Source: Mobula hypostoma
Taxonomy: Eukaryota
Direction: 5' to 3'
Assembly: GCF_963921235.1 (NCBI RefSeq)
Contig: NC_086097.1
Location: 81,780,001-81,844,000 of the forward strand
DNA: 64,000 bases
Shown here: positions 1 to 64,000 of the stretch, piece by piece
How positions within the stretch are numbered: the stretch's first letter is position 1
How the letters are laid out: every line of letters begins with the position of its first letter
The notes under the pieces: generated by a model
Told to the model about the DNA's origin: nothing
Database searches by the model: none
The model's input: only the letters and a program-made list of their open reading frames with translations
Position numbers and translations under genes: made by a program

Positions 1-1184
1 CTTTTTCAGGCATTCTATACAAGGAGTTCAAGCCAAATTAAACTTGTTATGATTGCCAGTGGTTGGTGGCCAGGACGACTTGTAGTTAATGAGAATATCT
101 GACCGCTGGCCTTGGTGGATTAGGAGCTGGTTGGCCAGCTGGCTGCCAGTATTGAGAGCTGGATCCCACTTGTATGGATCTTAGAAAAGTAGTCTTTGTT
201 ACATTATTGTCTTCGCAGACTAAGGTGGGCTCTTCTGCTCAGTTTACCAACTGCAATATAGTCTCTAAGCTAACAATTCAAAGGAGGTTTAGTTCAATAA
301 TAATAGTATAAATGAAAAATAGAAGAAGACTTCTAATGGATTTGGCTAGAGGGTAGACTATAGTGGCTGACGTGTTTTTGGAATATGTATCGCAATGATC
401 TTATTTCTGATTTCACAGGGTATGGCTGATAAATAATTCCTAACCGAAATTTCTTATTTCTTTTACTGTATGGATTCTTGATATTAATCCAGAAGATGTG
501 TTTTCAAAACAAAATTCAATTAAAAAAAGAAAAAATATATTTTAATTAATTTTCACTTCTGTCCTTCTAGAATATTGAAAGCAAAATGCAGACAAGATCT
601 GTCTGAATAAGAAAAACTCAAGTCATTTGCAGCAATTAATTCATTGGCTAGTCCCATTCCTGAGCAATCTGCCAATTGCTGCAGTTGGAATAACTGGAGG
701 AAAGAAACAGAACAGTTCAAGTAATGTGGGAAGAAATGATTTGTTAGCTAACTGGTGATAAATTATTGAAAGAAGTTCAAGTTTAACATGCACACAGTAA
801 AAGACAATCACCATGCCAATAACCAATCTGAATTCTGAAAGAAATTGTGAAGCAGTGGGAAATACGTGAGCCACGGAGAGGTCTTCCAAGGTCAATGGCT
901 GAGTATTGATAGTAACTCTCAGGACAGCTCTGACACAATTCCACATAAACAAATAAGCTAACAACTTTGCAGAGAGTGATGAGGTTATTTGTCAGTTGTA
1001 CTGTTCTTATTGGACACTGCAGTTTAACAGCATGATGGAAACATAAATAATTCCATTTTGATCTATCATAAATAAAACATTGTGGAGGTGTAGGAAAGAG
1101 TATTTCACTGAAATTAACAGAGAATCAAAATACCTGCAGTTAATCTGAAGAGAAAGTAACCTGGTGACAAAATATGGTATATTA

Positions 1185-1928
1185 GCAGAGCTAGTACTCG
1201 GTGGTTCCTTAAATTGTTATAGTCAGGCGAGGTAATGGGGACAAGCTCCCACTGCATATTAAATGATCCCAATGGTGTGCACCTCAAATAGCCTCTGACA
1301 ACCAAATCCAGCTCCTGGTTTTCATGCAAACACGAGGAAATCTGCAGATGCTGGAATTTCAAGCAACACACTTAAAAGTTGCTGGTGAACGCAGCAGGCC
1401 AGGCAGCATCAATAGGAAGAGGTACAGTTGACATTTCGGGCCGAGACCCTGGTTTTCATGTGTGGTTCAGTTACTAAGCCCGGCGGAACCATTTCTACTG
1501 ACAGGAGAAGGGGCAAAAGTGGGCTAATGGTGCCTTAAGACCAATTGCTTCAGGTAGGTGGGGCTTGTCAGCCGTGGTTGGCATCTCATCTAGGAGAAGG
1601 AAAACTCTGATCTCAAACCCCCGCTGCCTTGCGGCTATACCCACTCATGCGGAAGGCTTCGGGAGTAAACCCTGAGGGAAAAATCCAGATCTGGAGTCCT
1701 TAAGACAGTCCTACATTGAGTTCAATGTTGACTGGCAACTCCTGTGATGCTGATGGTACCAAACTGTATCGGTCTCTGCCACTCTTTAGGGTTCTCATCA
1801 GATACGTAGAGAGGAGGAGCTTGGTACATGGGCAACAGCTTGCTCTCCATTTCGTACTACCCAGGCTTGCATACCCAGACAGCTAGGATGCAATATCCAT
1901 GGTCGACTCTGACTGCCGGTGGCCCTCA
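1185..1928 (+). mobile_element. Non-autonomous RTE-related retroelement (no ORF), interrupted by a PLE tail at 1327-1447
   Basis: Its 3' half (~1605-1925) recurs inverted at 4930-5250. It contains TCTAGGAGAAGGAAAACTCTGA, a motif I associate with RTE 5' UTRs. Family assignment is from recall. Confidence 0.55.
1327..1447 (-). mobile_element. PLE 3'-terminal mini-insertion, 5'-truncated inside hammerhead stem II
   Basis: Reverse complement matches the PLE tail at 18820-18908 and 6142-6260. 13-bp direct repeat CCTGGTTTTCATG at 1314-1326 and 1448-1460. Confidence 0.9.
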
Positions 1929-2616
1929 CATTATTTCAGTGATGTGATGCAAAATTAAAATGCATTTAAATATCTGGTTTCAAAAATGTTGTAAAATTGA
2001 GATAAGAAGATAATCTTCAGGGTGAAACCAAAATTCCAGCAAACCATGCCTCTGACCCCCATCCATCTGAAATAGCAGTTAGAATTAACTTGAAAAATAA
2101 TCTGTATCCTTATTTTGGGGTTCTCCTTTTGCTGTGGCTGATTTTGGAGCATGTCACTTTGTCCAATACTTTCTTCTTGTCTATTGAACTCCCCCGTGTA
2201 TTGTGTGACATCTTATGAACACAACCACTGAGTTACCACTGCTTTAGAAAGGCTTCTTTAATTTTCCCTTCAAAATGTACAACACAGAAATCCCTGGGAG
2301 TAGTACAGCAACTCTTTGAGCACATAAATCTCCCAACTATTAATAGATAAGCTATTTGATGTGCTAAGTGATAGTATCAGTCTGGTCTGCAGGCTTCCAT
2401 GGACTAAATAACTTAGCCAATGTTGTCTGATTCACACAGGCCAATTAACATAACCCAATTGTTTACACTGCATCTCTCATCAGCCTTGTGCTATGGGCCA
2501 GCAGTCTGTCCTCTATAGACAGTGCTGTTTGTTTGCAAAGCAGTCATTTTAACCTCAGTCTGATTATTGCTTACAATTTACGCTAAGAACTAAAGACTGT
2601 CTTATTTATAGCAAGA

Positions 2617-2990
2617 TGTTATATGGGGGGTGGCGTTGATGGCAGATCCAAATGCAAGACACAGACACTGATGTACTAGGAACAGGACAAGGTTTATCAA
2701 GAAAGCAAGGGGAGTCAGGAAGAAACGACACAGGACATGGACACAGGTCCTGGACGAGACAAGGACACCGGGCCTGGGCTAGGACCAAGACTAGGAAAGC
2801 GGGACCAGGATAAGGAACTTGGAACTAGGAGCCTAGGCTAGGACTCTGAGCCAGAGTCTGGACAGGGACCCGGAACCTGGGTCTTGACTTGGGCTCGGAC
2901 CTCGGATCTAGGTGAGGACAAGACGTGGCTACAGGACTGGACGTGGGTATGGGACTGGATGAGGCTGCGAGACTGGGCGAGGCTACTTCC
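2617..2990. mobile_element. Probable LTR-element remnant with degenerate GGAC(A/T)(A/G)G short tandem repeats
   Basis: Starts TGTTAT, then many ACAGGA/GGACTG/CTAGGA units. Ends abruptly at a CR1 fragment. Confidence 0.4.
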
Positions 2991-3820
2991 AATAATTCTC
3001 AAAATTAGGACTCATCAATGTCTTATACAACTTCAACATAACATCCGATCCCCTGTACTCAATACTTTGATTTATGGATTCCAATGTGCCAAAAGCTTTC
3101 TTAATGACCCTGTCTACCTGTGATGCCACTTCCAAAATATTATAGACCGGTATTCTCAGAATCCTTTATTCTACCACACTCCTCAGTGCCCTATCGTTCA
3201 CTATGTAAGACCTACTCTGGTTGGTCCCACCAAAGTGCAACACCTCACACTTATTTGCATTAAACTCCATCTGCCATTTTTCAGCCCATTTTCCCAACTG
3301 ATCCAGATCCCGCTGCAAGCCTCACTGTCCACTACACCCCCAATCTTGGTGTCATCTGCAAATCTGCAGATCCAGTTAACTACATTATCACCAAGATAGT
3401 TGATTTAGATGACAAACAACAACGGAGTCAGCACCAATCCCTGTGGCACTCCACTAGTCACAGGCTTCCAGTCAGAGAGAAAACCATCTACAATCACTCT
3501 CTGGCATTTCTCACAAAGCCAATGCCTAATCCAATTCACCCACTCATCTTGAATACCAAGCGATTGAACCATTTTGACCATGCGGGACCTTGTCAAATGC
3601 CTTACTAACGTCTGTACAGACAACATCTGCTTTATCAGCTTTCCTGGCAGCTTCCTTGAAAAACTCTATAAGACTGGCTAGACATGACCTAACATGCACA
3701 AAGCCATGCTGACTATCCTTAATCAGTCCATGTCTATCCAAATTTGCATATATCCAGTCCCTCGGAATACATTCCAATAACTTTCCCACTACTGATGTCA
3801 GGCTTCCTGGCCTGTAGTTA
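2991..3820 (-). mobile_element. CR1 LINE ORF2 (RT) fragment, decayed
   Basis: ORFs 3544-3789 (SQHGFV..RSCL..LIEFF, SKAFDKVPH) and 3405-3626 (SGVPQGLVL.PLLF) carry CR1 RT motifs. Confidence 0.92.
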
Positions 3821-4009
3821 ATTTTTATTGTTACTCTTTCTAGATATTATAATATTAGTTATATCATTTGCATGCTTACAAAACTAAATGAAACTATTTT
3901 GGCTTCATCAAATATTTGCTGGAGAAAAGCATAAGAACCAAACACTGATTGCAATGATGTTTTTTGACTACCTGTACTTGTTCCCAATATGAAGCACTGA
4001 CTACTGACT

Positions 4010-4225
4010 AGTGTGTTTCTTCTGGGTGCTCCATTTTCCTCCCACATGCCAAAGGCAGCAGGTTAGAAGGTTAATTAGTCAGTGCAAATTCCCCCTGGTG
4101 CAGGTGAGTGCAGAATCTGGGGGGGGCGGCGTAAAACAGCATTATTGTAGATGGATCTTTACTGGTTGGTTTGGACTTGTTTGGATGGCCATCCTATTCC
4201 CATACTGTATGACTCTCTGACTCTT
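4010..4225 (+). mobile_element. V-SINE (HE1-like) fragment with CR1-type tail
   Basis: Core TTTCTTCTGGGTGCTCCATTTTCCTCCCACA resembles the V-domain. Ends CTGTATGACTCT like the CR1 tails in this window. Confidence 0.7.
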
Positions 4226-4681
4226 AATTATCCAATTCTCTTCTGAGACCTATGATTGACCCAGCCTTAAGCAATACATGCCAGATTAGAATGTATGATT
4301 CTGTTTTCTTCTCCTTTTATTCCCTTTGTTTCTTCTGACAATTACCTTCAGCTTGTTCCTCTGCTTACTATTCACTCAGGAAGTAAATCCGCTTTCCTTC
4401 CAACTTAAATTATCAATTCCCTCCATGATTTTTACTATCTCAAGAAATTAACCCTTAACTTTAGTTGCCCTGAGGAAGGCAACTTCAGTTTCTCTTCAAT
4501 ATTCAAGAAGTAAATGTATTATTAAAGTACTTATATGTTACCATATAAAATGCTGAGATTCATTTTCTTACAGGCAACCCCAATAAATCCATAACCGAAA
4601 ATAACCATATTAGAATCAATGAAAGACTGCATCAACTTGGGTGTTCAACCAGTGTGCAAAAGTAACAAACTGTGCAAATTG

Positions 4682-4897
4682 AAATCAGAATCAAGTTTAA
4701 TATCACTGACATATGTCGTGAAATTTGTTGTTATGCAGCAGCAGTACATAATAAAAAAACTATTATTGTAAATCACGGTAAGTATATATATAATATTTTA
4801 AAAGTTAAGTTAAAACAATTAGTGCAAAAAAGATAAAATGAAGTAATGTTCCTGGCTTCCACGTCCATTCAAAAATCTGATGGCAAAGGGGAAGAAG
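4682..4897 (-). mobile_element. Rex1/Babar 3' UTR fragment with (TTCTGA)n tail
   Basis: Reverse complement resembles the 3' end of the Rex/Babar copy at 11950-12036. Confidence 0.7.
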
Positions 4898-4929
4898 ACA
4901 AAAGGAAAGAAATAATAATAATAAATAAC

Positions 4930-5250
4930 TGAGGCCTCCGTTGGTCAGGGCCGACCATGGATGTTGCATCCAAGGTGCCTAGGTATGTAGGCTAGGACAG
5001 TACAATATGGAAAGTAAACTGTTGCCCAGTTAGCAAGCTCCCCCTCTCCGTGCATCAGAGGAACCCATCAAACAGCAGGGACTGATACAGCTTGGCACCA
5101 GCAACATTGTAGGGATTGCCAGTCAGCATTGAACTCAATATAGGACTACCTAAGGGGCTCCATCTCTGGATTTTTTCCCTCAGCCTTTACTCCCGAAGCC
5201 TTCCCCATGAGTGGGTATAGCAGCAAGGCAGCGGAGGTTCAAGATCAGGT
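4930..5250 (-). mobile_element. 3' half of the RTE-related non-autonomous element
   Basis: Reverse complement aligns with ~1605-1925 (ATACCCACTCATG..GAAGGCTTCGGGAGTAAA; CCATGGTCG). Confidence 0.8.
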
Positions 5251-6131
5251 TTCAATTAATATCGAAAATACGCGATGAAGCATACTTGAAAGTGAGTCCA
5301 CAGGTTGAGGGAACATTTCAATGACGGGGCAAGTGAAGTTCAGTGAAATTAGCCCCTTTGGTTCAAGAGCCTGATGGTTGAGGGGTAATAACTGTTCCTG
5401 AACATGGTGGTGAGTTCTGAGGCTCCTGTATCTTCAGCAGTGAGAAGAGATGGTGGTGGGGGGGGGGGGCGGGGGGGGGCGTGGTCTCTGATGATAGAGT
5501 TCTTGCATTTCTGAAGAACTAAAGATCTTGGCCCTAATACTATCCCAGTTGTCTAAGCTCTTTACTCCTTCCTAATGCCCAATTCCCAGAACTGGATGCA
5601 GCAGTCCAGCAGTACCTTAGTCAAACTGGTATTTTAGTTTATTTCTACTGAACTCTTTACCTCCCATTCTTGTAAGAAAAGATCTGATTTGTAACAAAGT
5701 ATCAATCTATTACATCTGGCAATGATCAGTAAGTCACTTAAGTTATTTCTTTCGCCAGTATTTGTAGATTATTTTAATTGCTTTGGGATTGAAGTCATTC
5801 TCCACTCTTCCATCACCCATCATTTCATGCACCCAAACATCCCATTGGAAGTTGCTGAATTGTGATTTGAATTGGGAAGCATTAGTTAGTATTGATCTCT
5901 CTGAGTCAGGGGTATAGCTGGCTGCAAAAAGAAAGACTTGTAGTTCAACGATATTACCTCAAGACATCTCAAGGTACCTCATGCAGAAGCAATCAACATT
6001 GGAATTTGGGGAGTACATACCTAGTTTTACACAGTTACAATAATAATAATTTAATCTAGTAGTGTAGATGGAAGGATAAATGTTGACAGGGAAGAGAAGA
6101 CAACCGCCACCCCTTCTCTATGAACGAAGAT

Positions 6132-6262
6132 GTCCTGACGAAGGGTCTCGGCCTGAAATGTCGACTGCACCTCTTCCTACAGATGCTGCCTGGCCTGCTG
6201 CGTTCACCAGCAACTTTGATGTGTGTTGCTTGAATTTCCAGCATCTGCAGAATTCCTTTTGT
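6132..6262 (+). mobile_element. PLE 3'-terminal mini-element starting at hammerhead stem I
   Basis: GTC-CTGACGA-AGGGTCTCGGCCT-GAAATGTC-GAC followed by the conserved PLE tail. Confidence 0.9.
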
Positions 6263-7629
6263 TAACAATGGGAAAATGTAATTCATTATATTTTGCAACC
6301 CGCTTCTATGTTCTATGTGTTGTGTCATTGGAAGACATTGATCTGATCCTGTAAAAGAATAGTTGGTGTAAAACTCTCTATCAGATGTCCTAGACCTAAA
6401 ATGTCCTTACTTTTTTCTGAAGCTTCATGAAAAATTATTGTGTTTGTTTTAATCATCATGGCAACCATTACCAGGACATCAGTGAGCCAAATAAACTGCA
6501 AAAGATAGGAGGAATAAAAGGCTTCACCTTATCTGTAATGAATGTGTTTCATATTTTCTGAAGAAAACATAAATTAGATTAAGATAAAAATATAGGGACT
6601 AGGAAGATTTGTTTTCTTACAATAATGTTTCAGCCCAGGGAACTGAATGCCTTACTAGCTCAATGCCAAGTCTGAATTTTAGTCATAAACAGTTATCTAC
6701 ATACAATTTTAAGCGCAGTTGGACTATGACTTGTTTACTCCAGTTTGTAGATGATAAAATTCAAGAAGATAATTCTTATTGTCAGCTGGTTAACCACATA
6801 GTAGTAGCGGAGCAAATATATTAAACAGATGGTTTCTATTCATAAATTTTTCAAAGGGAAGGAATAATTTTCTCATAAAAGAAGACTTTCTTTCCACAGA
6901 ATGAATCCAGAATTGTGTTTTTTTTTACTGATAGGTGGTTTAATAATGAGCAAACAACACTGAAAGCTTTTACAAACCATGTGTTTCTTTAAGTGCATTG
7001 AGCTTGCTGTAATCCAGTCCTGATCTGCAGCTTTAGAAACTTGAAGAGAATCAACCTTAATTTGATGCAGATAGCATCTGATTAATTTACCTGCATAAGA
7101 TATCAATGGTAGAAGACTGTAGTGTGACTCTGAATCAGAATTCGAATCAGGCTTATTATCAAAGTCCTGTGTATACTGTGTGTTCATCTAGTCAAAAGAA
7201 ATCAGAGATAGGTTCAGGAAAAATATGACTTTTCGAGGTTTATTTCCTTTGATAGGACAGAGGTAAATGCATTTTCTTAAAATTCCTTAAATGCTAACCC
7301 TTTAAAAATAAATAAAATAAGCCCCCCAGTAAACTGTACACAATTTTGCATTAATCTGTCTACATCCAGAATAAAAGCACTCCTAAATGCCACAAGTGAA
7401 GATGTCTATGATACCTCTGAATAACAAGACTATATCTTTGAGGCTGGTGTCAACTTTCAGAATATCACCAAGTATCTGAACGAGGGATACTGTCATTAAC
7501 AAACATAGTACCCATTTTACACATGCTAACAACCAAAAGCAGCAATTAGTTTATTTGCCTGTTAATGTGGCTTTGAATACACTAGTGAAGAGGTAGCATT
7601 GCTGGTTAAAATCAGAAGAGACATTATCA

Positions 7630-8580
7630 ACACAAGAGATTCTGCAAATGCTGGAAGTCCAGAGCAACAGACACAAAATGCTGGAGGAACTCAGCAGGTC
7701 TGGCAGAATCTATGGAAATGAATATAAAGTGAACACTTAAGGCTGAGACACTTCATCGGCACTGGAAAGGAAGGGAAAAGATGCCAGAATAAGAATGTGG
7801 GGGAAGGAAGACAAATTAAAAGGTGATAGGTGAGGCCAGGTGGGTGGGGAAGGGGGAATGAAGTAAGAAGCCATCTGGCGATAGGTGGAAAAAGTAAAAG
7901 GCTGAAGGAGAAAGAATCTGTTTGGAGAGGAGAGTGGACCATGGGAGAAAGGGAAGGAGGAGGGGCACCAGGAGGAGGTGACAGGCAGATGAGGAAAAGA
8001 GTTAAGAGGCCAGAAAAAAAGGGAAGGGGAAGAGGGGAATTTACTGGAAGTTAGAGAAATCGATGGTCATGCCATCATGTTAGAGGCTACCTACATGGAA
8101 TATGAGGTGTTTATTTATTTATTTAGCAACTCAGTGAGGAGTAGACCCCTCCAGTCCTTCAAGTCATGCAGTCCCAGCAACCCCAACAAACACAATTAAC
8201 CCTAACATAATCACAGGACACTTACCTCTTCTCTTCTCCTGCTTATCATCTTCCCCTCGTGCCACTTATCATTCTCTTTTTCCCATAATGCATTCTCCCC
8301 TCCAAACAGATCCCTTTTTCTCCAACCCTTTATCTTTTCCACCTATCACCTCAGTGCTTCTTACTTCATTTTCCCCTCTCCCCCCCCCACCCACCTGGCT
8401 TCACCTATCATCTTCTAGCTTGTCTTCCTTCCCCTCCCCCCTCCCCTCACCTTCTTATTCAGACATCTTACCCCTCCTTTTCTTGTCCTAATGAAGGGCC
8501 TCAGCCCAAAACTTCGACTGTTTATTCTTTTCCATAGATTCTGCCTTGCCTGATGAGTTCCTCTGGTATTTTGTGTATGA
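7630..8580. mobile_element. Inverted pair of PLE 3' ends (minus arm ~7630-8110, plus arm ~8221-8580) with degenerate hammerheads
   Basis: Purine-rich arm then pyrimidine-rich arm, mutually complementary. The end of the GIY-YIG coding region is at ~8045-8110. A SINE-tail-like piece lies at 8110-8220. Confidence 0.8.
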
Positions 8581-8609
8581 AGAACTTACAAAGTATTTTA
8601 ATGCAGGTA

Positions 8610-9140
8610 ACAAACAAAAGAAAATCTGAAGATGCTTAAAATCTGAGCAACACACACAAAATGCTGGAGAAACTCAGCAGGCCAGGCAGTATCTATGGAA
8701 AAAAGTACAGTCGACGTTTCAGGTCGAAACCCTTCAGCAGGACTGGAGGGAAAAAAAGCTAAAGAGTAGATTTAAAAGGTGGGGGGGTGGGGTGGTGAGA
8801 GAAAAAAACAGCTGATAGGTGAAATTTGAAGGGGAAGGGATAAAGTAAAGAGTTGAGAAGTTGATTGGTGAAGGAGACAGAAGAGACCTCCCCTTCACCA
8901 TTTTCCATCCCCTTGTCCCTCCACACCTGATCTCCTTGCCCACCCATCGCCTCCCTCTGGTGCTTCTCCACCCTCCCCTTTTTCTTTCTTCCATGGCCTT
9001 CTGTCTCTTTCACTAATCAACTTCCTAGCTCTTTACTTCATCCCTCGCCCTCCAAGTTTCATCCATCACCCTTTCCCCACCTTTTAAATCTACTCCTCAG
9101 CCTTCTTTCTCCAGTTCTGCCAAAGGGTTTTGGCCCGAAA
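8610..9140. mobile_element. Inverted pair of PLE 3' ends (minus arm 8610-8888, plus arm 8889-9140)
   Basis: Arms are reverse complements over ~150 bp. The minus arm has a CTGCTGA-variant hammerhead at 8708-8745. The plus arm stops right after GAAA. Confidence 0.85.
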
Positions 9141-9529
9141 AGAAAAAAGGGAAATTGAGAAATTAGATTGGATCTATTTTTAGTGCTTTTAGTGCTATAA
9201 CATATCATGTTTAACAAACAGAAAAACTAAGTCAAAATGCAACTTGAAAGATGCTAGGGAGGTTTATACCCAGAAATATATGGTCACATTGGATCTGTAT
9301 GTTTCCCATAGTCACATAACAGGAAGTCACTTGCTCTTTCTCGTTCTTTAGCAGGAGATTTTGTACCACACTCTCTCTAGTTGAGATCTTTATTTATTGA
9401 TGAAGAAAACTTCCCTGAAATCATTTGACAAGATCTATCCTATCTGGAACTTTTACAGCATGGGAGTCCCTGCCAATATGTCAGAAATTAAATTCAGCTA
9501 CCATCACAACCATATTTCTCTTGCAACTA

Positions 9530-10035
9530 TCTGCCATCTCTCTACAAATCTGCACCTATAAATCCCACTGATTATTGGGTAGTCTTTAATATAATCCTAT
9601 TAACATGGTCATCCCTTTCTTATTCCTCAGTTCCACCATACAGCCTCAGTACACAAGCCCTCAAGTTTGTCCCGTCTGAACATGCCATGACATTTTCCCC
9701 AATTAGTAATGCCTCCCTACCACATTAATACATTTTCTCTATCATGTCTAAAACAATGGAATCCCTGAAGATTAATCTGCTGGTCCTGCTGCCGCCTCCT
9801 ACAACCAAGTCTCACTAATGGCTACAATGTCATAATTCCACATGCTGATCCATGCTCTAAACTCAGCCTTTCCTACACTACCTCTTTTACATCGAAATAG
9901 ATGCAATTCAGAACATTATTCCCAGCATGCTCATCTTTTTGATTCCTGTCTTTCTGTGAGAGCTAAACATCATCTTTCCCCACAACCACTCTACAACCTG
10001 CCATGGCACTTTGGTTCCCTTCCCCTGCAACTTTA
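9530..10035 (+). mobile_element. Highly degenerate PLE remnant
   Basis: Vestiges of YKPTD (ATAAATCCCACTGA), IPFSQF and GTFPC (GGCACT..TTCCCCTGCAAC) coding motifs in PLE order. Confidence 0.4.
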
Positions 10036-10059
10036 GTTTAACACCAACCCATCCCCCCC

Positions 10060-10612
10060 ACCCCCGACCAACAGTAGCCAACCTTCTTGCAAAGGTATTA
10101 GTTCCCCTCAGGGTAGCAATCCTGAGATCGCAACACTGGAACTCCTGTCCTTTAACTTCGTTCCTAACTCCCTGACATTAGTGTCACCCTTCCTGTCTAT
10201 GTCCTTGGTACCATCACCTCCCTCTCCCCCTTAAGAATGCTGTGGGCTCTCTCTGAGATGTTCCTGACACTGGTACCCCTGGGAGGCAACTTACCATTTG
10301 AGAAGCTTGAATCGTGGAACAAATGATCCAGAGTTAACCAGCTCCAACTCCAGTTCCCTAATGCGGTCTCTAAGAGGCTGCAGCTGGGTGCCCTTCTTGC
10401 AGATGTCATCGCCAGGGACACTGGGGGCCTGCCTGCCGTCCCACATTCCTCAAGAGGAGATTCCACTATCTTGCCTGGCATTCCCACTAATCTAACTGCC
10501 CAATAAAAAAGAAAGATAGAAACTTACCAGAACCTTACTAGTCTCTGCCTCTTCTCACTGAAACCTCTTGAGCCAAAGCCTCAAGTCTTTCACTTTAGCA
10601 CTGGCCCACTGT
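10060..10612 (-). mobile_element. CR1 5' region with ORF1 SGNH-esterase remnant
   Basis: ORF 10197-10487 contains LPPRGTSVRNISERAHSILKGE, resembling the CR1 ORF1 esterase LPGARV.D.SER...ILKGEG motif. Confidence 0.75.
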
Positions 10613-10819
10613 CAAAGAAATAAAGAGAACAAGAAGTAAAAACAACATTCAAAAATGACTTTGTTTTCATAGGCTGACCTAAGTAATGAAGATAGTATTT
10701 TCATTGTCTCTCTTTCTGCACTACTTATTTAATTTATTATTTTATACATACTTTCTACCAATTGTCTAGGCATAGCATTAGCATTGACTTATGGCATGAG
10801 AAAAGCTTCTTTCAAGAAG

Positions 10820-12036
10820 AGAGTCTACAGTGGATGCTATCTCATTGCCTCTCCATGCGGCCTTAGATCACCTGGGCAATACCTATGTCAGGATGCTGCT
10901 TATTGACTATAGCTCTGCATTTCACACCATCATTCCTACAGTCCTAATCAAAAGGCTACATAACCTGGGCCTCTGTACCTTCCTCTCCAACTGGATCCTC
11001 AACTTCCTAACCAGAAGATCAAAGTCTGTGTTGATTGGAAATAACATCTCCACCTCACTGACAATTAATACTGGTGCACCTCAGGGATGTGTGCTTAGCC
11101 CACTGCTCTACTCTCTCTACATCCATGACTGTGTGGCTAGGCACAGCTCAAGTGCCATCTCTAAATTTGCAGACAATACAACCACTGTTTGCAGAATCTC
11201 AGATGGTGATGACAATGTGCGCAGGAGGTGGTGTCACAGCAAAAAGCTTGTACTCGCCATCAGTGCAACCAAAGAGCTGATTGTGGAAATCAGAAAGGAT
11301 AAGTTAAGGGAACACATACCAATCCTCACAGAGAGATCAGAAGGGGAGAGAGAGAGCAGTTTCAAGTTCCTGGGTGTCAAGATCTCTGAGGATCTAACCT
11401 GGTCCCAACATATTCATGCAACTACAAAGAAGACAAGATAGCGGCTATATTTCATTCGGAGTTTGAGGAGATTTGGTATGTCATCTAAAACACTGGAAAA
11501 ATTCTACAGATGTACTGTGGAGAGCATTCTGACTGGTTGCATCACTGTTTGGTATGGGGGGAGGGGGACTATTGCACAGGATTGAAGTAAGCTGCAGAGA
11601 GTTGTTAAATTAGTCAGCTCCATCATGGCTACCAGTCTCCATAGCATCCAAGACATCTTCAAGGAGTGATATCTCAAAAAGGCAGCGTCCATCAATAAGG
11701 AAGCCCACCGCTCAGGACATGCCTTCTTCTCATTCCTACTGTCAGAGAGGAGATACAAAAACTTGAAAACACCCACTCACTGATTCAGGGACAGCTTCTT
11801 TCCCCTCTGCCATATGATTTCCAAATGGACACTGAACCCATAAACACTACTTCACTATTTTTTATCTCTGTTTTTGCACTACTTATTTAATTTAACGATT
11901 TAATGTATGTATGCTTACTGTAGCTTATAATTTAAAAATATATATTATATTAACATGTATTGCATTGTACTGCTGCCACAAAGTCAATAAATTTCACAAC
12001 CTATGCCAGCGATATTAAACCTGATTTTGATTCTGA
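10820..12036 (+). mobile_element. Rex1/Babar LINE, 5'-truncated, decayed RT and 3' UTR
   Basis: ORF 10830-11441 has [39 protein letters not shown] and FKFLGV. Ends in a (TTCTGA)n-like tail. Confidence 0.93.
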
Positions 12037-13277
12037 TGTTTTGGAAGCCATTGCTATCAAATGAAGATTTTACACGAATGTTCAAATGTTATTTGTCTTC
12101 CATGTTGATGAGTGAAATTTCATTTGTTTCTCTGTAGAACTGCACACTAATTTGACTTGTACTATTCAGTTCAGAAAGGCACTGAACACAGCATCAGTAC
12201 AGATCAATCCACACAATCAGAATATCAAGCAACATCCAAAAACTCCCTCTTGTTTGCCCCTCACCTTGAAGCTCTCTATGATCCTTAATGGACATTTGTA
12301 AGCCTTCTATCGCTTCATAGAATGAAACATCTGTAAACTTGCCATGTCAGAAGGTCCAGTGAAGTTGCATTAACATTCAAGCTTATTTCTACAGACAAGA
12401 TTGCTTTCTTACCGTCTTAAATAGCTTTCTTTACAGGCCTGTCTTTGTTCTGTTCAACAGTTTCAACAAAAATGCTTTGAAGTGAAGAGCAGCTCTATCA
12501 TGCTGTTCTGAAGGACTTGCATGATTTATCAGAGATGCTAGGGCTCCTGTCTCACCAAACATGGAGGTGAAATGCGTTGCTCTTTTAACAGCACTGATAC
12601 CTATATTCAATGATCAACATGCACTAATCTATTTCTTCTATCCTTAAGTGTGAACTGCAGACTTGAATTTCATTCCATCCTCATCACCAATGTTCTTTAA
12701 GTATTTTCAAGTGGACAGTGGGCACAATAAAACACAGGAAATGTGCGGCTCTTGAAAAGATGTGTCTGATGTATTCAATGTTCTTTTTAAATTTTGCTCA
12801 GTTGCACATTGCAGATATGATCAAACTGATCAAGTTTGTGGTACTACACATATTTATCTACCCTAGGTAAGTGAGATCATTATTGCAATTTACATTTCAA
12901 TAAGTGATACCAACTCTATCTTCTTTCTCTCTGAAAGCACAGCACATATTCAACCAGCTTTCAGTGAACTACAAATTTTTTAAGCAAGAGTGAATGTTTT
13001 AAGAACCACAACAGTATATTTTTATATTACTGTAATGCTACTGTGATATACCACTGTTCCTGTTCTTTGTGATGAAGACTGATAGGAATGAGGTAGCTAA
13101 AGGGAGGGGAAGGACGGGGAGAATTATACTCTGTAGTTTAATTCTTCTTCTAATGATTGACTATGTGATGGCATATGTCAAGTCTGGCATCAATTTACTG
13201 TTTCACTGTAGGCGTATTAATATGCCGCATAGTAAGATCTGAAAAAAATGCTAATATGAAAGATTAAGCCAAAGCTA

Positions 13278-13415
13278 AAAGTTCAAAGTTCAAAGTAAAT
13301 TTATTATCAAAGCATGTATACGGAATGTCACCAGATTCTATCCTGAGATTTATTTTCTTGCAGGCATCACAGTAGATCAAAGAAATACAACAGAATAAAT
13401 GAAAAACTACACAAA
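13278..13415 (-). mobile_element. Rex1/Babar-type 3' tail fragment
   Basis: (AAAGTTC)n followed by TTTATTATCAAAG, as at ~4500, 22011 and 57420. Confidence 0.7.
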
Positions 13416-14343
13416 AGCCAATAATAAAGTCATGAAGACATCACAGATTACATTGAAAAAGATGTTCTTGCTATTGTTGGTGTAGTAACTTGGATACCAA
13501 AAACTCTGCATGACCGAAGTAGCATCTTCATTTCCATTTTGCTCCCAATGATTTATTTTTATCAAATGTCTGCAAAGACCAGATTTATTCTCAGCTCACT
13601 CGTGAGTGAGACTGATAAATTACTCTTGCAGTTTTCGGAAATTCCACTAACATTAAAGAGATACACAATTTCTGGAAAGGAACATCTTACAAAATGGTAC
13701 ATTAGAACAAGAGAAACAAAAGAATGTGAAATGAGTTTCTCCAATTATAAAAATGAAGAGTTTGAGTTGAGACATGCAAGATGTGTTCATTACAATAAGA
13801 GGTTCTGATTATGAATATTGAACTACTCCGCTTTTGCTTATCATTCAGTAACTAGGGAGTTTGATTTAGAAATTTATCTTTGCCAGTTATGCTAAAATGA
13901 ACAATATGATTATACCCAACTTTGAAAATACAGCTCAATTGAAGTCAATTAAACCCAGTGGAATCAAAAAGAAGATACAACCAGTGTTATCATGCATTTT
14001 AGCATTGACTGAGGATGAATTACTAGATGCTGAGTTGTTTTGATTATGACATAAAGAACAAACTGAACAGATTTGTTTTCATCCAGACGATTCAAATATA
14101 CCAGATGAAAGCAGATTCATAATGTTTCTTTTTAAATTGCAATATTAAATATTTGATGGAAAGAAAGAAAGCACAGAGCCATTTCAGAGAACTCATTCGT
14201 AAAGCACAGCAAATTATCTATGTATTTTAATGTGTAAGATTGTACATACTCTGATTTGACAAAAATACTGCACAATATGGTCGAGCACATGCCACCAAAT
14301 TGTTTGAGCTTTTAAAATGCACATGGCAAAGTCAAGCGTAAAA

Positions 14344-14463
14344 ACTAGCTCTTCCTTCAGTTAGTCCTGACGAAGGGTCTCGGCCCGAAACATCGACTGT
14401 ACCTCTTCCTAGAGATGCTGCCTGGCCTGCTGCGTTCACCAGCAACTTTGATGTGTGTTGCTT
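14344..14463 (+). mobile_element. PLE 3'-terminal mini-insertion carrying a hammerhead motif
   Basis: Near-identical to the tails at 6132-6230 and 18800-18908. Possible TSD GTAAAA at 14338-14343 and 14464-14469. Confidence 0.9.
14363..14398 (+). ncRNA. Minimal type I hammerhead ribozyme motif, helix III mutated (GAAACATC)
   Basis: AGTC/GACT stem I, CTGACGA core, GGGT-CTCG-GCCC stem II, GAAA. A CpG>CpA change breaks the ACGT palindrome. Confidence 0.7.
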
Positions 14464-14895
14464 GTAAAAGTAGTAATGCTTTTAATATAAATAGTTGTAT
14501 TTTCAAAATTGTATTTGCTGCTGTTACACTGTCAATGGAAAAGGGAAAAAATGAACTAGAAAATGTCATTTCTGCCCTCTTAACACTTGAGAGCTTCATG
14601 GTCAATGAATAACTTTTGAATTATTGTTAGCAATGTTACGCCCAGAAACAAAAGCATGATAAATAAACGGGTAGCATAAATCACAGTAACCAGTGGCCTA
14701 GACAAAACTGAGCACTTACTGCTCTTCAGATAAATGCACTCAACCAAATATGTTCATTGAAACACTAGCTCCAGAAAACTATTTTAGGGTCTTGGCCATT
14801 TGACCTATTATTCTATAATGCCTCATGTATTATTTGTTAAGTTATCTTTGAAAAACCTTCACATATTTCACTGCATTAGAAGTACTTTATAAATG

Positions 14896-15438
14896 TGTGA
14901 CCCTCAGGTTCGGACAGAATGCATGTGTCTAGGGGAAGACAGCCTCCGGCCCAGCCAAACTTGAGAAATCTTGTTTGTGTGGATGCTGCACGATGTGTTG
15001 CCCGGTTGCAAATTAGTACCACAAATGATCAGACAGTACGCCATATGCAATTGAACAATTGAGCTTTATAATTCTTAATTTGACTATAGGGTTAGTAAAG
15101 AAAACAAAAAGAAAAAGGGCCCATTTTAATAAAACAGTCCAATATGCACGTTGGAGTTCACGGTTTTCCATCCATTCATTCCCATCGAACTCCTCCGAGC
15201 ATTGTCAACCCCTGGGCCCTCAGTCCAAGTCCACTCCATCCTGCGGTCTACCAATTCTCACCACTCGTGTCCTCTCTCTTCATCTCTCACTGACAAAAGA
15301 CCGCGAAATCCCTTCTCTCGGGCACATAAGAAACATTCCGCACATTCCGAAGCCCCCGTTATCTCTAATCGTAACCTAAACTCTGCAGCCACAGAAAAAC
15401 CATTACATTAGCAGTTAACCCTTTCCCAGGGCATTACA
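14896..15438. mobile_element. Solo LTR (family A), 543 bp
   Basis: TG...CA termini, 4-bp TSD AATG (14892-14895, 15439-15442). Homologous to 30885-32533 and 56083-56731. Confidence 0.85.
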
Positions 15439-16989
15439 AATGCAAGTTGTTGTATGTCAGAAGACTAACTATACTCCTCTCCTGTCAAGATGAAAGGATA
15501 ATTGTGGTTGACCGTGATACTGAATGACATATAAAGTGTGCAGGATGATGAAGTCCTTATGCTTGCTTCTGACTGAGGCCCAGTTCTAGGATCTTGCTCA
15601 AAGCTGTGGTGGGGTGGTACAAGCGGCTTCCAAAGTCTGGAGTCCCATTTCTGATCAGAGTCTCGTGATCACTCCTGGGAACCGAATCCTGTGAGACCAG
15701 ACTCACAGAGTCTAGTTCCGCCAGATATGTGCTTCAAAATTTCTCTCACAATTTAAAAAAAAACATAGTTTCAGGTCAGGCTGTAGAGCATATAAAAAAA
15801 TCACTGGAAAATTATTTTAAAATTCACTGAAAATTTAGTATGATATGAGATTATTTGGAGACATTTGAGCCTTCTATGACAGAACAAAGATTGAACACTG
15901 CCCTGTATTTATATCCAGTCACTGTAAAACAGTACACACTCATTTATTTGGAGATCACAGCATTACAGGTTTAAATGATGTTATCTTTTCAGGAGATTGT
16001 GCTGATGTGGAAACATTGCATTAGAAAGGCATGAAGCCTAAACACCTGATAAATGCTGGCACCCAGAACTAATCAGTGGGTAGAAGAGGATGGCTGCTGA
16101 GGGAATCTATAAAGTGATGTAACACAAAGCTTCTCCCGATATAATGCATGTAAAATATTCCGACTTCCCTTTGTTCCAGACAGCATTTTTTCATTCATGA
16201 ACGCACTAGCTTTGTTGTACACTTCTTATTTCTATGCCACATAAATCAAGCGTTGATTCAGTCCTAAGTAAGTATTTCTGCTGCTGCCAGAGCATCAGAC
16301 ATTTAGCTCGCTCTTCAGTTCTGCAATTCTTTGTGATCGCTTGTATTGAAAGATTATCAGCTCATATGAGATTTTGTCAGAGACAATATTTCACAATGCT
16401 AAGGTAATTCTTGGCAGCACTAGCACGGGCTGAAATTGCTCCAAGTGGTTTCTGTTCAATAAGCTCAGCAGTTTAAAGAGATAGCATTGTTTGTCACTGA
16501 AAATCTTTTGACCCGTGCAAATAATGTTATCTAAAAAAATAACATCCTAATTAGAAGAAATCAATATCCCCGTTTAATATTAATGTTGTGATATTACCAG
16601 ATACTCTGCCACTGTTAAGAGCGTTGTTTTTTTTGGGATCATTTTCCAACAGTGCACAACAAGAATCAACTCCACCAATGCAAAAGTGATATCCTATCCT
16701 ACTGTGGTCACAGAGAGCCTGTTGGATCAGTTCCCCTGTCTGAAGTCCCTCTCCACCCAACACCTTCTATGGATGCAGAGGGCTGAACCTCTGTATCTTT
16801 CTGGACAGGACATAGAGTGAATGTAAAATTCCCACCCCGGAAAACTGAGAAAGAGCCAATAAAATGGCAACTGAATTTACCTTCGGTTGTTATGTAGCTA
16901 ACATTCAGACACACCTAAACTATTAAAGGACCCTGGTTAAAAAAAATAGAAAGAGGGGCATAGCAGATAAAGGCAGGCGGGAACCAGTG

Positions 16990-19705
16990 AGGTACTTGAG
17001 TATAAGAAATGCAAGAGAACACTTAAGAAGAAAATCAGGAGGGCTAAAAGAAGGCATGAGATTGCTCTAGTAGACAAAGCAAAAGAGAATCTCAGGGGTT
17101 TCTACAGATACATTAGGAACAAAAGAATAGCAAGGGACAAAATGAGTCCTCTGGAAGGTCAGAGTGGTAATCTATGCATGGAGCTGAAAGAGATGGGGAA
17201 GTATTAAATAGATTATCCACTTCTTTTTGGATTCCAGACCTAACCAGTTCCCCTTTACCACCACTCTGCTCCATCTAGCAGAATTAGTCCTTACTCTTAA
17301 TAATTCTTCCTTTGGCTCCTCCCACTTCCTCCAAACTAAAGGTGTAGCCATGGGCACCCGTATGGGTCCCAGCTATGCCTGCCTTTTTGTTGGCTTTGTG
17401 GAAGAATCCATGTTCCAAGCCTTTACTGGTATCTGTCCCCAACTTTTCCATTGCTACATCGACGACTGCATTGGCGCGGCTTCCTGCACGCATGCTGAGC
17501 TCGTTGACTTCATTAACTTTGTCTTCAACTTTCACCCTGCCCTCAAGTTTACCTGGTCCATTTCTGACACCTCCCTCCCCTTTCTTGATCTTTCTGTCTC
17601 CATCTCTGGAGACAGCTTATCTACTGATGTCTACTATAAGCCTACAGACTCTCACAGCTACCTGGACTATTCCTCTTCCCACCCTGTCTCTTGCAAAAAT
17701 GCCATCCCCTTCTCGCAATTCCTCCGTCTCTGCCGCATCTGCTCTCAGGATGAGGCTTTTCGTTCCAGTATGAAGGAGATATCCTCTTTTTTTTAAAGAA
17801 AGGGGCTTCCTTTCCTTCACCATCAACTCTGCCCTCAAACGCATCTCTCCCATTTCACGCACATCTGCTCCCACCCCATCCTCCCGCCACCCCACTAGGA
17901 ATAGGGTTCCCCTGGTCCTCACCTACCACCCCACCAGCCTCCTCGTCCAACATATTATTCTCCATAACTTCTGCCACCTCCAACAGGATCCCACCACTAA
18001 GCACATCTTTCCCTCTCCCCTCTCTCTGCTTTCCGCAGGGATCGCTCCCTACACGACTCCCTTGTCCATTCGTCCCCCCATCCCTTCCCACCGATCTCCC
18101 TCCCGGCACTCATCCTTGAAAGTGGAACAAGTGCTACACATGCCCTTACACTTCCTCCCTTACCACCATTCAGGGCTCCTGACAGTCCTTCCAGGTGAGG
18201 CAACACTTCACCTGTGAGTCAGCTGGGGCGATACACTGTATCCAGTGCTCCCGATGTGGTCTTTTATATATTGGCGCGACCCGACGCAGGTGTTTCACTG
18301 AACGCCTATGCTCTGTCCGCCGGAGAAAACAGGATCTTCCAGTGGCCACACATTTTAATTTCACATCCCATTCCCATTCTGATATGTCTATCCATGGCCT
18401 CCTCCACTGTAAAGATGAAGCCACACTCAGGTTGGAGGAACAACATCTTATCTTCCATCTGGGTAGCCTCCAACCTGATGGCATGAATATTGACTTCTCT
18501 AACTTCTGTTAATGCCCCACTTCCCCTTCGTACCCCATCTGTTATTTATTTATTATTTTTTATTACGGTATTATTAATTTTTTTCTCTCTCCTTTTTCTG
18601 CCTCTATCCTTCTGACTATACCCCTTGCCCATCTTCTGGGTTTCTCCCCTCCCCCTTTCTTTCTCCCAAGGCCTCCCGTCCCATGATCCTCTCATATCCC
18701 TTTTGCCAATCAACTGTCCAGCTCTTGGCTCCATCCCTCCCCTCCTGTCTTCTCCTATCATTTTGGATCTCCCTCTCCCCCTCCCACTTTCAAATCTCTT
18801 ACTTTCTCTTCTTTCAGACGAAGGGTCTCGGCCCGAAACGTCGACTGTACCTCTTCCTATAGATGTTGCCTGGCCTGCTGCGTTCACCAGCAATTTTTAT
18901 GTGTGTTATTTGCATCTGTATTTGTTTAGGAGATAGTCACAGATCTATACATGTGAGGCACTGCAGCAGAAAGCTCGTGGACCCTATGTGGATTACAGAG
19001 GACGAGGTCTTTGCTCTTTCAAGTCAAATTAAAGTGAATAAATCCCCAGGGTCTAACAATGAGTTTCCTTGAATCCTGTAGGAGGCTGGTGCAGAAATTT
19101 CAGGGGCCCTAGCAGAGAAATCTAAAACATCCTTAGGCATGGGTCAGGTGCTAGAGGATTGGAGGATAGCTAATTTGCTCCATTGTTTAAGATAGGCTCT
19201 AAAAGTAAACCAGGAAATTATAGGATGGTGAACCTGACATCAGTAGTGGGAAAGTTATTGGAAAGTATTCTGAAGGACTGGTTATATAAGTATTTGGATA
19301 GACAGGGACTGATTAAGCATGGTCAACACAGCTTTGTATGTGGTAGGTTGAGCGTTTGAAAAAGTTACCAGGAAAGTTGATGAAGGCAAGGCAGTGGATG
19401 TTGTCTACATGGGCTTCAGCAAGGCCTTTGACAAGATCGCACATGGAAGGTTGATCAAGAAGTTGAAGTTGCTTGGCATTCAAGATGAGATAGTAAATTG
19501 GATTAAATATTGGCTTCAAAGAAGAAGTCCGAAGGTAGAAGCTGGTTGCTTCTCTAACTGCAGGCTTGTGACCACTGGCGTGCCACAAGGATTGGTACTA
19601 TCTCTGTTGTTGTTTGTCATCTATATCTATGATAATGTGGCAAAATGGATCTGCAAATTTGTGGATGACGCCAAGACTGGGGAAGCAGTGGACAGAGAGG
19701 AAGAC
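16990..19705 (+). mobile_element. CR1 LINE ORF2 fragment split by a PLE (segments ~16990-17214 and ~18909-19705)
   Basis: ORF 19394-19783 has DVVYMGFSKAFDK, GVPQGLVL and KFVDDAK. The flanks of the PLE rejoin as ..TTAAATAGATT|TTTGCATCTGTATTT.. (LN.FFASVF). Confidence 0.9.
17215..18908 (+). mobile_element. Penelope-like element (Neptune type): 5'-truncated RT, Cys linker, GIY-YIG endonuclease, 3' tail
   Basis: ORF 17227-17796 has QTKGVAMGTRMGPSYA, YIDD, LPFLD and YKPTD. ORF 18195-18512 has IHCIQCSRCGLLYIGAT and LQPDGMN. Frameshifts and stops are present. The hammerhead at 18815-18847 has lost its 5' stem I strand. Confidence 0.95.
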
Positions 19706-19803
19706 TTGCCTTTTACTTTCCTTTTATATTGTATCTCTATTAATTATATAGTTCCAGTAAGATCTATAAATTGTATTCTGTAAATCACATATGGTTTAAT
19801 GTC
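19706..19803 (+). repeat. ~95-bp internal copy of the LTR at 20776-21501, joining two CR1 pieces
   Basis: Matches ~21272-21370 (CCTTTTATATTGTATCTCTATTAATTA.ATAGTTCCAGTAA.ATCTATAAATTGTATTCTGTAAATC). Confidence 0.9.
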
Positions 19804-20000
19804 TAAGTGGTAGGTGCAGGAGGAAGGGCATAAGATTTTTGGATCATTGGGCTCTCTTCCAGGGAAGATAGGACCTGTACAGAAGAAATGAATTGGAAGG
19901 GGACTATTATCCTAGTGGGAAGGTTTTGCAGAGCCGCATGGTGGGGTCTAAAGTAGAGTTGCAGGGAGATGGGAACCAGAGTGCCAGAACAGTCAGTGGA

Positions 20001-20747
20001 TATTCCAATCAAAATGGTGCCTGTGTACAACACTCCTTCGGTCGACATCTCCCAGATAGACCATGAAAAAAAATAGTTCACTTCTTTTATGTGGTTTACA
20101 GTTTTTTTTTATCTTGAATGTAATTCTGGAACTGTTGGAGCCTGTGATTTGCAGTTTGGAGATCGTTTGGGTGTTTCAGCACTCTGCAGCCTCTAGGAGC
20201 ATTCAGGGAGACAGAAGCAGTGTGAGCAAACCTGCTGGTGAGAAGGCTGCAGGACACAAGCTGATGTTTGACTCCATTTCGCCGATTAAAGCAACGAGGG
20301 AGATTGAAATATTGAGGTGAATGCAAAAGGTGGAATGCTGGCTGTCTGCCTTTTGATCACTGGTGGGATCACTCTGTTACAGAGAGGGGACACTGCTTTT
20401 TGATTGCTGCGGGGGAAAGGCTTGCCGCTGTGCCTGGAAAATGTTACCTAGGTTTTCTGTGATTTGGTTATGGACTTGGACGATTGACTTTTTTCAGTCT
20501 TTCAGTTTTTATATTCTGTATTTTTCGCCTGATCTTTCTCATTTTTGTGTGTGATGTTGGGTGGGGGAAAGTTTGGGGTCAATGTACCTGTTCTGTTTTA
20601 TTCATTTTTGTGTGGGGAGGAGAGATTTGGGGGTTGATGATCGTGCTGCTGTTCTTTCCTTTCTTGGTTTCATGACTATCTGGAGAAGAAGAATTTCAGA
20701 GTTGTTTACTTTGATAATAAATGAATCTTTGAACCTTTAAACCTTTG
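20001..20747 (+). mobile_element. Non-autonomous element with AAAATGGTGCC head and Rex/Babar-type (TTTGAAC)n tail
   Basis: 3' end AAGAATTTCAGAGTTG..TTGATAATAAA..TTTGAACCTTT resembles the 3' end of the element at 22011. No ORF. It interrupts the CR1. Confidence 0.7.
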
Positions 20748-20775
20748 AGAGGTTGTGCAGATAGGTGTTGTTAAG

Positions 20776-21501
20776 TGTAGGGGGTTTCTTCTTTTATGTT
20801 ACTGCTAAGGCTAATAAAATGGCTTCTTTGTTATGTTAAAATAAAATGGTGTCTCTGTATTGTTAACTGCTGAGACAGTGGTTCTCTATAGCAGCTTGTT
20901 CTGGGTTATAATTATTGATAACGAGAATTGTATTCATTTGCTAACCAATTGGGATAGATGTTATTCTTTCTTGTGTGTCTGTAAGCTATTGTTTTCTCAG
21001 GCTTTGGGGCAGTTGGCACGATGGGGACAGAGAGAAGCGACGCGATGCTGTAAGCTGGGCGACGGAATGGCCTCCGAGTGGTAGTCTGAGGCCCAGGGTC
21101 TTCGGCAAGGAGAGGAGACGAGGACAGACTCGTGTGGAGCGTCTGGTCGACCACTGTGGTTGGTCCCAGGCGGCAGGTCGAGGGGGTCGGAGGAGATCGG
21201 ATGATGGAAAGAAGACTCCGTTAATTGAGCTCCAACTGTTGTGCATGAAATGGTTGAACTTTGATAAGTTTGGCGCCTTTTTCTTTCCTTTTATATTGTA
21301 TCTCTATTAATTACATAGTTCCAGTAATATCTATAAATTGTATTCTGTAAATCGCATATGGTGTATTGTCTGTTACTTGGCGGGGTGGGGTACATCACAC
21401 AGCATCCTCATAAACTCGATTACAGAGTTTGGCAGGGCCGAAGGCTGCTTCCCCTAGACGGAAGCGAGCTGAGCGAGCCTGAGGCTTATCAGGAGACGAC
21501 A
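20776..21501. mobile_element. Solo LTR (family B), 726 bp
   Basis: TGT...ACA termini, TSD TAAG/TAAA (20772-20775, 21502-21505). CpG-rich interior. Confidence 0.8.
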
Positions 21502-21542
21502 TAAAATTTCAAACAAAGTTTGGAATCAAAAGGTTGAGCATG

Positions 21543-21919
21543 TGTAATGTTATATCAGGTTTGTGGGTCCGGCAAGTGAGACAGGAAATGCACCAACTTT
21601 GAATAGGTATATTAATCATTTATTTACGAACAGTAAAAATTCATGTTCCCCAAGTTACCGACACTACAAAGCTGAATACTTAACAAAGATAAGTACCTTT
21701 AACAAACATACTTAGTTAAAAGTGCGCGCAGAGCACACCTTCCCGATGGTCTTGCCTTAAACAAAGGAAGAAGAGAGCAAGCCCATTCCACGTGCTGTTT
21801 TATACACCCAGGATATTTGAAACTGGACACCAGGCATCTATCCAATGGGAGAACCCGGGCACCTTCTAAAGTAACCAATCACTTTTGACAATCAGAATAA
21901 GGCACACCCCCAGAGGGCA
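21543..21919. mobile_element. Solo LTR-like insertion (family C), 377 bp
   Basis: TG...CA termini, 5-bp TSD GCATG (21538-21542, 21920-21924). Confidence 0.7.
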
Positions 21920-22010
21920 GCATGGTACAACTAGTGCCTGGGCTGCGTATATTTCAATGCAAGAAGTATTGTAGGAAAGGCTCAAGGCATGGATCAATAC
22001 CTGGAATGAT

Positions 22011-24921
22011 CAAGATTCAAAGGTATATTTATTATTCGAGTACATACATATCACCCCATATAAACCTGAGATTCTTTTTCTGTGGGCATACTTAATAAAT
22101 CTATAGAACAAGAATTGTAAATAGGATCTGTAAACTGTAAATATCAGGAGCTGTAAACTGTAAACAAACTGTGCAAATGCGGATATAGATAAATAGCAAT
22201 AAATAATGAACATGAAATAACAATATAACAAGAGTCCTTAAATGTTTGTAGCCTTTTGTTCAAGAGCCTGATGGTTGAGGGGTAGTAACTGTTCCTGAAC
22301 CTGGTGGTGTGGGTCCTGAGGCTCTTGTACCTTCTACCTGATGGCAACAGCAGGAAAAGAGCATGGTCTGGGTGGTGAGGATCTTCGATGATGGTTTTAT
22401 GCGTGACATTTTGAGCTAAATCCACCACCTTTTGTAGGATTCTCCGCACAAAGGCATTGGTAATGGTGTTCTCATACCAGACCACAATGAAGCCAGTCAG
22501 CACACTTTCCACCACACGTTTGTAGAAGTTGGTCAGGTCTTTCAATGACATGCCGAACCTCCGCAGACCCCCGAGAAAGTAGAGGCGCTGTTGTGCTTTC
22601 TTTGCAGTAATAATTATATGATAGGTCCAGGACAGGTCATCTGAGATAGTGACACCCAGGAATTTAAAGTTACTGACCCTCTCCACCTCTGCTTTCCCTC
22701 TCCTGAAGTCTGTCATCATTTCCTTAGTCTTATTGACATTGAGTGAGAGTTGTTGTTATTACACCGCTCACCCAAGTCTTCAATCTCCCTCCTGTATGCT
22801 GATTCATTACCACCTGTGATACAGCCCACAGCAGTGGTGTCATCAGCAAACTTCTATATGATGTTGAAGCTGTACTGAGCCACACAGTCATAGGTGTAAA
22901 GTGAGTAGAGTAGGGGGCTAAGTACACATTCCTGTGGTGCTCCTGTGCTGATGGAGATTGCGGAGGAGATGTTTTGCCAATCTGACTTGACTGGGGCTAC
23001 AAGTGAGGAAATTCGGGATCGAAATTGCACAAAGAGGTATTGAGGGCCAGGTCCTGGAGTTTCTTAAATAGTTTTGAGGGGATAATGGCGTTAAATGCTG
23101 AGCTGTAATCGACAAAGAACATCCTGATGTATGCATCTCTGCTGTCCAGATGTTCCAAGGTTGTGTGAAGAGCCAACGAGATAGCATCTGCTGTAGACCT
23201 GTTGCTTCAGAAGGTGAATTGGAGCAGATCCAAGTCGCCACTCAGACAGGAGCTGATATGCTTCAACACCAGCCTCTCAAAACACTTCATCACCGTGGAT
23301 GCAAGTGCCACTGGGTGATGGTCACCATGACAGGTTACCACGCTTTTCTTGGGCACCAGTATGATTGAATCCTTCTTGAAGCAGGTGGGTACCACACACT
23401 ACCGGAGTGAGAGGTTGAAAATATCTGTCAATACACTAGCCAGTTGGTTGACACAGGTCTTCAGTACTTGGCTTGGTACACCGTCTAGACTAGATGCTTT
23501 CCTTGGATTCATTCTCTTGAAGGCAGCCCGCACATCTTCTTCAGATACTGAGACCAAAGGACCATTGGGAGACACGGGGGGTGAACGATGGTTCCTCCCC
23601 GACCTGGTGGTCAAAGTGAATGTAGAAGGCTTTGAGCTCATCTGGAAGCAAAGCTCTGCTGTCTCCTATATCACAAGATTTAGCTTTGTAAGAGCTTATG
23701 TTATTCAAACCCTGCTACAGCTGTTGAACATCTGTCATTGATTCCAGTCTAGACCAGAATCTCCATTCACCTGAGAGATGACTTTCCAGAGATCTTACCT
23801 GCACCTCTTGTAACATTCTTGATCTCCTGACTTGAATGCCTCTGATCTGGCTGTCGGTGGTTCTGACTTTCAGTGTTCATCCAGGGCTTCTGATTGGGGT
23901 AAACCTGAATGATTTTGCATGGATGTACTCATCCACAGCAGTTTTAATAAAGTCTGGTGTAGTCTCTCAGATCCTCAGATGAGTTCCTGAACACAGCTCA
24001 GTCCACTGACTCAGGGCAATCCTGTAACCGTTCCTCAGCCTCCCATGACCACCTCTTAATTGTCGAACTCTGGAACCTTGCTCTTCACACTCTGTCTGAA
24101 TGCAGGAAGCAGGATTACAGCGAATGATCCGACTTGCCAAAATGCAGTCTCAGGAAGGAACGATCGGCATTCCTTATCATAGTGTAGCAGCGATCTAGTG
24201 TCTTGGGGCCTCTGGTGACACAAGTTACGTGCTGGTGATGATTGGGCAAGGTTCTCTTCAAACAGGCCTGGTTAAGGTCGCCGACTATAATTTGAAATGT
24301 GTCGGGGTGGATCGTTTGTAGTTTACAGACAGCATCGTGCAGTTTTGTGAGTGCATGCTTACAATCGACTGCTGGTGGTCTATAACTGCGGTTAGGATCA
24401 TGGATGAGGACTCCTGAGGAAAATAGAATGGTCTACATTTAATCGTTAGTGTTCTAAGTCAGGGGAACAAGAAGTCAACATAACCCCAACTAAAAAGCAT
24501 ACGCTGTCACCCCTTTGGAGGTTCAATCCATTCTGAAAATCGTAAAACCTGGTTGGATAGCTGCGTCCGGCGTGTTTGCTGTTAACCAAGTCTCAATGCA
24601 ACAAACAATTGAGAACTGCCTCATCTGCCTCCGATACAGCAGCCTTGCCCTGAGATCGTCAGTCTTACTTTGCAGTGACTGTACATTCGCTAACAAGATG
24701 GCAGGCAGAGGAGGCCTCATCTCCCTGCACTTCAGCCTGGTTTGAATCCTGCCTCTCCTGCCGCATTTTCAGCCTTGGTCTTGGTGTTGACCCTTAAGGG
24801 CAACACGTTTAACTCTTTTGCATTTAACCAGATTGCCACGAAAGTAGTTCAGAAGGAGCAGATTTAAGAGGAATTTCTTGCAGCCTTCAGAGAGTCGCTG
24901 ATGTACGCTGGCACTATCTTG
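22011..24921 (-). mobile_element. Near full-length Rex1/Babar LINE (~2.9 kb): APE endonuclease and RT, many disruptions
   Basis: ORFs 24523-24720 (LPAILLANVQSL..IETWL), 23399-23641 (NPRKASSLDGV), 23207-23395 (PVALASTVMKCFERLV) and 22144-22719 (FKFLGV, AQQRLYFL). 5' head CAAGATAGTGCC, tail TTTGAATCTTG. Confidence 0.93.
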
Positions 24922-27900
24922 GATGACATTATAGCCATTTGGGAGACCTAGCTACAGGAGGGGCAGCACTGGCAGCCCAGTATTCTGCAGTTCCATTGTT
25001 CTAGATGCAACAGAGCAGGAGGGATTAAAGGAGGAGGTGTGGCGTTATTAGTCAGGGAAAATGACACGGCAGTGCTTAGTCAGGACAGACTGGAGAACTT
25101 GTCTAGTGAGGCATTATAAGTAGAACTGAAAAGTAAGAAATGTATGACTATGTTAATGGGGCTATATTACACACCACCCAATAGTCTGAGGGATTTAGAA
25201 GAACAGATTTGTAAAGAGATTACAGACTATTGCAAGAAACGGAAGGTTGCTATGGTAGGCGATTTTAACTTTACTCATATTGATGGGACTTCCATACTGT
25301 AAAAGGACTAGATTGGACAGAGTTTGTCAAATGTGTTCAGAAAAGTTTCCTTAATCAGTACATAGAAGTCCCAACGAGACAATCTGCTGTTATAGAATGA
25401 GACAGGCCAGGTGACAATGTGTAGGGGAAGAACACTTTGCATCTAGTGATCACAATGCCATTAGGTTCAAAGTAGATTTGCAAAAAGATAGGTCTGGTCT
25501 GCCGCGGGCTGAGATTCTAGTACTTGGTAAGTGGGAGGCCTTCAAAAATGGATGAAAGCAAGGCAGTGGATGTTGTCTACTTGGACTTTAGCAAGGGATT
25601 TGACAAGGTCCCACATGGGAGGTTGGTCAAGAAGGTTCAGTTACTCAGCATTCAAGATGAGGTAGTAAATTGGATTAGACATTGGCTTTGTGGGAGAAGC
25701 CAGAGAGTGGTGGTAGATAATTGCCTCAGTGACTGAAGGCCTGTGACTAGTGGAGTGCCACTTGTGGAGTGGACATGCTGGGTTGTTGTTGCTTGTCATC
25801 TATATCAATGATCTGGATGATAATATCATTAACTGGATTAGCAAATTTACGGTTGACACCAAGATTAGGGGTGTAGTGGACAGCGAGGAAGGCTATCATA
25901 GTTTGCAGCTGGATCTGGACCAGCTGGAAAAGTGGGCAGAAAAATGGCAGATGGAATTTAATGCAGACAAGTGCGAGCTGTTGCACTTTGGTAGGACCAA
26001 CCAGGGTAGATCTTACACAGTGAACAGTAGGGCACTGAGGAGTGTGGTAGAACAAAGGGATCTGGGAATACAGGTCTATAATTCATTGAAAGTGGTGTCA
26101 CAGGTAGTTATAATCATAAAGAAAGATCTTGGCACATTGAATCTTCATAAATCAAAGTACTGAGTTCAGGAGATGGCATGTTATGTTGAAGTTGTATAAG
26201 ACACTGGTGAGGCCGAATTTGGTGTATTGCATTTTGGTCACCTACCTCAAGAAGGATGTAAAGAAGGTTGAAAGAGTACAGAGAAAATTTACCAGGATGT
26301 TGCTAGGATTTGAGGACCTGAGTTAGCAGGAAATATTGAATAGATTAGAGCTTTGTTCCTTGGAACATAGAAAATTGAGGGAGATTTGAGGTATACACAA
26401 TTATGAGGGGTACAAGTAGTGTAAATGCAACCAGAATTTTTCCACTGAGGTTGGGTGAGACTACAACTAGAGGTCATGGGTTAAGGGTGAAATGTTTAAG
26501 GGGAACAGGAGGGGGAGCTTCTTTGCTCGGAGGGTGATGAGAGTTTGGAATGAGCTACTAGCACATTGATTTCAACATTTACGAGAAGTTTGGGTATATA
26601 CATGGATTGGGGAGGTATGGAGGGCTCAGGTCTGGCTGCGGATTGATGGGACTAGGCAGATTAATGACTTGGCACAGATTAGATGGACCGAAGGGCCTGT
26701 GTCTGTGCTGTAGTGTCCTATGAGTTTATGACTCTAATTTTACTTTCAGCTAATAAATCATTAAAACAACAATTTAAAAAATACATGAAAAAATAAATAA
26801 TTTCAGTAGAGCAACTTAATTTTCCCATTGTCTCCCAAACTTTTACCTTACAATCCCCAATGGATTCTTAAATCCAGTGCCAAGTCTGATTTAGTGAAAC
26901 TGACCAAGGCTGAGTCCACAGGCACGGCAAACAGACAAGCTCTTTCAGTGTTTCAATAATTTATCAGCATCAGCTGTTGTCAGCAAAGCCGGGGCGTCCA
27001 GAACATGCAGCACTTTTAAAGACTAATCTCTGGTGGTTCTTACATTAACCACCTACAATCCTCAACACAATCTGTCCCAGACATTTGTTGTGGCCCCTCC
27101 CCTGCTGCTCATATTGGGGGAAGGGCACAAACCATTCTAAAATCACTGTATATTTGAATTACAAATGTACTATAGGAAATATTTTGATGTACACTTCAGA
27201 TTGAACATACATACCATGGACAGTTGGAACTATATGTGGGAGATGAATATAGATCCAATTATTTCCGGATTTCTGGAGAAATATTAATCCAGCACTTAAC
27301 GTTCTTAATACATTAAATAATAATCAAAAAATGGCATATGCTGAAATAAAAACTGAAAATGTTGGAAAACCTAATCGAAGGTCTTTGATCAGAAATGTCA
27401 GCTGTTTTTCTGTTCACTGTTGAGAGCTTCCAGCACTTTTGCTTTTTTCCACTTTGAATTCAGACTGTGTTTACTTTGTAGTTACACTAGTTTCTCAGAC
27501 CTTCCAGGGAGGTCGTTCTTCAACAAGGTTAATGGATGTGAGGCCAGTGGTCTGTGGCAATTAACAATGTGAGCACTTCTTCATCCCAGATCGGAGGATT
27601 ATGTCACAACATAGGTGGCCTGCGAGTGAAATGTTTGGTATTGCTACATAATTTGGATGGCTGTCATTGGCAACTATCACTAGTGAATCTAAACGAAATA
27701 CCTGGTATCCTGCACAATTAGTGCCACAAAGCTCACTCTTCTCCACTCCAAATTAAAATGGCCAGTGTGGCAATTCAGCTTCTGCCATCATTGCCTTTCA
27801 AGAAAATTTAACACAACACAGACTCCTTAAAAGCTGCTTGGCACAGAAGCATCCTTATTTGCACACAGAATTGTTCAGCTGTAAAGTGAGATAAGAAGCA

Positions 27901-28549
27901 ATTTAAACAAGGCTAAGTTTGGGAAAGGAACTGAGCAATGTGTCACATTATAAGTAAGGCGACATAAAAGTAATTAAAAATAAAAGAAACAAAAACTTAA
28001 CCTTTACAACCCAGGGATTCAACCTGCTTTCATCTTGTCATTTTTTTTTGTTTGAAGGTTTAAGCAGAGGAGGAAATTCCATTTGACTTCATCTCTGTCT
28101 AGTTGCAGTGACACCCAATTACCTTCTTTTGACCTTTGACATGATTTGGAGTCTGTGCTTCAGAATCAGATTTATTATCACTGTCTTATGTGATGTGAAA
28201 TTTATTGCTCTGTGTCAGCAATACAGTGTAAAGACATAAAGCCATAAAGTGCTTTTTGAATCCATAGCACAAAGAGTATCTACCAGCCTTCCCCCACCCT
28301 CCCGTTCAGAAGTGCCCTCTGACAATGAAGACCATGGAAAATGGGAGTCACTTCTCAGCAAAGACAAACTTCATTGATGATATTCACCATTGCCTCTCAT
28401 GTGCCAACGCAGCCTCTGATCAATGGAGAAAAGGGCATATGAAGATCATGGCCTCGTCATGACAAAAAGCCGTGGACTGTGACGACTCAAAACGTGGAAG
28501 GAGAACTCAGAATGATATTGAAGGTGCTCTCTTGGATCATCATTATTGG

Positions 28550-28790
28550 TTGATTAGGACAACATGGACTCTTGAACTCAAAATCTGTCTCATTTTATCA
28601 TGCACCTTATTGTATATCCTTGCTGCACTTTCTCTGTAGTTGTTACATTTTATTCTGCATTTTCTTATTGTTTTACTTTGTTCTCCCTCAGTGCACTATG
28701 TAATAATTTGATTTGTATGAACTCTATACAAGACAAGTTTTTTACTGTAATTTGGTATAAGTGACCATAATAAATAATTCCAGTTCAAAT
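28550..28790 (+). mobile_element. Degenerate Rex/Babar-type 3' UTR
   Basis: CTGCACTTTCTCTGTAG...TTTTACTGTA..TTGGTA..AGTGAC.ATAATAAA tail architecture. Confidence 0.55.
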
Positions 28791-28959
28791 GTCTTTTGCT
28801 GTATAACCAATAACATTGATAGACGGGTAAAGACCCGGCAGCTCTGCTGCCCTGCTCTCAGCACATCCTTGCTCTGTTGAGGACCTTTGCTAGCTGGTGA
28901 AGCCAGTTAGTACCTTCTCTATTTCTCCTAAGAAATTAGTCATTGATTTTAAACATGAA

Positions 28960-30190
28960 AGGTGCCAACCCCTTCTCACAATTCCTCTGTTTCCGCTGCA
29001 TCTGCCCTCAGGATGAAGCTTTTCATTCCAAACTAAGGAGATGTCCTCCTTCTTCAAGGAAAGGGGCTTCCCTTTCTCTACCATCCACAGAGCCTGCAAC
29101 TGCCCCTCTTCCACCTGGCGCTTGTCTGCCCTCACCCTATCCTCCCACCACCCCGCCAGAGATAGGGTTCCTCTTGTTCTCACCTGTCAACCCACCAGCC
29201 TTCGTGTCCAGCACATAGTTTTCCGTAACTTCCACCACGTCCAAAGGAATCCAACCACAAAACCCATCTTTCTCTCACCACCATTATCTGCTTTCCGGAG
29301 GTATCGCTCACTATGTGACACCCTTGTCCACTCAACCCTCCCCACTGATCTTCCTCCTGGCACTTATCCTTGCAAGCAGAACAAGTGTTACGCCTGCCCC
29401 TACACCTCCTCCCTCACTACCAAATAGGGCCCCAAACAGTCCTTCCAGGTGAGGCAACACTTCACCTTTGAGTCTGTTGGGGTTATCTACTGAATCGTAT
29501 CTTCTTGGTGTGGCCTCCTGTATATTGGTAAGACCCGATGTAGATTGGGAGACCACCGCCGATCACCTACATTCCATCCACCAGAAAAAAACAGGATCTC
29601 TCAGTGGCCACCCATTTTAATTTCACTTCCTATTCCCATTCCAACGTGCCAGTCCATGGCCTCCTCTACTGTTGTGATGAGGTCACACTCAGGCTGGAGG
29701 AGCAACACCTCATATTCTGATCGGTAGCCTCCAACCTGATGGCTTGAAAATCGATTTCTCAAAATTCCAATAATGCTCCCCCCTCAACATTCCCCATCCC
29801 CCTTTCCCTCTTTCACCTTATCTCCTCACCTGCCTATTACTTCCCTTTGGTTCACATGTCCCTTCCCTTTCTTCCATGGCCTTCTGTTCTCTCCTGTCAA
29901 ATTCCCCCTTCTCCAGCCCTTTATCTCTTTCACCAATTGAATTCCCAGCTCTTTACTTCACCTCTCCCTCTCTCCTCCGGTTTCACCTATCACCTTGTGT
30001 TTCATCCTCCCCTCCCTCCACGTTTTTTACTCTGACTCCTCATCTTTTTTTTCCAGTCCTGGTGAAGGGTCTTGTCCCGAAATGTTGACTATTTACTCTT
30101 CTCCATAGATGTTACCTGGCCTACTGAGTTCCTCCAGCATTTTGTGTGTATTGCTTGGATTTCCAGCATCTGCAGATTTTCTCTTATTTC
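28960..30190 (+). mobile_element. Penelope-like element 3' portion (RT thumb, Cys linker, GIY-YIG, tail with degenerate hammerhead at 30054-30090)
   Basis: ORF 29041-29427 (MSSFFKERGFP, RVPLVLT, GTYPCKQNKCYAC). Collinear with 17700-18908. Confidence 0.93.
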
Positions 30191-30884
30191 TGTTGAATAA
30201 GAAAATTCATTCGTGAGCTGAAGTGAGTTCCAGATCAAAGCAGAAATATTGTATCACTATTAATAAAGAGAGTCTGCATGAGAAGCTGAAAAGTCTGAAG
30301 AAGATAAGTTATCTGGACCAAATGGACTATACCCACAGATTTTGAAAGAGGAAGAGATTGTGAAGGCATTAGTATGAGTCTTTCAAGAATCTCTAGATTC
30401 TGGAATGTTTCCAGAGGACAGGAAAATCACAAGTGTAACTCTACTCTTTTAAAAGAGAGGGAGGCAGAAGAGAGGAAATATTGAAAAGTTACCCTGACTT
30501 CGGTGGTTGGCAAGATGTTACAGTCCATTATTAAGAACGAGGCTTTAGGCTGCTTGGAGGCGCAGAACAAAACAGATCGGTCAGCAAGGTTTCTTAAAGG
30601 GGAAATCCTACCTGACAGATCTGTTGGAGTTCTTTGAGCAGGATTGACAAAGGAGAGTCAGTGGATGTTCTTTACATGGATCTTTGAAAGCTGTTTGACA
30701 TGGTGCCACACATGGAGCAGCTAAACAAGATGAGAGCCCATGATATTACAGTAAATATGTCGTATTGGCTGACTGACAGGAGGCAAGTAGTGGAATAAAG
30801 GAGACGTTTTCTAGTTGGCTGTCGGTGAGTAATAGTGTTTCACAGGGGTTAGTGTAGGGTCCACTACTTTTCACGTTGTACGTT

Positions 30885-32533
30885 TGAAACATTCTGGTTC
30901 CATCGGCTGCGTAAGTCTAGGAAAGACAAGCCCCCCAAATCCCCATTTGTGTGGATGCTGCATGATTCATCACCCTGTTACAAATAAGTACCACAAATTA
31001 ACAGACGGTACACCGCATACAATTAAACAATTTAGCTTTATAATTTTAATTTGACTAAAGGATTAGTAAAGAAAAAGCAAAAAAAGAAAAGGACCCATTT
31101 TAAATAAAACAGTTTAATGTGCATAAGTTGGAGCTCACAGTTTCCCCTTCCCAGATCCTTCTTCGATCTCCCTGGGCTTCGTTGCATCATGGCCCCACTC
31201 TGGGTCGAGCCCTATGACCTTCTCTCTCTGGCATCTTCTCTCTTCACCTTCTAGGCTTATTCAGAAAGTCAGAAGGCATGGGATCCAGGGAAGTTTGGCC
31301 AGGTGGATTCAGAATTGGCTTGCCTGCAGAAGACAGAGGGTCGTGGTGGAGGGAGTACATTCAGATTGGAGGATTGTGACTAGTGTTGTCCCACAAGGAT
31401 CTGTTCTGGGACCTCTACTTTTTGTGATTTTTATTAACGACCTGGATGTGGGGGTAGAAGGGTGGGTTGGCAAGTTTGCAGACGACACAAAGGTTGGTGG
31501 TGTTGTAGATAGTGTAGAGGATTGTCGAAGATTGCAGAGAGACATTGATAGGATGCAGAAGTGGGCTGAGAAGTTGCAGATGGAGTTTAACCCAGAGAAG
31601 TGTGAGGTGGTACACTTTGGAAGGACAAACTCCAAGGCAGAGTACAAAGTAAATGGCAGGATACTTGGTAGTGTGGAGGAGCAGAGGGATCTCGGGGTAC
31701 ATGTCTGCAGATCCCTGAAAGTTGCCTCACAGGTGGATAGGGTAGTTAAGAAAGCTTATGGGGTGTTAGCTTTCATAAGTCAAGGGATAGAGTTTAAGAG
31801 TCGTGATATAATGATGCAGCTCTATAAAACTCTGGTTAGGCCACACTTGGAGTACTGTGTCCAATTCTGGTCGCCTCCCTATAGGAAGCATTGGAAAGGG
31901 TACAGAGGAGATTTACCAGGATGCTGCCTGGTTTAGTGAGTATGCATTATGATCAGAGATTAAGGGAGCTAGGGCTTTACTCTTTGGAGAGAAGGAGGAT
32001 GAGAGGAGACATGATAGAAGTGTACAAGATAATAAGAGGAATAGATAGAGTGGATAGCCAGTGCCTCTCCCTCAGGGCACCACTGCTCAATACAAGAGGA
32101 CATGGCTTTAAGTTAAGGGGTGGGAAGTTCAAGGGGGATATTAGAGGAAGGTTTTTTACTCAGAGAGTGCGTGGAAAGAGCTGCCTGAGTCAGTGGTGGA
32201 GGCAGATACACTAGTGAAGTTTAAAAGACTACTAGACAGATATATGGAGGATTTTAAAGTTGGGGGTTATGTGGGATGCAGGGTTTGAGGGTTGGCACAA
32301 CATTGTGGGCCGAAGGGCCTGTAATGTGCTGTAATATTCTATATGTTCTATGTTCATCTCCCACCAAACAGAAACCCAGCCCATGCCGGTGTCAGGCACA
32401 GAGCACGAAAAGCACACTCCCTACATTGGACAGTTCACATTCCAAAGCACCCGTTACCTCTAACCATAACCCAAACACTGCTGCTACAGAAAGACCATTA
32501 TGTTACCAGTGAAATCTTTCCCAAGGTGTTACA
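30885..32533. mobile_element. Solo LTR (family A), interrupted by a younger CR1
   Basis: TGAAAC...TTACA termini, TSD CGTT/TGTT (30881-30884, 32534-32537). Homologous to 14896-15438 and 56083-56731. Confidence 0.88.
31247..32352 (+). mobile_element. Young 5'-truncated CR1 LINE (RT C-terminal half, 3' UTR, (TTCTATG)n tail)
   Basis: ORF 31214-31936 has VPQGSVLGPLLFVIFINDLD, KFADDTK and YKTLVRPHLEYCVQFWSP, continued by ORF 31891-32214 after one frameshift. Flanked by TTCA. Confidence 0.96.
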
Positions 32534-33122
32534 TGTTAATGATCTAGATGTTAAAATTAAAGACTTTGTGGCTACGTCTGTGGATGATATAATGATACGT
32601 GAAGAGGCAGGTAATGTTGTTGAAGCAGGGAGTTTGCCGAAGGGCTTGGACAGATTCGGAATATGAGCAATGAGTGGCAGATAGAATACAGTGTAGGAAA
32701 ATATATGGTTATATACTTCCGTTGAAAGAACAAAGGGATAGATTGCTTTCTAAACATGGAATAAATAGAGGAGCATTTGATAGCTCTTGGTCTGTACTCA
32801 CTAGAGTTTAGCAGAATGAGGGGAGATCTCATGGAAGTCTATCAAATATTGAAAGGACTAGATAGAGCGGACCTACAGAGAATATTTCTAATAGCAGAAA
32901 AGTCTAGAATCAGGGAGCACAGTCTCAGAATAGATGGATGTCCATTTGGAACAGAGGTAAGGAGGAATTTCTTTTAGCGAATCTGTGGAATTCATTGGCA
33001 CAGATGGCTATGTAAACCAAGATGTCGGGTATATTCAGAGTGGAGGTTGATTGGTGCTCAATTAGAAAGGGCTGCAAAGGTTATGGAGAGAAGGCAGGAG
33101 AATAGGGTTGAGAGGGAAAATG

Positions 33123-33636
33123 CACTCAGTGACCATTTTGTTAGGTAGAGTGGGGGAGCCCAATGTGGTCTTCACTACTGTAGTCCATCCATTCAGAGAT
33201 GCTCTTCTGCACACCGCTGCTGGTTATTAACATGGTTATTTTGAGTTACTGTTGACCTCCTGGCAGCTTGAACCAGTGTGGCCATTCTCTCCTAACCTTT
33301 CCCATTAACAAGGCATTTTCACCCACAGAACTGCTGCCTGCTGGATTTTTTTTGCATCATTCTATGAAAACTCCAGAGACTGTTGTGTGCAAAAATCTCA
33401 GCAAATCAGCAGTTTCTGAGATACTGAAGGCAGCCTGGGTATCAACAATCATTCGACAGTCAAAGTCGCTTTGATCATATTTCTTCCCCATTCTGATGCT
33501 TGGTCTGACAACAAATGAACCTTCTGACCATGTCTACATGCTTTTATGCATTGAGTTGATACCACATGATTGGCTGATTAGATATCTACATTAATGCACA
33601 GGTGTACAGGCGTACCTATTAACTATGACTCGCTTA
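33123..33636. mobile_element. Tc1/mariner-derived MITE, degenerate
   Basis: Left end CACTCAGTGACCATTTTGTTAGGTA, degenerate inverted right end TACCTATTAACTATGACT. Interior resembles Tc1 subterminal sequence. Confidence 0.65.
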
Positions 33637-33934
33637 AGGGGTTGAAGCAGTGGCACTTCTCCTTCCTGAATCACATTCTGAGCTGCTTATTTGTAACTAT
33701 CGAGCTCTTCCCATTTCTGATTCATAGCAAGTCATGTCTCCTTGCTGGCCCTGCCGGATATCCACTCACCACCCTGTGTGGTAACCAAGGTGACATCATC
33801 TAAATGAAATGGGTACAGGTGTTGAGGTGACACCCTAGTAGCGGTACATATAGATGCAATGGGTGAAAATACATAAAATGCTCCTATAATGGTGTTTGAA
33901 TGTATAAAAATGTGCCCCAGTTCTAATGTATATT

Positions 33935-34110
33935 GGGCCTGCAGGTGGTGTAGTGGCATCAGCACTGGACTTCGAGCCGAATGGTCCTGGGTTCGAATCC
34001 ATCCAAGTCCCAACCTGGCAGCATCTGCAAGGAAGGAAGGCCTAGCAACCTTCTTCTGTATCTTGCCATGAAAACCTTATGGACAACTAAGCTATCCATG
34101 AGTCAACATG
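33935..34110 (+). mobile_element. tRNA-derived SINE
   Basis: A-box-like TGGTGTAGTGG and B-box GGTTCGAATCC. Head shared with 48313-48576. Confidence 0.7.
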
Positions 34111-34621
34111 GTATGTAAATAGTTATATGTTCCAATGAAGTGGGTGGATGGATGGCTGTGGATCACAAGATGAGCAGGTGGAAAGCCAGACTATACTCAG
34201 GGGTTCCAAGTCGGATCAAGATCCTGGCGGTCACCAAGGAATTAGCTTCGACTCTTCTGTGCACCGATCATGAACAGAATCCTGGACTTCACACTGAAAG
34301 GGGTGACTGCTAAGAGTTTGATCCACAGTTGAGAGGAAAGAACAAAGTTGAGGCTCCATTGTCAAGAATGGCAAGTGAGGGTTGGAGGTCACAGTCACCT
34401 CAGAGGCAATGTCGAGGTACCATCTTCTGGTGAATTCTGTCAATGTGGAGGATCCATTGTCCAGCGATTGCAGGCCGTGAACACAGACTGTGTGGACTGT
34501 GTCACTGCTCCAGAGGTCCAGGTGTGGAGATGGTGCCACACTGGGGGGGTGCTACCCATCGTGCGGGTGGAGAGTATGAAAGAGACCCGCCCTCTGTAGT
34601 CGGGCATAATGGGCACCTGGG

Positions 34622-35850
34622 GTGGTACTTTATACTTTATACCTTATTGCCACCAAACAATTGATACTAGAACGTACAATCATCACAGCAATATTTGATT
34701 CTGTGCTTCGCGCTCCCTGGAGTACAAATCAATAGTAAATATTAAAAATTTAAATTATAAATCATAAATAGAAAATAGAAAAGGGAAAGTAAGGTAGTGC
34801 AAAAAAAACCGAGAGGCAGGTCTGGATATTTGGAAGGTATGGCCCAGATCTGGGTCAGGATCCATTCAGCAGTCTTATCACATTTGGAAAGAAGCTGTTC
34901 CCAAATCTGGCCGTACGAGTCTTCAAGCTCCTGAGCCTTCTCCCAGAGGGAAGAAGGACGAAAACTGTGTTGGCTGAGTGGGTCGTGTCCTTGATTATCC
35001 TGGCAGCACTGCTCCGACAGTGTGCGGTGTAAAGTGAGTCCAAGGACGGAAGATTGGTTTGTGTGATGTGCTGCGCTGTGTTCACAATCTTCTGCAGCTT
35101 CTTCCGGTCTTGGACAGGATAACTTCCATACCAGGTTGTGATGCACCCCAGAAGAATGCTTTCTATGGTGCATCTTTAAAAATTATTGAGGGTTTTAGGG
35201 GATAGGCCAAGTTTCTTTAGTTTTCTCAGGAAGTAAAGGCACTGGTGGGCCTTCTTGGCAGTGGACTCTGCTTGGTTGGACCAAGTCAGGTCATTTATGA
35301 TATTGACCCCGAGGAACTTAAAGCTTTGGACCTGTTCCACTTGCGCACCACCGATGTAAATTGGGTCTTGCGGTCTGCTACTCCTTCTGCAGTCAACAAC
35401 CAACTCCTTCGTCTTGCTGACGTTGAGGGATAGGTTATTGTCTTTGCACCATGCCATCAGGTTCTTAATTTCCTCTCTGTACTCAAACTCATCGTTACCC
35501 GAGATACGGCCTACAATTGTGGTGTCATCAGCAAACTTATAATTGAGTTCGATGGAAACTTGGCTACACAATCATGGGTGTACAGTGAGTACAGCAGGGG
35601 CTGAGTACACAGCCTTGTGGGGCACCGGTGCTCAGAGTGATTGTAGAGGAGAGCTTGTCCCCTATTTTTACAGCCTGGGTCCTGTCTGTGAGGAAGTTGG
35701 AGATCCAGCTGCAGACCTGAGTGCTAAGGTCCAGGTTCCGGAGCTTAGGAATCAGTTTATTTGGAATGATGGTACTAAAGGCAGAGCTGTAGTCAATGAA
35801 AAGGAGCCTTACATATGTGCCTTTATTCTCCAGGTGTACATGGGCATACT
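34622..35850 (-). mobile_element. Rex1/Babar LINE, 5'-truncated, relatively young
   Basis: ORFs 35564-35857 ([27 protein letters not shown]), 35176-35571 (KFADDTT, FKFLGV) and 34855-35085 (LLPSGRR..RFGNSFFP). Confidence 0.94.
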
Positions 35851-36869
35851 GTGACACTTGAGTTGATGATGACTTAACCCACTATGCTTTGGCGTATGCT
35901 GAGACTTGACTGCTTTACTTTCTTGGCTGCATGCTTTCAGGACTGGCGTTATTGTTATGGTTTGGGTAAAATAAATAAATATAGTACATTGAACAACAGC
36001 AGGAAGGCACAGATTGCCATTGTGGACATCTTGGCACCTAGCTCTACCGGCCCGCATCATCAGTGAGGCTCATGTTCCCTCAGCCCATAAGATCGACAGA
36101 TGCTTCACAGCCCACAACATCGGGCAACCGCTGAATATGACAGCCCACACCTGTTGGGCATGCCACCATTTCCCTCGCATGAAGGGTAGGGACCTATTGA
36201 TCGGTGGACATAGCACTACAAATCTGAAAAATACACTATATCATCTAATGCAGTGCAGATGTGATGGGCTGAATGGCTTAATTCTGCTCCTTTGTCTTAT
36301 GAGCACATGGTCTAATAACTGTGGGGAGAAAAGAGTTAATGTTTTAAGTCCAAGGTAACTGTTCTGACAGTGGCTCTCAGTTCTGTAATGTAATCTTGCT
36401 TGTTGTTTTTGGTACTTTATATTTATGTTTCAGAGTTCCACCATCTGCGGTATTTTTGATTTCCTTTACTGAGGAATACTACTTGATGTGATGCTCATTG
36501 CCTGAAGGTTAATCTTGACTCTAGCTGCAAAAAGCCAGGGGGATAAAAGTTTAAAACCAGGATTGCAGTCAGAATTATAAAAATTCTGATTCTTCCCCAC
36601 TATTAGGAAATGTTTGTGGTTGCAGCAACTTGCAAAGTTGAGTAAAAGCTGTCATAATGAAGATCAATTGCCTGTCACATTGTTCGCTGCTGGTGATCAG
36701 GGAGGACAATTGATCCTAGTACAGATGGAATGGATATAACCATCTGGCAAATTGCCCTTCTTCCCAACCTCTTGCTCCAGCTCCACGTTGTAGTGGCTCT
36801 TCCTGTTAACTTCACACTCTTATGGTCATTCCCAACAGAATGGCTTCTGATACCATCCAGTCTGGGAGA

Positions 36870-37110
36870 AACTGGTTCGTGACTCACAGCTCCCAGGTGC
36901 TGGGTTTGATCCTGATCTCGGGTGATGTCAGTGTAGAGTTTGTGTGTTCTTGTTGTGACCATGTCGTTATCCACTGGTGTCTCCAGTTTAGTTCCCAAAG
37001 ATGGTTGGTGGAACAGAGCAAGGTGCAATGGAACTGATGGAATTTCTTTGTAGGGATCCATCTTGCACTTGGTGGGTCAAGTAGTTCCCTTCTATAGCTG
37101 GTCCTTAGGC
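36870..37110 (+). mobile_element. Degenerate V-SINE
   Basis: CTCACAGCTCC..GGGTTTGATCCTGATCTCGGGTG.TGTC.GTGTAGAGTTTG head followed by a decayed V core. Confidence 0.6.
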
Positions 37111-39143
37111 TTTGGTGCCCACTAGAGTTTTCTGATTACTGGAGGGTGCTTGGTTGCTTGAAGGGGTACATTATATTGTGCAGAATTAGTATAAAAGGGA
37201 GTGTTATCCCAACTATGAAAAGTGGTGATTGACAGAATATGCAATTTCCATGAATCAGATAATGAAGATGTCCATCTCTGTCAGCTAGTGTGCTTATAAG
37301 TTATGTCACCTGACATGTGTTTGTAGCCATGGTAGAATAGAGTATGTAGAGAGAACTGTTTACTGTGTTGGCTTGGTGGTGTCAGAGAAATCACTTCTGC
37401 AACTCTGAGACCAAAAACAATGGATTCAGGGCCCAAACTTCATCTATCCAGTACTTCCAGCCAGCTTTCAAATGCCAGGTTTATCCACGCAGGAAGCCCA
37501 ATTATCCCTTTGTAATACCAATGTGACCTATGTGCTGCTTTTGTGAAGAAAAAAAGAAAATATTATAGCTTTAGCTATTAAATTTTGATTTTTCAATTTT
37601 TTAAAATCTCCGACAATAACATCTCACAGAATGAGTCTACAGTTTTCAGTGTAGGAGAAGCCAAATAGCAGGAAATATATGGTCTACTCAGATTGGAATG
37701 AACGTAACTTACCTTTCTGTTGTGAGTTTTCATGTAAGTTTAACAAATTCATATCATACCATTTAATGTACCTTGATGAGGGAAATCATTTTCATGAATC
37801 TAATACAGTAGACTGTGCCTTATGGATTTCTGATTTTACTGGGTATCCTTTCCTAAAGTTGCTGCAGGTTGTGCACAGAAATAAAGACGACTGATCTTGG
37901 CCTCATGACTATTTTGAGAAAAATTATGCCCTTTACTTCACCTTACCTTGGGATTGTGTTTTTATTCTCTTCTGTCAGCATCCATTTCACTTATCTTTTA
38001 ACTGATAACTCATTCCCAGTAATTTAGGAGATATTAAGCTTCAAGGGAAAAAAACATCAAGCAGATACTATGTGTATTTCATAACTAATTAAATGAAAAC
38101 TCATTTCTAATAACACATTTAGGAGATCTTTTTGAGATATGATTGTGACCTCCCTCACAACGATATTTTAAATAGATCATCGCTCATTCTTTTCAACACC
38201 AATGAAAGTAGGCCAATAGCTCAAAGCCAAATCATTTATCACAGGAATAAACCTAGTGAATTTTCTTTGAACTCTCATCTCTGAATTTCCAAAGAATCAT
38301 TTCACTACGGTTAATTGCTTGTCAGCTGAACTTGTTCTCTTTGATTTTGCGGCACAGAACTCTGTTTTAAATAATTCTTAGAAATCAGTGTTGGACCACA
38401 ATGTACTTGGGTTTCATTTAATTCCAAATTCTCCTGAATATTTATGGTCAAAACTACTCAATTTTCTGACGATTTCCAACAGTTGAATTTGCTTTGAATT
38501 CTGTATGCATTGTCTCATTTTTCTTTAAACAATTCTTTAAAATCCTAACTACAATCTCAAGGATTGTGCAGAAGAACACTTTATATTTTATACCTAAATT
38601 ATTATTATGCAAATACGTAACCAAACTCCTACATGAAACATTGGTTTGTTCTGCTGCACTTAGGAAAAATGAGTCCCATGAATTGGGGACCTCTAAGGAA
38701 ACAATTTAAAAAACTGCAACTTATGTGGTTATTATTTTTAAAAAAAATTGAGATTCTGAAGAACACATGTTGGGCAGAAAAGAATTTTTTCACTTAAGGT
38801 GTACTGAATCATTGGTGTTCTACAAATAAGAATAATATGAAGGCTCACTTGCTGAGCATATTCAATACACAGCCTGATAGAACTCAAGGAAATAAAGTTA
38901 TTGTAGAATTAAGGGCTATTGAGTTCATGCAGGAAAGTGCACTATGGCAAAAGATCAGCCACAATCATACTGAATGGCAGATAGGAATAATCTACTCTTG
39001 CTACTGTTTCTTGTCTCAAGAAAAGGCTGACCTCGTGACTCTATATTTAAAGAGTATCAATTGGTGTTGACTCGATACTACCCTATCTTGACAATTATTG
39101 GACAGAATTGTCTGGACTTTACCCATGCCCACACGCTGGAACC

Positions 39144-39995
39144 TGTCGTGATCGGCAACAATGAATATATCGAGTCAGGACTTACAAACAAACAAACATT
39201 TATTAAACCCTGATAAACAATGAAAAAAAAATGAAAACCCTAAGTGGAAGTAAACGGCTATGCGGCCATTCAGTAAACTGCTACTCAGTACTAGTTCTTA
39301 AAGCGATAATGCGAAATCAGTTCTTAAAGCAATAATTTCAAACACAGTTCTTCGAATAGTAAATTTTAAAGTCCAAGATATTTATATAGTCATTTAGGAG
39401 AGACTTTCACGAAGTAACGAATTCCTCGAAGACACAACGTCACTGCCACTCCCAGTCAGATACTGACTTGTCCACAGGAATCACGACGACAGAAATAGAA
39501 CAGTTTTAAAGGCACTGACCTTCCTCCTCCGTAGAATAGATCTTGCACAGCCTTTCTGCCACTTTTAGCAGACGCTATCTCATGCAGATCACTCTTTCTT
39601 GAATGATTTCAATAATGGTCGGTCCTTTCCAAACCCGTCCAACGTCTCCTTCAGGGTCCCATCTTCACTCTCCAATGTTACTGAAAAGTTACATTAACAA
39701 ACCGGGCAGCGATTGTCAACCTGCCAATCCAGACTTCTGTACCTTACATTAGAACGTAAAACTCCGTTTAAAATCAAAACTGCGTCATACTGCAATTACA
39801 CAGCGGAGCAGAGTATCTCATTGACGTTCTAACTGAAAAACTAACTGCGTCGCCAAGGGTCTTCCCTTTTATACCCGTGGTGAACATGTCATCACGTGAC
39901 CTCACATCGGAGGGAAAATTACATCAGGTGACCTCCAAAAGACCATTACATCGTTCTCACAAGAAAGTCACGGGATCTCCTTGAGGCATGTAACA
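39144..39995 (-). mobile_element. Solo LTR (family D), 852 bp
   Basis: TGT...ACA termini, perfect 4-bp TSD AACC (39140-39143, 39996-39999). Minus-strand TATAAAAG near 39870 and AATAAA near 39200. Internal AGTTCTTAAAGC repeats. Confidence 0.88.
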
Positions 39996-40737
39996 AACCA
40001 TACACTTGGATTTAAGTTGAGAAAGATGGGAAGGTTAATTTTGCAGGCCCTCTGTCTTGGACAGCGAGGTGTCAGCCGAAATACAGCAAAAATATGGAAA
40101 GGTCCAGATCCAGTGTACAGTTTGACAGTTTTACAACCTGTTACTCTGTAAGTGTCTGGAAAGCAGTACAGTTGTCTTTGTCAAAGTTCACATTGAACAG
40201 CTGCAGAGCACAGGGCACAGCAGGGTCACACTCTAAGACATACATTACCTGCTCTGGGGAGCCATCAGTTGAGTGAATACTGCCCTCTGTTTGCCTGAAA
40301 CTCACTAGTTTTCCAGTGAATGGTGCAGTCTACATCCTAGTGTGGCAAAATAACATGTGTCAGTGGATGTTAGGAAGTTCACCACTGGAAAGGCTTCAGT
40401 TTTAGACTCTTGCCATTAAACAGGAAGTGACAAGAATCTGAAAAATCTCATGAATTGGCTGCTGTAAGGTTGCATGTAAATGAAAGCTTATATCATGTCA
40501 ACATAAAAGAATCATATGACGTGCTGAAAATGCCCACTTGACCATTTTCCATTACAAAGATTTGCAATTGTTATGAATATGATACATTTCAGTAAAAAAA
40601 AGGAAACTTTAGAGTTCTTGGCTCAACACTTCCTTCACAGAAGAATGAGACTAATTTTAGTTTAAATGGTTGAACGGTGGCAGTTCTGGTCGGAACCAGT
40701 GACTGCAGCTGGCAAAATATGCTAAAATGTTCTCTAA

Positions 40738-41424
40738 ATTAGATTAGATTATTTAGAGTAGATTAGATTAGATTATGAGGACACTCAGTCCTCGTTTATT
40801 GTCATTTAGAAATGCATGCATGCATTAAGAAATGATACAATGTTCCTCCAGAGCGATATCACAAAAAAAAGACAAACCAAAGACTAACACTGACAAGACC
40901 ACATAATTATAACATATAGTTACAGCAGTGCAAAGCAATACCATAATTTGATAAAGAGCAGACCATGGGAATGGTAAAAAAGGTCTCAAAGTTCCGATCC
41001 CGATAGTCCCCGCTAGTCCCCGCTAGCAGGTGGCAGAAGGGAGAAACTCTTTCTGCCATAAACCACCAGGCACCGACAACTGTCGATGCACTGGAAGCAG
41101 CCGACTCTGAGTCCATCTGAAAACTTCGAGCCTCCGACACCTAGCACCAAGCACCATCTCTGCCGAGCACTTCGACACCGTCCCGGCCGCTGAGCAACAA
41201 GCAAAGCTGAGGATTTGGGGCCTTCCCCTCCGGAGATTCAGAATCACACAGTAACAGAGGCAGCGAAAACGGCATTTCAGAAGTTTCTCCAGATGTTCCT
41301 CCGTTCTCTCACGTCTGTCTCCATCAAATCAGGATTATGCATGGCACCCTACTTGACAGATTACAGATATCATTCACCGGAGTGGCCGTGCAAGCTGCGT
41401 TGCGCCGCCATCTTCTCCTCCTCC
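40738..41424 (-). mobile_element. Non-autonomous retroelement with AAGATGGCGGCG head and (TAATC)n tail
   Basis: CpG-rich body, minus-strand GACAATAAA before the microsatellite tail, no ORF. Confidence 0.75.
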
Positions 41425-42150
41425 ACTAACTCAGCATCCCACCTTCACACTTCTCACCAGTCCACTGTTGAATCTCCCTGGTGTTGAAGATGATGGACAA
41501 GCGCTAGAAGCTGGGATTAATTACAGATAGATCCCCACTAGTCAGTGTGGATGTGGCGGACCAAATGTCTGCTTCTATTGCTGTCTGACTCTATGTCCAT
41601 ATATATGAACTTCCATATATGGATTTGGCCCTGAAAATCTAGGCCACTGTCTAGAGATTTAGTGCAATTCACGTTTGGCTAAGTTAACTAAATACCCCTT
41701 TTCACAATAGAAAAATTGATCATTTGCACAAGATAGCACATCTAATCAGATATTTTCTTTTGAAGTCTAATTCTTTAGGGAATCAGTTTTGTAACATTTT
41801 ACATGATCCATGGTGGTTTGCTATTTTTATGAATAAGAGCATTTTGCAAAATAATGTTGAACAATTAACACCACAGGGCACAATCCGATTGTGAAATAAT
41901 AGTGGTTAGTGTTCTAGCAGAGAGTAAGAATAAAAGAAATGACAAGCACTTCTTTCACTATTTCCACTGCAAGAGAATAAAAAATAGAAACAATAATCAC
42001 ACTGAATGCTCCTAAAGGTGACATGAATCAAGAAGCAGCAAATCTATTGTGAATTCTAAACATAAAATTCTCTGTAGATGCTGGAGTCAAATCAACACAT
42101 ACAACACGCTGGAGGAACTCAGCAGGTCGGGCAGCATCTGTGGAAATGAA

Positions 42151-42188
42151 CAGTCAACGTTTCGGGCCAAGACCCTTCATCAGGACTG
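42151..42188 (-). ncRNA. Minimal type I hammerhead ribozyme, intact core
   Basis: Minus strand reads CAGTC-CTGATGA-A-GGGT.CTTG.GCCC-GAAAC-GTT-GACTG: 5-bp stem I, stem II, palindromic AACGTT. Predicted cut between 42156 and 42155. Confidence 0.85.
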
Positions 42189-43697
42189 AAGAAGGAAGGG
42201 GCAGAGGCCTATAAAGAAGGTGGGGGGAGGGTGGGAAGGAGAAGGCTGGTAGGTTCCAGGTGAAAAACCAGTAAGGGGAAAGATAAAGGGGTGGGGGAGG
42301 GGAGGCAGGGAGGGGATAGGCAGGAAAGGTGAAGAAGGAATAGGGGAAAACACAATGGGTAGTAGAAGGAGGTGGAACCAAGAGGGAGGTGATAGGCAGC
42401 TGGAGGAGGGGGCAGAGTGAAACTGGGATGGGGGAAGGGAGGGAGAGGGAATTACAGGAAGTTGGAGAATTCAATGTTCATGCCCAGGGGCTGGTGACTA
42501 CCTAGGCGGTATATGAGGTGTTGTTCCTCCAACCTGAGTTTGGCCTCATCATGCCAGTAGAGGAGGCCATGTATGGACATATCCAAATGGGAAGGTGAAG
42601 CAGATTTGAAGTGGGTGGCAACCGGGAGATCCTGTCTATTGTGGCGGACGGAGTGGAGGTGCTCAACGAAGCGGTCCCCCAATCTGCGTCGGGTTTCACC
42701 CATGTAGAGGAGGCCGCACCGGGAGCACCAGATGCAATAGATGACCCCAACAGGCTGACAAGTGAAATGTTGCCTCACCTGGAAGGACTGTTTGGGGCCC
42801 TGAATAGTGGTGAGACAGGAGGTATAGGGACAGGTGCAGCATTTAAGCTTGCAGGGATAAATGCCGGGTGGGAGATCTGTGGGGAGGGACATGTGGACTA
42901 GGGAGTTGCGGAGGGAACGATCCCTGCGGAAAGCGGTGAGGAGTAGAGAGGGAAAGATATGCTTAGTTGTGGGGTCCTGTTGAAGGTGGCGAAAGTTGCG
43001 GAGGATAATGTGCTGGATCCAGGGGATGGTGGGGTTGTAGGTGAGGACAAGGGGAACTCTGTCCCTGTTGTGGTGATGGGAGGATGGGAGGATGGGGTGA
43101 GAGCCGAAGTGCGGGAAATGGAGGAGATGCAGATGAGGGCATCATTGATGACGGCAGAAGGGAAACCACGATCCTTAAAGAAAGAGGACATTTGAGATGT
43201 CCTGGAACGGAAAGCCTCATCCTGGGAGCAGATGCGGCAGAGGCGGAGGAACTGGGAATAGGGAATAGACTTTTTGCATGTGGCAAGGTGGGAAGAGGTA
43301 TAGTCGAGTAGTTAGGAGAGTCAGTGGGCTTATAGAAGATGTGCAAACTCAGGTTGGAGGGACAACACCTCATATACCGTCTGGGTAGTCTCCAGCCCCT
43401 TGGCATGAATGTTGAATTCTCCAACTTCCTGTAATTCCCTCCCCCTCCCTTCCTCTATCCCTATTTCACTCTGTCCCCTCCCCCAGCAGCCTATCACCTC
43501 ACTCTTGGTTCTGCCTCCTTCTACTACCCATTGTGTTTTCCCCTATTCCTTCTTCACCTTTCCTGCCTATCCCCTCCCTGCTTCCTCTCCCCCACCCCTT
43601 TATCTTTCCCCTTACTGGTTTTTCACCTGGCACCTAAATGCCTTCTCCTTCCCACCCTCCCCCCACCTTCTTTGTAGGGCCCCTGCCCCTTCCTCTT

Positions 43698-43735
43698 CAG
43701 TCCTGACGAAGGGTCTCGACCTGAAACGTTGACTG
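43698..43735 (+). ncRNA. Minimal type I hammerhead ribozyme, intact core
   Basis: CAGTC-CTGACGA-A-GGGT.CTCG.ACCT-GAAAC-GTT-GACTG. Predicted cut after 43730. Confidence 0.85.
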
Positions 43736-44867
43736 TTCGTTTCCACGGATGCTGGCCGACCTGCTGAGTTCCTCCAGCGTGTTGTGCGTGTTCCTGTTGT
43801 GAATTCTTCCTTCCAGTGTGCACACTGGAGACAACAGAGGTTGTCCCAGGTCCCAGTTCACACACTGAATGTTTGCAAGGTGGAGGAAGTATAAAAGAAA
43901 TAGAATATATCAGGCTGGGCAGGTAATGATTCGACGAAGAAGAATAAGGCATGAGGCTCAGATAGATTTTAATGCAAAGTGATTAAAGAATTGTGTAGGC
44001 AAACATTTGCTACCCTTTCTAGCAGGTTTGGGAATTTTTGGAACGAGATTAGTGCTAGCCAATGGTAACAGCAAAGAATGATACTGTATAAAAGGATCTC
44101 CCCTTGATTAGTTATACCTGCTTTTTGCAAAAGCTCCCCAGTAAGGCCCAGTCGCCTGCTCAGACCCTTCAACCACTTCTTTAAAATGATGTAGCTAACA
44201 TAAAGTAGATTACTTGAAAGAGACGTAAGAGAAACACAAGACATTTAGACCACAAAGTAGAAAGGTTTTAATGAAATGTTGAAAGTGTGTGTACTGATAC
44301 ATCTAAACATGGACTATAGTTACCACCCAGCTAGCATGAATTACGAAGATAGGATTTTACCTTAAATGCTTATTAACTTTCACTTCATTTCCAGTCAGAC
44401 ATAAAATGCACAGAGTTCTGGCCCACACTCTAAAGCAATTGCAAGCAACGCAGAAAGTAAAGAGGTCAGTGTGTGCAGTGTATGTGCTGGCACAATGCTG
44501 ATGCTCTGCTTCTCTTGAATTACTGGGCACCTCTGTGTTTTGAAAAATTGTAGTAAATATGCTGTATTAGATCAATGACCAACCAGAAACAGAAGCTTCA
44601 TACTCATTAATATAGAGCAATACAGAACAAATGTACAATAACAAAGGAAGAAGAGATCAATTTAATTATGTCATTAAAATTGAGAAGCATAAAATGTATG
44701 ACTTAACAGACTTAAATAAAACTAAAAACAAAAGTCTGGTGGAATAGGGTAAAAAAAAATTGGAGCTGGTTCATTTACAAGCAAGAAAATCGCACCATGC
44801 AAATTAGACTTTTGGAGATTTAGCACAGGCTGTGTATTGTTAATCCTAATGCCATGTAGAAATTAAT

Positions 44868-45320
44868 TCATAAGGCCATAAGACATAAGAGCAGAGTTAG
44901 GCCATTTAGCCCATCGAGTCGTCCTCCATTCCATCATGGCTAATTTATTATCCCTCTCAACCAAATTCTCCAGCCTTCTCCTTGTGACCTTTGATGCCCT
45001 GATTAATCAAGAACCTATCAACTTCCACCTTATATAAACCCAATGACTTGGCCTGCACAGCTGCCTGTGCAATGAATTCCACAGTTTCACCATCCTCTAG
45101 CTAAATAAATTTTTCCTCATCTCTGCTCTACTGTAAATAGACATCCTTCTATCCTGAGGCTGTGCCCTCTGGTCTTAGATACACCCACTATTGGAAACAT
45201 CCTCTCCACAACCTCTCTATATAGACCTTTCAATACTTGATAGATTTTAATGAGATTCCTCCTCATTGTTATAAACTCCAGTGAGTACAGGCCCAAGAAC
45301 CATCAAATGATCCTCCTATT
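44868..45320 (-). mobile_element. CR1 3' end, probably belonging to the element at 46054-49185
   Basis: CATAAGACATAAGAGCAGAGTTAGGCCATT tail. Similar to 52688-53110. Confidence 0.85.
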
Positions 45321-45344
45321 CCTGAAACTCCTTGAACTCTCTTC

Positions 45345-46053
45345 CAGTTTAAAACCAAGCCACATTTTGCCTGTTTTGGTTGGAGCAGTTAAACCTCTAA
45401 GCAAACTGTGTGCTTTAAATCCAATGCACTCAGCAAAACTGGTTGGCAATTTGGTTTCTCACTGGCAATTTGATTTGCTTCAAAGTACTGCTCAGTCCAC
45501 TCAGTATAGTTATCCATTGTACAATGGAACACGTCTATCTTTCCAATGTAGCTTTTGTTTTATTTACTTATTATTATTATCACCTGTTACTCACCATTTA
45601 CAAAATAATGGATTCTTCCTTTTTCTGCCTTGTTTTTCACCATCATCTCTCCTTTTGTGAAGAGAACAGCTATTCTGAAGGGAAAAAAAAGTGCTTTTTT
45701 TTTAACTCAACTGTCTTGCAGCGCTCTTTTTTAACTTGAGCGTCTCACTGCGCTCCAACAGGCAGATTGCCATCTGGGGTTTGTTTTTATTTTTAAAAAA
45801 TCACAACTGTTATGGTTTGTACTCCAAAACATAAAATCTAATTGAAGGGCAAAGTCGGAAGTCCAAAATGTATGTATAACTTCATTTTTAACTTTAAATG
45901 TAGCATGCAACATATCACGTGGTTGCGCATGACATATGTATTTCACATATTTTACACATAACCCATAAACTATTTAAATATATGAGAATGCTTAAATCAA
46001 ACAATGTACTTACAATATCACTGAAATACTGCTGAAATATTAAATACAAAACA
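45345..46053 (-). mobile_element. Truncated Gypsy retrotransposon: LTR (45808-46053), leader and start of gag (~45555-45345)
   Basis: TGT...ACA LTR. Manual minus-strand translation gives YIGKIDVF..YTEWTEQYFEANQIASEK..PVLLSAL..HSLLRGLTAPTK (with a frameshift), a typical Gypsy gag N-terminus not shown in the ORF track. Confidence 0.8.
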
Positions 46054-47028
46054 ATCCACGCCTTTATTCTTTCTACCAAAGTGAATGGCAATGCACTTCC
46101 CTACAATATATTCAATCTGTCACTTTTTAACCCATTCTCGCATCTGCCTATGTCTTTCAGCAGACGCCCCGCCTCCTCAACACTACCTGCCCCTCCACCT
46201 ATCTTCATATTATCCACAAACCTAGCCACAAAGCCATCAATTCCTTCATCCAAATCATTGACATATAACATGAAAAGAAGCAGTCCCGACACTAACTCTT
46301 GCAAAACACCACTTGTCACCAGGAGCCAACCAGAAGAGACCCCTTTATTCCCACTCTTTGGCTCCTGCCAGTCAGTCAATCTTCTATTCATGGTAGTATC
46401 TTTCCTGCAAATACCATGGGTTCTTATCTTGTTAAGCAGCCTCATGTGCAGATCTTTGTCAAAAGCCTTCTGTAAGTCAAAATAAATAACATCCACTGAC
46501 TCTCTTTTGTCTGTGCTGCCTATTATTTCCTCAAAGAACTCCAACAGATTTATAGGGCAAGATCTCCCATTACAGAAACCAGGCTGACATTGGCCTATTT
46601 TATCTTGTGCCTCCAAGTACACTGAAACCCTAACTTTACTATTCGACTCCAACATCTATCCAACACTGAAGTCCGGCTAACTGTATTATAATTTCCTTTC
46701 TTCTGCCTCCCTCCATCCTTAAAGAGTGGAGTGGAATCTGTGATTTTCCATTCCTCCAGAACTATTTCAAAATCCAGTGATTCTTGAAAGATCATTACTA
46801 AGGCCTTCACAATCTCTTCAGTTATATTTTTCAGAACACTGGGGTGTAGTCCATATGGTCCAGGTGACTTACCTACTTTCAAACTTCTCAGTTTCCAAAG
46901 CACTTGCTCCTTAGTCATTGACACTCACTTCTGCCCTCTGACACTTATAATTTTCTGGCATACTGATAGTACTTTCCACTGTGAAGTTTGATGTAAAATA
47001 CTTTGCCCCCCCATTACTACCACTCCAG

Positions 47029-47593
47029 GAGTTGTGGGATCTCCCAGTGAGCACCTATTTTAATTCCACTTCCCATTCCCATTCCGACATGTCAGTCCAT
47101 GGCCTCCCCTACTGTCACGATGAGGCCACACTCAGGTTGGAGGAGCAACACCTTATATTCCGGCTGGGTAGTCTCCAACCTGATGGCATAAACATTGATT
47201 TCTCAAACTTCCGGTAATAATTCCCCCCACCCCCCTTCAACTTTCCCCATTCCCATTTCCCCCTCTCACCTTATCTTCTTAACTGCATATCACCTCCCTC
47301 TGGTGCTCCTCCCCCCTTTACTTTCTTCCATGGGCTTCTGTCCTCTCCTATCAGAATCCCCCTTCTCTACTCCTTTATCTCTTTCACCCATTGACTTCCC
47401 AGCTCTTTACTTCAGCGCTCTCCCCCTACCAGTTTTACCTATCAGCTTGTGTTTCTTCCTCCCATCTCCCTACATTCTTACTCTGACTCTTCTTTTCCCC
47501 CAATCCTGATGAAGGGTCTCAGCCTGAAACCAACTGTACTCTTTTCCATAGATGCTGTCCAGCCTGCTGTGTTCCTCTAGCATTTTGTGTGTG
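47029..47593 (+). mobile_element. PLE 3' fragment (GIY-YIG C-terminus and tail with damaged hammerhead at 47502-47536)
   Basis: ORF 46981-47217 (RLEEQHLIFRLGSLQPDGINIDF). 15-bp TSD with 2 mismatches at 47014-47028 and 47594-47608. Confidence 0.92.
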
Positions 47594-48312
47594 TTACTAT
47601 CTCTCCAGTGTCATTTTCCAGCTGTGCAATATCCACTCTTGTCTCTCTTCTACTCTTTATATATCTGAAAAAAACCTTTTTGTGTCCTCTTTAATATTAC
47701 TGGCTAGCTTAGCTTCATATTTCAGTTTTTCTACGTGCCTTCCGTTGACTTTTAAAAGCTGGCAAATCTTCTGCTTTCCCACTTATTTTTGTTACATCAT
47801 ATGCTCTCAGTTTTTCTTTTATGCTGTCTTTGACTTCCCTTGTTTCTTCCTCTCTTTAGAATACTTCTTCATCTTTGGGATGTATCTATTCTCTGCCTTC
47901 CTAATTTCCCCCTAGAAACTCCAGCATTTGCTGTCCTGCTATCATCCCTGCTAGTGTCTCCATTCAATCAACTTTGGCCAGCTCCTCTATCAGGCCTCTA
48001 ATTCCCTTTACTCTGCTGTAATGCTGATACATCTGATTTAACTTCTCCTTCTCAAACTGCAGGGTGAATTCTACCATATTATGATTACTTCCTCCTGAGG
48101 GTTCCTTTACCTAAAGCTCCGTAATCAATACTGGGTCATACATAACACCCAGTCCAGAATTGCTCTTTCCCCAGTGGACACAACCAGAAGCTGCACTTAA
48201 AAAAAAAACATCTTGTAGACATTCTACAAACTCCTTCTCTTGGGATCCAGCACCAACCTGATTTTTCCAATCTACCTGCATATTGAAATCTCCCATGATC
48301 ATTGTAACATTG

Positions 48313-48576
48313 CCGGCTGGTGGCACAGCGGCATCAGTGCCAGACTTCAGAGCAAAGGCTCTAGAGTTCGAATCCAAGTCGGGCCATTCCCCACCCCCGA
48401 GCACGCTTTCCATCAGTGCCGGGTTGAGCGTCAAGCCAGCCACGCAGCCTCGTAAAAAACAAAGGGTTGAGTTGGGAACTTTCATATCATGACCTGGTTA
48501 ATCTGAATGGAGACCAATCCTGACACCACGAGCCAGACAAGAATGGTTAACTGTCTGGTGTGACACGCTAGGAAGG
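48313..48576 (+). mobile_element. tRNA-derived SINE, full length
   Basis: A-box-like TGGCACAGCGG and B-box AGTTCGAATCC. 12-bp TSD ATTG(T/C)AACATTG at 48301-48312 and 48577-48588. Confidence 0.85.
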
Positions 48577-51550
48577 ATTGCAACATTGTCGTTTTTACAT
48601 GACTTTTCTATCTTTTATTGTAATGTGTAGCCCACATCCTGGCTACTGTTTGGGAGCCTGTATATAACTCCCACCAGGGTCTTTTTACCCCTGTAGTCTC
48701 TTACTCTATGCACAAGGATTCTCCAGCTTCCAATCCTATGTCACCTCTTTCTAAGGATTTGATTTCATTTTTTACCAACAGAGCTACATCACTGCCTCTG
48801 CCCACCTGCCTGACCTTTCAATACATTGTGTATTCTTGGATTTATGCTCCCAACTATGACCTTCTTTGAGTCACATCTCAGCGATGCCCACAGCATACCT
48901 GCCAATCTCTAAGTGCGCTACAATATCATCTATTTTATTCTGATACTGTGTGCATTCAGATATAACACCGTCAGTCCTGTATTCATCACCCTTTTCGATT
49001 TTGGCTGCCAGTTGCACTTTATCTCATCTCACTGACTGCAATTTTGCCTTATCATCTGTATGTCCTTCCTCACTGTCTCACTGCTCACTGCATCTAGTTA
49101 TATACCAAACACCCCATCCTCAGCCCTATCATCCCTGCCAAATTAGTTTAAACCCTCCCCAACAGCTCTAGCATGAACTGAGTATGAATGCCTTTCTTTG
49201 ATTGTTTCCACTGTATTTTTTTCTGCATTGTAGTTATTTATCTGAAAGATACATTCAAGGACTAACTATTGATGGAGCCAGTACCCCATCTCCTATGGTT
49301 CTCATACCTCCTCTCAAACAGGACACATGTCATATATACAGTGTGTATATATATATTTGCACTTCCTAATGGAAGTTAGGAAAGGCACTGCATTTGCAAA
49401 TTGGAAATACATAACTTTTGATTTCAATCTAAAGAAACAGCTTCAGTATTATGTCCAAAGTTCATTTAATGATTTGTAAACACACAGAATATGAACAAAG
49501 TGGGAACCTCTGTTTACTCTTAGAAAACTTAGTCTAGGTTTTAGTATTTCCTATTCAACAAAAAGTGCAAGTTTATGAACCTAATCCCATCTCATAGAGT
49601 TTCTGTTTACTCAAACCTGATTGAAACTACATGCAGACAGAAAAGTGAATGAATGATCAGGCTTACAAAGAAAGTTGTTAGCAAGTCATTCCTGGACCAT
49701 TTATGTGCAAAGCAATGTAGCTTATTGTCAGCAAACAGTGAGAACTACAAAGAACTAATAAATCCTGTTCTTTCATTCAAGAGTCTAAAACAAGTTCTCT
49801 TTTAATATTTGGACATGTCAATATTTGTTATTTTTCCATTACAAACCAAGGCAAACAAAGGTTAATGAAGATGTCGCTGCACTGGGTTGAATGTGGGGAT
49901 GGCAGGGCACAGAAATAGTTAATCACCACACACACCAATTAGCATACTTGTATCAGCATAAAATAATGAGTGAAAGCAAATAAAACTGAACCAGGTTAAA
50001 TGGCACCTGCAGTTCCTCATAACAACCTGAAAACACAAGTCATTGTTGTCGATATTTCTAAAGTTACTATTGCAAATCATTTTTGATTGTTCTTTTTTAA
50101 TGTATTACCAAATCAATAATATACACTGGAGCTCTCACTGTTGTTTGATGCACTTACGCAGCAAATACAAAGCAGCAATTTACAATTGCATTACATGTTT
50201 TAACACAGTAAAATAATCCCAAGGCAATTCACAGAAAACAATATTTGACACAGATAAAGAAATAAATATCAGGGTGGTGACTCAAAGCTATCACTAGCCT
50301 TTTATTTGCTCAGACATGATGAATACTATCTTGGCTGGTGTCCCATCTTAAACCTTCTGTAAACTGGAAATGATCCAAACTCTACTATCATGCACCAAAC
50401 TCCATTCACCCTTCACTCCTGGACTTGTGGAATAATAATAAGTCTTAATCCATCAAAATGTCAATTTTAAATTTATCGTTTTCCTGCTGATATATCACCG
50501 GAATTTGTAATGTGAGACAGTGGATCTCATTATGACAGAGAAGGCTGAGGTGCATGGGGAAATGTCCTCAGTATTCCGAATTAAGTATATCCATATGGAT
50601 AGTGAGTGAGGATTAAGAGCACTTTGATTACAATTTCCCTTGAAGAGGCAATGTAATGTTTACAATAATGGTGTGAATGACTGAAGCAACCAATTCTCAA
50701 TGGAGCTGGTGCAGAGTTTTCACAATCTTCATTGTGACTGATGTACACAACCATAAATGGCACTGCAATAACAGTTGCATTTAAAGCCTCTCTACTCCAA
50801 ACCTTTTTACCTGCAAATGGTTCCAGATCACTTTTTTCCAGCCATCAATGTTTGCATTGCACCCGTGGCTGACAGGAAATTTAGTCATGCACACCCATCT
50901 GATTTTTGAAACAGAAGGCTTGGGGTCCAGGCAAAATGTACAATTCTTCCTTGTCCAGAGCCTTGTTGCTTGCACCAATTCATTTTACTTTCAAATGAAT
51001 TCACTACTTTTGAAAATAACTAGATACAAACGTCATACTGAGCAATTGCTCTGATAATTATTTAGTCCTGTGCTCCTTTTTCTGGAAGCTGCAAAGTTTT
51101 GCTGAACCAGAGATGGGGACATGGTTGGATACCAGCAGGCCTCCAAAGTCATTAAATACATTGAGCAGAAGCAGAGTCCTGACCACGTGTGAATTCAAGG
51201 CCAAGTTAAAATGCCCTTTTAAAAGTGGACAAGTTTGAATACCTGAACAAGTCCCTGTAGCTGTTTCTGATCCCTCTCATTTTCCATCACAAACTAGTAT
51301 GCCATCTAACTTTATTCTGCAAAGGACAACATCCTGGGATGGCATCCTGTTGGCTCCATCAGTGAAAGACAGACCGTGATGACATAGATGTGAAAGGGTG
51401 GCAAAACGAGCCAGTGGAGGGAGCAGTTTGATGGCATCTCACTGAATAAAGCAGTCAGCATTCCCCACTTGCATTAACAAACATGTCCAACGTCCTTCCT
51501 AGTCCTTCCACCCAATAAATTCAACACACCTGATACTGCAGAATTATAAT

Positions 51551-52687
51551 CAAGTCAAGTCAAGTCAAATTTATTTATAAAGCAAAGTGCTGTACAAACC
51601 ATAACAGGTAGCTAAAATCACAAATACAAGAAACACAGATATAAACAACAAGGCACACAGCTTATAGGCACAAAATAAACAACACATGAGCCTAGGCACA
51701 TGCCAAAAATCGGCCACATCAGGAAGATTCAAACGCTAGTGAATAAAGGTAAGTTTTGAGCCTGGACTTAAAAGAGTCAATGGAGGGGGCAGATCTGTTA
51801 GGGAGGGGAATGCTGTTCCACAGTCTAGGGGCTACAACAGCAAAGGTGCGGTCGCCCCTGAACTTAAATTTAGATCTGAGACAGCCAGGAGCCCCAAGTC
51901 AGCCGACCTGAGGGACCTGGAAGTAGAATAAGGGGTTAGAAGGTCTGTGATATAGGAGGGGGCCAGCCCATTTAGGGCTTTATAAACAAACAGGAGAACC
52001 TTAAAATCAATTCTGAACCGTACTGGTAGCCAGTGGAGAGAGGCCAGGATAGGAGTAATATGGTCCCTCTTCCAGACACCTGTCAGGAGCCTGGCCGCGG
52101 CATTCTGGACCAGTCGCAGGTGGGACAGGGATGACTGACTAATCCCAGTGTACAGGGAGTTGGAGTAGTCCAAGCAGGAGGATATAAGGGCATGGATGAC
52201 TTTCTCGAGATCTTTAAAAGAGAGAAACGATTTGATTTTGGCAATAGTATGAAGCTGGAAAAAAATGCCTTTTACTACTGCATTAACTGCTTGTCAAACT
52301 TAAAGGTGGAATCAAATATCACACCAAGTTTTCTGACATGGGGTTTGACAATGGTAGACAGGTTACCAAGACTGTTGGTAATCACTTTGTTGGAGTCAGG
52401 GGGGCCAAATAGGACAACTTCAGACTTGCCTTCATTCGGCTGTAGGAAGTTTTGTGTCATCCAACACTTCATGTCCTCAAAGCAGTTCTTGAGGCTGACT
52501 GGATTTGACTGGTCGTTTGGTTTCAAGGGGAGATGAAGCTGTGCGTTATCAGCATAACAATGGAAGGAAAAGTCATGTTTTTGAATGATTTGGCCGAGGG
52601 GAAGCATGTATATCGAGAAAAGAATGGGACCTAGGATGGAACCTTGTGGGACCCCGCAGGAGAAACTAGCTGGAGAAGAGGAAAATT
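51551..52687 (-). mobile_element. L2 LINE 3' portion (RT C-terminus, (ACTTG)n tail)
   Basis: [30 protein letters not shown] and DYSNSL..LVQNAAARLLT..DHITPILASLHWLPV.FRIDFK..LAPSYI (ORFs 52275-52607, 51832-52173). Confidence 0.95.
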
Positions 52688-54388
52688 AAGACCATAAGAC
52701 ACAGACACAGAATCAGCCTTTCAGCCCATCAAATCTGCTCTGCTATTTCATGATGGCTGCTCCACTTCCCTCTCAACCCCATTCTCCCGCCTTCTGCCCG
52801 TAACCTTTCATACGTTGACTAATCAAGACCTGTCAACCTATGCCCTGAGTACACCCAATAGCCTGGCCTCGACAGCTGCCTGTGGCAACAAATTTCACAG
52901 ACTCACCACCTTCTGGCTAAAGAAATCCTTCCTTATCTCTGCTCTAAATGATATCAGTGAATTCTGAGGCTGTGCCCTCTAGTTCAAGTCTCTCCCACCA
53001 TGGGAAACATTCTATCCACATCCACTCTATCTCCGACTTTCAACATTCCATAGGTTTCAATGAGATCCCCAACATTCTTCTAAATTCCAGTGAGTAAAGG
53101 CAAAAAACCATCAATCACTCCTCATATGATAAGCCTTTCATTCCCAGAATCACTCTCATGAACCTCCTTTGAACCCTCTCCAATGTTAGTACATCATTTC
53201 TTAAATAAGGGGCCCAAAACTCCTCACAACACTCCAAGTGAGGACTCATCAAGGCCTTATAAACCCTCAGCGTTACATCCTTGTGTTTGTATTCTAGTTC
53301 TCTTGAAACTAACGGTAATATTGCATTTGCCTTCCTCACCACCAACTCAACCTGCAAATTAACCTTTAGGGAATCCTGGACAAGTTCCTTTGCACCTCGA
53401 ATCTTTGAGTTTTCTTCCCGTTTAGAAAATAGACAATGCGTTTATTCTTGCTATCACTATATGCATGACCATATATTGTATTCCATTTGCCACTTCTTTG
53501 CCCCTTCTCCTAATCTGTCTAGGTCCTTCTGCAGCCTCCCTGTTTCCTCAACACTACCTCCCCCTTCACATATCTTCATATCATCTGCAAACTTGGCCAC
53601 AAAGCCATCAATTCTGTAATCCAACTCATTGACATATAACGTAAAAGAAATCGGTCCCACACCAACCCCTGTGGAACACCACTAGTCACCAGCAGCCAAT
53701 CACAAAAGGCTCCCACTCTGCTTTCAGCCAATCAGCCACTGTGCTATCCATGCTATTACCTTTCCTGTAATACCATGGTTCTTATCTTGTTTAAGCAACC
53801 TCATGCGTGGCAAAGGACTTCTGAAAATTCAAGTACATAACATCCACAAATTTTTCTTTGTTTATCCTGCTTGTTATTTCCTCAAAGAATTCTAATGGAT
53901 TTGTCAGGCAAGATTTTCCCTTAAGGAAACCATGTAGACGTTGGTCTGTTTATCATGGTCCTCCAAGTACCCCGAAACAACATCTTCAACAATCGAAGTC
54001 AAGCTAACTGGCCTATAACTTCCTTTCTTCTGCTTCCCTCCATTCTTGAAGAGTGGAATGACATATGTAATTTATCAGTCCTCTGGAACTATTGCAGAAC
54101 CTAATCCTTGAAGGATCACTACTAATGCCTCCAATATCTTCAGCTACGTCTTTTAGAACCCAGGGGTGTAGTCCATCTGGTCCAGGTGGCATACCTACCT
54201 TCAGACCTTTTAAGATTCCCAAGTTTCCCTTCTCCCTACTAACAGCATTGCACTCACTGCTGCCCCCTGATACTCGAACCTCTGGAATACTGATAGTGTC
54301 TTCCACAATGAAAAATTATGCAAAATACTTATTCATTTCATCTGCCACTTCCTTGTCCCCCACTACTACCTCTCCAGCATCATTTTAG
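52688..54388 (-). mobile_element. CR1 LINE RT and 3' UTR, decayed
   Basis: ORFs 54013-54306 (PGPDGLHP.VLK), 53457-53660 (KFADDMK) and 53115-53357 (PHLE.C..FWAPYL). Confidence 0.92.
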
Positions 54389-56082
54389 TTATCAGTAACT
54401 GAAGGAGGCATGGCACAAGAGTATACTTTACTGACTTACATCCCAAACACTACATGGAATACAGATCTGAGGTGATGGTACTTTACTTCTGTGGTCTTCC
54501 CCCCAGTTATAAGCTACTCCTTCACTTGCCTGAGGAGTGGGACGGAAAGCCCAGTGGGTTAGATACAGGCTTGTGATCAGTGAATTCTAGAAACCTGGGC
54601 AAGGGCACCTTTGTTCTGCAAGGAGGACGCCATTTAAAGCCATTCTGGATGACACTCATCGAGCTCAGGGAGAGAAGTGTGAAAGTACTCAGAGTGGCAA
54701 AGGTGTGAAAAGGTCGTCAAATCAGCCAGAAAAAACACAGACCCAGCCAACATCCCTCTGAAACTGGAACAAGGAGTTATTGAAGAGCATGGAAAAGTAC
54801 TGCATTCACAAAGTGCTTCCACTTTCAGGAATCACTGTGATTTACATATTGTGAGAGATATGTTCTGATCCCAGTTACACTTTGTATGTACAGTCTCAGT
54901 CTGACTACAGCAGAATAGAAGGCAATGATCAAAGCTCACATGGACCCAGTAAAATCTTCCATGGAATATGTTACTGACCTGTGCAATGACAGGCGGTGCG
55001 TCTGTCGTATGTTGGTTAGCTGTAGCTGCTTTTAGTTGCCAGACATCCTGATAAATAAGAGAGGGACTGGATGTCAATAAGTGTGATCCAATCTGTTTAG
55101 TGAATGGCTGTCACGGTCAAAGAAATGGCAAACTGTGGGGTTTAGGTGGAAAGTCTGCGGCAGTGTCAAATATGTGGTGAGGGAGCACTGGAGCATTGAA
55201 ATGTTTGCTTAGTTTGCTGTTGACACAGTGCTCTGTGCTCCCACATTACAAGCACTAAGCATGGGTTAAATGTGACAGCCTTGGGGTCCACTGGTTAGGC
55301 CTCTGTATGACTGGTTCACAAATGAGTAAGGAAAAGACAGCAATTGAAAACGATCAGTCTGCTGTGAAAGGAGAAGGTTAGAAGAAAGGCTTTTAACCAG
55401 AGGGCTGGTTGGACTTTCGAAAACTGTGCCATTGAGAGTGGTAAAGGCAAAACTGATCGCTCCTTTATGGGGAAAGAGGATAAATATTTCATGCAAGTGA
55501 AGCTTTTGAACTGTGGGAACTAAGTGATCATTCATATTAGTCTTGGATTGCTCAAGCAAAGCAATGCTACATACATAATCGCCTGAATGTTCCTCTTCTG
55601 TGCTGTAAGTTCTATTACAGCCGGTAATCAGCATTCAGGCAAGGACCCAATTCTAATCTTGCCCCTTGATATTAAAAAGGTAATTTTCTTTGTCATACAC
55701 ACTGGAAGAAGAATGCATTCAGAAAAGTGGATTTTCAAATGTTGTGCAAAGTGCAATAAATATTCTTAATGAGCCAAGTTAGAACACACAAACAATACAA
55801 ACCAAAATAAACCAATTTCGGTCCTATACAACATCCTTCACATTAATAAAACAACACAGGGCACTGAGTACAATTACTTATAGAATGCAGCGAGTTAAGT
55901 ACTGAAGCAAAGCCTAACTAAACATTTTACTAGGGTAAATATTAAAAAGTTGACAGCAACAAAACTTCACTACCTTAGAATTTCAAACTGATGTGCTTTT
56001 GGAGTAAAAAGTCATGCTTCAAAAAATTAATTGTTCAATATCTCTAGGCAACTAAATTGAAATAAACATAAAATGAAACAGT

Positions 56083-56731
56083 TGAAACACTCCGGTTTCC
56101 TCAGCTGTGTAAGTCCAGGGAAGACAGCCTCCAGCCCCGCCAAACTCGTGACTTTGAGGTGTGCTCGATCCCACCCCAAACCCTGGTTTGTGTGGATGCT
56201 GTGCCATCTGTTACCCTGTTACAAATTAATGCCGCGAAATAGCAGACAGTACATTGCATACGGTTAAAGGAATTGTATTTATGAAGGGTTAGTAAAGAAT
56301 AACAAAAAGAAAAGGGCCCGTTCTAATTAAACAGTCAAACGTGCACAAGTTGGAGCTCACCTTGAACTTCTCTGTCACTCACGCGCTGGAACCTTGGTCA
56401 ACGTGAAAGCTCATACCACATTCTGAACATCACTCGCAATCCATCTCAGACAAACAGGTCTCCCACCAGATCGTATGCTACGACCGGTTCTCCCCAGCAT
56501 CTTCTCTCTTCATCTCCTCTCGAACAAAAGCTCCAAGCCCAACTTTAGTGTCCCTCACCAGAGAAACCTCCCCTTAACTCGACCATCCTAATTGGATGAC
56601 ACACATTTCTCCTCTCTCTTATCTTCAACAGTAACCCAAACAAGCATGAAAACAGAACAGACCGTTCTCACAGAACTGCCAAAATGAAAAACATACAGCA
56701 TAACAGTAAAAATATGAACCAGGGCGTTACA
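56083..56731. mobile_element. Solo LTR (family A), 649 bp
   Basis: TGAAAC...TTACA termini, perfect TSD CAGT (56079-56082, 56732-56735). Confidence 0.88.
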
Positions 56732-56989
56732 CAGTGTTTTAATGGTACAGACAGAGACCTGTACTCATGCTTACATTACCTAGTGGCTCTCCGTGAGAAA
56801 GGATCCAACACTCTGGACTGTGAATCACCCCACAATTTCTTCACTCTGATTTCCATGAAAACAACATCCAAATCTCCCTGAGATTTTCATGTTTTTGCTG
56901 AATTTACACATTAATTATTTCCTCAACATACCACAGAATGTTATTGTTAACGTTGGTCATTTGTAACAATGTTCCCCTCTCAATGACAT

Positions 56990-57285
56990 AGTAAAAACAC
57001 AGAGGAGACTGGGCCTGCAGTCCATCGCTCAAAGGCATCAATATCACTCTGTTCTCTCCACATTCCCATTAATCCCTGCCAGCTCATGACGCTCGTTTGT
57101 ACTTAAGGGGAAGTTTGCAACGGCCTAGCAATCTTCACACTTTGAAATGTGAGAGGATACACGTGTAGCCGCAGAGAAAACGTGCAGACTCTGCACGGAC
57201 AGCAGCAGCTGCTGCAGTCACAATTGAACCCAGGTACTGGTACTGTGAGGCAGCAGATCTCCTGGTTCTGCCACTGTGCTGCCCC
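56990..57285 (-). mobile_element. Degenerate V-SINE
   Basis: Minus strand GGGCAGCACAGTGG..GCTGCCTCACAG..CCTGGGTTCAATT..CTGTCCGTGCAGAGTCTGCACGTT head. Confidence 0.65.
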
Positions 57286-57419
57286 AGTGATGCCTAATTT
57301 CCAGTACAACCCTACCATAAACCGGAGCAGAAGCAAGTCATCTTTAATATGCTAAATGGCGATTCGCCCTCCATTTGAAAATTATGAGTGTGTATAAGAG
57401 TATGAGTATGGGGTTACAT

Positions 57420-57700
57420 TAATTCAAAGTTCACAGTACGCTTATTATCTAAGTATGTATACTTCATACAACCTTGAGATTTGTCTCCTTATAGGCCGCT
57501 ACAAAACAAAGATATCCAGTAGAACCTATTGAAACAAATGGAGACCATCAAACACTCAACATGCAGAGAAAACAAACCGCGCAAACAATAAAAGTAATCA
57601 AATAGCATTTAGAACTGAAGTTCACAAAAGTGAGTCCCCACGGTGGTAGTTGCAGGCCACAGCCACAGTTCAGTGCAGAGGTGAGTAAACCTTGTCGAGC
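57420..57700 (-). mobile_element. Rex/Babar-tailed non-autonomous fragment
   Basis: TTCAAAGTTCA..TTATTATC tail as at 13278 and ~4500. Confidence 0.65.
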
Positions 57701-58061
57701 GGCGATTGAACCAGCCCCATCAGGTTGTGAACTGTCTTTTTGGAGATCCCTATAACTTCAAATTCAACATTTTAATTTTTGAATCTTTTTTATTCAATCC
57801 TCTTTTTGTTTCATTGCAACCTTTCAAATCCTTCCTTATTTTGCTTCCCACTTTGACACTGATTTCGCTTTTTAGCTACTCTTTCTGCAATGCCATCGGA
57901 TAAAATGATACAATTATTGTCCTGTTCTTCGCCAAAGCCCCAACATCTCTGCTGCCTTTGCTATACCAACAACAGCTCACAGTTCCACTAACTTTTATGC
58001 GGAAAGAAAGTTGTAAACTCATAAATTAGGCAAGTCTAAAGAAACTGCTATGACATGGATC

Positions 58062-58201
58062 AGAGTATAGTCGACTGCTGAAGGGTCTTGGCCCAAAACA
58101 CCGACTGTACTTTTTTCCTAGGTGCTGCCTGGCCTGCTGAGTTCCTCCAGCATTTTGTGTGTGTTGCTCGGATTTCCAGCATCTGCATATTTTCTCTTAT
58201 T
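58062..58201 (+). mobile_element. PLE 3'-terminal mini-insertion with 13-nt 5' inversion
   Basis: Perfect 13-bp TSD TATGACATGGATC (58049-58061, 58202-58214). CTGCTGA-variant hammerhead remnant plus tail. Confidence 0.92.
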
Positions 58202-59114
58202 TATGACATGGATCTATCCTGTTACTGCAAAATCTGGCCCTATTTTTTTCGTTATCATTATTTCTGTTAGCTCTGTTGCTGAATGACTATTTGAAATTTT
58301 GGAAACTGGATTTAACATACACACAGAAAGGGGTACACAATGCTCCAGCTCCCCACAGGCCAAAACTACGGGAAGTGGAAAGTATGTTTTTTTCTGACAT
58401 GACCACATCCACCACAGGACCTCTCCATTCTTCAGTTCACTAGAAAATCAAAGTGTTCAGATCAACCCAATGCAGAAACTAAATCTAATTTTTGTGCAGA
58501 TATCAAAGCACGGATTTGTCTATTGTTTATCCTTTGTACAAATTCTAAGTATGTTATCAATGACACCATCTCATAAAAAGAAGCAGAAGAGCACTTCTGT
58601 CTGAGCTAAGTATTCTACTACAATACCAATCAAACATCGCAGCTGATCTGACTGAAGCCTCGAAAGACAGTTACTCGTGACAAAGGGCCCATTGACTGCA
58701 GAAAATATTTTTGTGCACGGGAGAATCAGAACCACGTAAGGTACCAAGTACCTGATCATTTCAATGAGAAAGGTGGAATGAGATCATTTGTTCATGCCAC
58801 TAACTGATGATTTACTGCGGTGTTATGTTGTATTTTAATTAAAGCAAATGGGAGCCCAGTCAGCAGTTTGGAATGGAAATCAGAGTTCACATTGCGATTC
58901 TGGTCGATGATAAATATCACAAAAGGAAAACTCATCTCTGAGTGAGTTACAGAAGTATGCTAACATGTATCACTATATATGTATAGGGAATTAAAAAGTG
59001 AAGTGCATTAAAAAAATTATTATTACAAAAAAAAAACAACAATTAATATTTGAAACTCTAGCACCCCAGCTCAGTATCCAGTGAGCAATTTCTTGTGTGA
59101 ACAAGTCAGCTAAT

Positions 59115-59255
59115 AGAACATAAAACATAAAACAGCACAGCACGGTGAAGGACCTTCAGCTCACAATGTTGTGCTGACCTTTTACCCTACTTTAAGATCA
59201 ATCTAACCCTTCCTTCCTACACAGCCCTCAATTTTTCTATTATTCATGTGCCTGT
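59115..59255 (-). mobile_element. CR1 3' tail fragment
   Basis: ATAGAACATAAAACATAAAACAG.ACAGCAC..GACCTTCAGC.CACAATGTTGTGC is the reverse complement of the tail at 32290-32352. Confidence 0.75.
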
Positions 59256-60580
59256 TAGAACTCCGTCCAGCAGGAAAATTGCTATAAACAGTGCAATTGT
59301 ACAGCATAAGGAGACCCTGTCTGCCAAGCAAAGGTTGAAAGAAGCAAACTCAGTGGAAACTGCAATGATGTACTATGAGCCACGGAGAGCGAATAAAATC
59401 CCACATTGATCAGAGAGCTTAATGATGGAAGAAGCAAGTTCTACTGCAATGCTTCATATTCCAATAAATCCAGGAAGTCATATATATTCCCAACAGATCA
59501 TATTATACCCCATATGTTCACTTCAGTGGAGCCACACATTTTCAGTAGATAACAAAGCAAGTGTAACAAAATACAGCTGCCAAGATTCGCTGATCAGCAT
59601 TATTTTAACATCAGCAATAAAGTAAATGGCTAACCACCAGCATTAAAATAACAACAACGAGCAAATCTTATGTGTTAATAAAACTTCCTGCAATAAACCA
59701 TTTTCCATTATGAGGCCCTTGGAAAAAAAGTATGTAATTTCTCCCCATCATGGATAAGATTGAAATTTTACTGTAATTTTGCTCATTCAAATATAATTTA
59801 AAATTAAAATCATCTCTCGTCAGCTAAAGGAAATAAAGTGTATGCAATGATTTGTGTGTGGTGTGATGTTCATGCAGAGAATGAAGCATAGTTAGTCAAG
59901 ATTATTAGTGGAAATGTTTAAATAATTGAGAGAGCCAGAAACTGGATCAGGGAACTGCAGTGCTGATCAAATACTCTAAAGGTTCAAGAGAAAAGAAAGA
60001 AAGAAATGCTTTCCTCGTAGAAAAACAGATGCAATAAGGGATAAACAACAAGTAGGTTGAAAGTAGCAAAGGGCATTTGAAGCACTTCTTAGAAGAGGGA
60101 AAGAGGAGTTACACAGGTGGAAGCTGTCGGACAAGGGCAAGAGCAGAAAAGTAGGTTGGTAGCAAGATTATGGGTATTTTTAGTAGCAAAGGTAAATGAA
60201 ATAAAATGGTTCATCTTGTGAGTTAAACACTGCAAGGAGGTAGAATTTATGGGTTCCTTGTGTAGAAAGGAATCCAGTAGTTAAAACAGCAATCAATAAG
60301 TAAAAGGAAGAGTAATGTGATCCCCTTGATAATGTCAGATATATCATTTGGATATTGAATGATAGAATAATTCACTTTATTTACAGTCATCAATGAACAA
60401 GTAAATAAGTGATCAGAATTTTAAAATGTTGTAGCTAGTAAACTAAATCTGCTTAAATATGATTGTAACTAAGGCTGTTTGTGAAATGAGCTGTGCTGGT
60501 GTAGGGTGTTGCAGTAAGTGTCCATTTTACCTGCTCGTTGAAAGCCGCTGGGTATTGGCTTGTTTAAGGAGCACTGTAGC

Positions 60581-61980
60581 CAGGGCTGGACTTTAGGCAG
60601 GGCTAGGCTGGGCTGCAGCCCAGGGGCTCGAGCTGCAGAGGTGCCCAAAATAGGTAGCTATCATCATGGCGGACAAAAAAAAATACGAGAACGGAGCACA
60701 GAAAAAAAAACAAAAAAAAGAGGACCGTGAGAAAGAAGCATTAAAAAAGACATTGAAATTGACAGAATTTTTAAAACTTGTTCTCGATGATGCAGCAGTA
60801 CCATTGCTCTTGTCACAGTCTGAGACCGATGGACAAATGGAGACTTGTTCAACAACTAGCGCCAGCACCAGCGTTAGCACAGGACCACCGTCCTTGTCAG
60901 AGTCAGCAGCTAATGTTGAAGAGGCAGAGAGCATGACTTTGGGATTCCCGACCACAAAGACCTCCAAACAACCAAGTCGGGCCGCCATTAATGTTAACGT
61001 TACCGTTACTGAGGATCCTTACAACACTGATCCTGCTCGCAGGAGAAGGGAAATGTTAGATGATTCAGTCCAAGCATACTGGGTTAAGAAAGGGCCGGAG
61101 TCCTGCCAGAATAAGGATGTGGATATCAAAGCTTCGGAATGAGTATACAAACAGCAGAGACATTTTTACTCCAAATTTCACTTCAAACGCAAGCTCGTAA
61201 ATGGTGACTACATATCAAGGCAATGGCTCTTATATTCCCCTTTCCACCTGCTGTGTGTTTTGTTTTGCATGCCACACCTTCAGTGACGGTAACTGTCAGT
61301 CCATCTTCGAAACTGGCTTAACGACTGGAAACATGACTTTGATCACATAAGAGGCCATGAAAATAGTGAACACCACAGGAAAACGATACTGATCTACGTT
61401 ACATTAGCGTCTGACAGCGGAAGAATAGGTACAGAACTGCAAAAACAGTTCGAGTCAGAGTGTGTCTACTGGACCGACATATTGAGAAGAGTGGTGGCGG
61501 TTGTGAAGGTTTTGGTCAAGAGGGGACTAGCTATCCGAGGCTCCAGTGACATATTTGGTAGGCCTGATAACGGCAACTACATGAGCATTGAGGTAATAAG
61601 TGAGTTTGACCCATCTTTGAAGGTGCACATATAGAAATTTGGAAATGCAGGATCAGACACCCCTTCATACCCTTCACCTAAAACATGTGAGGAGTTTATT
61701 GAGCTCATGAGTGATCGAGTTCTGTCAGAGATCTAAACTTAGGTCAATTTTTGAGTGCTTTAGATGCTGTCCTTCAAGCTAAGAACCTGCATTACTTTCT
61801 GTCCTCCCCCTTAAGGCCTGTAAGTTTATAGCCTACGTATTGTACTAAACCAATGTCTTGGCCCACAGCTTTGATATTTAGACCAGTACGATCTTTGCTC
61901 TTGTTCTTGCTTTTTCTTGCTTGGTACAGCAGTATTTTACGATGTTGGCAGGGGCCCCAGCCCCACTAAATCCAGCCCTG
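60581..61980 (+). mobile_element. hAT DNA transposon (Tip100/ZMYM1-like group), 1400-bp internal-deletion derivative
   Basis: TIRs CAGGGCTGGA(C)TTTAG and perfect 8-bp TSD ACTGTAGC (60573-60580, 61981-61988). Confidence 0.95.
60666..61735 (+). pseudogene. Disrupted hAT transposase N-terminal half (TTF-type zinc finger and DUF4371-like region)
   Basis: ORF 60666-61142 (GAQKKKQK basic start). Past a TGA it continues RQWLLYSP..VFCFAC..NDWKH..HENSEHH..YW.DILRRVVAVVK.L.KRGLAIRG..DNGNY..CEEFIELM. The DDE and dimerisation domains are absent. Confidence 0.88.
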
Positions 61981-62710
61981 ACTGTAGCCCTTCCCGCTGG
62001 CTGCCACTTAGATGACGATATAACAGCGCTGGTAGAGTATAAATGTAGCATGTTGAATGCAAGTTTGATTGACCATCAATATTGTCTACAATTGACATTA
62101 ATCAGTAGTCCTGGTTTCAGATTGAGAAAAATCAACCCATTTCTCCCAATTAATGATCATTTATGCAGCCATCCCTCCTCCATCTCTAAAGACGTAGAAT
62201 ATAGACCTGAGTTGAGAACTAAGCGAAGTTGAAACATGTGATGTTCAGATCTGTAGCCCCAGTACCTGGGGCAGTGTAAGCATCCTTGATCTCCAAATTG
62301 GTGGGTGGGTATTCATGCAGAGAGAAAAAAAATGATGCACACCATCTTGAGCGTGTTCATTGTCAAGAGGAAGAAAGTCTACAGAGAGGACAGATTACGT
62401 TGTCAGTGTGCAGTGCCAGTGCTGCCATTTCTCAGCCCAATGTTCTACCTAATGATCTAGTTTATATCTGTTTGGCAGAATGTGCACATCAGCAGTGGAA
62501 CGCAGTCCCCACCAATCAGCACAGAAGTAGGGAAAGTAATCACCATCTGCTAACAATATAGAGGATTATTTATTTCTTTTGAATGCTCATGCAATCACAC
62601 CTCAGTGCTTTCTTCAGTTGCTTAGAAGGTTTTCAGGGTGTAGCGTGGCAGATGCTAAAGATCATTTTGTTTATTGAACTTCCCGCCGGAACAGTTGTGG
62701 GCTTATTGGT

Positions 62711-64000
62711 CGTCACGCCACCGCCAGTAGAGTGGACAGACACCACAGGGAAGCAGACAAGCAGAAAATTAGGAAAATGATGGGAGTTCAGTGATGGTCC
62801 ATGTACAGGGGGAGAGGCATAGAGACGTAATGGACAATTCACTGGACTTCAATAAGAGCTGTAGTGAACAAAAGAAAATAATAAACATTAGACCAATAGG
62901 GCAACTAACTAAAAACTCTCTAATTAAAAACTAACACCATCACTATAGCTCAAAAGCAGTAACCTAGCACTAAATTAATCCCGATCCTTTAACTGCATCT
63001 ATTAAAATCAGTAATCATCTTTCCTGGAATGTGGACTAAGGTAAGCAGGGAGTACTGTCATCACTGTGCTTCAGTCAAGACAACAAAATTGAAACAAAAG
63101 AGATACAGGTACAGTAAATACAATTACAAAGAATGCCTAATTTGCTGGAACATGTGATTCTCATATACATGATTGCTGCCTTCTTTCAGCTGTCTGCTTG
63201 TGAGAGTACCCAGACCTCGCAGCTGATTCTGTAACAGGGCTTCTCTCCCTAGGTGCCGCTCCCGAGGTTCCAGGGGCCTGTGCCCACTGGAAGTCCCAGA
63301 TGAGAGACTTGCCCAAGTTAGGTCGAGCCGGATTGGACATTATCCCTCCCAATCAATGAGGTGCGGGACACTGCCCTGTAATGGGGGGTGCTGCACTGAA
63401 TAGTCCAGGATCCAGCCACCAAGCGGGCAAGAGTGGGGGGAGGGGTTGACTGGAGCAAGAAGGGAGGAAGTCACCAGCTTGAGCTGGGAAACATGGAGCA
63501 CCGGCTGAATCTTCACAGATGATGGTAGGTGTAACCTATAGGGGGCTCTGTTGATAGCCTTCTCCACTATGAGTGGTCCCACATAGTGTGGGGCCAACTT
63601 GTGGCTCTCTACTATAGATACCAGCCAGACTTTTCCCCCTAGCTTGAAAGGCCTCACCTGTTGGTGGAGCTGATCAGCCTGCTGGGCATATCATTTCTGG
63701 GCATGCAGCAGAGAAGCCCTGGCCCGTCTCCGCATGCACTTGCAGCATTAGACCAACTGTTCAGCAGCAAGGACTTACACATCAATTACTTGGTCAGGGA
63801 AAAGTGGGTATCGGAATTCCTTCTGGCATTCAAAGGGGGACATATCAGTGGAGGATGACTGGAGATTATTGTGGGCCTTCTCTACCCAACCATTGGGAGC
63901 TCCAGGTTGTGAGTTTGGAAGAGGCAAGGCAGTGCAGGTTTGCTGCAGATCCTGATTCACTCTGTTAGTCTGGCTGTCAGAATGGGGGTGAAACCTGATG
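62711..64000 (-). mobile_element. Gypsy (sushi/chromovirus-like) 3' end: integrase C-terminus, GPY/F and chromo-like region, PPT (~63237-63252), 3' LTR (~62711-63236)
   Basis: ORF 63775-63960 (NQDL..AHN...SSTDMSPFEC) and ORF 63340-63657 (KVWL..KLAPHYVGP..YRLHLP..HVSQLK..LIDWEG). Purine tract AGGGAGAGAAG precedes TGTTACA. Confidence 0.9.

Follow-up and report, generated by a model that had tools for sequence, protein, structure and literature searches.

Results

Hammerhead motifs in the window

The window (the whole 64,000-nt stretch of DNA analyzed here) contains 13 copies of a hammerhead motif, most of them decayed (Table 1). An ungapped scan and a profile search recovered every copy claimed in an earlier note on this DNA, at matching places and strands, and reversed genome sequence (1.33 Mb) gave no match to the same profile. 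All 11 core bases are retained in four copies (6131, 14363, 42187, and 43699) and not in the other nine. The full minimal-hammerhead descriptor is passed by two, 42187 and 43699, which lie on opposite strands (− and +, respectively) and share U at the cleavage position. The copy with a motif start at 1461 (−) is present only over 1450–1426. The Rfam hammerhead models, proposed earlier as a check, matched no window copy at E ≤ 5. A MIR2606 match at 8534–8696 in the Rfam scan was rejected; it represents two neighboring tails placed face to face.

GIY-YIG coding remnants accompany 6 of the 13 copies (that of the 7763 copy is weak, with an E value of 0.004), and in each the motif lies 267–301 nt past the end of the ORF. 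The proposal that the motif is located 3′ of the GIY-YIG ORF holds for all six remnants but describes only part of the arrangement, since full-length elements also carry the motif 5′ of the ORF. The 13 copies reflect approximately 10 insertions, because three pairs (7763/8484, 8744/9113, and 42187/43699) are back-to-back arms. Among these two-armed units, a clear target-site duplication (11 of 11 nt) was found only around 42071–43797; the candidate around 8611–9140 is a weak A-rich 9-mer, and a search around 7630–8585 found none.

Table 1. Hammerhead motifs and associated element remnants in the window
Span	Strand	Motif start	Description
1426–1450	−	1461	5′-truncated hammerhead from stem II on, first core half absent; young family A; held in insertion 1326–1450 with 13-bp target-site duplication
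6131–6166	+	6131	Motif with intact core; 3-bp helix I; U-G pair at 15.2/16.2; mini-copy 6132–6263 (+) begins at helix I 5′ edge, 98% identical to young full-length element
7728–7763	−	7763	Damaged motif of older family B with 3 changes in the core; arm about 7639–8111 (−) with weak ORF-end remnant
8484–8519	+	8484	Damaged family B motif with 2 changes in the core; opposite arm of 7763 copy
8709–8744	−	8744	Family B motif with a single core change; arm about 8611–8868
9113–9140	+	9113	Damaged motif stopping after GAAA, without tail; opposite arm of 8744 copy
14363–14398	+	14363	Core-intact motif; C-A mismatch at palindromic 15.2/16.2 pair; mini-copy 14349–14464; family A
17220–18915	+	18811	5′-truncated element of family A; remnants of RT and GIY-YIG 17215–18506 (82–86% amino acid identity to L046); 3′ part with 3′ UTR, motif 18815–18846 without helix I 5′ arm, and tail
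28958–30197	+	30055	5′-truncated family B element; ORF remnants 28958–29770; motif 30055–30090 (1 core change); tail
42071–43339	−	42187	Longer arm of a two-armed insertion; remnant of ORF matching GIY-YIG (Pfam E 0.00095); fully intact minimal hammerhead 42152–42187, GUU site; tail
43344–43797	+	43699	Shorter, inverted arm of the 42187 insertion; end of ORF; minimal hammerhead 43699–43734, fully intact, GUU site, G-U at 10.1/11.1; both arms enclosed by 11-bp target-site duplication
47026–47600	+	47502	5′-truncated family B element; GIY-YIG remnant 47026–47205; motif 47502–47537, cleavage triplet lost
58062–58203	+	58071	Family B mini-copy; damaged motif 58075–58106 (3 core changes); 13-bp target-site duplication

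The parent Penelope-like element

Nine same-strand motif pairs, 3390–3728 nt apart, were found at 20 targeted loci and correspond to full-length elements. Their order is hammerhead, a 138-nt leader past the predicted cut, a 1016-aa reverse transcriptase (RT)/GIY-YIG ORF, a pyrimidine-rich UTR of about 300 nt, a further hammerhead, and a tail. In eight of the nine pairs the ATG is at +169/170, with the upstream motif 170 nt ahead of the start codon. The 1016-aa protein of one element, L046, has 1035 homologues and matches RVT_1 (E 2e-5) and GIY-YIG (E 0.0023), both below the Pfam cut-offs; YIDD occurs at 662 and the endonuclease starts at 919. A single ORF combining RT with a C-terminal GIY-YIG domain is the arrangement of EN+ Penelope-like elements (PLEs). 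L046 also contains a partial tandem (pseudo-LTR), and the inverted arms and 37-nt spacing of 3′ ends among young copies (below) agree with the inverted 5′-truncated partner and 30–40-bp tail typical of such elements. When the 5′ and 3′ repeats of the nine full-length elements were compared, several 5′ repeats were shorter than the compared span, and the copies were much alike.

A C-x4-C-x2-C linker precedes GIY-YIG in the element, and CX2-5CxxC is present in 112 of 116 scorable homologues. This linker characterizes Neptune and Nematis and is absent from Penelope/Poseidon (PMC8557442), ruling out a Poseidon assignment. From its predicted protein, the element is probably a Neptune-type PLE; the linker places it with Neptune and Nematis, and vertebrate distribution favors Neptune over Nematis.

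Fold and conservation of the motif

The core CUGANGA...GAAA...UH is present in the consensuses of both families (A and B), and helix II has the 5′ bulged base and the G10.1-C11.1 pair. Among aligned motifs, pair 10.1/11.1 is G-C in 14 of 17 and G-U in three, and U occupies 11.1 in 38 of 63 young copies. The palindromic pair 15.2/16.2, which lacks a helix III loop, is C-G in 15 of 17 and U-G in two. Relatives for comparison across families were drawn from metagenome contigs, and 13 columns are invariant across the related motifs. Helix I of at least 3 bp forms in 15 of 18 distinct core-only matches (from 80 related loci), compared with a mean of 2.9 and a maximum of 9 over 5000 sets of shuffled partners, and stem II forms in 17 of the 18. 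All five helix I pairs change on both sides, in motifs preselected for pairing. The predicted fold is conserved across distant families, with an invariant core and covarying helices. An inactive monomer rod was predicted for four of five 40-mers; the 40-mer energies are not unusual against shuffles (z from 0 to −1.4), and folding alone therefore provides no evidence. Assignment of the motifs to the minimal type I hammerheads of PLE terminal repeats is supported by the core, the helices, and the element architecture; by sequence, the motifs are of this known kind and are represented mostly by decayed copies.

Abundance, decay, and catalytic load

The genome-wide pattern search advocated in the earlier note returned 62,175 exact core-intact matches. 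A sample of 133 stretches of 10 kb gave a motif density of 0.204 per kb, and the window gave 0.203 per kb, so the window is typical of the genome and the very high abundance suspected from it is borne out. From the sample, approximately 708,000 remnants are estimated genome-wide. The intact descriptor was passed by 41 of 271 sampled matches, giving an estimated 107,000 descriptor-intact copies (76,000–141,000). Intact motifs occur at about 18–31 per Mb, or one per 30–55 kb.

Non-CpG changes affected 14 of 626 core and 76 of 2515 tail positions in family A (p 0.35), and 67 of 580 core and 262 of 2420 tail positions in family B (p 0.61), where 31–44% of CpG sites were changed. Judged by these counts, inserted copies decay neutrally, the core behaving like the flanking tail. 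Stem II pairing is mostly kept in the window, as was noted earlier (48–50 of 52 pairs are Watson-Crick or G-U in the ungapped register), but the observation fails as an argument for function. In 59 older sampled copies, changes kept pairing in 39 cases and broke it in 34, against 40.9 and 35.9 expected for independently mutating sides. There is therefore no evidence of selection in this pairing, and stem II covariation among copies was rejected as a sign of it.

None of the 41 core-intact copies in 1.33 Mb of sampled sequence had a same-strand partner within 4 kb, and 12 had an opposite-strand partner; partners were sought within single 10-kb stretches, and any beyond a stretch edge would be missed. 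Head-to-tail units, which define non-LTR retrozymes, were accordingly found for 0 of 41. Copy number therefore does not equal catalytic load, and the earlier equation of one copy per 5 kb with a ribozyme load founders on the small intact fraction, the missing partners, the neutral decay, and the neutral behavior of stem II. Under an active load, host transcripts would have to be cut by intact solo copies in the tens of thousands, either through pairing with copies or RNAs at a distance or with the element protein assisting. The genome-wide counts of intact motifs would supply the copies, the ribozyme of an anole PLE cleaves once its protein is added (PMC11167929), and element sequence is present in sequencing runs guessed to be RNA, none of which is recorded as RNA. 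This reading is nevertheless highly improbable: intact copies lack nearby same-strand partners, once inserted, the core shows neither protection nor preferential loss, a single minimal motif was uncleaved and dimers had low activity in vitro (PMC4209133), and eight of nine Xenopus dimers showed no cleavage (bioRxiv 2026.07.22.740005).

Insertion ends and the RNA template

Among 86 young sampled copies, 3′ ends fell at +96 in 16 and at +133 in 18. These two sites lie 37 nt apart, 64 and 101 nt downstream of the predicted cut, the gap corresponding to the known tail. The 5′ ends of 25 copies (~29%) lay at −5 to +11, around the outer 5′ edge of the ribozyme (a bin picked after the data were seen), and 14 of them lay at 0 to +2. 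No 5′ end was found at the predicted cut (+28 to +35) in any of the 86. Genome-wide, junction patterns gave 979 matches at +2, 215 at +32, and 237 at the control position +36, counts that are only roughly comparable, as the three patterns are unequal in how many junctions they capture and in how specific they are to a family. The location of 5′ ends at the ribozyme edge and not at the cut suggests an uncut RNA template. At 9 of 10 loci examined with +32 junctions, the join to an inverted arm runs through four bases common to both helix I arms, and cleaved RNA may contribute to these inverted-arm junctions.

The pile-up could instead arise without any RNA start there, if a cDNA end with both helix I arms copied folded back, or annealed to the partner arm, and terminated. 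An inverted arm does adjoin 45 of the 86 young copies, and 74 of 100 listed +32 matches carry an inverted-arm prefix by eye (CAG in 62 and CGA in 12). This explanation deserves serious consideration but is, on balance, doubtful, as many starts at 0 to +2 lie on plain flank with a target-site duplication and without an inverted arm (6 of 14 sampled copies and 5 of 30 loci in a second set), and older family B copies start alike in non-pyrimidine flanks.

Processing of the RNA was also considered. Paired hammerheads could cut out a unit RNA of 3.5 kb, which would be closed into a circle by ligation, so that reverse transcription from the leader passes the junction and continues round to give partial tandems, as already proposed (PMC4209133). 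Partial tandems with variable 5′ repeats are present, the predicted cut lies upstream of the ATG by the length of the leader, so that double cleavage would free the whole ORF, and a ligated circle leaves no cut junction, which is compatible with the absent +32 ends. A circle seems unlikely, since the pile-up at 0 to +11 would need a linear end or a stop there and unprocessed RNA was the dominant in vitro substrate of an anole element (PMC11167929). Less probable still is a splice acceptor at the helix I 5′ edge, with the pile-up reflecting spliced RNAs. Both families have a pyrimidine tract and AG ahead of the motif, and in Drosophila virilis Penelope the intron 3′ end maps to the helix I 5′ end (PMC4209133; intron in PMC2377424). 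Against it, there was no recurrent upstream exon in 14 sampled 0 to +2 copies or in 30 further loci (found with a pattern that leaves out exons with a final G), none of the 15 joints listed, of 33 from four contig sets, was a GT..AG joint ending at the helix I edge, and the AG is missing ahead of helix I in 15 distant relatives. Splicing of host exons onto the AG was rejected, with no instance at the loci examined.

Discussion

The motifs are very probably the terminal-repeat hammerhead of a Neptune-type PLE, present mostly as truncated, neutrally decaying insertions that are likely silent without the same-strand partner that the minimal fold is predicted to need. On the precedent of the anole PLE, the element protein would nick target DNA and begin reverse transcription at two internal points. 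Each copy, even a very short one, would acquire the tail and then the hammerhead, and selection on copies would not be needed to account for the abundance. Uncut RNA is the likely template; its 5′ end would coincide with the first base of helix I, where transcription may start. Initiation at the leader would yield 96- or 133-nt mini-copies, and priming on both DNA ends would yield two-armed units. Monomer RNA is predicted to be an inactive rod, and cleavage would require two hammerheads per RNA (in full-length or tandem elements) or protein help. Selection on the fold would then act only in actively transposing lineages.

PLE hammerheads of this kind have been on record from 2014; what this genome adds is confined to the scale and the junction pattern. 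Minimal hammerheads were described in pseudo-LTRs of metazoan PLEs, including fish Neptune (Cervera and De la Pena 2014, PMC4209133); one supplement file of that study does not contain the term shark. The motif here shares with them the type I core, the bulged base before stem II, G10.1, a short helix I, a palindromic 15.2/16.2 pair without loop 3, placement in both terminal repeats, and occurrence mostly as solo truncated copies. It differs in number (62,175 core-intact copies, compared with about 4,000 in coelacanth and 9,000 in Xenopus tropicalis), in the dominance of one near-invariant motif over many variable families, and in the G-U at 10.1/11.1 of the commoner young variant. Rfam hammerhead families have the same catalytic core letters, whereas the form here is minimal, without helix III and loop contacts. 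A literature search largely confined to papers available without subscription found nothing specific on the element or such a load in sharks or rays, or on 5′ ends at a PLE ribozyme.

In the anole PLE PAc (a Poseidon element of Anolis carolinensis), insertion persists when the ribozyme is mutated, and none of the RNA reads has its end at the cut (Frangieh et al. 2024, PMC11167929). Two internal reverse-transcription starts defining the tail, both-strand priming, and no sign of cleaved RNA as template are common to both systems, here as read from sequence alone. The element differs from PAc in its Neptune-type linker and in an ORF that begins 138 nt past the cut, whereas that of PAc starts in stem II. 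Very many type I hammerheads, derived from or mobilized by PLE terminal repeats, are also seen in non-LTR retrozymes (PMC7229834; bioRxiv 10.64898/2026.07.22.740005). Those are short head-to-tail tandems expressed as circles, in contrast to the dispersed monomers or back-to-back arms described here. Axolotl has 126,247 type I hammerheads on record (PMC7229834), which in 28 Gb is about 4.5 per Mb; the intact-motif density here is several times higher.

A far-reaching and decidedly speculative scenario is that, with 60,000–100,000 intact hammerheads, long host pre-mRNAs would contain several sense copies that could be switched on by the element protein or by long-range pairing, with bursts of element expression leading to the cutting of host transcripts genome-wide; RNA would start at the first base of the ribozyme, which would form the cap-proximal structure of the uncut template.

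The value of this genome lies in the statistical power it brings to the question of the role of PLE hammerheads. Because the ribozyme lies wholly outside the ORF in near-intact full-length elements, it could be mutated without changing the protein, unlike in the anole element. The start and stop points of reverse transcription are preserved in young insertions numbering tens of thousands, and they point to an uncut RNA with one end at the 5′ edge of the ribozyme. The same insertions permit a direct test of selection, in which intact and broken copies are compared for strand bias within introns.

Hammerhead Copies in the Window

A scan of the window with the copy at 14363 as reference gave 13 matches of at least 22 of 38 letters, and a profile derived from ten of these copies recovered the same 13; the profile had no match in 1.33 Mb of reversed sequence. 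The earlier note had placed 13 minimal type I hammerheads (min-HHRs) of Penelope-like elements (PLEs) at these sites, and the number, the places and the name were all correct. The Rfam search that it had proposed was run on the window and returned no hammerhead match. All 11 core bases are kept in four of the 13 copies, and the full minimal-hammerhead descriptor is passed by two, which lie on opposite strands and both have U at the cleavage position. Since six of the copies are arranged back to back as the arms of three two-armed units, the window holds ~10 insertions, and target-site duplications of 11–15 bp surround 4 of the 10 units tested (table). The table also lists LINE remnants, recognized by RVT_1 matches and one PF09004 match.

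Hammerhead units and other features in the window
Positions	Feature	Remark
1326–1450	Unit with target-site duplication	
8112–8215	~100 nt unrelated to PLE, between arms of the 7763/8484 unit (motif starts)	Possibly later insertion or filler
8440–8705	Two separate two-armed units tail to tail, a 160-nt inverted repeat	Weak microRNA-precursor score (MIR2606, 44.8 bits; gathering 139.7)
10800–11441	LINE remnant	Unrelated to hammerhead element
19352–19783	LINE remnant	Unrelated to hammerhead element
22144–22755	LINE remnant	Unrelated to hammerhead element
31127–31936	LINE remnant	Unrelated to hammerhead element
42071–43797	Unit with target-site duplication	
47026–47600	Unit with target-site duplication	Two mismatches
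58062–58203	Unit with target-site duplication	

The Full-Length Element and Its Clade

A search of the element's own genome (3.48 Gb, 200 contigs) with an RT fragment yielded 58,891 first-look candidates, whose open frames reach 1130 aa; the longest was rejected as the element ORF, since it is fused by chance to a neighbouring LINE. Two same-strand motifs lie 3390–3728 nt apart in 9 of 20 targeted 10-kb loci. The typical full-length element, L046, is ordered 5' repeat, hammerhead, ATG, ORF, UTR, hammerhead and tail. Its 5' repeat begins within the endonuclease end and continues through ~300 nt of pyrimidine-rich UTR to the hammerhead, and the ATG lies 170 nt past the motif start (138 nt past the predicted cut). 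The ORF encodes 1016 aa with RT and GIY-YIG; it is longer than most listed homologues (~560–1000 aa) owing to a long low-complexity Pro/Ser/Thr-rich stretch ahead of the RT (residues ~170–290). The motif had been described as lying 3' of the GIY-YIG ORF, which holds for the six window copies that keep ORF remnants (267–301 nt downstream), but L046 also carries it before the ATG. The element has a C-x4-C-x2-C linker, and CX2-5CxxC is present in 112 of 116 scorable homologues; this linker is reported as a mark of Neptune and Nematis, absent from Penelope/Poseidon (PMC8557442). The shark Chiloscyllium punctatum supplies the nearest named homologues (71% and 67%), which makes it likely that the host is a cartilaginous fish.

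Conservation across Families and Decay within Copies

The core was searched for by sequence alone in 80 metagenome loci encoding relatives (best-segment identity 33–63%); 19 matches, 18 of them distinct, lay on the sense strand, versus four in three control orientations. Helix I of at least 3 bp closes in 15 of the 18, against a mean of 2.9 and a maximum of 9 in 5000 shuffles of the partners, and stem II forms in 17. Alignment of 14 of these motifs, pre-selected for pairing, with three from this genome has 13 invariant columns and 8 of 10 pairs changed on both sides. By these sequence comparisons, the hammerhead fold is conserved across distant families.

In this genome, the young family A and older family B share one 38-nt consensus, differing only at N7 and 11.1. 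Among copies spanning the whole region (63 of 87 in A, 59 of 148 in B), non-CpG mismatches were 14/626 in core versus 76/2515 in tail for A (p 0.35) and 67/580 versus 262/2420 for B (p 0.61); 31–44% of CpG sites in B are changed. The core is thus invariant across families but is not protected following insertion, when it decays like the tail. Retained stem II pairing, also claimed earlier, is seen in the window (2 of 52 pairs broken, ungapped register), but in the 59 family B copies 39 kept and 34 broken changes match the 40.9 and 35.9 expected with independent mutation; kept pairing is at the neutral level, as a C-to-T change in a G/C stem is enough by itself to form a G-U pair.

U replaces C at 11.1 in 38 of 63 family A copies (stretches L031–L043, L064–L183), giving G-U for the conserved G10.1–C11.1 pair. 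These copies seem younger (median divergence 1.3% versus 2.6%, p 0.003), in a comparison biased by a consensus that they dominate. A ribozyme that may be weaker has out-amplified the canonical one.

Ends of Inserted Copies

Ends were mapped in 86 sampled family-A-like copies, two of which may belong to family B; all have at least 85% identity and reach +70, counted from the first base of helix I. Any copy lying within 60 bases of the edge of its stretch was excluded and uncounted. The 3' ends cluster at +94..+105 (39, 16 at +96) and +126..+137 (41, 18 at +133), matching the 30–40 bp tail and the two internal start points shown for the anole element (PMC11167929).

The 5' ends pile up at -5..+11 (25 copies, 14 at 0..+2), with seven at +12..+27 and six at +36..+60; this bin, picked post hoc, holds 25 of 47 ends within -100..+60 (p 5.5e-13). 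None fell at +28..+35, the predicted cut lying between +31 and +32. An inverted arm adjoins 45 of the 86 copies. Genome-wide junction patterns numbered 979 at +2, 215 at +32 and 237 at +36, the control; anchors numbered roughly 120,000–140,000 for each pattern, capture rates differed, and the +2 pattern also took in family B. Cleaved RNA may contribute to the +32 junctions, but microhomology between the helix arms accounts for them: the copy abuts an inverted arm in 9 of 10 inspected loci, and the prefix of such an arm stands in 74 of 100 listed matches (by eye). A literature search found no report of 5' ends at the ribozyme. Families A and B both carry an initiator-like sequence, YYANWYY, with its A at position 0. 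Given this sequence, and an internal promoter described within the terminal repeat of D. virilis Penelope (PMC2377424), we prefer the reading that the pile-up would mark transcription start; cDNA snap-back is the main rival.

Abundance and Cleavage

The proposed genome-wide search gave 62,175 matches to a core-intact pattern admitting both subfamilies versus none for the reversed control; the exact 34-base pattern has 6,605. Published counts of min-HHRs are lower in coelacanth (~4,000) and Xenopus (~9,000) (PMC4209133), and axolotl is reported to have 126,247 type I motifs (PMC7229834). Density was sampled in 133 10-kb stretches at round coordinates on large contigs, evenly spread and not formally random. 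The profile matched 271 times (0.204 per kb), extrapolating to ~708,000 genome-wide (bootstrap 588,000–826,000), tail-only remnants included; the ribozyme is covered in 98 of 149 matches in the first 73 stretches. The descriptor was passed by 41 sampled copies, or ~107,000 genome-wide (76,000–141,000), small-count extrapolation being loose (34-mer: 13,000 extrapolated versus 6,605 counted). Element-matching sequence is 5.3% of the sample. One of the 41, on the minus strand of stretch L088, belongs to a different sequence family, and so other PLE families occur at lower copy number.

Within 4 kb, 12 of the 41 have a partner on the opposite strand and none has one on its own strand. A rod in which core bases pair with the cleavage triplet is the predicted fold for four of five 40-mers. 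In published work, a single min-HHR did not self-cleave and dimers did so weakly (PMC4209133), eight of nine Xenopus dimers showed no cleavage (bioRxiv 10.64898/2026.07.22.740005), and the anole ribozyme required protein for cleavage and was dispensable for insertion (PMC11167929). The very large ribozyme load envisaged earlier thus stands as abundance, but, with the sampled intact copies lacking same-strand partners, it is likely not a catalytic load; most of the copy number would follow from the points at which reverse transcription begins. On one strand of stretch L095, two damaged copies of family B, nearly identical, lie 325 nt apart (L095:8166 and 8491); local tandem duplications on this small scale have been proposed as the seeds of retrozymes.

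Min-HHRs in PLEs, massive dispersed solo copies included, were described in 2014 (PMC4209133); our search of the accessible literature found no account of this element, or of such a load, in any shark or ray. The window copies are real and of a known kind, and what is unusual about this otherwise familiar PLE hammerhead is its abundance.

What the first reader, a model, noticed from the sequence alone, without database searches (positions are those of the whole stretch)
42058..43793. One PLE insertion with ~445-bp inverted arms and an intact hammerhead on each strand
Seen: a 14-bp TSD (one mismatch) brackets both arms, so they arose in one event. Both ribozyme cores (42151-42188 minus, 43698-43735 plus) are intact with AACGTT palindromes and face outward. 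Inference: a read-through transcript from either strand carries one sense ribozyme and its antisense copy, so it could fold a long hairpin that silences the ribozyme and feeds ADAR or Dicer. Cleavage would need pairing of two transcripts. The GUU triplet is weaker than the GUC seen in other copies.
Basis: partly seen in the sequence, partly recalled or inferred. Interest (0 to 1): 0.7.

Follow-up and report, generated by a model that had tools for sequence, protein, structure and literature searches.

The report
Ordinary head-to-head Penelope retrotransposon insertion
This is a broken, back-to-back insertion of a Penelope-like jumping gene that arrived in one event, in a layout already described for these elements and shared by about a fifth of the sister copies sampled; its two mirror arms were likely copied from related but non-identical templates, a small clue to how these elements insert rather than a sign of a regulated ribozyme switch.

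Summary
Observation confirmed. The arms (42094-42542, 43344-43792) match at 413 of 450 columns, a 14-bp TSD brackets them, and contigs of two other organisms join the flanks across one TSD copy, so this was one event. It is a 5'-truncated, frameshifted Neptune/Nematis-type Penelope-like element (PLE) in the published layout: an inverted truncated copy, with a 36-nt tail on one arm only. 15 of 79 sampled sister loci look the same. All 17 two-arm loci examined have a TSD; one tailed plus one tailless arm in 16 by script, 17 by eye. GUU is the family's majority triplet (58 of 98). Both cores intact is expected about 29% of the time, and the right arm has lost G10.1-C11.1. The hairpin is predicted if transcribed; expression and editing are untested, and nothing shows selection. 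The arms differ at 7 of 18 haplotype columns yet share rare alleles, which suggests two related templates; a tree test did not support this. Arm divergence therefore cannot simply date the event. The scan reported this layout, and mismatched arms, before on other DNA.

The parts
42044..42057 (+). Left target-site duplication (14 bp; its allele at the one mismatch matches the empty site)
   Evidence: D17; empty-site contigs break at 42046/43797
42058..42093 (-). 36-nt PLE tail, present on the left arm only; the element's full 3' end
   Evidence: most family copies end at this position
42094..42542 (-). Left (tailed) arm: last ~90 nt of the endonuclease ORF, 3' UTR and pLTR with hammerhead
42151..42188 (-). 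Minimal type-I hammerhead motif; core and G10.1-C11.1 intact, extra A after A9, GUU; predicted cut after 42156
   Evidence: description in PMC4209133
42452..43141 (-). Open frame (229 aa) holding the RT-EN linker, a C-x3-C-x2-C motif (about 42830-42853) and the C-terminal GIY-YIG endonuclease (VIY...CxxC...YMG, about 42698-42745) up to its stop
   Evidence: Pfam GIY-YIG E=0.00095, below the gathering cut-off; 41% identity to residues 604-818 of the full-length RT-EN protein P0001
43080..43343 (-). C-terminal remnant of the reverse transcriptase, frameshifted; the RT catalytic core is lost by 5' truncation at about 43342
   Evidence: three frames; P0001 residues 535 onward; longer sister copies carry RVT_1
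43343..43344 (.). Head-to-head junction of the two 5'-truncated pieces; asymmetric, no palindrome, at most one unmatched base
43344..43792 (+). Right (tailless) inverted arm, 5'-truncated inside the endonuclease end and stopping 33-36 nt short of the element's 3' end
43698..43735 (+). Minimal type-I hammerhead motif; core intact, C11.1 changed to U (CpG-type change), GUU; predicted cut after 43730
43794..43807 (+). Right target-site duplication (one mismatch at 43796)

Best explanation
This is a single, non-coding insertion of an endonuclease-bearing Penelope-like retrotransposon with two 5'-truncated pieces joined head to head, likely made when both ends of a 14-nt staggered cut primed reverse transcription, and now likely decaying neutrally. 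Shown: one event (TSD, empty site), PLE identity, broken ORF, one tailed and one tailless arm, and the same layout in many sister loci. Inferred: the endonuclease nicked both strands 14 nt apart. The plus-strand 3'-OH primed cDNA from the tail end and ran about 1,285 nt; the minus-strand 3'-OH primed about 35 nt further inside and ran about 450 nt; the two cDNA ends were joined almost bluntly. Both hammerheads face outward because each arm ends in the element's 3' end. Also inferred, and weaker (about 55%): the two cDNAs came wholly or in tracts from related but non-identical RNA units. Any hairpin, editing or small RNA would be a by-product of read-through, as for other inverted repeats.
For: TSD and empty site. 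21 of 79 unselected sister loci are head-to-head and 15 of 79 have two 3'-end arms. All 17 other two-arm loci (15 plus 2 hand-picked) have an 11-18-bp TSD; one tailed plus one tailless arm in 16 of 17 by script, 17 of 17 by eye. In 6 of 17 the tailless arm reaches further 5' than the tailed arm, which a fold-back copy cannot do. The anole Poseidon protein cleaves and extends both strands and starts at two sites that bound the tail (PMC11167929, main text read). Neutral decay: arm-arm divergence 35/448 against 7.2 +/- 1.5% for unrelated pairs; the hammerhead columns vary no less than the UTR (mean 0.087 vs 0.041); core intact in 53 of 98 other arms. Non-identical templates: 7 of 18 linked non-CpG columns differ against 23 of 403 conserved columns (p=3.6e-5 under point mutation alone); 7 of 18 pairs are discordant at p<0.005.
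Against: No biochemical test was possible, and the two-strand priming data come from a different clade (Poseidon). The AU test did not reject the two arms as one clade (p=0.68; the constrained tree scored higher than the free tree), so the tree that separated them is no support. The arms share rare alleles (two non-CpG, at 3 of 91 and 5 of 95 other rows, plus one transversion at a CpG column, 1 of 94), which points to a common source. With a threefold mutation rate the haplotype p is only 0.024. 11 of 18 pairs are not significantly discordant. Both cores are intact here, against 1 of the 11 other pairs with both motifs covered, which is slightly more than chance favours.
Confidence: 0.8

Rival explanations
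1. One RNA, two start sites: both nicks were copied from the same RNA unit, so the arms began identical, and the haplotype tracts came later by gene conversion from other family copies or by parallel mutation.
For: Rare alleles are shared between the arms here and in 4 other pairs (2 or more shared in 5 of 18 pairs, against 42 of 4,267 unrelated pairs). The strict one-tailed/one-tailless pairing fits a single coordinated template. The other 17 pairs differ at 53 of 249 linked columns, fewer than the 96.5 expected for random pairs. AU test negative.
Against: 53 of 249 is far above the 11-12 expected from point mutation (my arithmetic from the conserved-column rates). The differing columns are spread over about 300 nt. 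Most of the right arm's combination recurs at an unlinked locus, L032 (the column set was partly chosen after seeing the differences). Frequent ectopic conversion would be expected to homogenise the adjacent arms, and they are not homogenised.
Confidence: 0.3
2. Self-priming or fold-back (proposed in PMC3846280): the inverted arm is a copy of the first strand or of an antisense template, made by snap-back at the junction.
For: In this locus the tailless arm lies wholly within the span of the tailed piece. Head-to-head units with junction palindromes are described in Adineta (PMC3846280, passages).
Against: No palindrome at this junction, and the two 5' ends are about 800 nt apart in the element. 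The arms differ at haplotype columns. In 6 of 17 sister loci the tailless arm contains sequence absent from the tailed arm.
Confidence: 0.08
3. Regulated ribozyme/dsRNA unit: the locus is kept because its hairpin silences the hammerheads and feeds ADAR or Dicer.
For: Predicted hairpin of 421-430 inter-arm pairs, -1029 to -1153 kcal/mol for the whole unit, which buries the sense ribozyme. Both cores intact. Penelope is heavily edited in lizard (PMC5625713, passages). Arm differences favour G.U in the plus-strand hairpin 17 to 8 (not significant, two-sided p about 0.11 by my arithmetic).
Against: The layout is common. No sign of maintained complementarity. Right G10.1-C11.1 lost. The insertion is absent from organisms C and D, so it is lineage-restricted. 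Minimal hammerheads showed no monomer cleavage and low dimer cleavage (PMC4209133); the anole one needed protein (PMC11167929).
Confidence: 0.04
4. Two independent insertions that happen to abut.
For: The arms are as different as unrelated copies and carry different haplotype tracts.
Against: One TSD brackets both and no second TSD flanks either arm. The empty site lacks both arms. The same bracketed layout occurs in 17 of 17 sister two-arm loci.
Confidence: 0.02

Closest known systems
Canonical EN+ PLE insertion unit with adjacent inverted 5'-truncated copy and one-sided tail (PMC8557442 Fig. 2 legend and passages; Pen2a_Av and Pen2 of Adineta vaga, PMC3846280 passages)
   Same: Head-to-head inverted 5'-truncated copy, 30-40-bp tail on one end only, TSD around the whole unit, hammerhead in the terminal repeat, RT followed by a C-terminal GIY-YIG.
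   Different: Both pieces are 5'-truncated, with no upstream direct pLTR and no full ORF. The inverted arm is 449 nt and includes ORF and UTR, not only the pLTR. No palindrome at the junction. The TSD is 14 bp, against 8-10 bp in the Adineta examples.
Neptune/Nematis clades of PLEs (definition in PMC8557442)
   Same: [quoted passage not shown]
   Different: Neptune against Nematis was not resolved: no named reference sequences were available for a tree.
Poseidon of Anolis carolinensis (PAc; PMC11167929, main text and part of methods read)
   Same: Tail defined by two start sites; both strands cleaved and extended in vitro; hammerhead not needed for insertion.
   Different: Another clade (no linker Zn finger). 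In the parts read, that paper does not test how inverted units form or whether the two arms use one RNA or two.
Minimal hammerheads of metazoan PLEs (PMC4209133, results and discussion read)
   Same: No helix III, palindromic 15.2-16.2, extra nucleotide between 9 and 10.1, dual motifs on opposite strands.
   Different: The two motifs here are about 1.5 kb apart (the paper mentions about 100-700 bp in Schistosoma). The right motif has G.U at 10.1-11.1.
L1 twin priming (recalled; not read here)
   Same: Both ends of a staggered cut prime cDNA and give a head-to-head junction inside one TSD.
   Different: L1 inversions are non-overlapping parts of one RNA; here both arms repeat the same 3' region. 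Sister locus L003 does show a nearly non-overlapping inversion.

Membership tests
Canonical EN+ PLE | RT followed by a C-terminal GIY-YIG endonuclease in one ORF | tested here: met
   The fragments align in order to residues 535-818 of the RT-EN protein P0001; GIY-YIG E=0.00095, below the cut-off; RVT_1 in 3 of 4 longer sister ORFs, above the cut-off in 2. The ORF is broken and truncated in this copy.
Canonical EN+ PLE | CCHH motif with two cysteines between GIY and YIG | tested here: met
   VIYCIWCSRCGLLYMG followed by EH and HF, aligned with P0001; read by eye against the definition in PMC8557442
Canonical EN+ PLE | Inverted 5'-truncated copy adjacent at the 5' end, 30-40-bp tail at one end, TSD | tested here: met
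Canonical EN+ PLE | Partial direct tandem forming an upstream pLTR | tested here: not met
   This copy is truncated inside the RT; no direct repeat upstream. A feature of complete copies, not required of truncated ones.
Neptune/Nematis | CX2-5CxxC motif in the RT-EN linker | tested here: met
   C-x3-C-x2-C at ORF residues 97-104
Neptune/Nematis | RT phylogeny with named clade members | not tested
   The 7 homologues carry no clade names
Minimal type-I hammerhead of PLEs | Core CUGANGA/GAAA, NUH, stem I, extra nucleotide after A9, palindromic 15.2-16.2 | tested here: met
   Both arms; no Rfam match
Minimal type-I hammerhead of PLEs | G10.1-C11.1 pair | tested here: inconclusive
   Met in the left arm, G.U in the right arm
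Minimal type-I hammerhead of PLEs | Self-cleavage as a dimer | not testable with these tools
   Needs an in vitro assay; the lowest-energy cofold of two copies was not the active dimer
Non-LTR retrozyme | Non-coding head-to-tail tandem units, each with a hammerhead (bioRxiv 10.64898/2026.07.22.740005, first part read) | tested here: not met
   The unit is inverted, not tandem, and carries PLE coding sequence
Self-primed fold-back unit | Palindrome at the inverted junction; arms copied from each other | tested here: not met
   Asymmetric junction; haplotype differences

The most novel reading that the evidence does not exclude
PLE inverted units are built by an asymmetric two-ended reaction: one nick always primes at the tail end and the other at the internal start site, and in a large share of events (7 of 18 here) the two cDNAs come from related but different RNA units, as a dimeric RNP or a multi-unit transcript would allow. 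This would explain the inverted ends, the one-sided tail and the family's mosaic haplotypes together, and would replace self-priming as the general model.
Probability: 0.45. Interest if true: 0.55.

Novelty: new member of a known kind. Interest (0 to 1): 0.25.

Why it matters
The locus itself is one of many such fossils and shows no sign of a host role. Its value is as a data point on an open question, how PLEs make their inverted ends. The sister loci give two testable rules: one tailed arm is paired with one tailless arm inside one TSD (all 18 loci, one of them by eye), and the arms often carry different source haplotypes while sharing rare alleles. The published in vitro PAc system could test both with two marked RNAs. 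A practical consequence is that arm-to-arm divergence should not be used like LTR-LTR divergence to date PLE insertions. Five paper searches on PLE inversions listed no paper whose title or abstract start reports the two-template pattern; subscription papers such as the 2005-2006 PLE reviews and Lunse 2017 could not be read, and no supplements were opened.

Tried and rejected
Rfam at gathering over the whole window and at E<=10 over 41900-43950: no hammerhead family. Single-strand folds of the two motifs have unremarkable z-scores (-0.4 to -0.8); the right motif's best 51-nt fold is not the hammerhead shape. Expression: no RNA holder listed. Three runs guessed to be RNA were laid at 97% likeness as contigs. 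One (X6) covers unique flanks on both sides at depth 2.6-6.8, which could be pre-mRNA or DNA. No canonical splice joint appeared among the 15 joints shown (261 more not shown), and there was one A>G place, also seen in the DNA run. Contigs drop rare variants, so this says nothing for or against editing. Host gene: 150 of 317 non-repeat open frames of 45 aa or more were scanned against Pfam; hits were two transposon domains and one weak sub-threshold cytochrome match, so gene context and read-through strand stay unknown. Tree of 94 arm rows: it placed the two arms in different starred groups and 4 of 12 pairs as sisters, but the bootstrap had not settled and the AU test did not reject one clade for any of 3 pairs tried (p 0.60-0.68); rejected as evidence. 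Dating by arm divergence: rejected as unsafe. Bracketing is used instead: present in organism B (left junction bridged; right junction only 26 nt into the arm, under the 31-nt rule; about 2.3% from the window over those two contigs) and absent in D (about 3.6%) and C (about 7%, gappy). A wobble bias that would favour a selected hairpin: not significant. Lunse 2017 not held; its dimer result was seen only through a review (PMC6765202, passages). The place look-up of earlier findings gave nothing near this window.

Full report
Observation. The two arms are real: 42094-42542 and 43344-43792, 449 nt, 91% complementary, with 413 of 450 aligned columns identical and mostly transitions. A 14-bp direct repeat with one mismatch (42044-42057, 43794-43807) brackets the unit. 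Its score of 11 exceeds all 132 shuffled flank pairings, whose maximum was 9. Organism B has the left junction, and a contig reaching 26 nt into the right arm, short of the tool's 31-nt rule. Differences from the window over these contigs are about 2.3% for B, 3.6% for D and 7% for C (from table 8 counts; C is gappy). The insertion is therefore one event and lineage-restricted.

Identity. On the minus strand, 43343 to 42058 reads as the C-terminal remnant of a PLE reverse transcriptase, a linker with C-x3-C-x2-C, a GIY-YIG endonuclease with CxxC between its two motifs, a stop at 42452, a 3' UTR, the hammerhead and a 36-nt tail. The pieces align in order to residues 535-818 of a full-length RT-EN protein, but in different frames, and the RT core is missing, so the copy cannot encode the enzyme. 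The linker motif places it with Neptune/Nematis by the definition in PMC8557442 (passages); no tree with named references was made. The right arm is a second copy of the 3' end, starting about 90 nt before the stop and ending 33-36 nt short of the tail end. The junction at 43343/43344 is asymmetric, with no palindrome.

How common. Searches of the own genome (3.48 Gb) gave 4,417-6,481 first-look candidates each; 40 were scored per search and 30 returned as loci. After removing 10 duplicates and extending 17 loci there were 82 distinct loci: this one, 79 unselected and 2 hand-picked as inverted. 21 of 79 are head-to-head and 15 of 79 have two arms that both reach the 3' end region. The sample favours long, little-decayed copies, and two loci run off the fetched edge before their 5' end. 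All 17 other two-arm loci have a TSD of 11-18 bp with score 8 or more (null 3 of 132 at 8 or more, with a slightly narrower search window; two loci score only 8-9; L058 needed a wider window). One arm is tailed and the other 31-51 nt short in 16 of 17 by script, and in L058 by eye, where the tail has an internal deletion. Among 22 loci found with the tailless query that lack two 3'-end arms, 14 were tailed and 8 tailless, so the strict pairing is not what independent choice of ends would give. This is the layout described in PMC8557442 (inverted 5'-truncated copy, 30-40-bp tail at one end) and for Pen2a in PMC3846280 (passages). PMC4209133 already notes dual minimal hammerheads on opposite strands.

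Ribozymes. Both motifs fit the minimal type-I description: 5-bp stem I, core boxes, an extra A after A9, a 3-bp stem II and no helix III. The right one has U at 11.1, as do 11 of 67 other arms. GUU is the family majority (58 of 98; GUC 25). The core is intact in 53 of 98 other arms, so two intact cores are expected about 29% of the time; it was seen in 1 of 11 other pairs with both motifs covered. With G10.1-C11.1 required, this locus fails on the right. Hammerhead columns vary no less than the UTR. Published tests found no cleavage of a minimal hammerhead as a monomer and low cleavage as a dimer (PMC4209133); the anole motif needed protein and was not needed for insertion (PMC11167929).

Hairpin and editing. 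If transcribed through, either strand is predicted to form 421-430 inter-arm pairs and bury 35-37 of the 38 sense ribozyme nucleotides. In either direction the antisense copy is made first. That follows from the geometry of every head-to-head unit. Penelope repeats are already reported as heavily edited in lizard (PMC5625713, passages). The available run data cannot settle expression or editing here (see Tried and rejected), and no host exon was identified. Arm-arm divergence is 35/448, against 7.2 +/- 1.5% for 1,947 unrelated pairs, so nothing shows that complementarity is being kept.

Template question. The family has linked non-CpG polymorphisms: 85 of 1,275 column pairs at p<0.001, against 0 of 2,415 for CpG-type columns, defined without the two-arm loci. 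The arms of this locus differ at 7 of 18 such columns and at 23 of 403 conserved columns (p=3.6e-5 under point mutation; 0.024 at three times the rate). Seven of 18 pairs are discordant at p<0.005. The other 17 pairs differ at 53 of 249 columns, between the 11-12 expected for one template (my arithmetic) and the 96.5 expected for random pairs. Against a simple two-RNA reading: the arms share rare alleles (two non-CpG, one at a CpG column), 5 of 18 pairs share two or more against 42 of 4,267 unrelated pairs, and the AU test did not reject the arms as one clade (p=0.68). The best description is related but non-identical templates, or one template with exchanged tracts; later gene conversion is not excluded. 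Fold-back fails as a general model because in 6 of 17 sister loci the tailless arm reaches further 5' than the tailed arm.

Mechanism, committed. The endonuclease makes two nicks 14 nt apart (inferred from the TSD). Each 3'-OH primes reverse transcription (inferred; shown in vitro for both strands in Poseidon), one at the tail end and one about 35 nt inside (inferred from the 18 loci and the two start sites in PMC11167929). Both cDNAs stop early and are joined (inferred). The product is a dead insertion. Confidence is 0.8 for a neutral, single-event, double-primed unit, about 0.55 that the templates differed at insertion, and under 0.05 for a regulated ribozyme switch.

Earlier scan notes (AI notes, leads only). 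33 findings in at least 17 genomes hold the same key words, and the 8 shown describe this layout; several report mismatched arms, two of them in this genome. My haplotype test was run before I saw them. One note favours one RNA with two start sites; the data here fit that for some pairs and not for others.

Papers seen: PMC11167929 parts 1-2 of 4; PMC4209133 parts 1-2 of 4; bioRxiv 10.64898/2026.07.22.740005 part 1 of 5; passages of PMC8557442, PMC3846280, PMC6765202 and PMC5625713; no supplements, which may hold further examples of inverted units. L1 twin priming and the hammerhead numbering applied to these motifs are from recall.

Verdict: real, correctly delimited, a new member of a known kind; interest 0.25.

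Noticed in passing
window 8427-8752: Older head-to-head PLE stub: two hammerhead-region ends in opposite orientation, self-complementary at about 69% over 270 nt.
   Followed up: no
window 1327-1450, 6132-6263, 7623-8111, 14351-14467, 17212-18915, 28963-30189, 47037-47608, 58068-58213: At least eight more PLE fragments of more distant subfamilies (66-82% to this element); those at 6127, 14359 and 47498 carry hammerhead-like cores.
   Followed up: partly
L003 (G000:C50:116198843-116202327): Inversion in which the inverted piece is an upstream part of the ORF that barely overlaps the main piece, like L1 twin priming; no TSD found.
   Followed up: partly
L018 and L059: Three-piece inverted units: an extra internal ORF fragment sits at the junction inside one perfect 14-15-bp TSD, which suggests template jumps during one insertion.
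   Followed up: partly
L093:3176-7994 (G000:C22, from 154225300): A 958-aa open frame between two 861-bp direct repeats 99.5% identical; looks like a very young LTR-type element next to a PLE copy.
   Followed up: no
window 60654-61634: Two open frames that resemble a hAT-type transposase remnant (recalled resemblance; no Pfam hit).
   Followed up: partly
window 63340-63690 and 51832-52685: Tf2-1-like SH3 domain (LTR retrotransposon remnant) and a LINE RT fragment.
   Followed up: no
family-wide, loci L002-L109: The 3' UTR haplotypes of this PLE family are strongly mosaic, with blocks recombining freely, which points to frequent template exchange.
   Followed up: partly
window 35790-49522: Run X6 (RNA only by guess) covers unique sequence at low depth across about 14 kb on both sides of the insertion, while X16 and X17 mostly do not; pre-mRNA or DNA carry-over cannot be told apart.
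   Followed up: partly
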